Positions 1-64,000 of a stretch of 64,000 bases of DNA are shown in pieces (position 1 is the stretch's first letter; every line of letters begins with the position of its first letter). A program made the position numbers and the translations under genes. Source of the DNA: Malacoraja senta (Eukaryota); contig JAXLNO010005297.1 in assembly GCA_038087875.1 (NCBI GenBank), forward strand, positions 248,001 to 312,000, given 5' to 3'. Below the pieces are notes generated by a model. That model had not been told where the DNA came from. It searched no databases and saw nothing but the letters and a program-made list of their open reading frames with translations.

Positions 1-898
1 GATCTTTCTCAGGCTGTTAAGCTGCTGAAGAATAATCGATCCGACGCGTTCTGGGAGGTTTAAAAAAAAATCGCGGGACAATTTAATCCCTGGAGTAAAA
101 TAAAAAAGCTACTTCTAACGCCGTCAACGCCGACAACGGGACGGATCTCACGTAGGGGACAAAACATAAGGTAAATCGTTTATTTTACATATAAACGTGC
201 TTCTTAGGATTACTTTAATCCACATTTCATTGGCAAAAGTGTGACTATGGCCCCATACGAACCGGCAGTGTTTTTCCTGCCGAAATGGGGTTCAAATTTA
301 CCGCAAACCGCAACGTTCCAAACGATCGCGTTCCAGAAAATCGCTCTCACAAGATGATTTAAATGCCCATTAATTTACGGGAATTATACACGAAATTCCT
401 TCCATTTGGCCTGTAAAATCATGTTATATTGTGAATTATTGTGAGAATGTTATTTGGACACTTAGGCTATTTAAAAATGTTAACCTTTTCTTTAGAAATG
501 GATAGATGTTTAGATCTTGTAATTGAATTTTGTAATTAGCTACAATTTGGTAACTGACTAATTATATGCTTTAATTTCAGGTCATCAAAGTAAGATTGTT
601 TCATATTTGTTTCAGAATGCTTCAATCTATAATCTCTGAAAATGTCATTTAGTTTTCTTAATTTTTAAGAAACTTATGGACTTTTGACTGTCCTCGATCA
701 CAGCTTTTGTGTTAAGTCAATGGAAAAGCAATAGGGAACAATATGCTAATTTCCGAGTATGAAAATGGCCATAACTATTTTAATACTGAAGTTTTAAAAA
801 GTGAATTAGGTGTCAAATTAAACTTCTTTTTATGCTTTATATGATGGGATAAATTGCAGACTTGATTTTTAAAATCACAAAATTTTGTAACATTGCTA
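1..898. mobile_element. Non-autonomous TIR DNA transposon (right part; complete copy at 25874-26921)
   Basis: Matches 26007-26921 and ends in ttgtaacattgcta, an imperfect inverse of the left end taggtatgttacaa at 25874. Confidence 0.5.
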
Positions 899-1575
899 TT
901 CATTGTATATTCTCCGCTTACATTCAACTTCCCAAAGGATGGTGGAGGTTTTGTGAGTAATTAATAGGTATCTCAGGCCCAAATTTGTGTTCTACTATTA
1001 TTGATCCTCCCTCAGAGAATCAGCGCACAATCAGGGAGAACCAGAAAGCAGGACACACACTGGAAGTAGCAGGATTACATTCCATTGCCATTGCCATTGC
1101 TCTAACTAATTTACCAACGAATCACCATCACACTGTTCCCAAGACAACCCTCCTCACTGTCAGCAGAACCACCAAGTTTGTGTCATCTGCAGTCTATTTC
1201 CAGTGGTCTCCTTGACCAGCAAGTTAATTGAGAACGTGTGGATTAACATTGGTCTTTATTGTATTATTACTTACAGTATATTAACAGAAGTATATCAATG
1301 TCACATTACCCCTGAAAGAAAAACGGAAACACATTCTTTGTAATGTCAGAAGCATCAGAAATATTGAGGTGTTACAGGAATAGGTCAAATAATTAAACTC
1401 ATGATTACATTCAATCATGTCATTGAGAAATATTCAATGGTGTAATTAACAGAATGAAAGATGAACTCAATAAACTTAAACTAAACAAACTAATAACAAT
1501 CCGAAATTATGGACGAATAATCAGATGGATGTTAATCCAGATATCGCATTGACAGTATTAGCATTGACAGTATCA

Positions 1576-2370
1576 CATTGACCCTACACACACACCACTC
1601 CACTCCACACACATCACCCACACGCCCACCACCCTTCCACATACCCACTACACCTCACACACTCACCACCCAACACACTCACCAGCCCAACCCACACACA
1701 ATACCCACACGCCCCCCACAAATCCACACACCCACTCCACCCCATACATTCACCACCCCACACATACCACCACCCCTCCACACTCTCACTCCACCGCACA
1801 CATACCACCACCACACACAAACCACTACCCACACCACACACGCACTCCACCCCACATACCACCACCCCACCCCATACACGCACTCCACCCCACACATACC
1901 ACCACCCCACCTCACACTACATCGTCTCACATACATCACCCACACGCCCACCACCACTCCACACACCCACTCCACACCACACACACCCCACACCACACAC
2001 ACTCACTTCACACACACATAATCCCACATACATGCTCGCCACCACACCCATATACCCATTCCACCCCCCACACACACACTCACCACCCCCACACACACAA
2101 TCCCGCATCCACCACACTCACATAACCACTTCACACAGCCCTCCCCCCACACTCACCNNNNNNNNNNNNNNNNNNNNNNNNNNNNNNNNNNNNNNNNNNN
2201 NNNNNNNNNNNNNNNNNNNNNNNNNNNNNNNNNNNNNNNNNNNNNNNNNNNNNNNNNNNNNNNNNNNNNNNNNNNNNNNNNNNNNNNCATACCCATTCCA
2301 CCCACCCCTCTCCGCACCCCTCCCCCCCGCACACACGCACAACCCCACTCCCGCCACACACTACCCCACA
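1576..2370. repeat. CA/CCA-rich low-complexity tandem repeat spanning N-gap 2158-2288
   Basis: Degenerate cacaccacccc repeats; ORFs here are H/T/P-rich artefacts. Confidence 0.9.
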
Positions 2371-3203
2371 GGCACAAGTGCCATGTATTTGAAACGATCT
2401 TCAGAGAGATATTTTTACCTCACGGACATGGTGGATAGAACAGACTGTATTATACGCCTTATGGTAAATTGCGGGAAATTTGATCACCCGGGAAAACGGA
2501 CGTAGACACAGCATCAGGACGAAACTCCCACCTAAGGCAGTCACGGGATGTGTGCATTCAGCAGCAAGAGTGAGAGGATGAGACAGGAGCTCAGTCAGAC
2601 GCACGAGGTGGGGATGTAATCCGTAAACCAATCAGAGAGAATATTTTTCATTTTACCCTGACCTGACACTTGCAATCAACGACTGCATGCGAATCTGCTC
2701 CTGTTTGTGACCTCATGCATTCCACTCCGTATCGACTTAGAGGATATTTGGATCGAGTTCAGTCGCATTGGTGCTCAATGACTGCGCATTTCATATTAAG
2801 CAACAAGCTGTTGGGATTCTCATTTCGAAAGAATGCGACCTGATTTACCATTGGGCATTCACTGGTCTGACCATGTTTATGGAGCGAGCCTGTGAAGAGA
2901 CGGACCTGAGTCAGTGTGACAGCAGCGCCGGCGTAATCCCGCTCAACAAAGAGAGGCAGCGGCAGACAGACCGCTCCCCCTCGTGGCTGCCGCGGGGAAT
3001 GGCAGCTCTGCGCCGGCAATGGCTGGGGCAGCGAGCGGTTTGGTGGGGCAGTTTGGTGGGGCTGAAAAATAGATCCTCTTGTCGGAATCGGAAGACATGC
3101 CAGGGTCACAAATGTCATCTGTGGATCAGGTCACTGAGGATCCAAAGCGTGTCGGGGAGTGAGGGGGGAGGGTGAGCAGATGGGATGGAGAGTGCACGGA
3201 TTT

Positions 3204-4114
3204 CTAGACCCCGCGGCGCTGAATACATTTTCCAATCAGAGTAAAGGGCGATTTCACCACTCCTTTGAACTGCTGCCTGAACTTAGTCTGGGTGACGGCG
3301 TAAAGAGCAGTGTTTGTGCAACAACTCAGGGTCTGCAGCATGGCGGCCAGTTCGCCAATGTTGTAATCCGGATAATCCCAGCTACGAATTAATCCAGCCA
3401 GTCTGAACCACACAACATGTATCGCACGGAGCGCCCACAACAGGATGAAATTCCCCGAGATCACCAGCAGTAAAATGAGAGATTTCCTGCGGCTCTCCAT
3501 CTCCGGGTCTCTGCCACTCTCCCCACTGCTGGGACCCCGGAGTCTGCTGCGGGCTCTGCTCGCCACTAACACGTATCTGATGGTCGAAGTGTTGAATAAA
3601 ACAATGAGGACAAATGGGATCGCGGGGGTGATGAGATATTGGAGAAACTCCCCGATTCCCCAGACCAGTGAGGTACGAACATCGCCTGGAATCCCACAAA
3701 ACCAGGGGGCATTGAATAGCAAGTACCCACCGCGCAACATAAAATACCAGAACGTGTTCTTTAAACAGCTCAGCACGGTCACTGTCCCCAGAACCACATC
3801 CGCTGTTCTCTCGGTGCAATATTTTGTTTTCAGCTTCTGGCAACAAATGGCCACAAATCGATCAAAGGTGAAGGTGACGGTGAACCAGACAGAACAGTCG
3901 GTGACGGCGTAAAGCAAGACGGCGTGGATATTACACACTGGGACGTAGCGCAGGAACTGAAATGCACCATAGTAAGCAATGGGAAGCTGCCTCAGTATCA
4001 GGTCCAGAATAATGACCAGTAGATCGGCCGTTGCCATGGCGATCAGGTAGCGAGTGACACCTGTGGAGAGACCGCACTTTCCCCGGGACAGGACCACAAT
4101 CGTCAGCGCGTTCA
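3204..4114 (-). CDS. Gene A exon 2: GPR139/GPR142-like rhodopsin-family GPCR (intact, 361 aa when spliced)
   Basis: 7TM ORF with TM2 ADLL, TM3 FTFDRFVAICC, ICL3 DPEMESRRKS and TM7 CCTNTALY. Acceptor cttccctcttcacag|TG at 4115/4114, phase 1; stop TAG at 3204-3206. Confidence 0.92.
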
Positions 4115-5107
4115 CTGTGAAGAGGGAAGTAAACAGAGACATGACAGCGGACGAATCAAACTCGGCAGATTCATCAAGGGGCAAATAAAATGCACAATCC
4201 TGTTCTGGGATTCAGAGCTGTAAACGATTTTCTAACAAGGTTATCTACAAGTGATAATTCAACGAAATCAATTAGTGATGATAAAATAAACTCATCAACT
4301 CGACTACTTAACAGATGAGAAGCTGCTGTTACGAGGGTTCGGATAAAGAACTTGACCGATTTCTGACCATTGCTTACTTCACCATGGGAGTTTAGCTCAT
4401 TGGTTCACTGTGAATCGGGTTCAGTGTGGGCTGGAGAACAAACCCTCGTCCTGCTCTTTATGCAGGGACATTGTGTTAGTGTGAATCAATCAGCCCAGGG
4501 TTCTATTCATGGCCCAATGCGCCAGTGTCAGTCTGTTGGGGACAGAAATGGTTCCGATACGGAGCATTACGCAGACACAGTGATATTGGGCGAAACAGGG
4601 CCAGATCCCAGCAGGAACCGTTCGCTTCAGTCACACCTGGGAGGAGGAGGGATGCAAAGGAAAGCGTGTCAGTATCTCAAGATTGCATTAAACCAGTAAA
4701 ACATGTAAAACATGTAGAACTCCTATAAAATCAGTTTATTGTTTGCAGCGGACAGTTTCGACAGCTGCATATAGATCGCCAGGCGCACGGCAGCAGTGAA
4801 TTACAGCAGGAGAATGAATTACAGGAAATGGAAAGGTGTTAACGATTGTTTCCCGTTTTAATAACATTAACTGTGGACATGGTAGCAATGTAAAAATAAC
4901 ACGTATATAAGGTAAGCAACACGCTGATGAATAGCGTGAAACGTTTGATCCCCACAATCAGACAACATCAGCACATTACCCGTTACTCAGTCGAAGATTC
5001 CTTAAATAGAACACGTCATGGATTGTCCGAATTACAGACATTTATACCGGATCCCGTAACCGCCGCTTCTCACCTGATGTTGCTCGGGAATTTAGACAGA
5101 GACTTAC

Positions 5108-5282
5108 CTGGAAGAGCAACAAGAGCTAGGATGGGGTAATAGACAAGCTGAATATTCATGATTAACATATAGATCCGAACACCTAAGCTGTATCCAGACC
5201 CAAACATATCGTCTGCCGAATAGAACATACTCTTCTCCATCGCGGTAACTTCCCAGTCTACCGTTTTCAGAGACCGATCCAT
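5108..5282 (-). CDS. Gene A exon 1 (N-terminus + start of TM1: MDRSLK...VYYPILALVALP)
   Basis: ATG at 5282; donor CCAG|gtaagt at 5108/5107. 175 nt + 911 nt = 1086 nt in frame, giving ...ALPVNALTIVVL. An alternative downstream ATG (MEKSM) is possible. Confidence 0.85.
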
Positions 5283-6129
5283 TTGTGTAACACCGCACTC
5301 ACTGTTCCTCGATTGCACTCGGTGAGAATCACTTCACTCTCTAATATTCTCGGATTCCTAAACATCCATCTAACATCCCACTTTATTGTTCACAAATTCC
5401 GAATGGTTTTCTCCGTCTGTGGAGCTGTTGCTCTGTGTCGGTGACGGACGGGATGCTCTCCCTGACACTCTCATATCCTATCAACAGGGATCGTTTTTAT
5501 TGGAACTGGGAAACCTCCGGGGACACAACCGGGCTCCGTGCGGACTGACTTTAATTACACTCACTGAACAAACATCTACTGTTAACTCTTTTGTGTCCGG
5601 GCACAAAGTGCCTCACAGAAAGGGTCCCAGTCATCATGGGTGATGATAGCCATTATTTATGTTCTGTCGAGTGGACTGTTAGTGCCGGGGAGCAATCTGC
5701 AGGCCTGATAGAATCCGCACCATCTCTCCGCAATCTCAATAATCGCGAGCAGTAATCTGAAATCGGATTGTTCAGATTAATCGTTTCCATTGACGTGAGC
5801 ATGGAAGTGGAATTTCGGGAACCCTGAATCATTTAAACTAAGATCTTAATATAGAGGACAAGCATTAGAAAAGTCTATGTTATATATAATTATATTAGGG
5901 ATTTGGGGCCCAGCCAACAATTCTGTAATAAAGGCATCCATCAGATCGCTTTTAAAATATTGTCCTCTTACCTTGTCCTCCAACCGATGTCCTGTTGAAG
6001 ATGATATTCCGACCATGGACAAAAATGTCGATCTCTGCTCTCCGTCCCTTGTAACCTGATACATTTCTTTCAGGTGACTTCTCAACGTCCATGGCTGTAG
6101 GGAAGATGTCACGTTCTCCAATCTCTTGA

Positions 6130-6880
6130 GTCAGGAGTGTTTAATTGTCATATGTACAGAGAACTCAACAATATTTGTTTCTTGTAGCAGCGTAACACAT
6201 CTGTGAAGACAGCGCACACAGATAACACAAAGAACAAAATAAAGTTCAATAAGCTAAAATAATCAATATTTGAGCAAATCCAAAGCTGGAAGTCTCAAGC
6301 ACAAGCAACACTTTTTGTAGTTCATAGTTTAGTAAGTGTTTGTGGTGGTCAAGAGCCCGGTTGTTATGGAAAGAAACTGTTCCTGAAACTGAGGTTAGCA
6401 CAGTTTGCAGACTCCGATATTCTTTCTCGGAGTTTGGAAGGAAACAAGACCATGGACAGGGTGGTGAGGGTTCCAGATGATTGCTGGTTGCCATTTCATG
6501 ACACTGTCTCTTGCAGATCCATTAGATGGTGGATAGTTCAGGTGATGGATAGGACCGGTCGATGGCCACCACGTTTTTTAATCTCTTACATTCCTGGGCT
6601 TTCGAAGTGCCGAAACAGGCCCTGTGGCAATCATCCAATATGGTCTCTACCTTAGACGTGTAGAAGATCGAGAGAACATTCGTCACCACACAGATGAACT
6701 TTCTGGTCTAACAAAGTAATATCGGTGGAGTTTCTTTATGATTACATGAATTTGCTGGGTCCACGACAGATCGTCAGAAATATGCACGGCAAGGAACATA
6801 GAGTTGTTGACTCTATCCACCATAGAACCGTCGATGAAGACAGGTTAATCGATTCTCGGCCTTCCTCTTCTAAAATCAGC
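6130..6880 (-). mobile_element. Degenerate Rex1/Babar LINE 3' fragment (copy at ~31750-32420)
   Basis: 3' end gtttaattgtcat and the PSPP...KEYRSLQT...F region resemble the better preserved Rex1 at 58975-60390. Confidence 0.6.
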
Positions 6881-7040
6881 AATATACCGCATCGCAGCCA
6901 CTTGCCCATAGGAAACAAATTGACGAAGAGCGTGTGAGGTGTCTTGGATTGGACCAGGGGGATAGGATGGAGTCCAGATATGTGGAAATTAATTCAGTGG
7001 GGCATGAACACGCTGAAACAATGGGTCTACCAGGACAGTC
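6880..7040 (-). mobile_element. Penelope-like RT fragment
   Basis: Translation PGRPIVSACSCPTELISTYLDSILSP is typical of Penelope RT N-terminal part; copy at ~32420-32575. Confidence 0.7.
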
Positions 7041-7044
7041 AGAA

Positions 7045-7170
7045 GAAGCACGTAAGGACTGGGTGGCCAATGCTGTGCCTCTTTTCAAGAAGGGCTGTAG
7101 GGAAAATACGGGGAACTATAGGCCCGTAAGCTTAACATCTGTAGTTGGTAAGTTGCTGGAGAGCATTCTG
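7045..7170 (+). mobile_element. CR1 LINE ORF2 fragment
   Basis: DW..ANAVPLFKKG...GNYRPVSLTSVVGKLLESIL; truncated at the foldback element. Confidence 0.8.
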
Positions 7171-7172
7171 TG

Positions 7173-9365
7173 GGTACCCGGACGTGGCGCCGACAGACAA
7201 TAATCCGAACCAAAGAAGTCGAAGCCAAAGAACCGAATACAAACTAGCCGAAACGCCAATGAACCGAAATAGTCCGAAGACGAAACGCCTACTAACCGAA
7301 AGGATGGGACGCCTAAATGCAAACTAACCGAAAGGGACGCCTAAAAGCCAGCGAACCGAAAGGCTGCGTCGCCTAAAAGCGAACTTACCGAATGGCCGCT
7401 CTGTCGAAACGCCAACTACCCGAAAGGCGGCGGCGCCTACAAGCCAAAGGACCAACTGCCGCTCAACAGAAACGTCCAATAACGGACTTGACGTTGCCGG
7501 GGGGCGGGACTTGTCAGCGATTGGTCCAGACCCCCCACGTCCATCACATCACCGTGAAGGCACGAACAGTGTCCCAAACCTCCGCTCCACCCAACCCGCA
7601 GCCCGCGGAGCGTGGCCGTGGGAGAGTGGAGACTGTCCCGAGGGATGCACACGTTCGGCCGCTTTCAACTTGGTGCTTGGGTTCAGACTGCCCAGTCACC
7701 TATGTAAGAACGATTTATACATGCAATACATTATATACATTTTACATGGTTAATTAACTGGTGCATATCATGTATTGTATCATGTGATTTTCTGAAGGAC
7801 GGTCTGTACCCGCAACGTGACCCATTCCTTCTATTCATAGATGCTTCCTGCCCCGCTGAGTTACTCCACTGGGTTCAGCTGTCAGATGAAGAAGGCGAGA
7901 GGCCGCCATTGACCGTCGAAACACTGCTCCAGGACCCCGCCGACTGCGGAGTCCGAGGCATCCACGGTAAGAGCTGTGGGGCCGCCTGTTCGCGGGTGCA
8001 CCAGCATAACCGCCCCAGCCAGGGCATCCTTTGCCCTTCGAACGCAACGACGGTGTCCAAATGGACCTTCCGCTGCTTGCCAGTTGGAACAGCGGCCGTA
8101 TGACCTTAGCCGCCGCTGGGACGAACCGGTGGTCAAGAAGGAGGCAAAACCCTAACCTCTGCTCCAGTGTCCACCAGGAACCTACGTCCCGAGCGCCGGA
8201 CCCAGGCTTACAAACGATGGATTTCGCCGGCCACCGCGGTGCCTACCGGCGGCCGGCTCTGGAGTTTCCCTGAACGGATACGGTTGGCGACAATGGCCGC
8301 TGCCCCCCAGCGTTGTTGGTAAAATCACCACATCCTTCTCTCCTGTGCCACCTGTCTGGGTTGTGGCTCTCGTGGGCGTGGGCCTCTTGTGAGCGTGGTC
8401 CTGGGTTGCTGGGCGTTCCAGGGCGTTGAATCAATCCGGTCCAGCGACTCCAGCCGTTCCAGGTAATCCAGTCCCTGGTGGGACAGCCACCGCTCGTCGG
8501 CGCGCATCGCTAGTCTGAGCCGATCTTCAAAACTCTCCACCGTGCGGATGTCGGCGGATATCACGTGGCAACTGCTGCAGGTAGGTAAGTTCAAATAGAA
8601 GGCAGAGTAAAATAACAAACACAGAATGCTGGAGGAACTCCGCGGGCTAGACGGCATCTGTGGAGGGAATGGGTTAGGAGTTGTTTCGGGCCAGGATTCT
8701 TCTTCAATAGGAAGGAACTGGTGATGCAGNNNNNNNNNNNNNNNNNNNNNNNNNNNNNNNNNNNNNNNNNNNNNNNNNNNNNNNNNNNNNNNNNNNNNNN
8801 NNNNNNNNNNNNNNNNNNNNNNNNNNNNNNNNNNNNNNNNNNNNNNNNNNNNNNNNNNNNNNNNNNNNNNNNNNNNNNNNNNNNNNNNNNNNNNNNNNNN
8901 NNNNNNNNNNNNNNNNNNNNNNNNNNNNNNNNNNNNNNNNNNNNNNNNNNNNNNNNNNNNNNNNNNNNCTTATAAAAATAATCCGCTCTGTGATCTTTGG
9001 CGGTCTAAAAGCGGCGAAGGGAAATTAAACCCCCCCCCACCCTCCCGTCTCCCCTGGACAGCGATGTGATGGACGCGGGGGTCTGCACCAATCGCTGAGA
9101 AGGTCTCGGACGTCATGTCCATTATTTGTCTCCCGACGTGTTCGGTTAGTTGGCTTTTCGGCGTCGCGTCCGTTAGGTTATTTGGTTTTTCGGCGTCTCG
9201 CCCGTTCGGTTATTTCGCTTTTCGGCGCTGCATCCCTTCGGTTATTTTGCTTTTCGGCGTCGCGTCCGTTCGGTTATTTGGCTTTTCGGCGTCTATTCCG
9301 TTCGGTATCTTGGCTTCCACTTCTTCGCTTCGGCTTCTCATACTTCGACGCCCCGTTCGGGTACC
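7173..9365. mobile_element. Foldback/MULE-like element with long inverted arms and ~32-bp subterminal repeats (N-gap 8730-8968 inside)
   Basis: ggtacccggacgtggcgccga (7173-7193) vs reverse complement of 9345-9365 is 18/21 identical. ccgaa-rich repeats 7200-7490 mirror ttcgg-rich repeats 9140-9345, and 7515-7550 mirrors 9063-9095. Confidence 0.65.
7885..8400 (-). mobile_element. Internally deleted Gypsy/Ty3 gag-protease-RNase H fragment
   Basis: Degenerate gag end (FYQQRWG...QGNSRAGRR), protease FLVDTGAEVRVLP (~8145-8180) and RNase H TVDASDSAVGGVLEQ...WRPLAFF (7885-7975). Confidence 0.75.
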
Positions 9366-9767
9366 GTTTAAACCTGCATCTGCAATTCCTTCCCGCACAT
9401 TTGGACAGATATATTGACAGGAACGGTTTGGATGGATATGGACCAAACACGGGCAGGTGGCGCTCGTGTACATGGAGCAGCAAGGTCGGCATGTGTAACT
9501 TGGGGCGAGGGGTCAGTTTCCGTGATCAATGACTTGATGGAAAACATTAAATGATTAATTTGTCACGTACCTAAGTGGCGACGGGAGGGGACCGGCTCAC
9601 GATTGATCAGCAGCTCTCCCAGCGGTCACAACATTACCCATCAGTCCATATGAAGATAACATGATAAGAATGGTCCCATTGAGAACATGAAGTGGAGATG
9701 GTCAACAGAACGGATAAATTATCAGAATTAGAGGAACACAGCGATCCAGTCAAAGTAAAGAAACGTA

Positions 9768-10114
9768 TAGTTTAGTTTAGTTTAGTTTAGCTTAGTTTAG
9801 CTTGGGTTAGTTTAGATAGACTGCGCGGAAACAGGCGTTTCGGCCCACCGTGTCCGCACCGACCAGCGATCCCCGCTCACGAGCACTAACCTACACACAC
9901 GAGGGACAATGTTGACATTTATACCGACGCCAATTAACCTGTAAACCTGTACTTCTTTGGAGTGTGGGAGGAAACCAGAGATCTCGGAGATCACACGCGC
10001 AGATCAAGGGGAGAACGTACAAACTCCGTATAGACAATGACCCGTAGTCAGGATCCATCCCGGTTCTCTGGCGCTCTGCCGCAGCAACTGTACCGGTGCG
10101 CCACAATGCCGCCC
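9768..10114 (-). mobile_element. tRNA-derived SINE (HE1/V-SINE type)
   Basis: tRNA-like head, ggtttcctcccacactccaaag...gttaattgg core, CR1-like tail gggccgaa...cctgtttcc and (TAAAC)n. Confidence 0.85.
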
Positions 10115-10439
10115 TCAATGTGTTATTATTTCATTTAGTTGATTGTGGAATCATATAACTCTCTTGCACGGAATGTTAGCAGCTGAGAACATTCTAAACA
10201 CATCTAAAAAATCCGTGCCTGTTGTCCATTCCATACAGATAACCAATTAGTTCCTCTCAACTAACATCTCTGGCGGCACTTGTCTTCGTCCTTATTAACT
10301 TTTCATTAAACTTCTGTCACTTTTTTCAATTCAAATGTGCAGCCATAGCCATTCGCTTAGATCGCACCTATGCCTGGATTTTCGTTTGTTATTTTTCCCC
10401 AAATGGTTTATTAAGAATCTGAGGGATCACATCGAAACA

Positions 10440-10868
10440 TAGAAACATAGGAAAAAAGTTGCATCAGTAGGCTATTCGGATCTTCGAGCCAGCACCACCA
10501 TTCAATATGAACATGGTTGCTCATCCAAAATAAGTACCCCGTTCCTGCTTTCCCCATATCTCTTGATACCGTTAGCTCTAAGAGCTAAATCTAACTCTCT
10601 CTTGAATATATCCACTGATTCGGCCTCTACTGCCTTCTCTGGGAGAGAACTCCGCAGATGTTTTCACACACAGTATGGTGGGTGTATGGAACGAGCTGCC
10701 GGAGGAGGTCGTTGAGTCAGGGACTATCGCAACGTCTAAGAATCAATTAGACATGTACATGAATAGGACAGATTTGGAGGATTATGGGCCAAATGCAGGC
10801 AGATGGGACATGTTGGTTGATGCGGGCACGTTGGGCCCTAGGGCCTGTTTCCACGCTGTATTTCTATC
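10440..10868. mobile_element. Two CR1 3'-end fragments in opposite orientation
   Basis: 10440-10660 is the reverse of the CR1 3' UTR at 14700-14950; 10660-10868 encodes VGVWNELPEEVVE. Confidence 0.75.
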
Positions 10869-11025
10869 TGACTTGATCTCCGAGCATACCCCGGCACCAT
10901 TACTCTGCTACGTCGACGTTTGTACCGGCACTTTCTCCAGCACCTGCGAAGAACACGTGGATTTCACCAACCTTACTGCAAACGTCTACTCGACCCTAAA
11001 ATCTACTTGGACTATCTCTAACACC

Positions 11026-11314
11026 GGCGGCTCAGTGGCGCAGCGGGTAGAGTTGCTCCCCTTCAGCGCGTGTGCGTTCTCTCCGTGACCTGCGTGGGTT
11101 TTTCTCCGAGAGCTGCGGTTTCCTACCACACTACCAAGACGTTCAGGATTGTAGGTTAATTGGCTTGGGTTTGTATACTTGGTATAAATATACATTGTCC
11201 CTGTTGTGTGGAGGCTTGTGTTAATGTGCAGGGATCGCTGGTCGGTGCGGACACGGTGGGCCGAAGGGCCTGTTTCCGCGCTGTATCTCTAGACTAAACG
11301 TAAACTGAACTAAA
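11026..11314 (+). mobile_element. HE1/V-SINE-type SINE (internally deleted) inserted in Penelope RT
   Basis: tggcgcagcgggtagag head, V-domain-like core, (TAAAC)n tail; splits the Penelope WTISNT/SLPFL reading. Confidence 0.85.
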
Positions 11315-11781
11315 CCTCTCTTCCATTTCTCGATCACTCTGTGTCCAGCAGAGAAGACAGACTATCGACTGACATTTACTACATACCCGCTGACCCTCAC
11401 GTCTTTCTTGACTACATCTCTTCCCACCCTACTCCATCCTATCATCTCAATTTCTCCTTCTCCATCGCGTCAGCTTCCAAGATGAAGACATCTACTCTGG
11501 GAAATCCGAGGAGTCCTCTTTCCTCTTCCCTCAGCCCCTACCCACCTACCACAAACGACACAAGGATAGAGTCCCACTGGTTCTGACCATTTGCACCCCT
11601 TGTCTACCTGACCAACACATTATTCTCCACAATTCACATCGCCTTCAACGTGATCCCAGCAGGTGCAAAATTTTCCCGTCGCCACCTCCTTCAGCTTACC
11701 CGAGAGACAACTCTCGACGTAACTCCAAACTTCGCTCATCCCTTCGCTCCAAACCGCCGCTTCTCTTGCAGCCTCCTCTTG

Positions 11782-12084
11782 GTTTAGATTAGTTTAGAGA
11801 TACAAGGCGGAAACAGGCCCTTCGGCCGTCCGCAGTCAAGTGATCCCCCTATATTAACACTATCGTACACACACTTGGTGCATTGCTTACATTCACCAAG
11901 CCAATTCACCTACATACCTCTACGTCGTTGGGGTGTGGGAGGAAACTGAAGATCTCAGAGAAGCTCCACGCGGTTCCCACGGGGAAAAAGTACAAACTCC
12001 GTACAGACAGCACTCGTAGTCAGGATCGAACCCGAGTCTCTGGCGCTACAAGCACTGTTAGGCAGCAACTCTACCGCTGCGCCC
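11782..12084 (-). mobile_element. HE1/V-SINE-type SINE
   Basis: Same family; B-box-like ggttcgatcc on minus strand at ~12023-12033. Confidence 0.85.
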
Positions 12085-12113
12085 GCTTCGAACACCGTTT
12101 GCTGCATATTGTA

Positions 12114-12310
12114 CAGTGCCCTCAATAATGTTTGGGACAAAGACCCATCATTTATTTATTTGGTTCTGTACTCCACAATTTGGGATTTGTAATAGAAAAA
12201 AATCACATGTGGTTAAAGTGCACATTGTCATATTTTATTAAAGGCCATTTTTATACATTTTCGTTTCACCATGTAGAAATTACAGCTGTGTTTATACATA
12301 GCTCCCCATT
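12114..12310 (+). mobile_element. Tc1/mariner terminal fragment
   Basis: TA followed by CAGTG terminus (tacagtgccctcaataatgtttgggac), AT-rich; no second TIR seen. Confidence 0.5.
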
Positions 12311-12633
12311 TTGCTTTCCATCCCATCTGACGCTCACCACCCATTTAGCCCTTCTCTAAGTTTTTTCTTTTGTCCCCGCTCTTCCCCCTCCCCTCCCCTT
12401 CTAATTATATCCCTCCCTTCAGCCTAACATTTCGCCCATTCCCTCCCTTCACCTGATATCCTTTTGACTCGTTTTCACCATCCGTTATCGCTCGCTACAC
12501 CTATCTGCTAATCAAACCTCTCTCCTGTATCCATCTGTCACTTGCCAGGGGTTTGCTCCTCTGCGTCACTCATTTTGAGCTCCCCTCGCTCCACCAGTCT
12601 GAAGAATGTGCAGGAAATAACTGCAGATGCTGA

Positions 12634-12661
12634 CTGAAGAAGGGTCTCGACCCGAAACGTC
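12634..12661 (+). ncRNA. Minimal type I hammerhead ribozyme motif of Penelope pseudo-LTR
   Basis: CTGAAGA-A-GGGTC-TC-GACCC-GAAA-CGTC: catalytic core, stem II and palindromic ACGT stem III. Confidence 0.7.
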
Positions 12662-13286
12662 ACCCATTCCTTCTCTCCAGAGATGCTGCCTGTCCCGTTG
12701 AGTTACTCCAGCATTTTGTGTCTATCTTCAGTCTGAACAAGGATCCCGATCCGAAATGTCTTCTGTCCATTCCGTCCACAGATGCCCGCTTAGTTCCACC
12801 AGATAACTAATGTGCCCGCCACTGCAGCCCCGGAGTGTCACCGATCCGCGTGCTGCAGAAATGCTGCCTGACCCGCTGAGTTACTCCAGCACTTCGTACC
12901 AATCCACGTTCACCAGACATGCTGCCTGACCCAATGAGTTACTCCAGCACTTTGTAACTGTCTACGTTCTCCAGAGATTCTGCTTGACCCGCTGAGTTGC
13001 TCCAGCTCTTTGTGTCCTTCTCTTCTTAAAATATATTTTCATTCAGTTCAAGAGCTCTCACCAACCATAATCAATTACCTCGACATCAATTTTCGGGGCA
13101 ATAAGAAAACATAACTTTATTAACTGCCAGTTTCCAACCGCATCTTTAAAACGTGCTGTATGTGTTGTTGATATCCCAGAAATGCGATATTCCGCTGAAC
13201 ATTGGAATATTCCATTCCTACACTTTGATACATTGCCCAGTAGAGTATTCGGTGGGATTTTACGATCAGGAAATTCATATTCAATT

Positions 13287-13576
13287 TTTGTTTCGTTTCG
13301 AGATACAGCGTGCAAACAGGCCCCTCGGCCCACAGAGTTCGCGCCGACCAGCGAACACTCCGTACACGAACACTGTCCAACATACACTAGGAACAATTTA
13401 CAATTTTACTTAAGCCAATTAACCTCCACACCTGTACGTCTTTGGAGGGTGGGAGGAAACCGGAGCACCCGGAGGAAAACCCACGCAGGTCACGTGGAGA
13501 AATTAGAAACTCCCGAAGTCAGGATCGGACACGGGTCCTTCGCGCTGTTAGGCATCAACACTACCGCAGCGCCACC
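13287..13576 (-). mobile_element. HE1/V-SINE-type SINE
   Basis: Same head/core/tail as other copies. Confidence 0.8.
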
Positions 13577-14047
13577 TTGCAGTGATGTATCGTTGTGCAG
13601 CTTACTAGTTGCGGATATTCACCTTCGATGTTCGACCTTCATTGGAAAATGGCTACGGAGATGCCATTTCGGATGCATATTCTAAATGATCTTACGAAGT
13701 CGGCGTACCAGTCTTAAGCTACAATGTCATCTCGTCTTTCTATTGATTATTCTTGTCCAAATAGGATTTAAAGAGAACAAGTCGTTAACTAGACTACTTG
13801 CCTACACATTTAACAATCTGCTGCACTGGAGATTTTACCATGGTCTTCAATTCGTTTCTGAATTAGCTTTGGGTCACCGCATAAATAAATGTGTTAGTGC
13901 AGCAGCTCAGAAGAAGAAGCATGTAACCTGTTTCTTGGAGGATAAACAACGGGTCATTATATCCAGAGTAATAATACGTCTCGGTAATCCGAAAGTACAG
14001 GTAATTGACCGTGTATGTGAGCCATAGCAATATGAAGTTGCCGGATA

Positions 14048-14952
14048 GCTGTGAGGAGGATGCTAGGAGACTGCAAGGTGACTTGGATAGGCTGGGGGAG
14101 TGGGCAAATGTTTGGCAGATGCAGTATAATGTGGATAAATGTGAGGTTATCCACTTTGGTGGCAAAAACGGGAAGGCAGACTATTATCTAAATGGTGGCC
14201 GATTAGGAAATGGGGAGGTGCAGCGAGACCTGGGTGTCATGGTACACCAGTCATTGAAAGTAGGCATGCAGGTGCAGCAGGCAGTGAAGAAAGCGAATGG
14301 TATGTTGGCCTTCATAGCAAGAGGATTTGAGTATAGGAGCAGGGAGGTTCTACTGCAGTTGTACAGGGTCTTGGTGAGACCACACCTGGAGTATTGCGTA
14401 CAGTTTTGGTCTCCAAATCTGAGGAAGGACATTATAGCCATAGAGGGAGTGCAGAGAAGGTTCACCAGACTGATTCCTGGGATGTCAGGACTTTCATATG
14501 AAGAAAGACTGGATAGACTTGGCTTATACTCGCTAGAATTTAGGAGATTGAGAGGGGCTCTTATAGAAACGTACAAAATTCTTATGGGGTTGGACAGGCT
14601 AGATGCAGGAAGATTGTTCCCGATGTTGGGGAAGTCCAGGACAAGGGGTCACAGCTTAAGGATAAGGGGGAAATCCTTTAAGACCGAGATGAGGAAAAAC
14701 TTTTTCACACAGAGAGTGGTGAATCTCTGGAACTCTCTGCCACAGAGGGTAGTTGACGCCAGTTCATTGGCTATATTTAAGAGGGAGTTAGATGTGGCCC
14801 TTGAGGCTAAAGAGATCAGGGGGTATGGAGAGAAGGCAGGTACGGGATACTGAGTTGGATGATCAGCCATGATCATATTGAATGGCGTTGCAGGCTCGAA
14901 GGGCCGAATGGCCTACTCCTGCACCTATTTTCTATGTATCTATGTATCTATA
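14048..14952 (+). mobile_element. 5'-truncated CR1 LINE with open RT C-terminal frame, inserted in gene B exon 2
   Basis: Stop-free LQGDLDRLGEWA...[14 protein letters not shown]...RVVNLWNSLP to TGA 14853, 3' UTR, (TCTATGTA)n tail; possible ata TSD (14045-14047/14950-14952). Confidence 0.95.
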
Positions 14953-15653
14953 TACTGAAGAGCAGAATAATGGATTTCCTCCGGTTTTCCATTTCAGGGT
15001 CGGGGGAATTTTCCGCGCGCGCATTATCCCGCAACGCCTTGCGGACTCTGCTGGCCACGACGATGTACCTTACGGTCAGCGCATTCAGCAGCAAATTAAC
15101 AAAGGAGGGCAGGAACGGCGAGATGATGCAATCGAAGTCTGTAAAAGCTTGCCAGAAGGGTGAGTTGTGAAAATCTGACCTTCCACGGCAGTACCAGGGC
15201 AGGTTGTTGCTGAAATAAAGAGGGTCGTAGACAAAATACCAGGGGATGTTTTTCCAACAGCCCAACGCTGCCACGGTGCCCACAATATTAGCTGAAATTA
15301 TTTTGGTGCAGTATTTGGTTTTCAGGTTCTGACAGCAGATGGCGACAAAACGATCGAAGGTGAAGGCAACGGTCAACCAGACCGACGTGTCTCTGGATGC
15401 ATAGACCATCGGGGTCTTTATTCGACAGACCCAGGTGAGCGACAGGTAACTCCCGGGGAAGTAAATACCCGTGATGCGATGGAGTAGAACGCCGGTGATG
15501 ACCACGGTAAGATCGGACGCCGCCATGGCCACGAGGTAATGGGTGATGCACCTAGAAAGACCACACTTCCCCCGCGACAGGATCACAATAGCCACGATGT
15601 TAACTGTGTTGAATGCAGAAGCAAACACAAGTTATTGTTACGGGTTGCGTTGG

Positions 15654-16085
15654 AAGGAACTGCAGATGCTGGGTTAAACCGATGATAAACACAAAATGCT
15701 GGAGCAATTCAGTGGGACAGGCAGAATATCTGGATAGAAGGAATTGGTTACATTTCGGATCGAGGCCCTTCTTCAGTCTTCATCTTCCTCTGAAGAAGTG
15801 TCTCGACCCCACACGCTTTACCCAGAAGGCCGAGACCATTGTCCAGACTGAGAGTCAGGGGAAAGGGAAACGAGAGATATACACGGTGATATCGAGAGAT
15901 AAAGAACAATGAATGAACTGTACGCAAAAAAAGTTACGATAATAAAGTAATCAGGCCATTCATTGTTAGCTGTGATCTAGGTGGAAACGAGTTACAGTCA
16001 ATGAGACTCAACAAGACGAAGTTGAAGCTAGTACAACGACTTGGTGGGGGGTGGAGAGAGAGGGGATGCAAGGGTGTTACTTGAG
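15654..16085 (-). mobile_element. Penelope pseudo-LTR fragments with hammerhead motif (15749-15776) in gene B intron
   Basis: Reverse complement ctgaagaagggcctcgatccgaaatgta; a second partial plus-strand ctgaagaagtgtctcgaccc at 15790. Confidence 0.65.
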
Positions 16086-16496
16086 GTAATGCGTGGAAGT
16101 AGTAAAGTGTCTTCAAAGTGGTATGAGTCAAACTGCTGCCTGTAGACGCTCTATACAGTCTTTCACTGTTGCATTACAGCATAATAATCCTAATTCATTT
16201 CATTATTTTCCTTTGAACAATGCAATTCTTTGACGTTAATACATTTCCATCAATTTATTTATGGTCGATCGAAGAACCCAGTCCTAATGACCCAAACAGA
16301 ACGGAGAAACATAAAAGGAGACAAAGGTTGGATACCAGACGATGGAGCAAGCACCCGGACCTCTACCATGCTTACTCGATCACTGTCCTCGGTGTCCTTA
16401 GCTGTCGGTTGCGAAAGATTCGACGTTCCCACAGCCTAAAATATCGTTTGAGACTCAGAATGGCAGTTAAATGTTCTCCACACATTGAGAGAAAAT

Positions 16497-16810
16497 ATTT
16501 AGTTTAGTTTAGATTCTGTTTAGAGATACAGCGCGAAAACATGCCCTTCGGCCCATCGAGTCCACGCTGTGCAGCAGTCACCGCACACAAACACTATCCT
16601 ACGGACTGAGGATATTTTACAATTTTACCGAAGCCAATTAGTCTACAAACCTGTACGTCTTTGGAGTGTGGGTGGAATGCGGAGCAGCATCGGAGAAATC
16701 TCACGCAGGTGACGGGGAGAACGTAAAACTCCGTACAGACAGCACCTGTACACAGGATCGAACCCGGGAGTCTAGCGCTGTAAGGCAGCAACTTTACCGC
16801 TGCGCCACCA
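16497..16810 (-). mobile_element. HE1/V-SINE-type SINE in gene B intron
   Basis: A-box/B-box head, V core, CR1-like tail. Confidence 0.85.
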
Positions 16811-17749
16811 TGATGCCCTACCCTCTATACATCTTCATTGAAAAACACTTACTTTGAAATTATTCCCTCCCCTCAAGTTTCCCTTTAACAGAGAACCCTC
16901 CATTCAATCCACCCATCCCGTGCGAAATCGGAAATAATGTTAAACCCTCTTAGGTCTTTAAATGTAAGAAGCACATAAAATGAATATATCATAGATTCGG
17001 TCTTGCGTAAACATCATACCGAATGAACGTGATAATCCTTTCATCGTAAAAAAAATCTGAGAAGATTTTGCAATTTCTTTAATCCAATATTCACTTGATG
17101 AGAAAAAAAAATCCATAGCATTTCACAGAATATATGCAATAAACTGTCCAGACACTCGGATTATTTAACAAGATAAAGATCAAGATCGCATATTAAATCA
17201 GGTTTATATAACATGGTTTAATACCTGGGATCCCAAGAGCGGCCAAGATCGGATAATATATTGCATACACTGGGCCACTAGGGGGCTCATGCATCTTAAA
17301 CTGTATTACAGTTCCTCTGCCTGGATATATGATCTGGAAAGCAGTTTAAATATCTATCATAAAATCCCCAGTGATAACAATGGATTGAATGATTAGTGTC
17401 GTCAGTTCTACCCGTTTGCACAATCAAATTGGGAGAGCTAATATTATCACGTGCGAGTTGATCAGTTTGTTGGCACGTGATCAATGCAGAATACAACTTT
17501 GTTATTTCAAGGGGCAATCAACCCGAAAATGGAAGATGGAAGATGGCGCCATGACGCGCCTAATGTGAGTCTAAGCCTGAATCCGAACTCAGGACGTACG
17601 TGATACCGCCACTGACCTGGTGGCGAGAGGAGGCTGTGAAAATTCGATGATCCGCAGAGCGTTCAATTCCCCTTTACACAGGAAATTCGTGGTGCACAGG
17701 AAGAGGCAAGTCAAGTCTGTACCGATTCTAAATATGACCAACACAGCGA

Positions 17750-18150
17750 GTCATAGAGTCATACGGCGTGGGGAAAAAAGGCCCTTCGATCCAACTTGCC
17801 CACGCCGACCAACATGTCCCATCAACACTAGTCCCATCTGCCTGTGTTTGGCCCATCTCCTTCCAAACCTGTCCCGTCCATGGACCTGACCAATTGTTTC
17901 ACGAACGTTGCCATAGTCCGTGCCTCAACTACCTCCTCTGGCAGCTCGTGCCATACACCCACCACAATCTCTGTGAAAAGGTTGCTCCTCATATTTCTAA
18001 ATCGTTCGCCCTTCACCTTAAAAATGTGTCCTGTGGTTCTCGATTCCCGCACTTTGGGCAAGAGATTATATCCGTCTACCGGATCTATTCCTCTCATGAC
18101 ATTGTACATTTCTATAAGATCACCCCTCGTCCTCCTGCCCTCCAAAGAAT
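17750..18150 (-). mobile_element. CR1 3' fragment
   Basis: YSLEGRRTRGDLIEMY...VVGVWHELPEEVVEA. Confidence 0.85.
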
Positions 18151-18475
18151 AGCGTTCTGCTTCTTTCCCTCGCATCACACACAATAAATCATTTCTTCCA
18201 AATATCTATCATGCTTCATAGAACATGAACAATACAGCGCAAGAACAGGCCACTTGGCCCACAATGTCTCTGGCGAACATAATATCAATTTTAGCTATTC
18301 CACACTACCGGCACGTGATGCACATCCGACTGTTCCCTGCCACAGAGGGCAGTGGAGGCCAAATCACTGGATGGATTTAAGAGAGCGTTAGATAGAGCTC
18401 TGGGGGCTAGTGGAGTCAAGGGATATGGGGAGAAGGCAGGCACGGGTTATTGATAGGGGACGATCAGCCATGGTG

Positions 18476-19195
18476 TGGGGGGGGGGACTTTAAAATCTTT
18501 CCCCTGCACGGGAGACCCGACCTTTTCTTTGTCGGGTCTCCGTTGTTGTTGGGGCTGGGCAACGTGGAGCGGCCTCCAGCAGGAACGACCTGGGGCTCCA
18601 GTTGCGGAGTTGCGGACTACTCACCGTCACGGGGCTGGCCGAGTCCGGAGCGGGTGGAGCTGTGGTGGAAACAATCGCTGCTGCTACCCGACCGCCGGAG
18701 ATTCGGAGGCTACAACCGCGGGTCTGGCGGACGGCAACACTGGAAGCCCGCGGGTCCCTGGTGGGAGACCGCTTTTCGGGACTTCCACAGCGGCGACTTA
18801 TCCCGCCCGAATTGCGGGGTTGAAGAGCACCTGGAGCGGGGCTTTGCATCACCGCCCCGCACGGCTTGGAATGGCCGCGGGAGTTTGCGAGCGCGCGCCG
18901 GGGCTCTAACACGAAGACCCGGTGCGCGACCTTGCATCGACCGGCGTGGTTTAATGGCCGCGGGATAATCACCATCGCCGGCCGGGGGCTTTGACTTTGA
19001 CTCTGACATGGGGGGGGGGAGTGCAGTGGAGAGATACGTTGTTTTGCCTTCCATCACAGCTCTGTGATGGATGGATGTGTAAATTGTATTGTGTCTCGGG
19101 TCTTCTTCGTTTTGTATTGTATGGCTGCAGAAACGACATTTCGTTTGGACCATAACGGATCCAAATGACAAATAAATTGTATTGTATTGTATTGT
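18476..19195 (+). mobile_element. Unclassified GC-rich non-autonomous retroposon (family also at ~25030-25750, 36395-36725, 47880-48140, 61630-62220)
   Basis: Shared cgcgggtccct.gtgggagaccgcttttcgg body, ttgccttccatcacag hairpin, aatgacaaataaa and (TATTG)n tail. Confidence 0.6.
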
Positions 19196-22100
19196 TCTTA
19201 GTAGAGTGCCAGTCCATTTGTAACACACCAATCCTTGCAGTGCCCCAGTTAGGAAAGGGCCAGTATAGACTGGTTCAGGACTTAAGATATATCAACGCAA
19301 TAGTGGAACCGCTCCATGCCTTGGTGCTGAACCCGGTTCATATTTTAGCCTTGAATCCAACGGAAGCGATTTTTATTTCAATTGTAGACCTGCAGCATGC
19401 CTTCTACTCATTACCTCTGCACCGAAACAGACAGTAATTATTTGCCTTTACTTCAGGAGACAACGATATACGTGGACAAGACTACCTCATCGATATATTA
19501 ATTCGCCTGCTTTGTTTTCTCGATGTCTGCAAGGACCGTTAAGCACCTTAAGCTTTAAAATTAAATCCACACTGGTTCAATATGTGGACGACTTGTTAGT
19601 GGCTAGTTTAGATCAGCAGAGCAACTATGAGGATACTACTCAATTATTGAACCACTTGCCAACGTTATGCTATGTGGTCTTTCTGTCCAAAGTATTAATG
19701 ACTCGACGAAAAGTAAAATTCTTGGCAGTGATAATTTCAGACACGGAAAGAAGTCTAGAGAATAGTAGAACTGAACCAATTTGTGAATATCCTGTACCAA
19801 AAGAATCAAAGCAGACGAGACAGTGCCTCGGCATTGTGAACTTCTGCCGACCATGGATCCCTAATATTGCACTAGACACCAAGGACTTGACTCCTTATTC
19901 TAGCCTAGAGAGCGAATTTCAGTTTTACGAAGAAGGTCAGAAAGCTTTCGAGAATTTAATGAGATACTTAATGCAGGCTCCAGCACTAGGAAGACGACTC
20001 TATGATAGACCCTTCCAACATTTCTGTACCATCCTTTCCGAATGTTCAACTGCAGTCCTCACCCAAAAACATGAGGATAAGGACAGACCAGTGGCTTATT
20101 ATTCTTCGAAGCTTGACCCAGAAGCGAGAGAACACACAATATGCACACAGATATTAACAGCAATCTATAATAGTTTACAGTCTACTGCAAATCTGACCTT
20201 ACAGCAAGAGATAGTAGTGTTCAGTTCCTCTTCAGTGGCCCTCCTTGTTAGGACAACTACAAACTCAGCATCTGACAATGGCCCGTCAAAACAAATATGA
20301 AATCTATCTACTGAATAATCCAAGACTCCAGTTCAGATACTGTACAACTATTAATCCGGAATATTTCCTAATTTCACCACCGGAGGAACAGTCAGAATCA
20401 GGACATGACTGTTTATTTGTAATACAGGAAGAGACATCAGTGAGGGAAGATCTAAAGGACGCTCCTATAGCCGACCCTGATCTGACATTATACGTAGACT
20501 GAGGTGCATCTAATGGGCCCCAGGGAGAGAAGCTTTATGGACACGCTATTGTAGACTAGGATGGGAACAGTGTAGAAGCAGCTGCCTTCGAGTCACCCTT
20601 TTCAGCCCAACAGGCTGAGTTGATCGCTTTAATCAGAGCATGTATTATCGGAAGAGATCTTAAAGTAAACATATACACATATTCTGACTATGCATTTGGG
20701 GTAGTACACGATATTGGATAACAATGGAGGAATAGAGTATTCCTCACCACGGCAGGAATTCAAATATCTCACAAGTAATTGGTAACTGATTTCTTACAGG
20801 CTCTGCTGCTGCCCAAGCAAATTTCGGTAATGAAATGTAGTGCTCACACAAAGGGCCAGCCCCGGTAGACATGGGGAATCATTGTGCTGACCAAGCAGCA
20901 AAGGAGGTATCCCGGGAACTCATGGAGGTCATGACAAAGATGATGAGGCAGATACAAAGTTCATGTAGCAAGTCTCCCTCGGAAAGGCCAATGCCAACCA
21001 TCCAGCAAATTATTTAGTTGCAGGAGGAAGCTGCTGAAGTGGATATAAGATTATGGAAACAGCTTGGATGTACAATAGATTGCATGTCAAGATTGTGGGT
21101 TACTCCGGCAGGACAGACTTGTATGCCAGGTCCTCTTGCAGTTTGGGTTGTGGAGTGTATGCATTTTGTGACTCACTGTGGTGCGAGAGCAATTGGTGAT
21201 GTTCTTCCGGCTACTTGGTGGCATCCAGGCTTGCAGACTTTGACCCAGAAAATGAGCAGCAGCGGTATTATTTGTCGGAAATATAATCTTGGGAAAGGAG
21301 TGGGTTGTGAGCATGGAAGAACACCTTTACCCAAACTCTTCAAACTGTTTACATCGAGCTGGAGAAGTGCCAAGGATATAGGTATGTACTTGTGATTGTT
21401 GATGTATTCAGCACTTGGATTGAGGCCTACCCAACACTTGATAACAAAGCGGCTACTGTTGTCAAGGTGCTTTTGCGAGAAATTATCCCCAGATTCGGTA
21501 TTCCAATTCGGCTTAGCTCTCACAATGGTCCTCATTTCATTGGGCAAATTAACAAAGAATTATGTGAACAGCTGGGCATCCAGCAACAACTGCACTGTGC
21601 TTATCGACCACAGGCTGCTGGACTTGTCGAGAGAGAGAATCAGACCCTGAAAACCAAATTGGTTAAATTAAAGGCTGAGACAAGAATTAATTTGATTAAA
21701 TTGCGCCCTATAGTTTTAATTCAGTCATGTGTCACGCGTGCAGGGAAATCGAGACTAAGCCCAACTGAAATTGTATATGGGCGCCCCTTTAGAACTCCGT
21801 GGAATCAAAGTACTCCAAAGGTTGTCAATTTCCATCCCATGACTACAGAGATGATCAATTATGTTCTGACCTTGACTCGGGCATTAAGAGATTTGCATTC
21901 GAGTGTTCGAGCAGCAGACAGTGAATTACCCCCCTTGGTTTCTTCCATTAAGGTCAAGCCTGGTGATTTTGTGATGGTGAAGGAAAGGTTCGGAGGCTCG
22001 GTGGAAGGGATCTTATCAGGTTCACCTGACGACCCAGACTGCTGTTAAAGTAGAAGGAAGGAATGCGTGGGACCATCTTCACCATTCCAAAGGTATTTGT

Positions 22101-23121
22101 GGGAGAATTTGAGCTGCTAACTGATTTTCTTCAAGGAATTTCTTAGTATAGGGAAATCACAAACATCGAGCTGACGTGGTGGATCAAGAGAATCCTTGAC
22201 CAGGTAAACTCGGGAGGTGGAGACTCATCAGTCAGGAATCTTCGAAACTGTGCCCATGAAAACTCGGGAAGTTACTTGGAGTTCAGATGCAGCCACATCA
22301 CTATAATTGTCGAATTGTACACCGGGAACAGTTGTCATCTTACCTTGTTAGTTATCATATATGATTAAAAAAAAGGGGGGAATGTTAATATCAGAAATTG
22401 TGTGTACTTGGGAAATGGAGGATGTCTGTTTAAAAGATCTGTAACACCTGTTTGACATCTTGTGCAGAAAGCTGCAGAGCCATGTTGGCTCCGGAGAGTC
22501 TGAAGCCTGGGTAGGGGTTGCAGAGAGGTTTCTGTTCAGATGGCCTGCAAGTTGTTAATATATATGGGAGTCTGTAAAATGAGCTATGCACTGCTGCAAA
22601 CGTATGCTTCGAATTGGTTGAGGGAAATGTTATGTGTCAACTATGTTGCAGACTATGTTGCAGTGCCTTACTGCCGTTACTTGTGATTGATTTAGGAGAG
22701 TGGGCTCACTAAAGATGTTTCCTTATCTGGTGATAATGTTTCTTTACTTAATGGAAGTGTTTCTCCCCAAGTGCTATGTGTTGAAACTATGTTATGTACT
22801 GTTATATGATTGGGCCAAGGAGTTGTCATTCAATATGTCTTGCAGCCGGTATCGGTGATTGGCTTGTCGGGTTCCCTCCTCCATGTAATGTCACGCCCTT
22901 AGTTCGGAAGGGTATTAGAGGGTGTGTAATTCTTTGGGGTGGGTCGGGTGAATGTGACATCTGTTCTGTGTGCACGAGATATTGTTGTCTTGCGTGAGTG
23001 GATCGGCAACTCTCCCTGCAATTTGTTCTTCAATAAAGTAAGGTTTTGGAGCCAGAGTTTGACTTAGTGTTTCACTAAACCGGACTGAGGAGGGGGCATA
23101 AGTCTAGAACCGGAATTAACA
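19196..23121 (+). mobile_element. 5'-truncated, env-less class I (gamma/epsilon-like) endogenous retrovirus: degenerate pol + PPT + 3' LTR
   Basis: RT YRLVQDLR, DLQHAF, LVQYVDDLL; RPVAYYSSKLDP; RNase H SAQQAELIAL; integrase H..THC..CRKYN, VDVFSTWIEAYP, CAYRPQAAGLVER, RWKGSYQV..TTQTAVKV; PPT 22367-22382. Confidence 0.9.
22383..23121 (+). repeat. ERV 3' LTR (739 bp)
   Basis: Follows aaaaaaaagggggaa PPT; termini TGTTAAT...ATTAACA form a perfect 7-bp inverted repeat; AATAAA at 23032. Confidence 0.85.
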
Positions 23122-23800
23122 GCTTCATGGAAGGAAGCAGAGGGTGATGGTGGAGGATTGTTCTCGAACTGGAGGTCCGTGACTAATGGTGTTCAGTGCC
23201 GGGACAATTGCTGCGTGTCATCTATAGCAATGATTTGGGTGATGCGTACATGGCACGATTAGCATGTTTGCAGATGATACAAACGTGGGTGGTGCTGCAG
23301 ATGGAAAGGATGGATGTCAAAATCTGCAGCATTATCTTGATCGGATGGACAGGTGGGCTGAAGAATGGTTGAGGGAATTTAATACAGAGAAATGCAAGAT
23401 TTTGCATTGTGGGAAGTCCAACATGGCCATGACTTACACTGTTAATGGTAGGGTTCAGAGGTATGTTTTTCTAGCAGAGGGGTCCAGAGTGCAGCAACAT
23501 ATTTCCTTGAAGGTGGCATCAGAGGTAGATAGGGTGGACAAAAAAGATTTTGGTTCATTGGCTTTTATCAGTACGAGAATTCAGTATAGAAGTTGTGAGG
23601 CAATGTTGCAGTTATATAAGACATTGTTGAGGAGTATTGTGTTCCGTTCTCAGCACCGTGTTACAGGAATGACCTTGTCACGGTGGAAAGGTTACAGAGA
23701 AGGATACGAGGATGTTGCCAGGACTCGAGTGTTTGAGCTATTGGGAGATGTTGAGCAGGCGAGGTCTCTATTCATGGAGCGCAAGAAGATGAGGTGGTGA
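23122..23800 (+). mobile_element. Degenerate CR1 RT fragment (ERV target)
   Basis: LHGRKQRVMVE...MFADDT...WAEEWLREFNTEKCK. Confidence 0.85.
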
Positions 23801-23807
23801 TTCTATT

Positions 23808-24108
23808 GTTTTATAGGGATACATTGCGCAATCAGGCCCTACGGCCCACCGGGTCCGCGCCGACCAGTGATCCCCGTGCTTTAACACTATCTTACACCCA
23901 AATGTGAAAAAAATTTGTTTTTTACAGTCACCAAGTCAATTAAACCAACAAACATGTACGTCTTTGGAATGTGTGAGGAAACCGAAGATTCTCGGAAAAC
24001 CCACGCGGTCACGGGGAGAACATACAAACTCATATAGACAGCACCCGTAGTCAGGATCTAACCCGGGTTTCCAGCGCAGCATTTGCTATCAGGCAGCAAC
24101 TCTACCAC
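23808..24108 (-). mobile_element. HE1/V-SINE-type SINE
   Basis: Same family motifs. Confidence 0.8.
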
Positions 24109-25029
24109 TTTGGAGTTTAGAAGAATTAGGGTTGATGTGTTTGGAACATATAAGGTCCTTAGAGACTGGACAGGGAAAATGTTAACCAAAAATAAAACTG
24201 TTGAAGAAACTTGATTGGTCAAGCAAACAATCTTGGGGGTGGGTGGGGGGTGTGGGGAGTACGTGGAGGAGGGAATGGTCTCCTTTTGGGTCATGACCCT
24301 GCATTAGGTAGATGTAGAGATGTATCCATCAATGGGAGAATCTGAATATAGGAAAATAGTTGTAGGATTATGGATAGTCATATAAAGAGGTGCGTAGGAA
24401 CATCTCTTGGAGGGAGATCTCCGAAATTCGTAAAGCTGGATATTGTGTAAGCTAGATCATAAATATTTATAAATGACGTTTTTCATTGAAAGTTCCGTGC
24501 ATTTAAGCCAATGGGGAACTGGTACAAAACAGGTAGAGGCCCCGAATACAACGGTGGACGCTGGACCAAGGGTCTGTAAGAAGGAACCAGTGGCCTCAAC
24601 TTACACGCACTCAATGTTAGCTGAGGAAGGCATCACGGGGGCATGAATCTTGAAGATGGACGAGCAAGGAGAGGGGCGACGGGTCGCAGATCGACGATAT
24701 GGAGGCGGCAGCTGCGAAAGATCGTGATGGCCAACAGAATTTGGTGTTTAAAAATGGCGCTAAAAACCCTTGCATATAATAATAATAATGGATTTTATTT
24801 ACGGGCGCCTTATACCGAGGTCTCAAGGACACCATACAGAGATTTATAGAAAACATATAATCAGAATTTTAAAAAATAGGTTATAAAGACCAATACATAA
24901 ATCAGGGACAGAATTCCTTCCAAAAACACAAAAAAAAAGAAAATCAGAAGCACAACTTGAGGAGAGAGCAGCGGCAATTTAACGCCAGCGTCCACTCCCC
25001 CCTCCGACCGCCATCTTGAACACAGACTA

Positions 25030-25750
25030 ACAAATACAATTACAAACAATTACATACAAAAATCATCCCCCCACAGTGATTTCCACTGTGGGGGAAGGCA
25101 CAATGTCCAGTCCCCAGCCCCAGTTCACCCAAAAAGTCAGGCCAAATGAAGCCCCCGCTATTGCCTCTACGAAGGCCCGATGAACCTGGCCGTTCTCGCC
25201 GGGTGATGTAGCCGGAGGCCGTAACTACGGCTGGAACGGCCGACTTTTCCCGCAGGCGTCCGCAGCACCTGAAGCCGACAAGGCCGCGCCGACTTGGAGC
25301 TCAAGGCTCCCGGTGTTGGAGTCGGCGCCGCCGCCCCGCGAATGGTCGCTCCAGTCCCGGAGGTGTTGAGCTCGGCGGTCCAGCTCACCGGAGTTCCAGC
25401 GCGTCGGTCCAGCGCGGCGACCCAGGCAAGGCATCGCCCGCTCCGCTGCACAGTAGCGCTCCAGCGCCGTGCCGCCACCGAAGCTGAGGGTGCTGTGCGG
25501 TTCCCGCCAGGAAACGCCGCTCCACGCCGCTCCACGCCCGTTGGTAGGCCGCGAGGACGGGTCGAATGGGCAGCCGGAGAGAAGGCTGCCTCACCGACCA
25601 GGTAGGGACCAGGAAGTGGTTTCCCTTTGATCCCCCACATTAAAGGCAAAAATAAATAAAAACAAAGACTTAAAGAAAACTAAAAAAACGTAGTAAAAAA
25701 GTACAATTAACGGACGGCTGCTGTTTTGCAGCCGTTCCTCAAGATGGCTC
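25030..25750 (-). mobile_element. GC-rich retroposon, divergent subfamily copy
   Basis: Minus strand tgccttcccccacagtggaaatcactgtggggg hairpin equivalent to that of the 18476 family; CpG-rich body. Confidence 0.45.
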
Positions 25751-25873
25751 ATGTGTTCATGTATTTTATAATTATGCATGGGAATAATCTCACTCATCTG
25801 TAAAAAAAAATAACTTCACTGTACCTTATTATACGTGATAAAAAATAAAGGATTCATTGATTGCCATTAATTG

Positions 25874-26921
25874 TAGGTATGTTACAATACTTACCTTCAG
25901 CGGCGCTGCAGTTCTGCCACTGGCCGTGTGCGTGACTTTGGCGCCTTTGAGGGTGGGGAGGGGGGTGCGGGGACTAAAATGCCGTTTTCTCCTGCCTGTC
26001 GGAGTCGATCCTTCTCAGGCTGTTAAGCTGCTGAAGAATAATCGACCCGACGCGTTCTCGGAAGTAAAAAAAAAAAATCGCGACCCAATTTAATCCCTGA
26101 AGTAAAATAAAAAAGCTACTTCTAACGCCGTCATCGCCGACAACGGGACGGATCTCACGTAGAGGACAAAACATAAGGTACGTCGTTTATTTTACATATA
26201 AACTTGTTTCTTAGGATTACTTTAATCCAAATTTCATTGGCGAAAATGTGATTATGGCCCCATACGAACCGGAAGTGTTTTTCCTGCCGATATGGGGTTC
26301 AAATTCACCGCAAACCGCAACGTTCCAAATGACCGCGTTCCACAAAATGTGACTCGCAAGATGATTTAAATGCCCATTAATTTATGGGAATTAAACACTA
26401 AATTCCTTCCATTTGGCCTATAAATTCATGACACTGAGATTAAAAAATCATGTTATATTGTGAATTATTGTGTGAATCTTATTTGGACACTCAGGCTATT
26501 TAAAATGTTATCCTTTTCTTAAGAAGTTGATAGATGTTTAGATCTAGTAATTGAATTTTGTAATTAGCTACAATTAGGTAACTAACTAATTATTATGCTT
26601 TCATTTCAGGTCATCCAAGTAAGATTGTTTCATATTTGCTTCAGAATTACTTCAATCTATAATAACTGAAAATGTCATTCAGTTCTCTTAATTTTTAAGA
26701 AATATATGGGCTTTTGACTGTCCTCGATCACAGCTTTTGAGTTAAGCCAATGGAAAAGCAATAGGGAACAAGATGCTAATTTCAGAGTATGGCCATAACT
26801 TTTTTTAATACTGAAGATATGAAAGTGAATTAGGTGTCAAATTAAACTTCTTTTTATGCTTTATCTGATGGGTAAATTGCAGACTTGATTTTTAAAATCT
26901 CAAAATTTTGTGACATTGCTA
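25874..26921. mobile_element. ~1.05-kb non-autonomous TIR DNA transposon (hAT-like TAG termini)
   Basis: taggtatgttacaa vs inverse of ttgtgacattgcta; flanks attaattg(ta) / attaagtg(ta) form an imperfect 7-9 bp TSD. Confidence 0.5.
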
Positions 26922-27361
26922 TTAAGTGTATATTCTCCGCTTACATTGAACTTCCCAAAGGATGGTGGAGGTTTTGCGAGTGATTGTTAGTAATCTCAGG
27001 CTCAAATTTATGTTCTACCATTATTGATCCTCCCTCAGAGAATCACCGCACAATCAGGGTGAACCAGAAAGCAGGACACACATTGGAAGTAGCAGGATTA
27101 CATTCCATTGCCATTGCCATTGCTCTAACTAATTTACCAACGAATCACCATCACACTACAGGAATAGTTCATATAATTAAACTCATGATTACATTCAATC
27201 ATGTCATTGAGAAATAATCAATGGTGTAATTAACCGAATGAAAGATGAACTAACTAAACTTAAACTAAACAAACTAATAACAATCAGAAATTATGGACGA
27301 ATAATCAGATGGATATAAATCCAGATATCGCATTGACAGTAGTTGCATTGACAGTATCGCA

Positions 27362-27985
27362 TTGACTCTTCACACCCACCACCCCACTCCACACACATCA
27401 CCCACACGCCCACCACCACTCCACACACACACTCCACCCCATACATTCACCACCCCACACATACCACCACCCCACCCCACACACGCACTCCACCCCACAC
27501 ATATCATCACCCCACCTCACACTACACCGTCTCACATATATCACCCACACGCCCACCACCACTCCACACACCCACTCCACCCCACACACTCCCCACACCA
27601 CACACACTCTCCTCACACACACATAATCCCACATACATGTCCCGCCCCCACACCCATATAACCATTCCACCCCCCACACACACAGTCACCACCCCCCACA
27701 CACACAATCCCACATCCACCACATCCACCACACTCACATACCCACTTCACACCCCCACACACACCCACCNNNNNNNNNNNNNNNNNNNNNNNNNNNNNNN
27801 NNNNNNNNNNNNNNNNNNNNNNNNNNNNNNNNNNNNNNNNNNNNNNNNNNNNNNNNNNNNNNNNNNNNNNNNNNNNNNNNNNNNNNNNNNNNNNNNNNNN
27901 NNNNNNNNNNNCGCCCATACCCATTCCACCCCCCCCCCCGCGCACACATACACAACCCCACTTCCGCCACACACTACCCCACAGG
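27362..27985. repeat. CA-rich low-complexity repeat spanning N-gap 27770-27911
   Basis: Paralog of 1576-2370. Confidence 0.9.
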
Positions 27986-28826
27986 CACAAGTGCCATGTA
28001 TTTGAAACGTTATTCAGAGAGATATGTTTACCTCACGGACACGGTGGATAGAACAGACTGTATTATACGCCTTATGGTAAGTCGCGGGAAATTTGATAAC
28101 CCGGGAAAACGGACGTAGACACGGCATCAGGACGAAACTCCCACCTAAGGCAGTGACGGGATGTGTGCATTCAGCAGCAAGAGTGAGAGAATGAGACAGG
28201 AGCTCAGTCAGACGCACGGGGTGGGTATGTAATCCGTCAACTAATCAGAGAGAATATATCTCATTTTACCCTGTCCTGACACTTGCTATGAACGACTGCA
28301 TGCGAATCTGCTCCTGTTTTTGACCTCATGCATTCCACTCCGTATCGACAGAGGATATTTGGATCGAGTTCAGTCGCATTGGTGCACAGACCGAATGACT
28401 GAGCATTTTATATTTAGCAACAAACTGTTGGGATTCTCATTTCGAAAGAATGCGAGCTGATTTACCATTTGGCATTCACTGGTCTTTAATGGAGCGAGTC
28501 TGTGAAGAGACGGACCTGAGTCAGTGTGACAGCAGCGCCGGCGTAATCCCGCTCAACATAGAGAGGCAGCGGCAGACAGACCGCTCCTCCTCGTGGCTGC
28601 CGCGGGGAATGGCAGCTCTGCGTCGGCAGTGGCTGGGGCAGCGAGCGGTTTGGTGGGGCAGTTTGGTGGGGCAGTTTGGTGGGGCAGAAGAAGAGATCCT
28701 CTTGTTGGAATCGGAAGACATATTAGGGTCACAAATGCCATCTGTGGATCAGGTCACTGAGGATCCAAAGCGTGTCGGGGAGTGAGGGGGGAGGGTGAGC
28801 AGATGGGATGGAGAGGGCACGGATTC

Positions 28827-29737
28827 CTAAACCCCGCGGCGCTGAATGCATTTTACAATCAGAGTAAAGGGCGATTTCACCACATCTTTGAACTGCTGCC
28901 TGAACTTAGTCTGGGTGACGGCGTAAAGAGCAGTGTTTGTGCAACAACTCAGGGTCTGCAGCATGGCGGCCAGTTCGCCAATGATGGAATCCGGATAGTC
29001 CCAGCTACGAATTAATCCAGCCAGTCTGAACCACACAACATGTATCGCACGGAGCGCCCACAACACGATGAAATTTCCCGAGATGACCAGCAGTAAAATG
29101 AGAGATTTCCTGCGGCTCTCCATCTCCGGGTCTCTGCCACCCTCCCCACTGCTGGGACCCCGGAGTCTGCTGCGGGCTCTGCTCGCCACTAACACGTATC
29201 TGATGGTCAAAGTGTTGAATAAAACAATGAGGACAAATGGGATCGCGGGGGTGATGAGATATTGGAGAAACTCCCCGATTCCCCAGACCAGTGAGGTACG
29301 AACATCGACTGGAATCCCACAAAACCAGGGGGCATTAAATAGCAAGTACCCACCGCCCAACATAAAATACCAGAACGTGTTCTTTAAAAAGCTCAGCACG
29401 GTCACTGTCCCCAGAACCACAGCCGCCGTTCTCTCGGTGCAATATTTTGTTTTCAGCTTCTGGCAACAAATGGCCACAAATCGATCAAAGGTGAAGGTGA
29501 CGGTGAACCAGACAGAACAGTCGGTGACGGCGTAAAGCAAGACGGCGTGGATATTACACACTGGGACGTAGCGCAGGAACTGAAATGCACCATAGTAAGC
29601 AATGGGAAGCTGCCTCAGTATCAGGTCCAGAATAATGACCAGTAGATCGGCCGTTGCCATGGCGATCAGGTAGCGAGTGACACCTGTGGAGAGACCGCAC
29701 TTTCCCCGGGACAGGACTACAATCGTCAGCGCGTTCA
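28827..29737 (-). CDS. Gene C exon 2: GPR139/GPR142-like GPCR (intact paralog of gene A)
   Basis: Same 911-nt exon, acceptor at 29738/29737, DRF and TNTALY motifs; 11 aa differences from gene A exon 2. Confidence 0.92.
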
Positions 29738-30729
29738 CTGTGAAGAGGGAAGTAAACAGAGACATGACAGCGGACGAAGCAAACTCGGCAGATTCATCAA
29801 GGTGCAAATGAAATGCACAATCCTGTTCTGGGATTCAGAGCTGTAAAAGATTTTCTAACAAGGTTATCTACAAGTGATAATTCAACGAAATCAATTAGTG
29901 ATGATAAAATAAACTCATCAACTCGACTACTTAACAGATGAGAAGCTGCTGTTAGGAGGGTTCGGATAAATAATCTGACCGGTTTCTGACCATTGCTTAC
30001 TTCACCATGGGAGTTTAGCTCATTGGTTCACTGTGAATCGGGTTCAGTGTGGGCTGGAGAACAAACCCTCGTCCTGCTCTTTATGCAGGGACATTGTGTT
30101 AGTGTGAATCAATCAGCCCAGGGTTCTATTCATTGCCCAATGCGCCAGTGTAAGTCTGTTGGGGACAGAAATGGTTCCGATACGGAGCATTACGCAGACA
30201 CAGTGACATTGGGCGAAACTGGGCCAGATCCCAGCAGGAACCGTTCGCTTCAGTCGCACCTGGCAGGAGGAGGGAGGCAAAGGAAAGCGTGTCAGTATCT
30301 CAAGATTGCATTAAACCAGTAAAACATGTAAAACATGTAAAACTCCTATAAATCCCTTTATTGTTTGCAGCGGACAGTTTCCACAGCTGCCTATAGATCG
30401 CCAGGCGCACGGCAGCAGTGAATTACAGCAGGAGAATGAATTACAGGAACTGGAAAGGCGTTAACGATTGATTCCCGTTTTAATAACATTAACTGTGGAC
30501 ATGGTAGCAATGTAAAAATAACACGTATAAAAGGTAAGCAACACGCTGATGAACAGCGTGAAACGTCTGATCTCCACAATCAGACAGCATCAGCACATTA
30601 CCCGTTACTCAGTCGACGATTCCTTAAACAGAACACATCATTAATTGTCCGAGCTACAGACATTTATACCGGATCCCGTAACCGCCGCTTCTCACCTGAT
30701 GTTGCTCGGGAATTTAGACAGAGACTTAC

Positions 30730-30904
30730 CTGGAAGAGCAACAAGAGCTAGGATGGGATAAAAGACAAGCTGAATATTCATGATTAACATATAGATCCGA
30801 ACACTTAAGCTGTATCCAGACGCAAACATATCGTTTGCCGAATAGAACATACTCTTCTCCATCGCGGTAACTTCCCAGTCTACCGTTTTCAGAGACCGAT
30901 CCAT
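30730..30904 (-). CDS. Gene C exon 1
   Basis: ATG at 30904; donor CCAG|gtaagt at 30730/30729; 175 nt; 4 aa differences from gene A exon 1. Confidence 0.85.
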
Positions 30905-32579
30905 TTGTGTAACACCGCACTCACTGTTCCTCGATTGCACTCGGTGACAATCACTTCACTCTCTAATATTCTCGGATTCCTAAACATCCATCTAACATCC
31001 CACTTTATTGTTCACAGATTCCGAATGTTTTTCTCGGTCTGTGGAGCTGTTGCTCTGTGTCGGTGACGGACGGGATGCTCTCACGAACACTCTCATATCC
31101 CATCAACAGGGATGTTTTTATTGGAACTGGGAAACCTCCGGTGACACAACCGGGCTCCGTGCGGACTGACTTTAATTACACTCACTGAACAAACAACTAC
31201 TGTTAACTCTTTTGTGTCCGGGCACAAAGTGCCTCACGGAAAGGGTCCCAGTCATCATGGGTGATGATAGCCATGATTTATGTTCTGTCGAGTGGACTGT
31301 TGGTGCCAGGGAGCAATCTGCAGTGCTGATAGAATCCGCACCATCTCTCCGCAATCTCAATAATCGCGAGCAGTAATCTGAAATCGGAATGTTCAGATTA
31401 ATCGTTTCCATGGACGAGTGCATGGAAGTGGTATGTTGGGAACCTTGAATCATTTTATCTGACATCTTGATATAGAGAACAGGCGTTAGAAAATTAAATA
31501 AACGGACAGGCACCATGAGTTATATTTATATAAGGGATTTGGGGCCCAGCCAACAATTCTGTAATAAAGACAACCATCAGATCGCTTTTAAAATATTTTC
31601 CTCTTACCTTAAACCGATGTCCTGTTGAAGATGACATGGATAAAAAAAGTCGATCTCTGCTCTCCGTCCCTCGTATCCTGATACATTTCTTTCAGGTGAC
31701 ATCTCAACGTCCACGGCTGTAGGGAAGATGTCACGTTCTCCAATCTCAAGAGTCAGGAGTGTTTAATTTTGATATGTACAGAGAACTCAACAATATTTGT
31801 TTCTGAAAGCAGCATAACACACCTGTGAAGACAGCGCACACAGATAACACAAAGAACAAAAGAAAGTTCAATAAGCTAAAATAATCAATATTTGGGCAAA
31901 TCCAAGGCTGGAAATCTCAAACACTTTCCCAGTACATAGTTTAGTTGGTGTTTGCGGTGGTCAAGAGCCCTGTTGTTATGGAAATAAACGGTTCCTGAAA
32001 CTGGCGTGAGCACGGTTTGCAGACTCCGATATTCTTTCTCGGAATTTGGAGAGAAACAAGACCACGGACAGGGTGGTGAGGGTTCCAATTGGTTGCTGGT
32101 TGCCATTTCATGACACTGCCTCTTGCAGATTCATTAGATGGTGGATAGTTCAGGTGATGGATAGGACCGGTCGATGGCAACCACGTTTTTTAATCTCCTA
32201 CATTCCTGGGCTTTCAAAGTTCCGAACCAGGCCCTGTGGCAACCATTCAATATGGTCTATACCTTAGATCTGTAGAAGATCGAGAGAACATTCGTCACCA
32301 CACCTATGTCCTTTCTGGTCTAACAAACTCATTGAACCGTCGATGAAGACAGGTTCTTGGTTCTTGGTTCTTGGGAAAGTTAATCGATCCTCGGCCTTCC
32401 TCTTCTAAAATCAGCAATATACCACATCGCAGCCACTTGCCCATGGGAAACAAATTGACGAAGAGCGTCTGAGGTGTCTTGGATTGGACCAGGGGGTAGG
32501 ATGGAGTCCAGGTAGGTGGAAATTAATTCGGTGGGCCATGAGCACGCTGAAATAATGGGTCTACCAGGACAGTCAGAAG

Positions 32580-34148
32580 AAGCACGTAAGGACTTGGAGG
32601 CAAATGCTGTGCCGCTTTTCAAGAAGGACTGCAGGGAAAATACGGGGATCTATAGGCCAGTAAGCTTAATATCTGTAGTTTGGTAAGTTGCTGGAGAGTA
32701 TTCTGAGGGATAGGATATGAATGAATGAATGAATGAATGAATGAATGAATGAATGAATGAATGAATGAATAAGTTTATTGGCCAAGTAATCACATATAAG
32801 GAATTTGCCTTGGTGAATTTACAGAGATTTGGATGGGCAAGTGCCAATTAGGGACAGTTAGCATCGTTTTGTATGTGGGAGGTCTTGTCTCACGTGTCTG
32901 ATTGATTTTATTAAAGACTTGAGCAAAAAGGTTGATGAAGGCAGAGCTGTTGATGTTGTGTACATGGACTTTAGTAAGGCGTTCGACAAGGTGCCGCATG
33001 GTAGGCTGCTCTGGAAGGTTAGATCTTATGGGATCCAAGGAGAGATAGTAGAATGGATTGGAAATTGGCTCCATGTAAGGAAGCAGAGATTGATGGTGGA
33101 AGGTTGCTGCACAGAATGAAGGATTGTGACTAGTGCCGTGCCACAGGGTTCGGTGCTGGGCCCGTTACTGTTTGCCATCTACACCAATGATTTGGATGAC
33201 AACATACAGGGCAAGATTAGCAAGTTTCCTGATGATACAAAAGTTAGTGCTTTTGCAGATAGTGAAGATGGTTGTGAACGATTGCAGCAGGAGTCGGATC
33301 GATTGGCCAGGTGGGCACTGGAATGGTTGATGGAATTTAATACAGAGAAGTGTGAGGTGATGCATTTTGGGACGTCGAACAAGGGCAGGACCTAAGCAAT
33401 AAATGGCAGGCCTCTTGGTAGTGTTGTAGAGCAGAGTGATCTAGGAGAACAAGTGCATGGTTCCTTGAAGGTCGAGTAGCAGGTAGATAAGGTGGTCAAA
33501 ATGTCTTTTGGCACTTTGGCCTTCTTCAGTCAGGGTATTGAGTATATAAGTTGGGAGGTCATGTTGCAGTTGTGTCAGACGTTGGTGAGACCACATATAG
33601 AATATTGTGCTCAATTCTGGGAACCATGTTATAAGAAATATATTGTCAAGCTTGAAAGTGTTCCGAAAAGATTTCCGAGGGTTGCCAGGACTAGAGGGAG
33701 TGAGTTCTAGGGAGAGATTGAGTATGCTGGGTCTCTATTCCATGGAGCGTAAGAGGATGAGGGGAGATCTTATAGAAGTATAGAAAATCATGAGATGAAT
33801 AGATCGGGTTGATGCACAGACTTTTACCCAGAGGAGGGGAATCGAGGACCATGGGAAATAGGTTCAAGGTGAAGGGGATAAGATTTAATAGGAATCCGAG
33901 GGGTAACTTTTTCACATAGTGGGTGTATGGAACAAGCTGCCAGAAGAGGTAGTTGAAGCTGGAACTATCCCATCATTTAAGAAACAGTTGGACAGATACA
34001 TGGATAGGACTGGTTTGGAGGGTTATGGGCGTGTGGCTCAGGGACGCAGGGAAGTGTGGCTCGGATAGCTGGGACATTGTTGGCCGTTGCGGCCGTGTTG
34101 GGCCGAAGGGCCTGTTGCCTCACTGTATTACTCAATGACTCTATGAGT
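32580..34148 (+). mobile_element. Degenerate CR1 ORF2 (RT to 3' end), interrupted by a (TGAA)n-tailed insert at ~32717-32815
   Basis: DVVYMDFSKAFDKVPH, VPQGSVLGPLLF, KFPDDT, LVRPHIEYCAQFW. Confidence 0.9.
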
Positions 34149-34805
34149 CTAATTGGAACTACACTAACGAAAGGACAACCAATGCAGTGTGGAGTGGAAA
34201 ATGTTACTTGAACCATTTGGAATTACAATGTTGGTAGTTGGCTCTCACTAGGGAGACGCAAATGCAATTTGTTACGTTTCGTGTGTCTTCCGGAGCAGCC
34301 ATTAGAATAATACGTGGAGATGAACGTTGTATAGTTTGGTTCAAATATAGTTCAACTCACTGCCGACCACTGCCTACAACACGACCACCTGCGAAAGGAA
34401 TATTAAGGTGGCGGGTGGTCACGGTTTAGTAATTAACCTGACTGCCGAAAAATAAACCAATGTTCCAACATTACCGTTACTTTCCGGGCTGGACAATTTT
34501 AAATGCACACATTTTCTTGAAGTGAACGGGGAGAAGGCCGGACACTGTGGGAAGGGACCAAATCCAAGGAGGGTAAATTCCTACTTTAATCGGCAGAAGT
34601 TAGGTCCAATGGGAGAAGTTTTTTTCTTGCATCTCCACGTCTGACATGTCTAGCAAGAGCTGATTAAAGGCCACTTGATGCAAGTTCAGGACCGACATGT
34701 CCCTGTAAGGAGTCGGGATAAGGATGACAAATGGCCTTTGAGGACCAAAGAGATTGTCTGTAGGGTCAATGCCTAAAGGGAAGCGCATGAAAAGTTTAAG
34801 AAGAT

Positions 34806-35115
34806 GGGCGGCACGGTGGCGCAGCGGTAGAGTTTCAGCCTTCCAGCGCTTACAGATTACAGACCCGGATTCGATCAAGGCTACGCATGCTGTCTGTACG
34901 GAGTTTTCACGTTCCCCGTGACCATGTGGTTTTCTCCGAGATCTTCGTTTTTTCCCCACATTCCGAGGACGAATATTTTAGTAGGCTAATTGGCTTGGTA
35001 TAAATGCAAATGTTGTCCCTAGTGTGTGTAGGGTAATATTAGTGTGCGGGGATCGTTGGTCGCTGTGGATTCGCTGGGCCGAAGGGCCTGTTTCAACGAT
35101 GTACGTATAAACTAA
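34806..35115 (+). mobile_element. HE1/V-SINE-type SINE
   Basis: gggcggcacggtggcgcagcggtagag head; gggccgaagggcctgtttc tail. Confidence 0.85.
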
Positions 35116-35256
35116 TCGAAGGGTGAAAGCAAACAAGGCCTTTAAGGAATATATTGCAACGTGGAAAAAAACCTTCAAAGGGTTAAATTAGCAGCACCTA
35201 AAGGGACCCCTGTTTTGACGAGTAAGATTGTAGAAAGGCCCAGGGATTTGAATTAA

Positions 35257-35482
35257 AGAAGGAACTGCAGATGCTGGAAAATCGAAGGTACACAAAAATG
35301 CAGGAGAAACTCAGCGAGTGCAGCAGCATCTATGGAGCGAAGGAAATAGGCAACGTTTCGGGCCGAAACCCTTCTTGAGACTGATAGCGGGTGGGGAGAA
35401 GAAAGAAACAAAGGCGGAGTAGGAGCCCGACGGCTGAGGGATGGGAGGAGACAACCAGAGGGCTGAGGAAGGGGAGGAGACA
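35257..35482 (-). mobile_element. Penelope pseudo-LTR fragment with variant hammerhead motif (35352-35379)
   Basis: Reverse complement ctcaagaagggtttcggcccgaaacgtt (core G5->C). Confidence 0.6.
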
Positions 35483-36394
35483 TCACTTTTGATGAATAAA
35501 TTCTTTATAGTTGATGAGAAACAATAAGGTACATCCAAACTTCTTCCGACTCTTTACTATAATCTTCATCGAACTCCAGCTTATCGCTTTAAAGTTAGAA
35601 AACTCCTCGTGTCTCCGTTACACTTCGTATGATCACCTTTTCCATGCTGGTCCGCAACTAAACTAAAAACTAAGCTTCTGCGCAAGATACATAGCCACAA
35701 ACACGCCCAGAAAATACGTCATAAATCCCACCCACACTATAACGGGCAGTCTAAAATTTAAGGACACATGCCATCATTAATGACACACAAAACAAGCCAA
35801 ATGGCCAATACACCCAGCTCCACTTGCCCCGCCCCCATTTGCCGTCGTTACTTAACAGGCGTCACAAACTACACTTCACGCAGTTGGATCCTTGCAGGAA
35901 AACCACCATATTGTTTTCCAGTTACGACGGTAACCCAAGGGCTCCGCGGGGTAAGTTTGTTTCTGTTTGAATTTCTGCCCCATGGGCTGGGGTTGGATCC
36001 GTTGCGGGAATTGGGGGGCAGTCTCCCAGCTCCAGCACGCTCTCTGCCCCCCTCCCTCCTCCCCCACTCCCGCTCCACAACGCTTGCAGCCCACCCATCT
36101 CCGTCTCCTCATTGCTCGCTGCCCACCCCTCCATCACTCTGCAGCTCCACAACGCTCGCTGCCCTCCACCCTCCCCCCAAACATACCCCTCCCACACACA
36201 CACCGCTCACCCTACACCCCCTCCCCTCAACACCTCTCGCCCACACACACCCCTCCCCCATAACCCCCTCTCCCCCTCCTACATCCTCCCTCCCCACAGC
36301 TCGCCCACGGACACCCCATCCCCCGCAAACCCCCTCCCGCTCTCACATCCCTCCTCTCCCCACACCCCTCCCGCCCACATAGACACCACATTGT

Positions 36395-36725
36395 CTAGCG
36401 GGGCCTAACATCGCCCGGCGCGGCTTTAACGGCCACAAGACATACCATCGCCCGCCGGGGGCTTTAACATCGGGAGACCCAGTCGTCTCGACGCTGCAGT
36501 TGGACTGCTGGACCGCGGGAGAAGAACACAGGGAAGATATAAGACTGTTGCCTTCCATCACAGTGAGGAGATGTTGGATATTCACTGATGGATGTTTGTG
36601 CAAATTGTGTTAAGTGTGGGTCATTGTTTTTTTTTTGTAATTTTAAGACTGTAGAAATGCAATTCCGTTCAAACGAAGCTGTTTGAATGACAATAAAAGG
36701 CATCCTATCCTATCCTATCCTATCC
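36395..36725 (+). mobile_element. GC-rich retroposon 3' fragment with (TATCC)n tail
   Basis: ttgccttccatcacagtgagg...aatgacaataaa. Confidence 0.55.
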
Positions 36726-37479
36726 CCCTTACACACCCCGCTCCCATCCTCTCCTCCGACACATGAAGAGGAATGGGAGGGAGTGCAGGCGGATGAGGAA
36801 AAGTGAGCCGTGGTGGAGTGGTGGAATATTGCGTTGGGGAATGGGTTGCGTTGCGTGACCAGGCCTCCGGTGCAACGGGTCCTAGTGGAGACCCAGTGGA
36901 GGCCCAGTGGAGGCCCTGGTCCCGTCTCACTCTCCCTCATCACTCACCCCTCTCCCCTGCACGCCATCTGCGGTAATGGCGGTCCCGTCTACCCGTTCCC
37001 CCGGGACCGTCTCCTTCGCCGCCGCCGTTGCAGTAAGTCACCCTCACAGCCTTCTCGGAGGAGATCTTCTCCACCAGCTCTTCGATAGTCATGATGCAAA
37101 CCGTGACGAACACCGACTCCATCCCTTCACCCTCCCTCGCGGCCCGGCGGCGTCAGCGAGCATGCAGGGAGGTAGGCGGGTGGGCAGGGCGTGGAAGGGC
37201 CGATCGGCAGCAGCGGGCGGTCGGGCTGGGCGGGGACGTGTCTAGCGTCAGGCGCGGGTAGTCTGACAGGACAAAGGCGGGATGAGCGGCGGCTGAGCTG
37301 GAGTGGGCAGAATGATGGAGGGAGAGTCGGGTTGCCGGGTGGCCAAGCAGTTTGCCCGGAGTTTCAGTTTACTCTCTCTCACGCACGATGCAAACTGTTC
37401 CAATCGTCATGTCAACGGGATCTAAACCACATCTGACAATGAATGACCTGTGGAGGAAGGAACTGTAGATGCTGTTTTA

Positions 37480-38294
37480 TGTGGATATAGTGAGGTAGGG
37501 AGGGAGTGAGGGTGGGAGGGCGGCAGTGAGGGAGGTAGGGAAATAGGGAGGGAGGGAGGGAGGGAGGGAGGGAGTGAGGGAGGGAGGGAGGGAGGGAGGG
37601 AGGGAGGGAGGGAGGGAGGGAGGGAGGGAGGGAGGGAATGACAGAGGGTAGTGGAAAGTAGATGGAGGGAGAGGCGAGGGAGGGATTGGGGGAGGGAGGA
37701 GGAGAGGGGACCGATCCTGGGGAGGTGAGGAGGGAGGGTGGGGGGATTGAGAGTGGAAGGGGTAAGGAGGGAGAGGGGGAATGGGGGGTGAGGATAGTAG
37801 TGGAGGATGGAGAATGTAGGGAGAGGAGGGGGTGGGGGAATTAGGGAGTTGGGAATAGAGGGACAGGAGAGTAATGAGGGGGGAGGTCAGGAGGGATAGT
37901 GTGGAGAAAGTGGGAGGTGAGGTGTGAGGGTTGGGGGTATAGGAAGGGGGTAGGGAGGGGAGAGGAGTTATGGAGGGAGGGAGGGAGTGATTGAGGGTAG
38001 GGGAAAGGAGAGGGAGGGAGAAGTGAGGGTGGGGTTGGGAGAGGAGAGGAGGGGAGGAGGATAGGGGAACGAAGAGGGAGTGTGATGAGGAGTGGGAGGG
38101 AGTGCTGGAGGATGAGGGGAAATGAGCCGCACCTGCGCAGTTGGGGGCTATGCGTGAGTGGTGCAATATTGCGTTTGGGGAACAGGTTGCAACAGGGGAA
38201 CGGGTGAGTGGTGGAACATTGCATTGGGGAACGGGTTGCGTTGGGGACCAGTCCTCAAGTGTGACAGGTACCCAACGGGTACCCACTTCGCTAG
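37480..38294 (+). mobile_element. Possible non-autonomous Helitron carrying a (GGGA)n/purine-rich tract
   Basis: 3' hairpin ggtaccc-aac-gggtacc (38267-38283), then CTAG (38291-38294) followed by T; a related 3' end lies at 36760-36886. Confidence 0.4.
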
Positions 38295-38295
38295 T

Positions 38296-38825
38296 AATAT
38301 TCCAAAGGCCAAACCAGCGCATTATGGAATGTGAGCATTTCATCCCTGTTTTTGTATACAACCCTCTTGAAATAAATGCAAGCATTGAATTTGCTTTCTT
38401 TACAACTGATTCTACTTGCAGATTAATATTTTGGGAATCCGCCCCCAGCACTCACAAGTCCCTGAGCACATCCGATTTCTGGATTCTCTCCCCATTTAGA
38501 AAATAGTCTATGCCTTTATACCTACTACCAAAATGCATGAGTCCACACTCTGCTACTCTATATTCCATCTGCCACTTGTATGCCCACTCAACCAACCTTG
38601 CCAAATCCTTCTGCAGGGTCCCTGCTTTCTGTAACATGCCTGCTCCTCCACCTATTTTCGTGGTATCCGCAAACATGGCTACAAAGTCTTCAACCCCCTT
38701 GTCCAAAATCATTCATATATAACGTGAAGGGTAGCGGCTGCATCGCCGACATCTGCAGAACTCTGCTAGTCACTGGCAGCCAATAGGAAAATCGGTCTTT
38801 ATTGCCATTCTTTGCCTTCTGCCAC
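38296..38825 (-). mobile_element. CR1 RT fragment
   Basis: MFADTTKIGG...LQKDLARLVEWAYKWQM; VKKANSMLAFISRG. Confidence 0.85.
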
Positions 38826-38829
38826 GCAA

Positions 38830-41460
38830 AGAGGACTACTCAGAGTTTAAAAAAACACTTGTTATGTATTGGCTGGATGATATTTTGATGCTGTATTTTG
38901 CTAACATCCACTGTTTCAGTCTCAAACTATATTTGAGAAATTGGGCTCCTCTAGCCAGTTAAAATGAAGTTGTTATCAAATGGACTAGTTGGTCATTGGG
39001 GTTTGCCTTTGGCTATTAGTTGGCCTGTGACTACGCCCTGGGCAACAGATTGGAGAGAATAGAAACCTGGAACAGCGTTGTGGTTATAAAGCAGCTTTCT
39101 ATTCATTAGATTAATTGGCAATGTAATAGATGTGATGCAGCTGTGCAAGTGGGAGAATTGACAGCATGCTTAATGGCAAATTATAAAGGGCCATGAAGGT
39201 CATTGATAACACACCTTTGCTATTACCAGCTGAAGCTACTAAAGTCACTATGATGGACAAACAGTATTCAGCATTGCTCCAGTAGTTGATCAATAAATAT
39301 GTCATTATATTGCAAAATGATGCTAATGGCCTAAGGTGGGAACTTGCGAATGTCATATCTTGTTGGAGGGGAAGGAGATTTGCATAAGTTATTAATTCTT
39401 CAGTTATTGCTATCAACTATCTATAGACCCTACGTGCATTGTATGGGTTAAAGAGTGATTGAGCGAATATGCATATCTGCATACTCATCTTCATGTTGAA
39501 ACACTATGATGCTGGCATACGATAGTCACATGGGTGCAATCAAGTAAAATAATCCTGTAATAGGTACATAATCTCATTTGCCACTGGAGTATGATAAAGT
39601 ACAGATCAATGACAACACAGAATGGGTGTTGGACCACACCGTATTTATGAAATTCTGATTCAATGCAACACAGGATATAGATATGTTGTTTTCATGCTAA
39701 TTCACAGGTTGCAAAAATGTGTGGCATAACAGTGGCGACAGATACATTCTCGCTACAAGCAGGAGGAATGATCTTTTATGTCTTCTTCCAATTTGCTTCA
39801 TCAGTCGGGGCTTCAAATAAAGTCATCAAGAGCCCGCTTTAGGTTCCAGCTGTGCGATTGGTCTATGCAGTTTGATTCCCGATTTGTCGGGAATAATAAT
39901 AATGCAACCTTATATGGTTATTTTAAACGAAACTTGCGGTTCAGCCTGTGGCTCGGGAAATCAGCCGTTGCATGATAAAATCAATTTATGTTCTACAGAT
40001 TCTCAATAGACTCTACGGCTTGGGCTGTCACCCCTATTCTTGTATGCATTCAGAGTGCTGGAATAATACCAAAAGGCAGTATTTTGCTTCTTCAGGAGAT
40101 GGGAAGCGTTTATTTAATGCGCATGTTACATTTAAAATGGTACAGATTTCGGAGCTCTTGGAGTTCATTTATAATGGTCTTTGACAATATTCAGTTATAG
40201 GGTCATTAACGGTGCCAAGGTGCTTTCCATCCGATTTGCTGCAACAAACGAGATCCACTTTGTTGAGTTCACCCCGGATATCGAGTTAGTAAAGGATATC
40301 CTTGACACAAATTTTCCCAGGACAAGTACAATGCAGTATGGGTGGTTGACATTGTGTTAACACTATTTTCACCAGGGGGTTTCTAGCTACATTCTTAGCT
40401 TTGGCGGATCTCATTAGGTAGTTATCCTCCTGGCGCTGGTTTAGCGCAACAGGTCAGTCGCTACATAATTGCGATGGGACAGGATGATTACATCTGTAAA
40501 TAATATGTATAGTATTTTATGTTTATAATTTACTTAAGCAGAGCAGAAGGGGTGTCAGGTCTCAAAATAGGTCGGCATATCCAGGGACCGTTAGTTATGT
40601 GAGGGCTCACATATACAACAATACGTCAAGGTCACGAAGAGCCTTCGAGGCTCCTAGCTAGCTATGATTGTTAGTTACAAAAAACGTTATAAGAACGTAT
40701 CAGTTCAGACCATTTCCAGGTGATAAAACGGAGTTGAGTTATGCAGGAGTAGATATTGATTCCAGATCTCTCTCTACCAGGGCTGCTACAACAGCAGCAG
40801 CAACGGTTAATTATGTCTCGCCGGACCACATCCTAACGGCTCAAAAGTGGTCAAAAGAACGAATTTCCAAACATTTTATAATAATCCGTTGCCAGACCAG
40901 GGTTATTATTCTGAGATTGGGATTTCTCAATATCATTTTACGTTCTGTTTATAGGTTCCATCCGGATGAGAGATGGGACTATTATGATTACTTCATTTAA
41001 CAGCATCAGCATGTTTTAAATCTATGTCATGACTGTATGCATTATGAATGTTTTACCTCATTTGTCAATGAAGCAGTTGTGGTTGTGTAGACTTGTTTCT
41101 CGCGGCATGAAATCACAGAGCTTTGAAATCTTCACGTAGTCACTCACGTGACTCCGAAGTAAAATAGTAAGATTAAACGAGAACTTACCAGTTTGAAGTT
41201 TGATCTTTATTTGATGAGGAGTTACGATGAGGGACTACGTGCCCTCCGCTCCCAACCCTCATGAATATCGTTTGGTAGTTCTAGTCTTCTCTCGTCTTAC
41301 TATTATACTTCAGTCACTATTATCTGTGATTTCACACCGCTGCTTTGAAGATTGACGCACGTGCGGCTCTACGGGATTCTTCACGTAGTCCCTCATCGTA
41401 CCTCCTCATAAAATAAAGATCAAACTTCAAACTGGTAAGTTCTCGTTTAATCTTACTATT
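38830..41460 (+). mobile_element. Heavily decayed DIRS1-type tyrosine-recombinase retrotransposon with 3' ICR/inverted repeat
   Basis: RT-like WLDDIL (~38870), RNase H-like NDANGLRW (~39320), YR-like VQTISR...AGVD, STRAATTAAA, KWS..F..FY (~40690-40880); 79-bp inverted repeat 41163-41241/41382-41460. Confidence 0.65.
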
Positions 41461-42845
41461 ATTGTCGGTCCTACTATTTACTTCCTCGAAGAATTCCAGC
41501 AAATTTGTCAAGCAAGACCTCCCCTTCACAAAGCCATGTTGGCTTCAGCCTATTTTATCGTGAATCTCTCAGTACTCCGTGACCTCATCCTTTATAATGG
41601 ACTCATAACATCATACCAGCCACCGTAGTCAGACTAACCGGCCTATAGTTCCCACTATTCTGCTTTGCTCCCTTCTTGTGCAGCGGGGTAATATTGGCAA
41701 TTTTACAATCGTCTGGCACCAATCCTAACTCTAGTGATTCGTGAAATATCACTATCAATGCCTCCACAATCTGTAAACCTACCTCTTTCAGAACCCTGGG
41801 GTGCAGTCCATCCGGTCCAAGTGACTTATCCACCTTCAGTCCATTCAGCTTCCCACGCACCTTCTCCCTGGTAATAGCCACTACAGTAACTTCTACCCCC
41901 TGACTCTCTTAACTTTCAGGTATGTTGCTGGTGTCTTACACTCTTAGGACTGATGCACCAAAGGTATTCAACTCATTTGCCATTTCTTTATTCTCTATTA
42001 TCACTTCTCCTGCATCATTCTCCAGCGGTCCAACGTCCACTCTTGCCTCTTTCTTGCTCTTCGTATAGCTGAACAAACTCTTGCTGTCTTCTTTTTATAT
42101 TATTGGCTATTCCCTTCGTATTTAATATTTTCTCCACTTATTGCCTTTTTTATTTACCTTCTGTCGCTATTTAAAAGCTTCCCTATCTTCTGGCTTCCCA
42201 TGAATCCTTGCTATGTTATTGGCCTTCTCTTTTAGTCTTATTCTGTCCTTGACTTCCCTTGTAAGCCACGGTCGCCTCTTTCTCCACCTAGAATCTTCCT
42301 CGTTTGAATGAAAAGATTCTGCATCTTCCTGCCATTGCTGTTCCACCATCATTCCTTCCAGTTCACTTTGGCCAGCTCAACCCTCGTGCCTCTCTAGTCT
42401 GCTTTGCTCAGCTATAATACCGACACACTCGATTTCATCTTCTGGCTGTCAAATCGCAGGTTAAATCTTATCATACTGTGGTCGCTACCTCCGACTGGTT
42501 CCTTTACCCTAAGTTCCCTAATGAAATCCAGTTCATTACACAACACTAAATCCAAAACTGCATTTTCCCTGGTAGACTCCACTACAAGCTGCTCTAAGAA
42601 TCCATCGCGGAGGCACTCTATAAATTCACTTTCTTGGGGTTCAGTACAAACCCGATATTCCCAGTTTACCTGCATATTGTCAACCCCTCGCTAAAGACAG
42701 AAATTCCATTCTTCCAAGCAGAGCTACCCCCCCCCCCTCTGCCCACCTGTCTGTCTTTCCGGTAGAAAGTATAACTTTGAATATTCAGCTCTCAGATCTG
42801 TTCCTCATGCAGCCACGTCTCGGTAATTCCCATCACATCATACCT
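41461..42845 (-). mobile_element. Degenerate CR1 ORF2 (endonuclease to RT N-terminus)
   Basis: LDLVLCNE...GGSDHSMI; DKSLGPDGLHPRVLKE; NYRPVSLT; GRSCLTNLLEFFE. Confidence 0.9.
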
Positions 42846-45169
42846 TCATTAAGATGGGGGGGGGGGATTTAATAGGAATCTGTTGCGTAACCTTTTCACA
42901 GAAAGGGCAGTGGGCATATGAAACAATCAGCCGCATGGGTAGTTGAGTCAGGGACTATACCAACGTGTAACAACATTTAACACCAGGGGGCGCCGCACGA
43001 TGGCAGCCTCGTCAACAGTCTGTCTGTTTTTTCGTCTGTTTTTTGTTTGCAGTGTGTTTTTAAGATATGATTCAATGTTCTTTGGTTTGTTTTATGTGGG
43101 GGTGGGTGAGGTTGTCGGGGGAAACCCTGTTCAATCTCTTACCTTGCCAGAGATGCGATAAGTTTCCGGATAGACCTCCGGTCGCTCCGCGGTATAACAT
43201 CATGGTGATGGCGGCCTTGCTCGTTACTAACTTTGAGCCCCACCGCGACGACGTGGCTTACCATCGGAGCAGATCCTTGCCTGGGATCGACGCTCCAACC
43301 GCGGCCTGCAGATTTCACCATCGAGGAGCTCGCAGTTTCGGGTAGAGACCGATGTCGGGAAGCTCCAAACGACGCAGAAGGTTTCGACCCAACCCGCCCC
43401 GGGGTCAGATCGCCCAGAGCGGAGGAGCTGAGATTCCCCCTTATGCAGGAGCTTGATCGCCCCGACGCGGAGGGCGCAAACGTAGGCGGTATTCCCCGTA
43501 TGTTGCAAAACATATTTGGATAATAAAGAATTATTGTGATTATTATTATTATCGTGTAAGAAACAGTTAGGCATGTACATGGATAGGAGAGGTTTGGGGA
43601 GATGCGGTCCAAACGCGAGCAGATGGGACGAGTGGTGCTGGAAAATGATGGCCGTTAAGGAAAAGATTGGCCAAACGGCCTATTTCCACGCTGTATCACT
43701 CTACGACTTTATGACTCGCTGACATATTTGAAACATCAGGTGGAATCGGGGTCTCCGCAAACATGAGAGCTTGGAGGGAGTTGTACCAGGGTGCTGCAAA
43801 AGATGGTTTCTGCTGTCTGCGGGGATAGTGCTCGTGCTCTTTAAACTGGAGGGAAATGAGTGTGGGCTATGTTTGAGGTTCACAAAACGACGAGTACTGT
43901 TGTGAGACTGGGCACTTGAGAAACATATCGCTTTAGCACAGGTGTCCATAATCGGAGTTCAGACGCTACAGGTGATGGTTATGTGGGCATTTAAGTAACG
44001 ATTACGCCACCCACTCTGAGCTTCAGTTATACAACGCATTGCCCGATTTGCTAATGGATCTCGGCACTCACAACGCTTTGAAAAACAATATCTAGATGAC
44101 CACATGAAACGCAATGACAATTAAATCCGAGTGATGGAAAAATGGAGGTGCAGATTGCTACATGATGGATCGCATTGACACATTGGGCAGAATGCCCTGC
44201 TTTTGCATTTCATGTACGTGTAACCCTGACACCGGTTAGCTCAGGAGAATATCTGCAAACCAATCTGCAATCTTTGTTAACCAGAGACATAGGCAGGACC
44301 TACACAGGGGTTAATAAACAATACGATGTATTCAAACATAAGAACCCGAGGCGCAACACATTTATTCAGACGGTGGTGGGACGAGCTGCCGGAGGTACAG
44401 TCCATGAAGCTTCCATTCGACGTAGTTGTTCCATCTCCCTCCAATCCTTTCCTCTCCGTGTACTTGTCCTGGTGTTTGTAATTGCAGAGGCGGACCACTG
44501 GGTGGTAGTTTCCCCCACACATTAGGACCTCCTGTAATTACAGGGGCGGGCCACTGGGTGTGAGTGTCGGACGTACATTGTGGTTGCTCAAATAGTGATG
44601 CACCAATAACGATCAATCTTTGCTACTCTGTTTCACTCAGATCTCTCCCTGGTAATTTAAAACGGAGATCGACAGATTCCGGATTTGAGAGGGTGTCATA
44701 GTTAACGGAGCGAATGCAGGAGAATCCGGTTGAGCGAAGTAGATTCGATGGACCGAACGGCATAATTCAGCTTCTTTGACATGAATTTATGAAGCCTTTC
44801 CTATCCATTTATCTGTCCGAATGCCTTGTAAATTTAGTTTACGTTTGTTTAACTTTTAATAACGAGGGAAGAGGAAGTAGGAGAATAGCGTTGAGAGGGA
44901 AAGATAGGTCAGCCAATATTGAATGGTGGAGTAGTCGATGGGCTGAATGGCTTAATTCTGCTCCTTTGACTTGTGAGTATGTGCTTAAACCTCTTATCCT
45001 AATAGCGGCTTCGGCAGTGCAGGAGATGTGCGGCGGTGGTGGTGGGGAGGAAACGCTGGGCGGCGCTGTCCGCGCGGAGGGCGAAGGCGAGCGAAAGGTC
45101 CCTTCCTCTCCAGGAGCCGGGGAAGAGGGGACGCCCTTCCCCAAAAAAACTAAATTAAACTGCTCTGTA

Positions 45170-45354
45170 TTGAACTAAACTAAACTAAACTAAACTGTTC
45201 TGAACTAAACTAAACGAAACTATACTAGACCGATCTCAACTCAACCGAATTCAACTCAACTTAAGTCAACACAACCCAACTCAACCCAAACCAACCCAAC
45301 CCAACCCAACCCAACCCAACCCAACTCCACCCAAACCAACTAAACCCAACTGAA
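45170..45354. repeat. Compound pentanucleotide microsatellite (TAAAC)n/(CCAAC)n
   Basis: Directly visible; abuts the gene D stop codon. Confidence 0.9.
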
Positions 45355-46255
45355 TTAAACACACTTAGCAACCTGACGGAACGGGAACATTAACATTGTC
45401 TTCAGCTGATCTCTGAATTTACTCTGGGTCACTGTATAAATAAATGTGTTGGTGCAAGAACTAAGCAGCATAAGCATATTTCCCGCTTCTTCAAGAATAA
45501 ACACCGGATCATTGTATCCGGAGTAAGTATAAGTTCTAGTGATCCGAAAGTACAAATAATGCACTATGTTCGTCAGCCAGAGCAAGATGAAGTTGCCGGA
45601 AATGCTGAATAGTAAAATGATCGACTTCCTGCGGTTCTCCATCTCGGTGTCAGGACCTTTGCCGGGGAGCGCGTCATCCCGCAATGATTTGCGGATTCTG
45701 CCGGCGACGATGATGCGTTTTGCTGTCAGGAAATTCAGGAACAATATAACCGCGAACGGTAGCAGGGGTGTGTTGACGCGATTAAAATGTATGAGTAAGT
45801 TCGCCACCACGGCGAGGTATAAAAGCTTGGAATTATCCGACAATACTGGGGGAGGTTGTCCTCGATGTAAAGGGGTTCGTAAATGAAAAACCAGCCGAAA
45901 TTCTTTAAACAGCTCAAAGCTACAACCGTGGCGACGACGGCCACTGCCGTTTCTTTGGTACAGTACTTGCGTTTACAGTTGCGACAACAAATGGCCACGT
46001 ACCGATCGAAGGTGAAGACCATGGTGAGCCAGACGGAGGCGTCGGTGCAGACATAAAGGAGATAATTCTTGATGCGGCAGACCCAGGTGAGCGACATGTA
46101 ACTGTGGGGAAAGTAAATTCCGACGATGCATTGTAGAATTACACCGATGATGACCACTGTCAGATCCGTCGCAGCCATGGCAACCAGGTAGAGAGTGATA
46201 CACCTGGATAGACCGCACCTCCCCTGCTACAGGACCACTATGGCTACAATGTTAA
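45355..46255 (-). pseudogene. Gene D: GPR139-like GPCR pseudogene, exon 2 (same subfamily as gene B)
   Basis: Acceptor cccaacag|TT at 46256/46255; in-frame TAG at 46227-46229 (VL*QGRCGLS vs ILSRGKCGLS); frameshift near 45790-45800 joins ORFs 45735-46178 and 45355-45843; FTFDRYVAICC, DTEMENRRKS, TNTFIY. Exon 1 not found. Confidence 0.88.
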
Positions 46256-46355
46256 CTGTTGGGAAATGTACAATCGTTGACCATTGTTAGAATGAGATTG
46301 CGCGCATACAGGAGGAAAAGCACCTCAGAACCCGCTGAGTCTATTTCATGTGTAG

Positions 46356-47121
46356 AAACTGCAGATGCTGGTTTACATCGAAGATGGACACAAAGCGCTG
46401 GAGTAGCTAAACCGGACGGGCAGCATCACAGGAGAAAAAAGTGATGGATCGGGACTCTTCTTCAGACTGAACGTAGAGGGGAGGGAACTGGAGGGAGGAA
46501 AAGGCCAGAATAAAGCAGTGCCTGTCAGAAATAACCAAGGAAGGTTAGAGTACATAATGGTCCATTGTTGGCTGGGAAGAGGTGATAACTAAGGGATACA
46601 GTAATGCGAACAGTGGAAATGGTAGGACAACTAGGGTGCGTGCGGGGGTTCGCGGGAATGCGGCGGTAACTTGAAATTAGAGAAATCATGGTGCATGAAA
46701 GTGCAATTTTCCAATACTAAGTAACCACTAACACCTTCCACACAAATAACATTGCTCCAAAAATGACCATATAACAAGCTATCAACACAGATGTATTTGA
46801 GAGAACATAGAACTAATCGACCTACCAGTCCCACTGTTCACATCCTCGTATCCCTCTCATTAGCACATCTTCCCCAACCAACAATGGGCCATTGTGGGCT
46901 CCCCCTTCCTGGAGTCATCTGCTGCCCGCCCTAATGTCTTCTGGCCTTTTCTCGCCTCCGGTTCGCCACCTCCCCACACATCACCACACATCTCTAGCAT
47001 TCAGTCTGAAGAAGGGTTGCGACCTGAAATGTCAACAATTCCTTTTCTCGATAGATGCTGCCTGAACCGCTGAGTTACTCCAGCATTTCATCTTCGGTGT
47101 AAACCGATATCTGCAGTTCCT
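46356..47121. mobile_element. Inverted pair of Penelope pseudo-LTRs; hammerhead motif at 47006-47033 (+)
   Basis: 46356-46635 is the diverged reverse complement of 46810-47121; ctgaagaagggttgcgacctgaaatgtc. Confidence 0.65.
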
Positions 47122-47879
47122 TTCGCACGCAAACCTCTCAAATTTAAATAACAACATAAGCCTGAGTACATAAATTGTGTCGATGCACAATTCCTTGCCA
47201 CCGAATATAAAACCCTTACATTCCGAGCATCTGAGTAACAACTTTCTCTCCGTTGAGGAAACACAATTTCTTTGTCCTGACTTTCTACCTCCCTTCCAGG
47301 AATTCAACCAAGCATTTCGACCCACATGTCCGTGTTGAACATGATTGCAAATGAAAACAATCTCCCGTGATCCATATCCCTCCATTCCCTATAGAACATA
47401 GAACAGTGCAGAACAAATACAGGCCCTTCGGCCCAAAGTGGCTGCGCTCAACACGATGTCAAGACCAACACCTCGAACTGCACATAACCCATATCTCTTC
47501 ATACCATGCATATTCATGTACTTATCCTAAAGACTTTTAAACATCACTATCGTAGCTGCCTCCACCACCACCCGCGGCAGCGCGTTCCAGGCACCCACCA
47601 CCCTCTGTGTAAAAAATAACGCCCCCCACATCTCCTCTAAACATTGCCCCACTCAACTGAAATCTGTGCCTTCTATTCCTTGACATTTCCACGTTTGGAA
47701 CAATGGATCTGAAATCACGGCTCTCATAACTTCACATATATCCATCAGGACTCCCGTCAGTTTCCTCCGCTTTCTGGAAACAATCGAGGTTTGTTCAACC
47801 TCTCCTTGTAAATAATATTCACTAATCCAAACAGTAATGTGGTAAAAGCCTTATTCGTCTCATCGCAACCTCACCCATT

Positions 47880-48140
47880 CCATCGGGAGCCCCAGTTCGC
47901 CTCGACGTTGCAGTTGGACTGCTGGACCGCGGGACAAGAACAAAGGGAAGAGATAAGACTTTTGCCTTCCATCACAGTGAGGAGGTGTTGGAAATTGACT
48001 GTGATGGTTGTTTGTGTAAACCGTGTTAAGTATGGGTCTTGTTTTTTTGTGTGATGTAATACTGTAAAAAATGCAATTCCGTTCAAACCAAGCTGTTTGA
48101 ATGACAATAAAAGGCATTCTATTATATTCTATTCTATTCT
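47880..48140 (+). mobile_element. GC-rich retroposon 3' fragment with (TATTC)n tail
   Basis: Near-identical to 36470-36705. Confidence 0.55.
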
Positions 48141-48877
48141 CCGGAGATGCTGCCTGTCCCGCTGAGTAACTCCAGCTTGTTGTGTCTGTCTTACGTTACG
48201 TGGGACACCGAGCGCGGCTAGCACCGGACGGTAGACACCCTGCACCCCCGCCCCCCCACCCGTTCCCCCGTCCCAACAAATCCTACGCGTCCTTTTCAGT
48301 AATAGGGTGCCCAGAACCACGAGAGAGATGACTGCAACACGTTACTCCAGGTTTGCAGACGGCGTGATAGGTTACTTGGGACCCCGATCGCGGCCAGCAC
48401 AGGGTAGTAGATCGCGTACATAGCGCCGCTCGGTGGTTCGTGCATGGTCCCCCGGAGAAGCCAAGATCACCGTTGTTTTGCCGCGTAAACGGTGGAAGAT
48501 TCATTATATCCGTCAAGGACCCCCCCCCTCCACCACACTGGGGAGAATGTGAGGGAGCCCAATTAGCGGCGCCAATCGCTAATTAACATTGCATTAACAT
48601 GCCGAGCGAGAGTAATTTGTACATTAGTACAGTAATTACATTAATATGCCAGACGTCATGAATAACAGTCAACACAACAAGAAATAATATGTATGTTGTT
48701 AAACTTCATGTCAAGAGACAATAGACAATAAGTGCAGAGTAGGACATTCGGCCAATCAGCCCTTCGGGCCCGCACCGCCATTCACTGTGATCACGGCTGA
48801 TCATCCACAATCAGTACCCCGTCGCTGCCTTTTCCCCATATCCCGTGACTCAGCTATCTTTAAAAGCTCTATCGTAA

Positions 48878-49880
48878 TGGGGCTGTTCCACTTTAGACGA
48901 GTTTCTCCTCGACTAAAACTCGATGCATGATCGACACGAGTTCTTCGGAGGTCCTATGAGATAACCGGAACTCTCCTCCATGGTCGAGAGAACTTCCCGA
49001 ATACTCGTGGCCTCAACTAGGTCGCAGAAAAAATGTCAGCATGTTAAAACATTGTCCGCGAGTAAAATTTGGTCGGCATGGTTCATTTTGACTCGTAGTG
49101 CATTGGAGTGGGGTCACTATTCGCGAGTTAAGAAAAGTGCATTCGACCTTCAAGCTCGAGGCCTCTCGCCAGGAAAACCTGGAGCTGGATCGACCGTCTG
49201 CGTTGAAACCGCGANNNNNNNNNNNNNNNNNNNNNNNNNNNNNNNNNNNNNNNNNNNNNNNNNNNNNNNNNNNNNNNNNNNNNNNNNNNNNNNNNNNNNN
49301 NNNNNNNNNNNNNNNNNNNNNNNNNNNNNNNNNNNNNNNNNNNNNNNNNNNNNNNNNNNNNNNNNNNNNNNNNNNNNNNNNNNNNNNNNNNNNNNNNNNN
49401 NNNNNNNNNNNNNNNTGAAATTCACACCAGCGATGAAGAGGAAGGTAAAATGCTGCCACAGTGTACGGTAGGTCCTTTAGAGAGCGCAGAGGGGGGGAGA
49501 GAAGGGGAGGGAGGGGGAGAGAAGGGGAGGGGAGGGGAGAGAAGGGGAGACAATGGGAGAGAAGGGGGGAGAAGGGTGGGAGAAGGAATTGAGACACTTT
49601 TAAGAAGTATAATAAAGTTTAGCGGGCATTTTACCTAACGCTCGGTTTTCCCTGGACCTAAAAATTCCAATGAGCCAATCAAAATGCCCGGTCAGCGAAG
49701 GAGATTGCCTACTGCCCTCGACTGCCTGTAACGCCTGTCCAACGCCCGCGGCGACGTAATTCGCGGGTTTAGAACAGTTTGACCTCGAGTCATACTCGCA
49801 GCATGGTCGACACGAGGTCCTAGGAGATCTTTGTAACTCTCCTTCATGCTCGAGAGTAGTCCCCGCGTACTCGAGGACAG
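48878..49880. mobile_element. Probable non-autonomous PIF/Harbinger-like fragment with internal direct repeat (N-gap 49215-49415)
   Basis: Begins ggggctgttccactt shortly after taa; 48925-49015 repeats at 49795-49878. Second TIR not found. Confidence 0.3.
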
Positions 49881-49906
49881 TTTCTATTCTACTCAGCGAA
49901 TCGTTA

Positions 49907-51600
49907 ATCCTAGAAAAATAAACATTACCGGGATGGGGGAGTCCCTCTTCATTTAGACTCCCACCGAGGAATGCATTTTGCAGGGGACGGAAGCTTGTAT
50001 CTTGTTAGGATGAAACGGCAACTTCACATTCACCACCACCCACAGCGTTCAGGATTAGCGGAGGGAATTAACAGGATATTTAACAGTAGTCGAATTAAAG
50101 TCTTGAACCAGATGAGATAGGGATAGATTCAGGTATTCCTGGCCATTGTCATAGACTCATAGAGTGTAAGTCATATCGTCGTAGAGCGTGGAATCAGGCC
50201 CTTCGGCCCAACATGTTCAAACCGACAAACATGTCCCATCCACACCAGTGGCCACCTGACTGCGATCTCATAAACTTTATGATAGTACCTGCCTCAACGA
50301 CTTCGTACGGCAGCACATTTAATATATCCATAACATTTTGAATATAAAAGTTCCCTCTCAGGTTTCCATTGAATTTCTCCCCCTTACTTTAAACTTATGT
50401 TTTCTGATTCTCGATTCCCCTACGCTGTGAAAAATGGCCTGCGCATTCAACCGATCAATTTCTCTCATAATCTTGTACACGTCTATGAGATCATCCCATC
50501 CTCCTGCGCTCCAAGGAGTAAAGTCCTCGACTGCTCAACTTCTTGTAGCCCAGGCCCCTGAGTCCAAGCAATATACTCTTAAATATCCTCTGCACCCTTT
50601 CCAGCTAGACAATAACACTCCTATAACAGGGTGCCGAAAACTAACCATAATCCACTAAATAGGGCCTCACACATGTCTTATACAACTGTAACATGACCGC
50701 CGGATCTCTAAACTAAATACTCTGACTTATTACCGCCAATGTGCCGAAAGCCTTCTTGACCACACTATCTACCGGTTATGCCAGTTTCAAGGAAATGTGC
50801 GCTGATGCACCCATATTCCTCTGCCTTTCAAAACTCCACAGAACCCTGTCATTCATTGTGGAGGCCCTACTCTTAATAGACTGCCCAACATACAACACCT
50901 CGCACTTCTATGTATTAACTTCCATCAACTTTTCCTCAGCCTAGTTTCGCCACCGATCAAGATCCTGCTTGAATTTTATCCAACCATCTTCAATATCTAC
51001 AATACCATCCACTTTAGCATCATCTGTAAGCCTTGTATTTTCCAATCCTGATCTTTTATACAGATGATAAACAGCAATGGGCCCAGCACCGAATCCTGAC
51101 ACACGCCACTAGTCACAGGTTTCCAAAGGAACAGCAACCTTCCACCATGACACTCTGCTCCCTTGAACGGTCAATTTTCTATCCAGCCAGCTAACTTTCA
51201 TTGTACAAGACGTTGGTGAGACCGCATTTAGAATATTGTGCTCAGTTCTGGGCATCATGTTATAGGAAAGATATTGTCAAGCTGTAAGGATTCAGAAAAT
51301 ATTTACAAGGATGTTGCCAGGACTAGAGGGTGTGAGCTATGGGGAGAGGTTGATTAGGCTGGGTCTCTATTCCATAGAACGTAAGATGATTAGGGTAGAA
51401 CTCATAGAAATATACAAAATCACGAGAGGAATAGATCGGGTAGATGCACACAGTCTTTTAGCCAGAGGAGGGTAATCGAGGACCAGAGGACTTAGGTTCA
51501 ACGTGAAGGGGAAAAGATTTAATAGGTATCCGAGGAGTGACTTTTTCACACAAAATGTGGTGGGTGTATGGAACAAGCTCAGAAAGGGAACATGCTCACA
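49907..51600. repeat. Second local duplication, paralogous to 62838-64000
   Basis: atcctagaaaaataaacatt...gggatgggggagtccc and following unique + CR1 sequence are colinear. Confidence 0.9.
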
Positions 51601-52050
51601 AATGGAAAGGAATCGAATGCAAGCTCACCGAGAAGTACTGAAGAAAACCCCAAATCCAAAAGGAATGGAACCCAACGACACAGACCTGGAAACGACAGAA
51701 CTCAGAACTGCTATCGAACTGACAGAATGCAGAACTGATTAGTCGGCACACAATTGGTGATGATCTCAGTTATTTATACCAAGTGTGAAATTAGGGGTGC
51801 AGAATCAATGCAGGTGTAACTTCTAATAGTTCAGGGGACGAGTGTGGAGAGAGTCTCAAGTGTTTCGAGGCGTGACAAATGTGGCAATCCCATCGTTTAA
51901 GAAACAGTTCGACAGGTACATGGATCGGACAGGTTTGGAGGGATATGGACAAAGCGCAGGCAAGTGGGACTAGTGTAACTGGGACATTGTTGGCCGGTGT
52001 GGGCGCGTTGGGCCGACGAGTCTATTTCCACACTCTATCGCTCTATGACT
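50148..52050. mobile_element. Head-to-head CR1 fragments (minus 50148-51190, plus 51190-52050), with a possible LTR fragment at 51580-51877
   Basis: CR1 RT/3' motifs on both strands; the insert ends in gtgaca (TGTCAC on minus). Confidence 0.7.
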
Positions 52051-52702
52051 ATGTTCTGAAGTCGGTTTGAGACGCGTTGGACTCGGGAACCACGGAGACA
52101 ATACACCACCCTGGTTCGTTCCATGAAACCAATTTTCTATCCATTAGGCTAGCTGTCCGTGGATCCCATGCGATGTAGCCTTTCCCAGCAGCCGACGACA
52201 CCTACCTTGGCAAATACCTTGCTGAAATCCATATATCCGCCGTCCTCAGCTGTTCCCTCAACATCCTTTTGCTTCCATCTTCATAAACGAACGCGTACAT
52301 ACAGGGGACTTGATCAATCACCTTGTTCAACTCTCGTGTATATGGAACACTTCAGGATACGTGCCAATCACATGAAGCCCAACTATTCACTTGAAATGAA
52401 TAAACTCACTGAAACTGACTTCCGGTGGCGCTATGGAGTAGGAGAGACTCGCTCCGACTAGCTCCGGGAAAAAAACGTTGAAAACGGGGGGGAAAAGACG
52501 GGACCTACCTCTAGAAAACGGCACCGAGTGTTTGCAACAGGTCCGTGACGTCATCAGGCGCGCGACACCGGCAGCATGTCGATTCAACACACCCCCCCAA
52601 GACGAGAAAAACCGGTAAGGGAAAAGAGGCAGGCCCAACTGAAGCCTCGGGCTCAGTTTTAACAGCATCCCAAGAAGACATCTCAAGGGAAAAAAAACAG
52701 AT

Positions 52703-53599
52703 GTGGAAGAATTAAGAACCTTCCTGACACAGGAAATCTCTAATATAATGACAGAATTTAAAAATCTTAAACAGGAGCTGAAATCTTTAAAAGATGAAAT
52801 TAAAGAACAAATTAAAGATGAGGTTACAGCTCCTGTGCATGAAGTTCTGGAAGACTGGAAATTAACCATGGAAGAAAATATGCATCAAAATACTGAAGAA
52901 GTAAATGATAAACTGAATTCGATGGAATCCAGATTTGATGCTAAGTTGGAGCCGATCCTCCAGACTTTAAATCAACACCAGGAGGCTGTAAAGGAATTGG
53001 AGGAAATTGCTGAGACAAGCACCGAAACAACAAAAAAACTTATTGCCGAGAACAAACGCCTATCGAAGTTATTACATCAAATAACTGAAAAACGTATTGA
53101 CTTGGAGGGACGACAGAGACGTCAGAATTTAAGAATCGTAGGCGTCCAGGAAGGCAGAGAGGGGAATCGTGACCCTCGCGAATTTGCTGCAGATCTGCTG
53201 AAAAAAGTCTTGAATCTGGATCAAGCACCGTTAATTGCCCGAGCGCACAGAGTATCAAGACGTCGCCCAGGGGTGGGCGCCCCCCCAAGACAACTGATAG
53301 TGAAGGTGCAATATGACCATGTTTTGGATGATATGATGAAGATAATTGTTCAAAGCAGAAACCTCGCATTTGAAGGAGACAAGATAAGCATATTTAGAGA
53401 TTATCCTGTGGAAGTCGCCAAGAAGAGAGCGCTGTTTACAGAAACAAGAAGAATACTTAAGAATATAAACAATTTGAGATATGGACTGTTATATCCCGCA
53501 ACATTAAGAGTGACCTATGAGAGGAAGGAACATTTCTTCGTCAAGCATACAGAGGCACTTGAATTTGCCCAGAGCATCGTGAATAAGACCGAAGATTGA
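52703..53599 (+). CDS. L1 ORF1p (coiled coil + RRM + CTD); true start probably frameshifted upstream (ATG 52576)
   Basis: LEGRQRRQNLRIVGVQE, RAHR, FRDYP, LYPA motifs. Confidence 0.8.
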   Translation: MEELRTFLTQEISNIMTEFKNLKQELKSLKDEIKEQIKDEVTAPVHEVLEDWKLTMEENMHQNTEEVNDKLNSMESRFDAKLEPILQTLNQHQEAVKELEEIAETSTETTKKLIAENKRLSKLLHQITEKRIDLEGRQRRQNLRIVGVQEGREGNRDPREFAADLLKKVLNLDQAPLIARAHRVSRRRPGVGAPPRQLIVKVQYDHVLDDMMKIIVQSRNLAFEGDKISIFRDYPVEVAKKRALFTETRRILKNINNLRYGLLYPATLRVTYERKEHFFVKHTEALEFAQSIVNKTED

Positions 53600-53960
53600 A
53601 TAATATTCTACACCCAACATTCACCTGAAGACAGTGGAAACTGTTATCCTGCAGAGAAGAGATGGAACTTTAAACTATAATTTTTAAGAACTGTCCCCAT
53701 TCTTCTTGCAGATTTTGTCCAAGATCTGCGGGAAGAAATGGGCAATTATCTCGCTACTGATACATAACATTTATATATTAGTACTAATTTCTAACAATTA
53801 ATTCTAATCACGAATACTAATCAATACTAATTATTGTTAACTGGACCAACTTAGAATTGATTAAAAGTATGAAATATAAGTAAAGTTTGATCCAAATAAT
53901 TAATTAATAAAATATAGGTAGTTTTTTCCTTGCTATTTTGGATATTTGGATATTTTGGAC

Positions 53961-54122
53961 TTTGATTACTCTTTAACAATGTTTTTTGATTACTCTTTAA
54001 TAATGTTTTTTGATTACTCTTTAATAATGTTTTTTGATTACTCTTTAACAATGTTTTTTGATTACTCTTTAACAATGTTTTTTGATTACTCTTTAATAAT
54101 GTTTTTTGATTACTCTTTAACA
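53961..54122. repeat. 24-bp minisatellite (TTTGATTACTCTTTAAYAATGTTT) x ~6.7 in the L1 inter-ORF spacer
   Basis: Directly visible; gives the FDYSL(T/I)MF periodic ORF. Confidence 0.95.
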
Positions 54123-54629
54123 GTGTCTTCCCCTTTTTTTTTTTTAAAGAGGAAAAATATTTTTAGCTTGCTATATGATATTAATATTTTAATTGGAGAC
54201 TAACAAATACTTCAATTATGGAATAAAACTATTGTTTCCCTCCCCCCCCATAAATTGTTTTCATTGTAATTGAAACTTTTCTTTTAAGGAGAGTAAGGAG
54301 CTAGTAATATGTTTTTTTTTTAACAAAAGCTACGGAAGTCTTTAGATGTTTAGCCACACTGAGGTGGCTATCACTAACTGCACTAATCATAGTTGTAGTT
54401 TTCTTCTTTTTCTATTTTTTACACGTTACTAATACAACATTTTATTACCTTTTCTATCTTATGTTATATTATATTTTGTATTTGGAATGGAATTATACGT
54501 TTTATTTAGGGAGATATGTCCGGATGAAAAACCGACGAGACTTAGAATTCATCTACCTGAGGTTCAAGTATAAGGTAGGGTTTAGTGCGCTGATCCAGCT
54601 GCTCCAACATAGACCACTTTAATCACAAG

Positions 54630-57600
54630 ATGCAAGACGTTAATATGAAAATTGGGGGGGAAGGAATTAAATTTTGTAGCTGGAATGTTAAGGGCATTAA
54701 TGAACCAATCAAGAGAGGTAAAGTATTAGCCTATTTAAAATCACTTAAAGCAGATGTATATGGACCATAATGTATATGGACCAAATTTTGATAGCCCCCT
54801 GTTCTTTAAGAGAATACTTAACATTATCCGGAATGTACACAACATAATTTAATTATCGGTGGAGACTTAAATTGTACACTGGATGCTTACTTGGATAGAT
54901 CATCAAGTCAAAGAAAATTAAAATCTCAGTCAAGTGAATTCCTAAATTCATATATTAATACTACCAACATTAAGGATATTTGGAGAATTGAAAACCCATC
55001 TGGTCGAGAATACTCATTCTACTCACCCGTGCATAAAACTTACTCAAGATTAGGCTATTTCTTAGTAGACTCTAAACCTATCCCATTTACCTATAATTCG
55101 CAATATCATAATATTATAATATCGGACCATGCTCCACTAACATTTATGATTAAACTAAATGGAATGACCGAGACAAAGACACAATGGAGACTTAACCCTC
55201 AAATCTTGAAAGAAAAGCTATGTAATGAATACCTCGTAAAACAGATTAATATGTTTTTCGAGGCTAATGACAGCCCTGGAATCTCCGCCTCCCTTCTTTG
55301 GGAAACATTTAAAGCATTTGTGCGAGGAGCATTAATCTCCTCCCAATCATTTATTAATAAAGAGAATAGGGCCAAACAACAGTCATTGGAAACGGAAATA
55401 AGGCAATTAGACATAGAAAATGCAATAGCACCATCTATGGTAAAACACAATAAAATTGCAGTACTGAAATATAAGTTAAACAAGATATACTCAGACCAAG
55501 TAATAAAACTATATCAACGTACAAAACAATTATATTTTGAATTTGGAGATAAAGCACAAAAACTATTAGCGCGTCAACTTCGTAAACAGGACGGGGAAAA
55601 AACAATTTACAAAATTAGATCAGATAAGGGAGAAACATTAACACTACCTAAAGATATTAATGATAGATTTTTACAATATTATGAAACATTGTATTCATCT
55701 AAAACAACAGAACAACCAGTAGGAATGGAAACATTTCTACAGAAATGTAATCTTACAGGTTTAGATCAGAAAGAGAGAGAATCACTAGATGTAGAAATTA
55801 CGGTAAAAGACATCGAGGAGTCAATTAGATCTTTAAAAAATGGAAAGGCCGCAGGTCCTGGTGGTCTAAGCTCTGAATTTTATTAAAAAATTTACGATCT
55901 GATTTCTCCACGTCTACAGAGACTTTACAAAGCTTATTCTCAACAGAAACTTCCAGAAACTCTAAATGAATCTACAATCATACTTATTCCGAAACCGGAT
56001 AAGGACCCTGAAGACCCAGGTTCATATAGAGCAATAGCTCTCTTAAATACTGGTCAGAAAATATTAACCAAAATCATATCTCATAGATTGAGCTTTGTGA
56101 TTAACAAATTAATACACCCGAACCAAACAGGTTTTATTCCAAAACGTTACTCATTTTATAATTTGAGAACACTATTCAATATTATATATACAAATAGAAT
56201 TCCAAATGCAGATCTAGCAATTATTTCGTTAGATGCTGAAAAGGCATTTGACCAGGTAGAATGGACATATTTATTTTCGGTAATGAAAAAATTTCAATTT
56301 GGAGAGAAGTACTGTACATGGGTTAAATTGTTATACTCTAATCCAACAGCTAGAATATTAACAAATCAAATATTATCAGCAAAATTTAATCTTTCTAGAG
56401 GTTGTAGACAAGGATGTTCACTATCCCCACTATTATTTGCTCTTGCAATTGAACCATCAGCAGAAAGCGTTAGAAACCATCCAGGAATACATGGATACAA
56501 CACTAGAGATACAAGGAATAAAATGTCCTTATATGCAGATGATGTATTAATATATATTACAAAGTTAGAAACTAGTATTCCAAATCTATTAAATCTAATA
56601 ACACAATTTGGTCAGTTCTCAGGATATAGGATTAATTGGAATAAAAGTGAAATTATGCCAATAACAAAATTCAACTTAAATACAATACAACAATCCCCTT
56701 TTAAAATAGTTAAAGATAAACTTAAATATTTAGGAATCTATGTAACTAAGACATATACCTCTTTATTTAAACAAAATTTTCCATCCTTACTTAATAAATT
56801 ACACAAACATATTCAGTACTGAAAAACACTTCCTATTTCAATGCTTGGTAGAATTAATGCTATAAAAATGATTTTCTTACCGCAACTACTATATTTATTT
56901 CAATTAATTCCGATATATATATTCCAAAAAACGTTTTCAAAAAAGTCGACTCCATTGTTACAAGCTTTATTTGGGATTATAAGAATCATAGAATAAGTAA
57001 AAAACATTTATGTAAGTCAAAGAGCAACGGAGGTTTGGCCTTGCCAAATTTCTTATTTTATTTTTGGGCAGTCCATATTAAAAACATGAATTTCTGGCTG
57101 GAAGAAATGGACCAACAACCAGAATGGTTAAGGATGGAAAAGGAAGACTGTTTACCTTTTGAAACAGGTTCGATTATATTTGCTACCACAAAATTGCATA
57201 AATAAACCCAATAAGGAAAACCCTATAATAATAGTGGAATACGAATTTGGAAACAATTAAAAAAGGCTTTAAAACTGAATAATATACCACTATGTCTTTC
57301 CATTGTAAATAATCCTCTATTCAAGCCATCCATATTGGATAGAGGTTTTATACAATGGAAAAATCATGGAATTAAAAGGATTGGACATCTTTATAGGGAA
57401 GGCATCTTTCTGTCATTTCAAGAGTTACAACAGAATCATGGACTACACTCAAATAAATTTTTCAGATATTTACAAATTAGAGATTATGTTAAATCCAATA
57501 CACAAGTTTATAGGACTAGGGAACCAGACATTCTTGATGAATGTTTGAATAAGGATCCTAACACTGAAAAATTAATAGCTTATATTTATAACATTCTCCT

Positions 57601-58204
57601 AAATAATGAGGAACCACCGATGGAACTATATAGACATAAATGGGAAAATGAGTTAGGTTATCCTATTACGAAAGATATTTGGGAAGAAATTTTACAACAT
57701 ATACATCAATGTTCGTTAAATACCAGACATGCTTTAAAACAATTTAAAGTCTTACACAGATTGCATTATTCCAAAATAAAACTAAATAGAATTTCCCCAC
57801 ATATTTCTCCTATATGTGATAAATGCCTGCATCTAGAGGCCAATTTAACACATACCTTTGCAAATTGTATAAAAATTAAAAATTACTGGACTGATATTTT
57901 TCAAATAATTTCTGAAGTTGTTAATACCAAATTGGCTCCAGACTCAAAATTAATAATACTTGGGATATCAGAACAACGTTTAACACTCACAACAAGCCAA
58001 AGAAACTTCCTTGACTACAGTATAATAACTGGGAAAAAATTAATATTAAAATTCTGGAAAGGCCCTACAACCCCCACAATTAAAATGTGGATTGTGGAAA
58101 TGTCGGAGACCCTACATCTAGAAAGAATTAGACTTGTCTTAATGGACAAGCAAGAACTTTTTGTTAAAATATGGGCTCTATTCATTGCCTATTTGAAGGG
58201 ATAG
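54630..58204 (+). pseudogene. L1 ORF2 (APE endonuclease-RT-CCHC), disrupted
   Basis: SWNVKG, GGDLN, SDH, LDAEKAFD, GCRQGCSLSP, YADD, CDKC..HTFANC; stops at 55884 and 56820, frameshifts, and an endonuclease deletion near 54760. Confidence 0.9.
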
Positions 58205-58974
58205 AGTGGCCCAGCGCGAAAGCCCGACTGAAGCTTGAACTCAGGATTAGATGTAATTATATTTCATAACCTCCGAACTTATCTCCAATGACGTATTATA
58301 AGTTATTCATTCCACCTCTTTTTCTTTTTTGATATTCTAATTCTTCTTCCTCTCTCTTCTTTCTTCTTTCTCTCTATTTTTCTTTTTCTATCTATATTAA
58401 AAAAACACACTAGAAGCAGAATTAACTAACAATTGACACATTTAATAATGTATGAGTGATTGATGTATATGAAAAGTTTTTTCTTTTATTATAATATGTT
58501 ACTCTACACTGTAATATGTTTGCTTCTAATAAAAAATTATATCACAAAAAAAATGAAATGAATAAACTCACTGAAACCGCTAAGAAACTGGAAAATAAAT
58601 TTCATATTGGTGGAACTTGTAGATCTGCTGGCAAATAACTACGGAGCCCCTGTTTCACTCCAGACACGTAGTGATGATAGTGTTAAGTTTGAATGCTCTC
58701 CCTGAGACCTCATGGGTACACCAGTGTTCCTCCGACATTGGAAAGACATGGGTGTTGTTCGGCTGATTTGACTGTTTAAGATACGTCGATGAGTGGTAGC
58801 ACCTGGTTGAGCTAATGGGAATGCTGGGCACGTTGAAACGAATGTTGCCTGTAGGTCCTTGTTCAATGGCGGGACATGTAGGAGTCGGGGCTGTGAACAC
58901 ATTATGTGACTTTATGATTTAGATTTGAGTGAAGCGCGCATTGCTAAGACATTGCTTATCACTGGCAGAAATAT

Positions 58975-60390
58975 CAAGTTCATGTTCAAGAGAGTTTATT
59001 GTCACGTGTCCCTGTTAGGACAATGAAATTCTTGCTTTGCTTCAGCACACCAGAACATAGTAGGCGTGAATACAGAACAGATCAGTGTGTCCATATACCA
59101 TTATATAAATATATACATACATGAATAAATCAACGGATAAAGTGCAAATAAACAGATAATCTATTAATGTTCAGAGTTTTGTCCGAGCCGAGTTGAATAG
59201 CCTGATGGCTGTGGGGAAGCATCTATTCCTGAACCTGGTCGTTGCAGTCTTCAGGCTCCTGTACCTTCTGCCTGAAGGTAGCGGGGAGATGAGTGCGTGG
59301 CCAGGATGGTGTGGGTCCTTGAGGATGCTGCCAGTCTTGTTGAGGCAGCGACTGTGATAGATCCCCTCGATGGAAGGTAGGTCAGAGCCGATGATGGACT
59401 GGGCAGTGTTTACTACTTTTTGTAGTCTTTTCCGCTCCAGGGCGCTCAAGTTGCCGAACAAAGCCACGATGCAACCAGTCAGCATGCTCTCTACTGTGCA
59501 CATGTAAACGGTAGAGAGAGTCCTCCGTGACATACTGACTCTCCGTAATCTTCTCAGGAAGTGGAGGCGCTGATGTGCTTTTTATATAATTGCATCAGTG
59601 TTCTCGGACCAGGAATGATCTTCAGAGATATGCACGCCCAGGAATTTGAAGCTCTTGACCCTTTCCACCTTCGACCCCTTGATATAAACAGGAAGGGGTG
59701 GGATGGGTCCCCATCCCACCCCTTCCAAAGTCCACAATCAGTTCCTTGGTTTTGCTGGTGTTGAGGGCCAGGTTATTGTGCTGGCAGAATTTGGTCAGTC
59801 GGTCGATCTCACTTCTATACTCTGACTCATCTCCATCAGTGATACGTCCCACAACAGTGGTGTCGTCAGCGAACTTGATGATGGAGTTCGCGCGAAGAGC
59901 GGCTACACAGTCATGAGTATAGAATGAGTAAAGCAGGCGGCTGAGCACGCAGCCACGAGGTGCTCCCGTGCTGATTGTTATCGAGGGTGACACATTTCCA
60001 CCAATACGAACAGTCTGTGGTCTGTGAATGAGGAAGTCAAGGGTCCAATTGCAGAGGGAGTTCTGCGAGTTTGGTCACCAGCTTGGAGGGGATGATTGTA
60101 TTAAATGCCGAGCTGTAATCAATGAATAACAGCCTGACATACGAGTTTTTGTTGTCCAAGTGGTCCAGAGCGGAGTGGAGAGCCAGCAAAATCGCATCCA
60201 CCGTTGATCTGTTGTGGCGGTAGGAGAACTGCAGTGGGTCCAGGTTTCTGTCGAGGTAGGAGCTGATTTGTGCCATGATCAACCTCTCAAAGCACTTCCT
60301 CACCGACGTTAGTGCCACTGGTCGATAGTCATTGAGGCACGACACCTTGGTCTTCTTGGGCACCGATATAATTGATGCCCTTTTAAAGCA
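58975..60390 (-). mobile_element. Rex1/Babar LINE (5'-truncated RT, frameshifted)
   Basis: [57 protein letters not shown]; 3' GTGACAATAAA end. Confidence 0.92.
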
Positions 60391-60872
60391 GAATATATAA
60401 ACAATTTTAGGAAAGGTTTAGATTACTAGGTCTAGTTGGCTGGAGTAGACCGAAACATAGGGCTGATCATGAGAAAAGTGGTGTCGCTTTATGACACGCA
60501 TTTGCCAGATAATCGGGTGAATCAGGAAACAGAATGTTCCAGATAACCCCGACAGATCTAAAACAAGAATGAAAGACAGCAAGGAAACTTTGATCACTGA
60601 TGTCATATTTCTAGAACATGAAATCTTCATATAACCATTGTGTCGCGAGCCATTAAACAACCTGTAGGTAAAAATGGCAGTAAACTCAAAGTTTTGAATC
60701 CATTCAAAATGTTTCCCAATATGTACTGTTCAGTCCTTGAATAAACGGATATGTGTCGGAATCGCACCGCGTCTTGACGAAGATTTGTTTGGTGATCTCC
60801 CGATTTGAACAATGATTAAAAGGGCGACAGGGCACAACGTAAAGCTAGATTCAACGACAGATCAGTCACACA

Positions 60873-60976
60873 ATTGTGTGTAAGATAATGTTAATGTGCA
60901 AGGATCGCTGGTCGGTGCTGACTCGGACGGCCGAAGGGCCTGTTTCCGCGCTGCATCTCCAAACCATAAACTAAAA
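60873..60976 (+). mobile_element. SINE 3' fragment
   Basis: ggatcgctggtcggtg...ggccgaagggcctgtttccgcgctg. Confidence 0.7.
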
Positions 60977-61629
60977 ATTACAGAAATAAATTCGTATTTA
61001 CGAATATTCTAATTAGCGTACACTAGAAATTTGAAATCGATTATTTCGGAATTGCTGTTTCATAGATATCTTTTGTTAACAACAATGCAATTCCACAGAG
61101 TGTAATTATTTTGGTCAGGAACTTTGAATTACTGATTTTCAGTTTGTGTTCTCTTGGAAAAGCTTGCTTTGATGTATTCCCAGTGTTTGTCTTGTAAAAT
61201 GTAAATAAACAGGCAGGATTCCTCTCTCCAAGAATGCAAATATTTATTGTGCTTGAAATTCAGCATGTGTCAGGTGAGAACCAAATGCAATATAATACGC
61301 TTGTCAATTTCGTCCGATCCAAAATGTTTTTAAGGTAATTATTCTAAAATGTAAAAAGATACATTGCAAGAGGCTGGCAGCAACTAATCCCAAGGATACG
61401 TGTATTATGAGTTGTGCACTCTGTGCCCATCGGCGCATGGCAATACTATTCTCTATTTCAGACAAACAGCGAGTGGAAGATATATAATGCCTCATGTGGT
61501 AGGCAATGCTGGAATAGGATTAAAGTCATTTGCAAGTAGATCCTTTAACATTAAGGAAATGTAACAGGGTATTCTGAACCTGTCCCAATTGATAACAGAG
61601 AACAGTTTAAAATAAAACAGTATTGGGTA

Positions 61630-62220
61630 TATCGCGGAGCTGGCCGAGTTCGGAACGGGAGGAGCTGTGGTGGCGCGCTGCTGCGGCCCGACCCCGGAGA
61701 ATCGGAGGCTCCAGCCGCCGGCCCGGTGGACGGTGACATCGGGAGCTCGCGGGTCCCTAGTGGGAGACCGCTTTTCGGAGCTCCCGCAACGGCAACTTCT
61801 CCCGACCGAGTTGTGGGGTTGAAGATGTCCTGGAGCGGGGCCTTACATCGCCCGGCGCGGATTTAAATGGCCGCGGGACTTGCTAGCGCCCGCCGGGGGC
61901 TCCAACATCAAGACCCGGAGCGCGGCCTTGCATCGCCCGGCGCGGTCTTTATGGCCGCGGGACTTACTTACCAAGGCCCGCCGGGGGCTTTGGCTTTGAC
62001 TTTGACATGGGGAGGAGAATGGGGGGTGCAGGGGAGAGACAAGACTTTGCCTTCCATCACAGTCACGAGGAGATTCACTGTGATGGATGTTTGTGTAAAT
62101 TGTGTTGTGTCTTGGTTCTTTTTAATTGTTTGTATGACTGCAGAAACCAAATTTCGTTTGAACTTAGATTCAAATGACAACAAATAAATTGTATCATTGT
62201 ATCATTGTATCATTGTATCA
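61630..62220 (+). mobile_element. GC-rich retroposon with (TCATTGTA)n tail
   Basis: Colinear with 18640-19195. Confidence 0.6.
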
Positions 62221-62837
62221 TTTAATTACGGGAACAATTCTGTGGAAAATTAATTTGAATTGGTAAAACCTCCGCAGGGTCTTTCCAGGGGAACGAAACG
62301 CGAATTCAGCCCACTATGGTGAGAGCACACTTGGGAATTTGCAAATATCAAGTTAGCCCACTAAAATCTCAAGCTCTGGGCCCACAAATCTGCCGAAACC
62401 CTTCCATTTGTGCTATGACATTGAATAAAGTTGCTCTACGTCAAAAGTAACATAAAGCATGGAAGCAATGAGGCCAGTGGCATACTGTGCCACGCAGTAA
62501 TGTCCAGTGGTGGCTGGGTGCATTGATGTGCTCAAGTTCTCGCCTGCGTGACATGCCGTTATAAGTCTTAGAAGCCATCACACTGAGTGGGACCATAATT
62601 TTACAACCTCTGCATAATACAGTGCGGCTCCTAGAAGCAGGTGAGTTAATGGCAGTATCGAACTGTTGATGTGCAGATGGCAGGGTGTGCATTGCCTGTT
62701 TACAAATATAAGCAGGTAAATTTTACTGGACCTTGCCCTTGTCTCTAAATTAAAGGTGCTGTTTCGTAAATTTTGAACACTTTATCCGCTGGGTGGAGGC
62801 ATTCCCATGCAGTAGCCCAGTTGCAAACGTGCCATGG

Positions 62838-64000
62838 ATCCTAGAAAAATAAACATTCCCGGGATGGGGGAGTCCCTCTTCATTTAGACTCCAACCGAGG
62901 AATGCATTTTGCAGGGGACGAAAGCTTGTATCTTGTTAGGATGAAACGGCAATTTCACATTCACCACCACCCACAGCGTTCTGGATAAGCGGAGGGAATT
63001 AACAGGACATTTATGAATAGTATAATTAAAGTCTTGATCCACATGAGATAGGGATAGGTTCAGGTATTCATGGCCATTGTCATAGACTCATAGTGTGATA
63101 GTCATATCGCCATAGACCGTGGAATCAGGCCCTTCGGCACAACATGTTCAAACCGACAAACATGTCCCATCCACACCAGTGGCCACCTGCCTACGATTGC
63201 CCCAGTACCTACCCTATCTGTACTTGTCAAAATGTCTCATAAACTTTATGATAGTACCTGCCTCAATGAATTCCTACGGCAGCACATTTAATATATCCAT
63301 AACCCTTTGAATATAAAGTTACCTCTCAGGATTCCATTGAATTTCTCCCCCTTACTTTAAACTTATGTTTTCTGGTTTCGATTCCACTACGCTGTACAAA
63401 ATGGCCTGCGCGTTTACCCGATCAATGCCTCTCATAATCTTGTTCACTTCTATGAGATCATCTCATCCTCCTGCGCTCCAAGGAGTAAAGTCCTCGACTG
63501 CTCAACCTCTTCTTGTAGCTCAGGCCCTTGAGTCCAAGCAACATACTCCTAAATATCCTCTTCACCCTTTCCAGCTGGAGAATAACACTCCTATAACAGG
63601 GTGACGAAAACTAAACATAATTCACTAAATGGGACCTCACAAATGTCTTATACAACTGTAACATGACCGCCGAATCTCTATACTAAATACCCTGACTGAT
63701 TACCGCCAATATGCCGAAAGCCTTCTTGACCACACTATCTACCTGTTATGCCAGTTTCAAGGAAATGTGCGCAGATTCCCCTATATTCCTCTACCTTTGA
63801 AAACTCCACAGAGCCCTGCCATTCATTGTGGAGGTCCTGCTCTTAATAGACTGCCCAACATACAACACCTCGCACTTCTATGTATTAACTTCATAGTTAA
63901 TACATAGAAGGGGAAAAGGTTTAATAGGAATCCGAGGAGTAACTTTTTCACACAAAATGTGGTGGGTGTATGGAACAAGCTCAGAAATGGAACAGGCTCA
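62838..64000. repeat. Paralog of 49907-51600 with ~580-bp deletion; includes CR1 fragments
   Basis: Matches 49907-50922, then jumps to 51505 via a hairpin junction. Confidence 0.9.

Follow-up and report, generated by a model that had tools for sequence, protein, structure and literature searches.

The window, a 64,000-nucleotide stretch of the genome of the skate Malacoraja senta, holds four members of a very large receptor family. From sequence comparison, the best explanation, to which we assign a probability of about 0.7, is a chondrichthyan family related to GPR139 and GPR142 that evolves by birth-and-death and would encode diversified sensors. Within positions 3204-48445, we identified four two-exon genes for G-protein-coupled receptors (GPCRs) of class A, all on the minus strand and all with a 7tm_1 domain (Pfam E values from 1.4e-17 to 8e-9). 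The four genes share a phase-1 intron in TM1, located at P|V-N in A, A', and B and at P|I-N in B', as well as the motifs RG(K/R)CGLS, FTFDR(F/Y)VAICC, D.EME.RRKS, and TNT..Y, as the initial annotation had described. The span that it gave, 3204-46255, accommodates A, A', and B but leaves out exon 1 of B'. Its account of both A-type copies as intact and both B-type copies as dead is borne out by the gene models and by the lesions found in them (a LINE insertion and a TAA in B; a TAG and a frameshift in B').

Gene A comprises exon 1 at 5108..5240 (minus strand; 44 codons plus 1 base), placed by tblastn with the N-termini of homologues and by direct reading, and exon 2 at 3204..4114 (minus strand), an open frame with a 7tm_1 match that runs from the end of TM1 to the stop codon at 3204-3206. 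The splice sites are canonical (GT..AG), with the donor CCAG|GTAAGT and the acceptor CACAG|TGAAC, and the spliced coding sequence of 1044 nt encodes an intact protein of 347 amino acids. An in-frame ATG lies upstream at 5282 and would give 14 extra residues, which resemble the N-terminus of the horn-shark homologue P0017. Gene A' was modeled from the same kinds of evidence, with exon 1 at 30730..30862 and exon 2 at 28827..29737 (both minus strand); it too is intact, with canonical GT..AG splice sites and 347 amino acids, 15 of which differ from those of A. Both proteins score well above the PF00001 gathering cut-off of 30.5 bits (57.7 for A and 64.5 for A'). In the window, a heptamer-spacer-nonamer scan combined with a Y-x-C test found no RSS-flanked TCR V segment, and Rfam gave no match at its gathering threshold.

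A and A' are the products of a recent segmental duplication of about 7 kb, with about 94% nucleotide identity. Self-BLAST paired positions 1..7174, which carry A and may continue to the left of the window, with positions 26007..32709, which carry A', at 90-94% identity. The two coding sequences are 97.6% identical, compared with approximately 94% for the whole duplicated block, and the tree places A and A' as sisters adjoining the orthologue from Rhinoraja. B and B', however, share just about 75% identity and belong to separate subclades of rays. Thus, the order A, B, A', B' noted in the initial annotation stands, but it does not reflect duplication of an AB unit.

The assembly contains gaps at 2158-2287, 8730-8968, 27770-27911, and 49215-49415. 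All are intergenic, and none interrupts an exon or intron of the four genes; they do mean that the order of the genes and the distances between them rest on scaffolding. We weighed whether the A/A' pair could be an assembly artefact in which divergent haplotypes of one gene were scaffolded in tandem, and we consider this improbable. Although the contig of gene A is 6.4 kb long (2288-8729) and flanked by gaps, and the two copies are each broken by a gap where the same simple repeat occurs, the homology between the copies stops within both contigs (at 7174 and 32709) and not at gaps. The divergence of 6-10% far exceeds allelic levels, and the Rhinoraja orthologue is nearly equidistant from the two copies (87.5% and 87.3%). 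Two DNA runs of another individual give a mosaic picture, in that some sites that distinguish A from A' show only the A' letter, but sites 3685 and 3734 show both letters at approximately 1:1 in both independent runs.

The B-type genes are disabled in different ways. Pseudogene B begins with exon 1 at 17225..17294 (minus strand; 23 codons plus 1 base), which encodes a short N-terminus (MHEPPSG...). Its second exon is split into a first part at 14951..15603 (minus strand), from the end of TM1 to the start of TM6 and ending in ...LLFSI, and a second part at 13794..14045 (minus strand), from TM6 to the end, in which the frame picks up at SGNFILLW (14045). Between the two lies a 905-bp 3' fragment of a LINE (14046..14950, plus strand), a multi-copy repeat with a reverse transcriptase-tail-like open reading frame at 14005-14853; copies are present elsewhere in L001 and L002 at 80-92% identity. 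In addition to this insertion, there is an in-frame TAA at 13863-13865. The Rhinoraja B orthologue runs through the corresponding site (...AGTATA|TCCGGC...) uninterrupted, without the LINE, and carries a stop of its own at the tyrosine of NxxxY; the B lineage has decayed independently in two skates. Pseudogene B' comprises exon 1 at 48376..48445 and exon 2 at 45355..46255 (both minus strand); in the latter, a TAG at 46227-46229 interrupts the frame, which also shifts between 45772 and 45791. An exon-1-like relic without a start codon (...YRPVLAALGVP) lies close by at 48195..48245 (minus strand).

This locus is an ordinary example of a family that is known in its expanded form only from cartilaginous fishes. 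Database searches returned 2423 proteins at an E value of <=1e-5 and 2106 at <=1e-10; the best 240 matches listed were all from sharks or rays, and matches at <=1e-30 formed 114 clusters at 50% identity. Few copies genome-wide had been named as a finding that would refute the initial interpretation, and the family proved very large, with more than 2,000 distinct chondrichthyan proteins carrying the automatic name "probable GPR139." A protein-atlas search likewise yielded only "probable GPR139" clusters, and our literature search found no paper describing the expansion, only a mention of "GPR210" (PMC6504862). The tree contains an A-type clade (support 100) and a B-type clade (support 99), each with both sharks and rays, and the A/B split predates the shark-ray split. 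Callorhinchus contributes at least four members, nested inside the family. In these trees, which were built without canonical GPR139 and GPR142, the family appears to lie outside known peptide-receptor clades, placement in which had been named as a second refuting finding. The closest relatives beyond chondrichthyans are orphan receptors of coelacanth, salamander, and teleosts (115 bits, 31-32% identity). The initial proposal of a lineage-specific family needs change, since the family is not narrowly so: its members occur in Callorhinchus as well as in sharks and rays, and these bony-vertebrate orphans are relatives of low diversity.

The two-exon structure with an intron in TM1 recurs in Rhinoraja loci and in one shark contig. 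A metagenome contig, L003, and a Logan contig, both with members of the family, were considered as possible transcripts; L003 was rejected, since it contains the intron and acceptor and is therefore genomic. The conserved motifs (3784-3935 and 4012-4163) had a summed contig depth 50-150-fold greater than the rest, which fits many paralogues, although summed depth is not equivalent to copy number and we did not use it as a count. The A/A' duplicate and the dead B and B' agree with the dynamics of duplication and pseudogenization proposed at the outset; the family gains members by local duplication and loses others.

Several features indicate how these receptors are built and where they vary. 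An AlphaFold2 model of P0001, an 82%-identical orthologue, has a pLDDT of 89.4 and shows seven helices plus H8, and its top Foldseek matches are all class A receptors. Across 100 members, N1.50, D2.50, DRF, W6.48, and Y7.53 show little or no variation, the cysteine pair linking C3.25 and ECL2 is conserved, and NPxxY appears as the variant NTxxY. We observed moderate purifying selection on A and A', with a dN/dS of 0.51 between the two and of 0.43 (A) and 0.50 (A') relative to the Rhinoraja orthologue. The extracellular, pocket-facing half has accumulated 3-fold more amino-acid change than the intracellular half (dN of 0.16-0.185 and omega of 0.5-0.7, versus dN of approximately 0.053 and omega of approximately 0.3). 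Consistent with this, column entropy mapped on the P0001 model is 1.78 bits in the extracellular half versus 0.86 bits (p = 6e-17), as expected from the initial observation that the extracellular parts are the divergent ones. Omega is below 1 in both halves, so that these values do not amount to positive selection, and elevated extracellular variability is common to GPCR families generally. The intracellular motifs, on the other hand, are nearly invariant across the 100 shark and ray members, and this contrast with extracellular variation fits a repertoire of diversified ligand sensors.

Similarity searches converge on GPR139, in line with the initial description of the genes as GPR139-like. 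Human GPR139 is the only PDB match for A' (E = 2.4e-9, 40 bits); the family profile scores 94 bits to GPR139 versus 63 for the next receptor, NTSR1, a lead of 31 bits; and among Swiss-Prot AFDB entries the best fold match is again GPR139 (21-22% identity). With 21-25% identity to human GPR139 and many copies, the genes are not GPR139 orthologues; by sequence, their family and the GPR139/GPR142 class A group are distantly related. GPR139 has an agonist site formed by F109 (3x33), H187 (5x43), W241 (6x48), R244 (6x51), and N271 (7x38), with H187 and N271 required for agonist action (PMC5430874). At the equivalent positions, the family has Y at 3x33, no conserved residue at 5x43, W at 6x48, and A or G at 7x38, and 6x51 is R in A/A' only, H in the Rhinoraja orthologue, and F, L, or Y in other A-type members. 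An amino-acid or peptide ligand, as suggested initially, cannot be inferred from this partial retention.

Based on these observations, we propose that the members would act as G-protein-coupled sensors with a single intracellular signaling partner in common, and that their diversification would serve the binding of many different ligands, probably small ones. In our estimate, the chance that they form a broadly chemosensory repertoire, whether in olfactory or oral cells, in the skin, or in solitary chemosensory cells, is slightly less than even. A more specific version, in which a family of hundreds of genes per shark or ray genome would constitute an unrecognized chemosensory repertoire derived from a GPR139-like nutrient sensor, we advance somewhat more tentatively. 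In catshark, 2 OR and 6-7 OR-like genes are present and V2Rs are the main olfactory family; no GPCR was among the 50 most specific genes of an olfactory library, in a study restricted to the four classical families (PMC11979771). We regard the library result as weak evidence in either direction. Searches of sequencing runs listed none recorded as RNA. The runs best suited to these genes, X1 and X2, are DNA, with contigs that cover the intron, and in two runs marked as possible RNA the only match was a 184-240-nt part of the segment that is most conserved, with 5-11 mismatches, too little to indicate expression.

Other roles for such a repertoire are conceivable. The birth-and-death dynamics and elevated omega are also compatible with leukocyte GPCRs, either chemoattractant-like or danger-sensing, that diversify under pathogen pressure, and some automatic NCBI names are chemokine-receptor-like or GPR15-like. 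Sequence and profile searches nevertheless favor GPR139 over chemokine receptors, the scan of the window found no V segment flanked by RSS, and this immune role appears unlikely. In mammals, OR genes neighbor TCR loci and are not known to play an immune role. We know of no vertebrate leukocyte GPCR family of comparable size. Slightly less probable still are receptors of a brain or endocrine type, in which the aromatic amino acid or POMC-type peptide sensing of GPR139/GPR142 would have persisted through multiplication and subfunctionalization. GPR139 is indeed the nearest characterized receptor and is likewise a two-exon gene, but it is a single-copy gene with 70% identity between human and zebrafish (PMC7318219), whereas the family has thousands of members at 21-25% identity to it. 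The conserved aromatic residue at 3x33 and W6x48, together with R6x51 in A/A', would suit retained ligand sensing; H187 and N271 (PMC5430874), however, are not kept, and R6x51 is replaced in most members.

Least probable in our assessment is that the locus is mostly redundant DNA in a repeat-rich setting, where segmental duplication would drive the copy number and members would drift to pseudogenes, with little function for the organism. B and B' are dead, the B lineage was lost independently in two skates, and the region is rich in LINE and LTR fragments, but in A and A' the 347-codon frames and the splice sites have stayed intact despite approximately 6% divergence of the flanks, which are also less similar than the coding sequences. 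Omega, although fairly high at 0.43-0.51, is well below 1 and drops further on the intracellular half, where motif conservation across sharks and rays also speaks against drift.

A diversified sensor family would matter because sharks and rays combine acute chemical senses with very few canonical odorant receptors, and a class A family with thousands of annotated, unstudied members is a candidate for the missing repertoire. If the chemosensory reading is true, it would help explain rich chemical sensing with a handful of canonical OR genes; otherwise, the family may represent a receptor expansion of a novel sort, immune or neural. The slowly evolving, single-copy GPR139/142 nutrient sensor lineage is also shown to have relatives that switched to fast birth-and-death. 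To this picture the locus contributes a recent duplication with a date, two separate routes to gene death, and an orthologue that decayed in parallel in two skates, and the little skate offers a laboratory model in which the family is directly testable.

Three known systems come closest to the family. It resembles GPR139, which like its paralogue GPR142 is a vertebrate orphan class A receptor activated by aromatic amino acids, in its two-exon gene, its aromatic 3x33 and W6x48 (with R6x51 in A/A'), and the lack of a proline at 7.50 (NTxxY here, NFFLY in GPR139). It differs in having thousands of members instead of a single copy, in an omega of 0.4-0.5 in the skate genes where GPR139 is very conserved, in the loss of H187 and N271, and in the family-only motifs SRGKCGLS, FTFDRFVAICC, and DPEMExRRKS. 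Branching just outside the chondrichthyan family are "GPR139-like" orphans of bony vertebrates (Latimeria XP_005988539, salamander, Odontesthes, and Engraulis), which match GPR139 best yet are not GPR139 (53-70 bits), have N-M-x-x-Y at TM7, and form few 50%-identity clusters versus more than 110 in the chondrichthyan family; they probably correspond to the clades that PMC6504862 calls "GPR210A/B." The chemosensory class A repertoires (OR, TAAR, ORA/V1R, T2R, and MRGPR) are likewise large, arranged in tandem clusters, and rich in pseudogenes, with conserved intracellular motifs, variable pocket positions, and short N-termini. Sequence affinity to them is lacking, however: among the PDB, Swiss-Prot, and database matches listed, which are GPR139 and then peptide receptors, none pointed to OR, TAAR, or ORA/V1R. 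Most of these chemosensory families have single-exon coding regions, whereas the skate family has a coding intron in TM1.

Domain searches returned rhodopsin-family seven-transmembrane matches in four minus-strand open reading frames of the window, which we refer to as genes A, A′, B and B′. First exons were located with homologue N-termini as queries and splice junctions were then checked by eye in the sequence, which revealed a short exon 1 upstream of each reading frame. Gene A consists of exon 1 (5240..5108, donor CCAG/GTAAGT), a 993-bp intron and exon 2 (4114..3204, acceptor CACAG/TG), and gene A′ (30862..30730 and 29737..28827) uses the same splice sites. As the initial annotation had proposed, both A-type copies are intact: the spliced coding sequences are 1044 nt each and encode full-length proteins of 347 aa, with 15 residue differences between them. 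An in-frame ATG at 5282, 42 nt upstream, is a possible alternative start for gene A; the 14 residues it would add are similar to the N-terminus of a horn-shark homologue. Gene B opens with an exon 1 encoding a very short N-terminus (17294..17225, MHEPPSG...) and its exon 2, read from the sequence, starts at 15603. The corresponding exons of B′ lie at 48445..48376 and from 46255 (also read from the sequence), so that the proposed cluster at 3204-46255 does hold four genes but ends short of B′ exon 1. An exon-1-like relic on the same strand (48245..48195) reads without a start codon. All four introns are phase 1 and fall in TM1 between a proline and the V/I-N of N1.50, as claimed, and the four sequence motifs attributed to the cluster were all found.

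Both B-type copies had been described as dead, and we found disabling lesions in each. The gene B frame breaks after ...LLFSI at 14951 and picks up again at 14045 (SGNFILLW...); the 905 bp that interrupt exon 2 here (14046-14950) are a plus-strand LINE 3′ fragment. The B orthologue of Rhinoraja longicauda (locus L001, CM130205.1) reads without interruption at this point (...AGTATA/TCCGGC...), and the insertion is therefore specific to the M. senta lineage. Gene B also carries a TAA in helix 8 (13865-13863), whereas the Rhinoraja orthologue has another lesion, in which a stop codon at the NxxxY tyrosine ends the frame early (TNTFI followed by the stop, L001 ~13,950). Because the lesions differ, the B lineage decayed independently in the two skates. 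The annotated Rhinoraja protein, P0121, simply terminates at that stop, so that the locus, although annotated as a gene, is probably a pseudogene. In B′, a minus-strand TAG (46229-46227) splits VVL from QGRCGLS, and the frame shifts between 45791 and 45772.

The inserted element belongs to a discrete ~0.9-kb LINE 3′ unit that is highly repeated in the two skate genomes, its copies being 80-92% identical; they include L001 3-740, 2203-2833, 5616-6516 and 10811-11711, and 13234-14134 and 17121-18015 in L002, a further locus compared. These copies share one 5′ end point and are not randomly truncated. The copy at 14046-14950 retains a 282-aa open frame, for which no Pfam match was found. Downstream of B, a 58-bp tandem repeat (12844-13013) has a conserved, longer counterpart in Rhinoraja at the orthologous position (L001 15354-15919); it overlaps the region of a separate "hammerhead/Penelope" call in the initial annotation. 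Rfam gave no match anywhere in the window at the gathering threshold, and a scan for RSS-flanked TCR V segments was likewise negative across the window. Other repeats include degenerate LTR-retroelement pol remnants with RNase H and integrase core domains (19512-22048, plus strand), a GC-rich (0.60) proline/serine-rich low-complexity region with (GAGG)n and long spurious ORFs on both strands (35768-38451), and an AT-rich LINE (GC ~0.30; 52703-58204, plus strand) that is split into several open frames, has a coiled-coil ORF1-like frame and an RVT_1 domain, and seems younger than the sequence around it. About 0.9 kb downstream of A and of A′ there is a low-complexity tract rich in CA/CCAC (1373-2157 and 27157-27769), and in each copy the assembly is interrupted at the equivalent paralogous position, by the tract.

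None of the four N runs (2158-2287, 8730-8968, 27770-27911 and 49215-49415) falls within an exon or intron of the four genes; they lie between genes and make the gene order depend on scaffolding. The contig that carries gene A is 6.4 kb long and is flanked by gaps at both ends. A and A′ are carried by a segmental duplication (1-7174 versus 26007-32709, 90-94% nucleotide identity), and their coding sequences are 97.6% identical with a dN/dS of 0.51. We considered whether A and A′ could instead be two haplotypes of one gene joined in error during assembly. This appears improbable, given that the copies are 6-10% divergent, that homology stops within both contigs (at 7174 and 32709), and that the Rhinoraja orthologue is equally far from A and A′ (87.5% and 87.3% identity). 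Moreover, two DNA read runs from another individual, X1 and X2, carry both A and A′ letters at ~1:1 at positions 3685 and 3734, and only the A′ letter at other sites that separate A from A′. Over 3263-3664 these runs contain an A-like copy with A′-type letters at 3443 and 3462 and A-type letters elsewhere; such a mosaic is suggestive of gene conversion between A and A′. The A, B, A′, B′ order does not reflect a repeated AB unit: B and B′ are only ~75% identical and fall in different tree groups, B beside sequences from Rhinoraja and Narcine and B′ beside those from Amblyraja and Leucoraja.

These genes belong to a large chondrichthyan family. The A′ query matched 2423 proteins at E≤1e-5 and the B query 2106 at E≤1e-10; the 240 best matches listed were all from sharks and rays (~20 genera), mostly auto-named "probable GPR139", some with unrelated automatic names. 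When representatives of 50%-identity clusters were searched exhaustively, 114 clusters matched at E≤1e-30. At least four members come from Callorhinchus and nest inside the family, and the A-type (support 100) and B-type (99) clades each contain sharks and rays; the split between them is thus older than the shark-ray split.

Among known receptors, GPR139 is the closest by several measures. Human GPR139 was the sole match to A′ among 177,635 distinct PDB sequences (E 2.4e-9), the family profile scored 94 bits on it versus 63 on the next receptor, NTSR1, and GPR139 ranked first in a Swiss-Prot fold search at 21-22% identity; the model of the Rhinoraja orthologue otherwise has a predicted fold typical of generic peptide-receptor-like class A proteins. 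We rejected GPR139 orthology, however, because GPR139 is a single-copy, two-exon gene with 70% identity between human and zebrafish (PMC7318219). Coelacanth, salamanders and two teleosts have orphan receptors that are nearer relatives (31-32% identity, 115 bits); these are themselves not GPR139 (53-70 bits) and branch immediately outside the chondrichthyan family. They are probably the "GPR210A/B" clades placed near GPR139/142 (PMC6504862).

We divided the protein into extracellular and intracellular halves on the Rhinoraja orthologue model (pLDDT 89.4). Across 100 members, column entropy was 1.78 bits in the extracellular half versus 0.86 bits in the intracellular half (p = 6e-17). Relative to the Rhinoraja orthologue, dN was 0.16-0.185 versus ~0.053 and omega 0.5-0.7 versus ~0.3, with an overall omega of 0.43-0.50. 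ICL1 (SRGKCGLS), TM3/ICL2 (FTFDRFVAICC), ICL3 (DPEMExRRKS) and TM7/H8 are near-invariant. This pattern fits receptors with a common signalling partner and diverse ligands, and does not indicate specific ligands. Our run search returned no RNA run containing the cluster genes and our literature search no paper on this chondrichthyan expansion; judged from its evolutionary mode, the family may be chemosensory, at a probability of roughly 45%. Compared with the GPR139 agonist site (PMC5430874), the family retains the 3x33 aromatic residue and W6x48 but not H187 or N271, and R6x51 is retained in A and A′, replaced by H in the Rhinoraja orthologue and by F, L or Y elsewhere.
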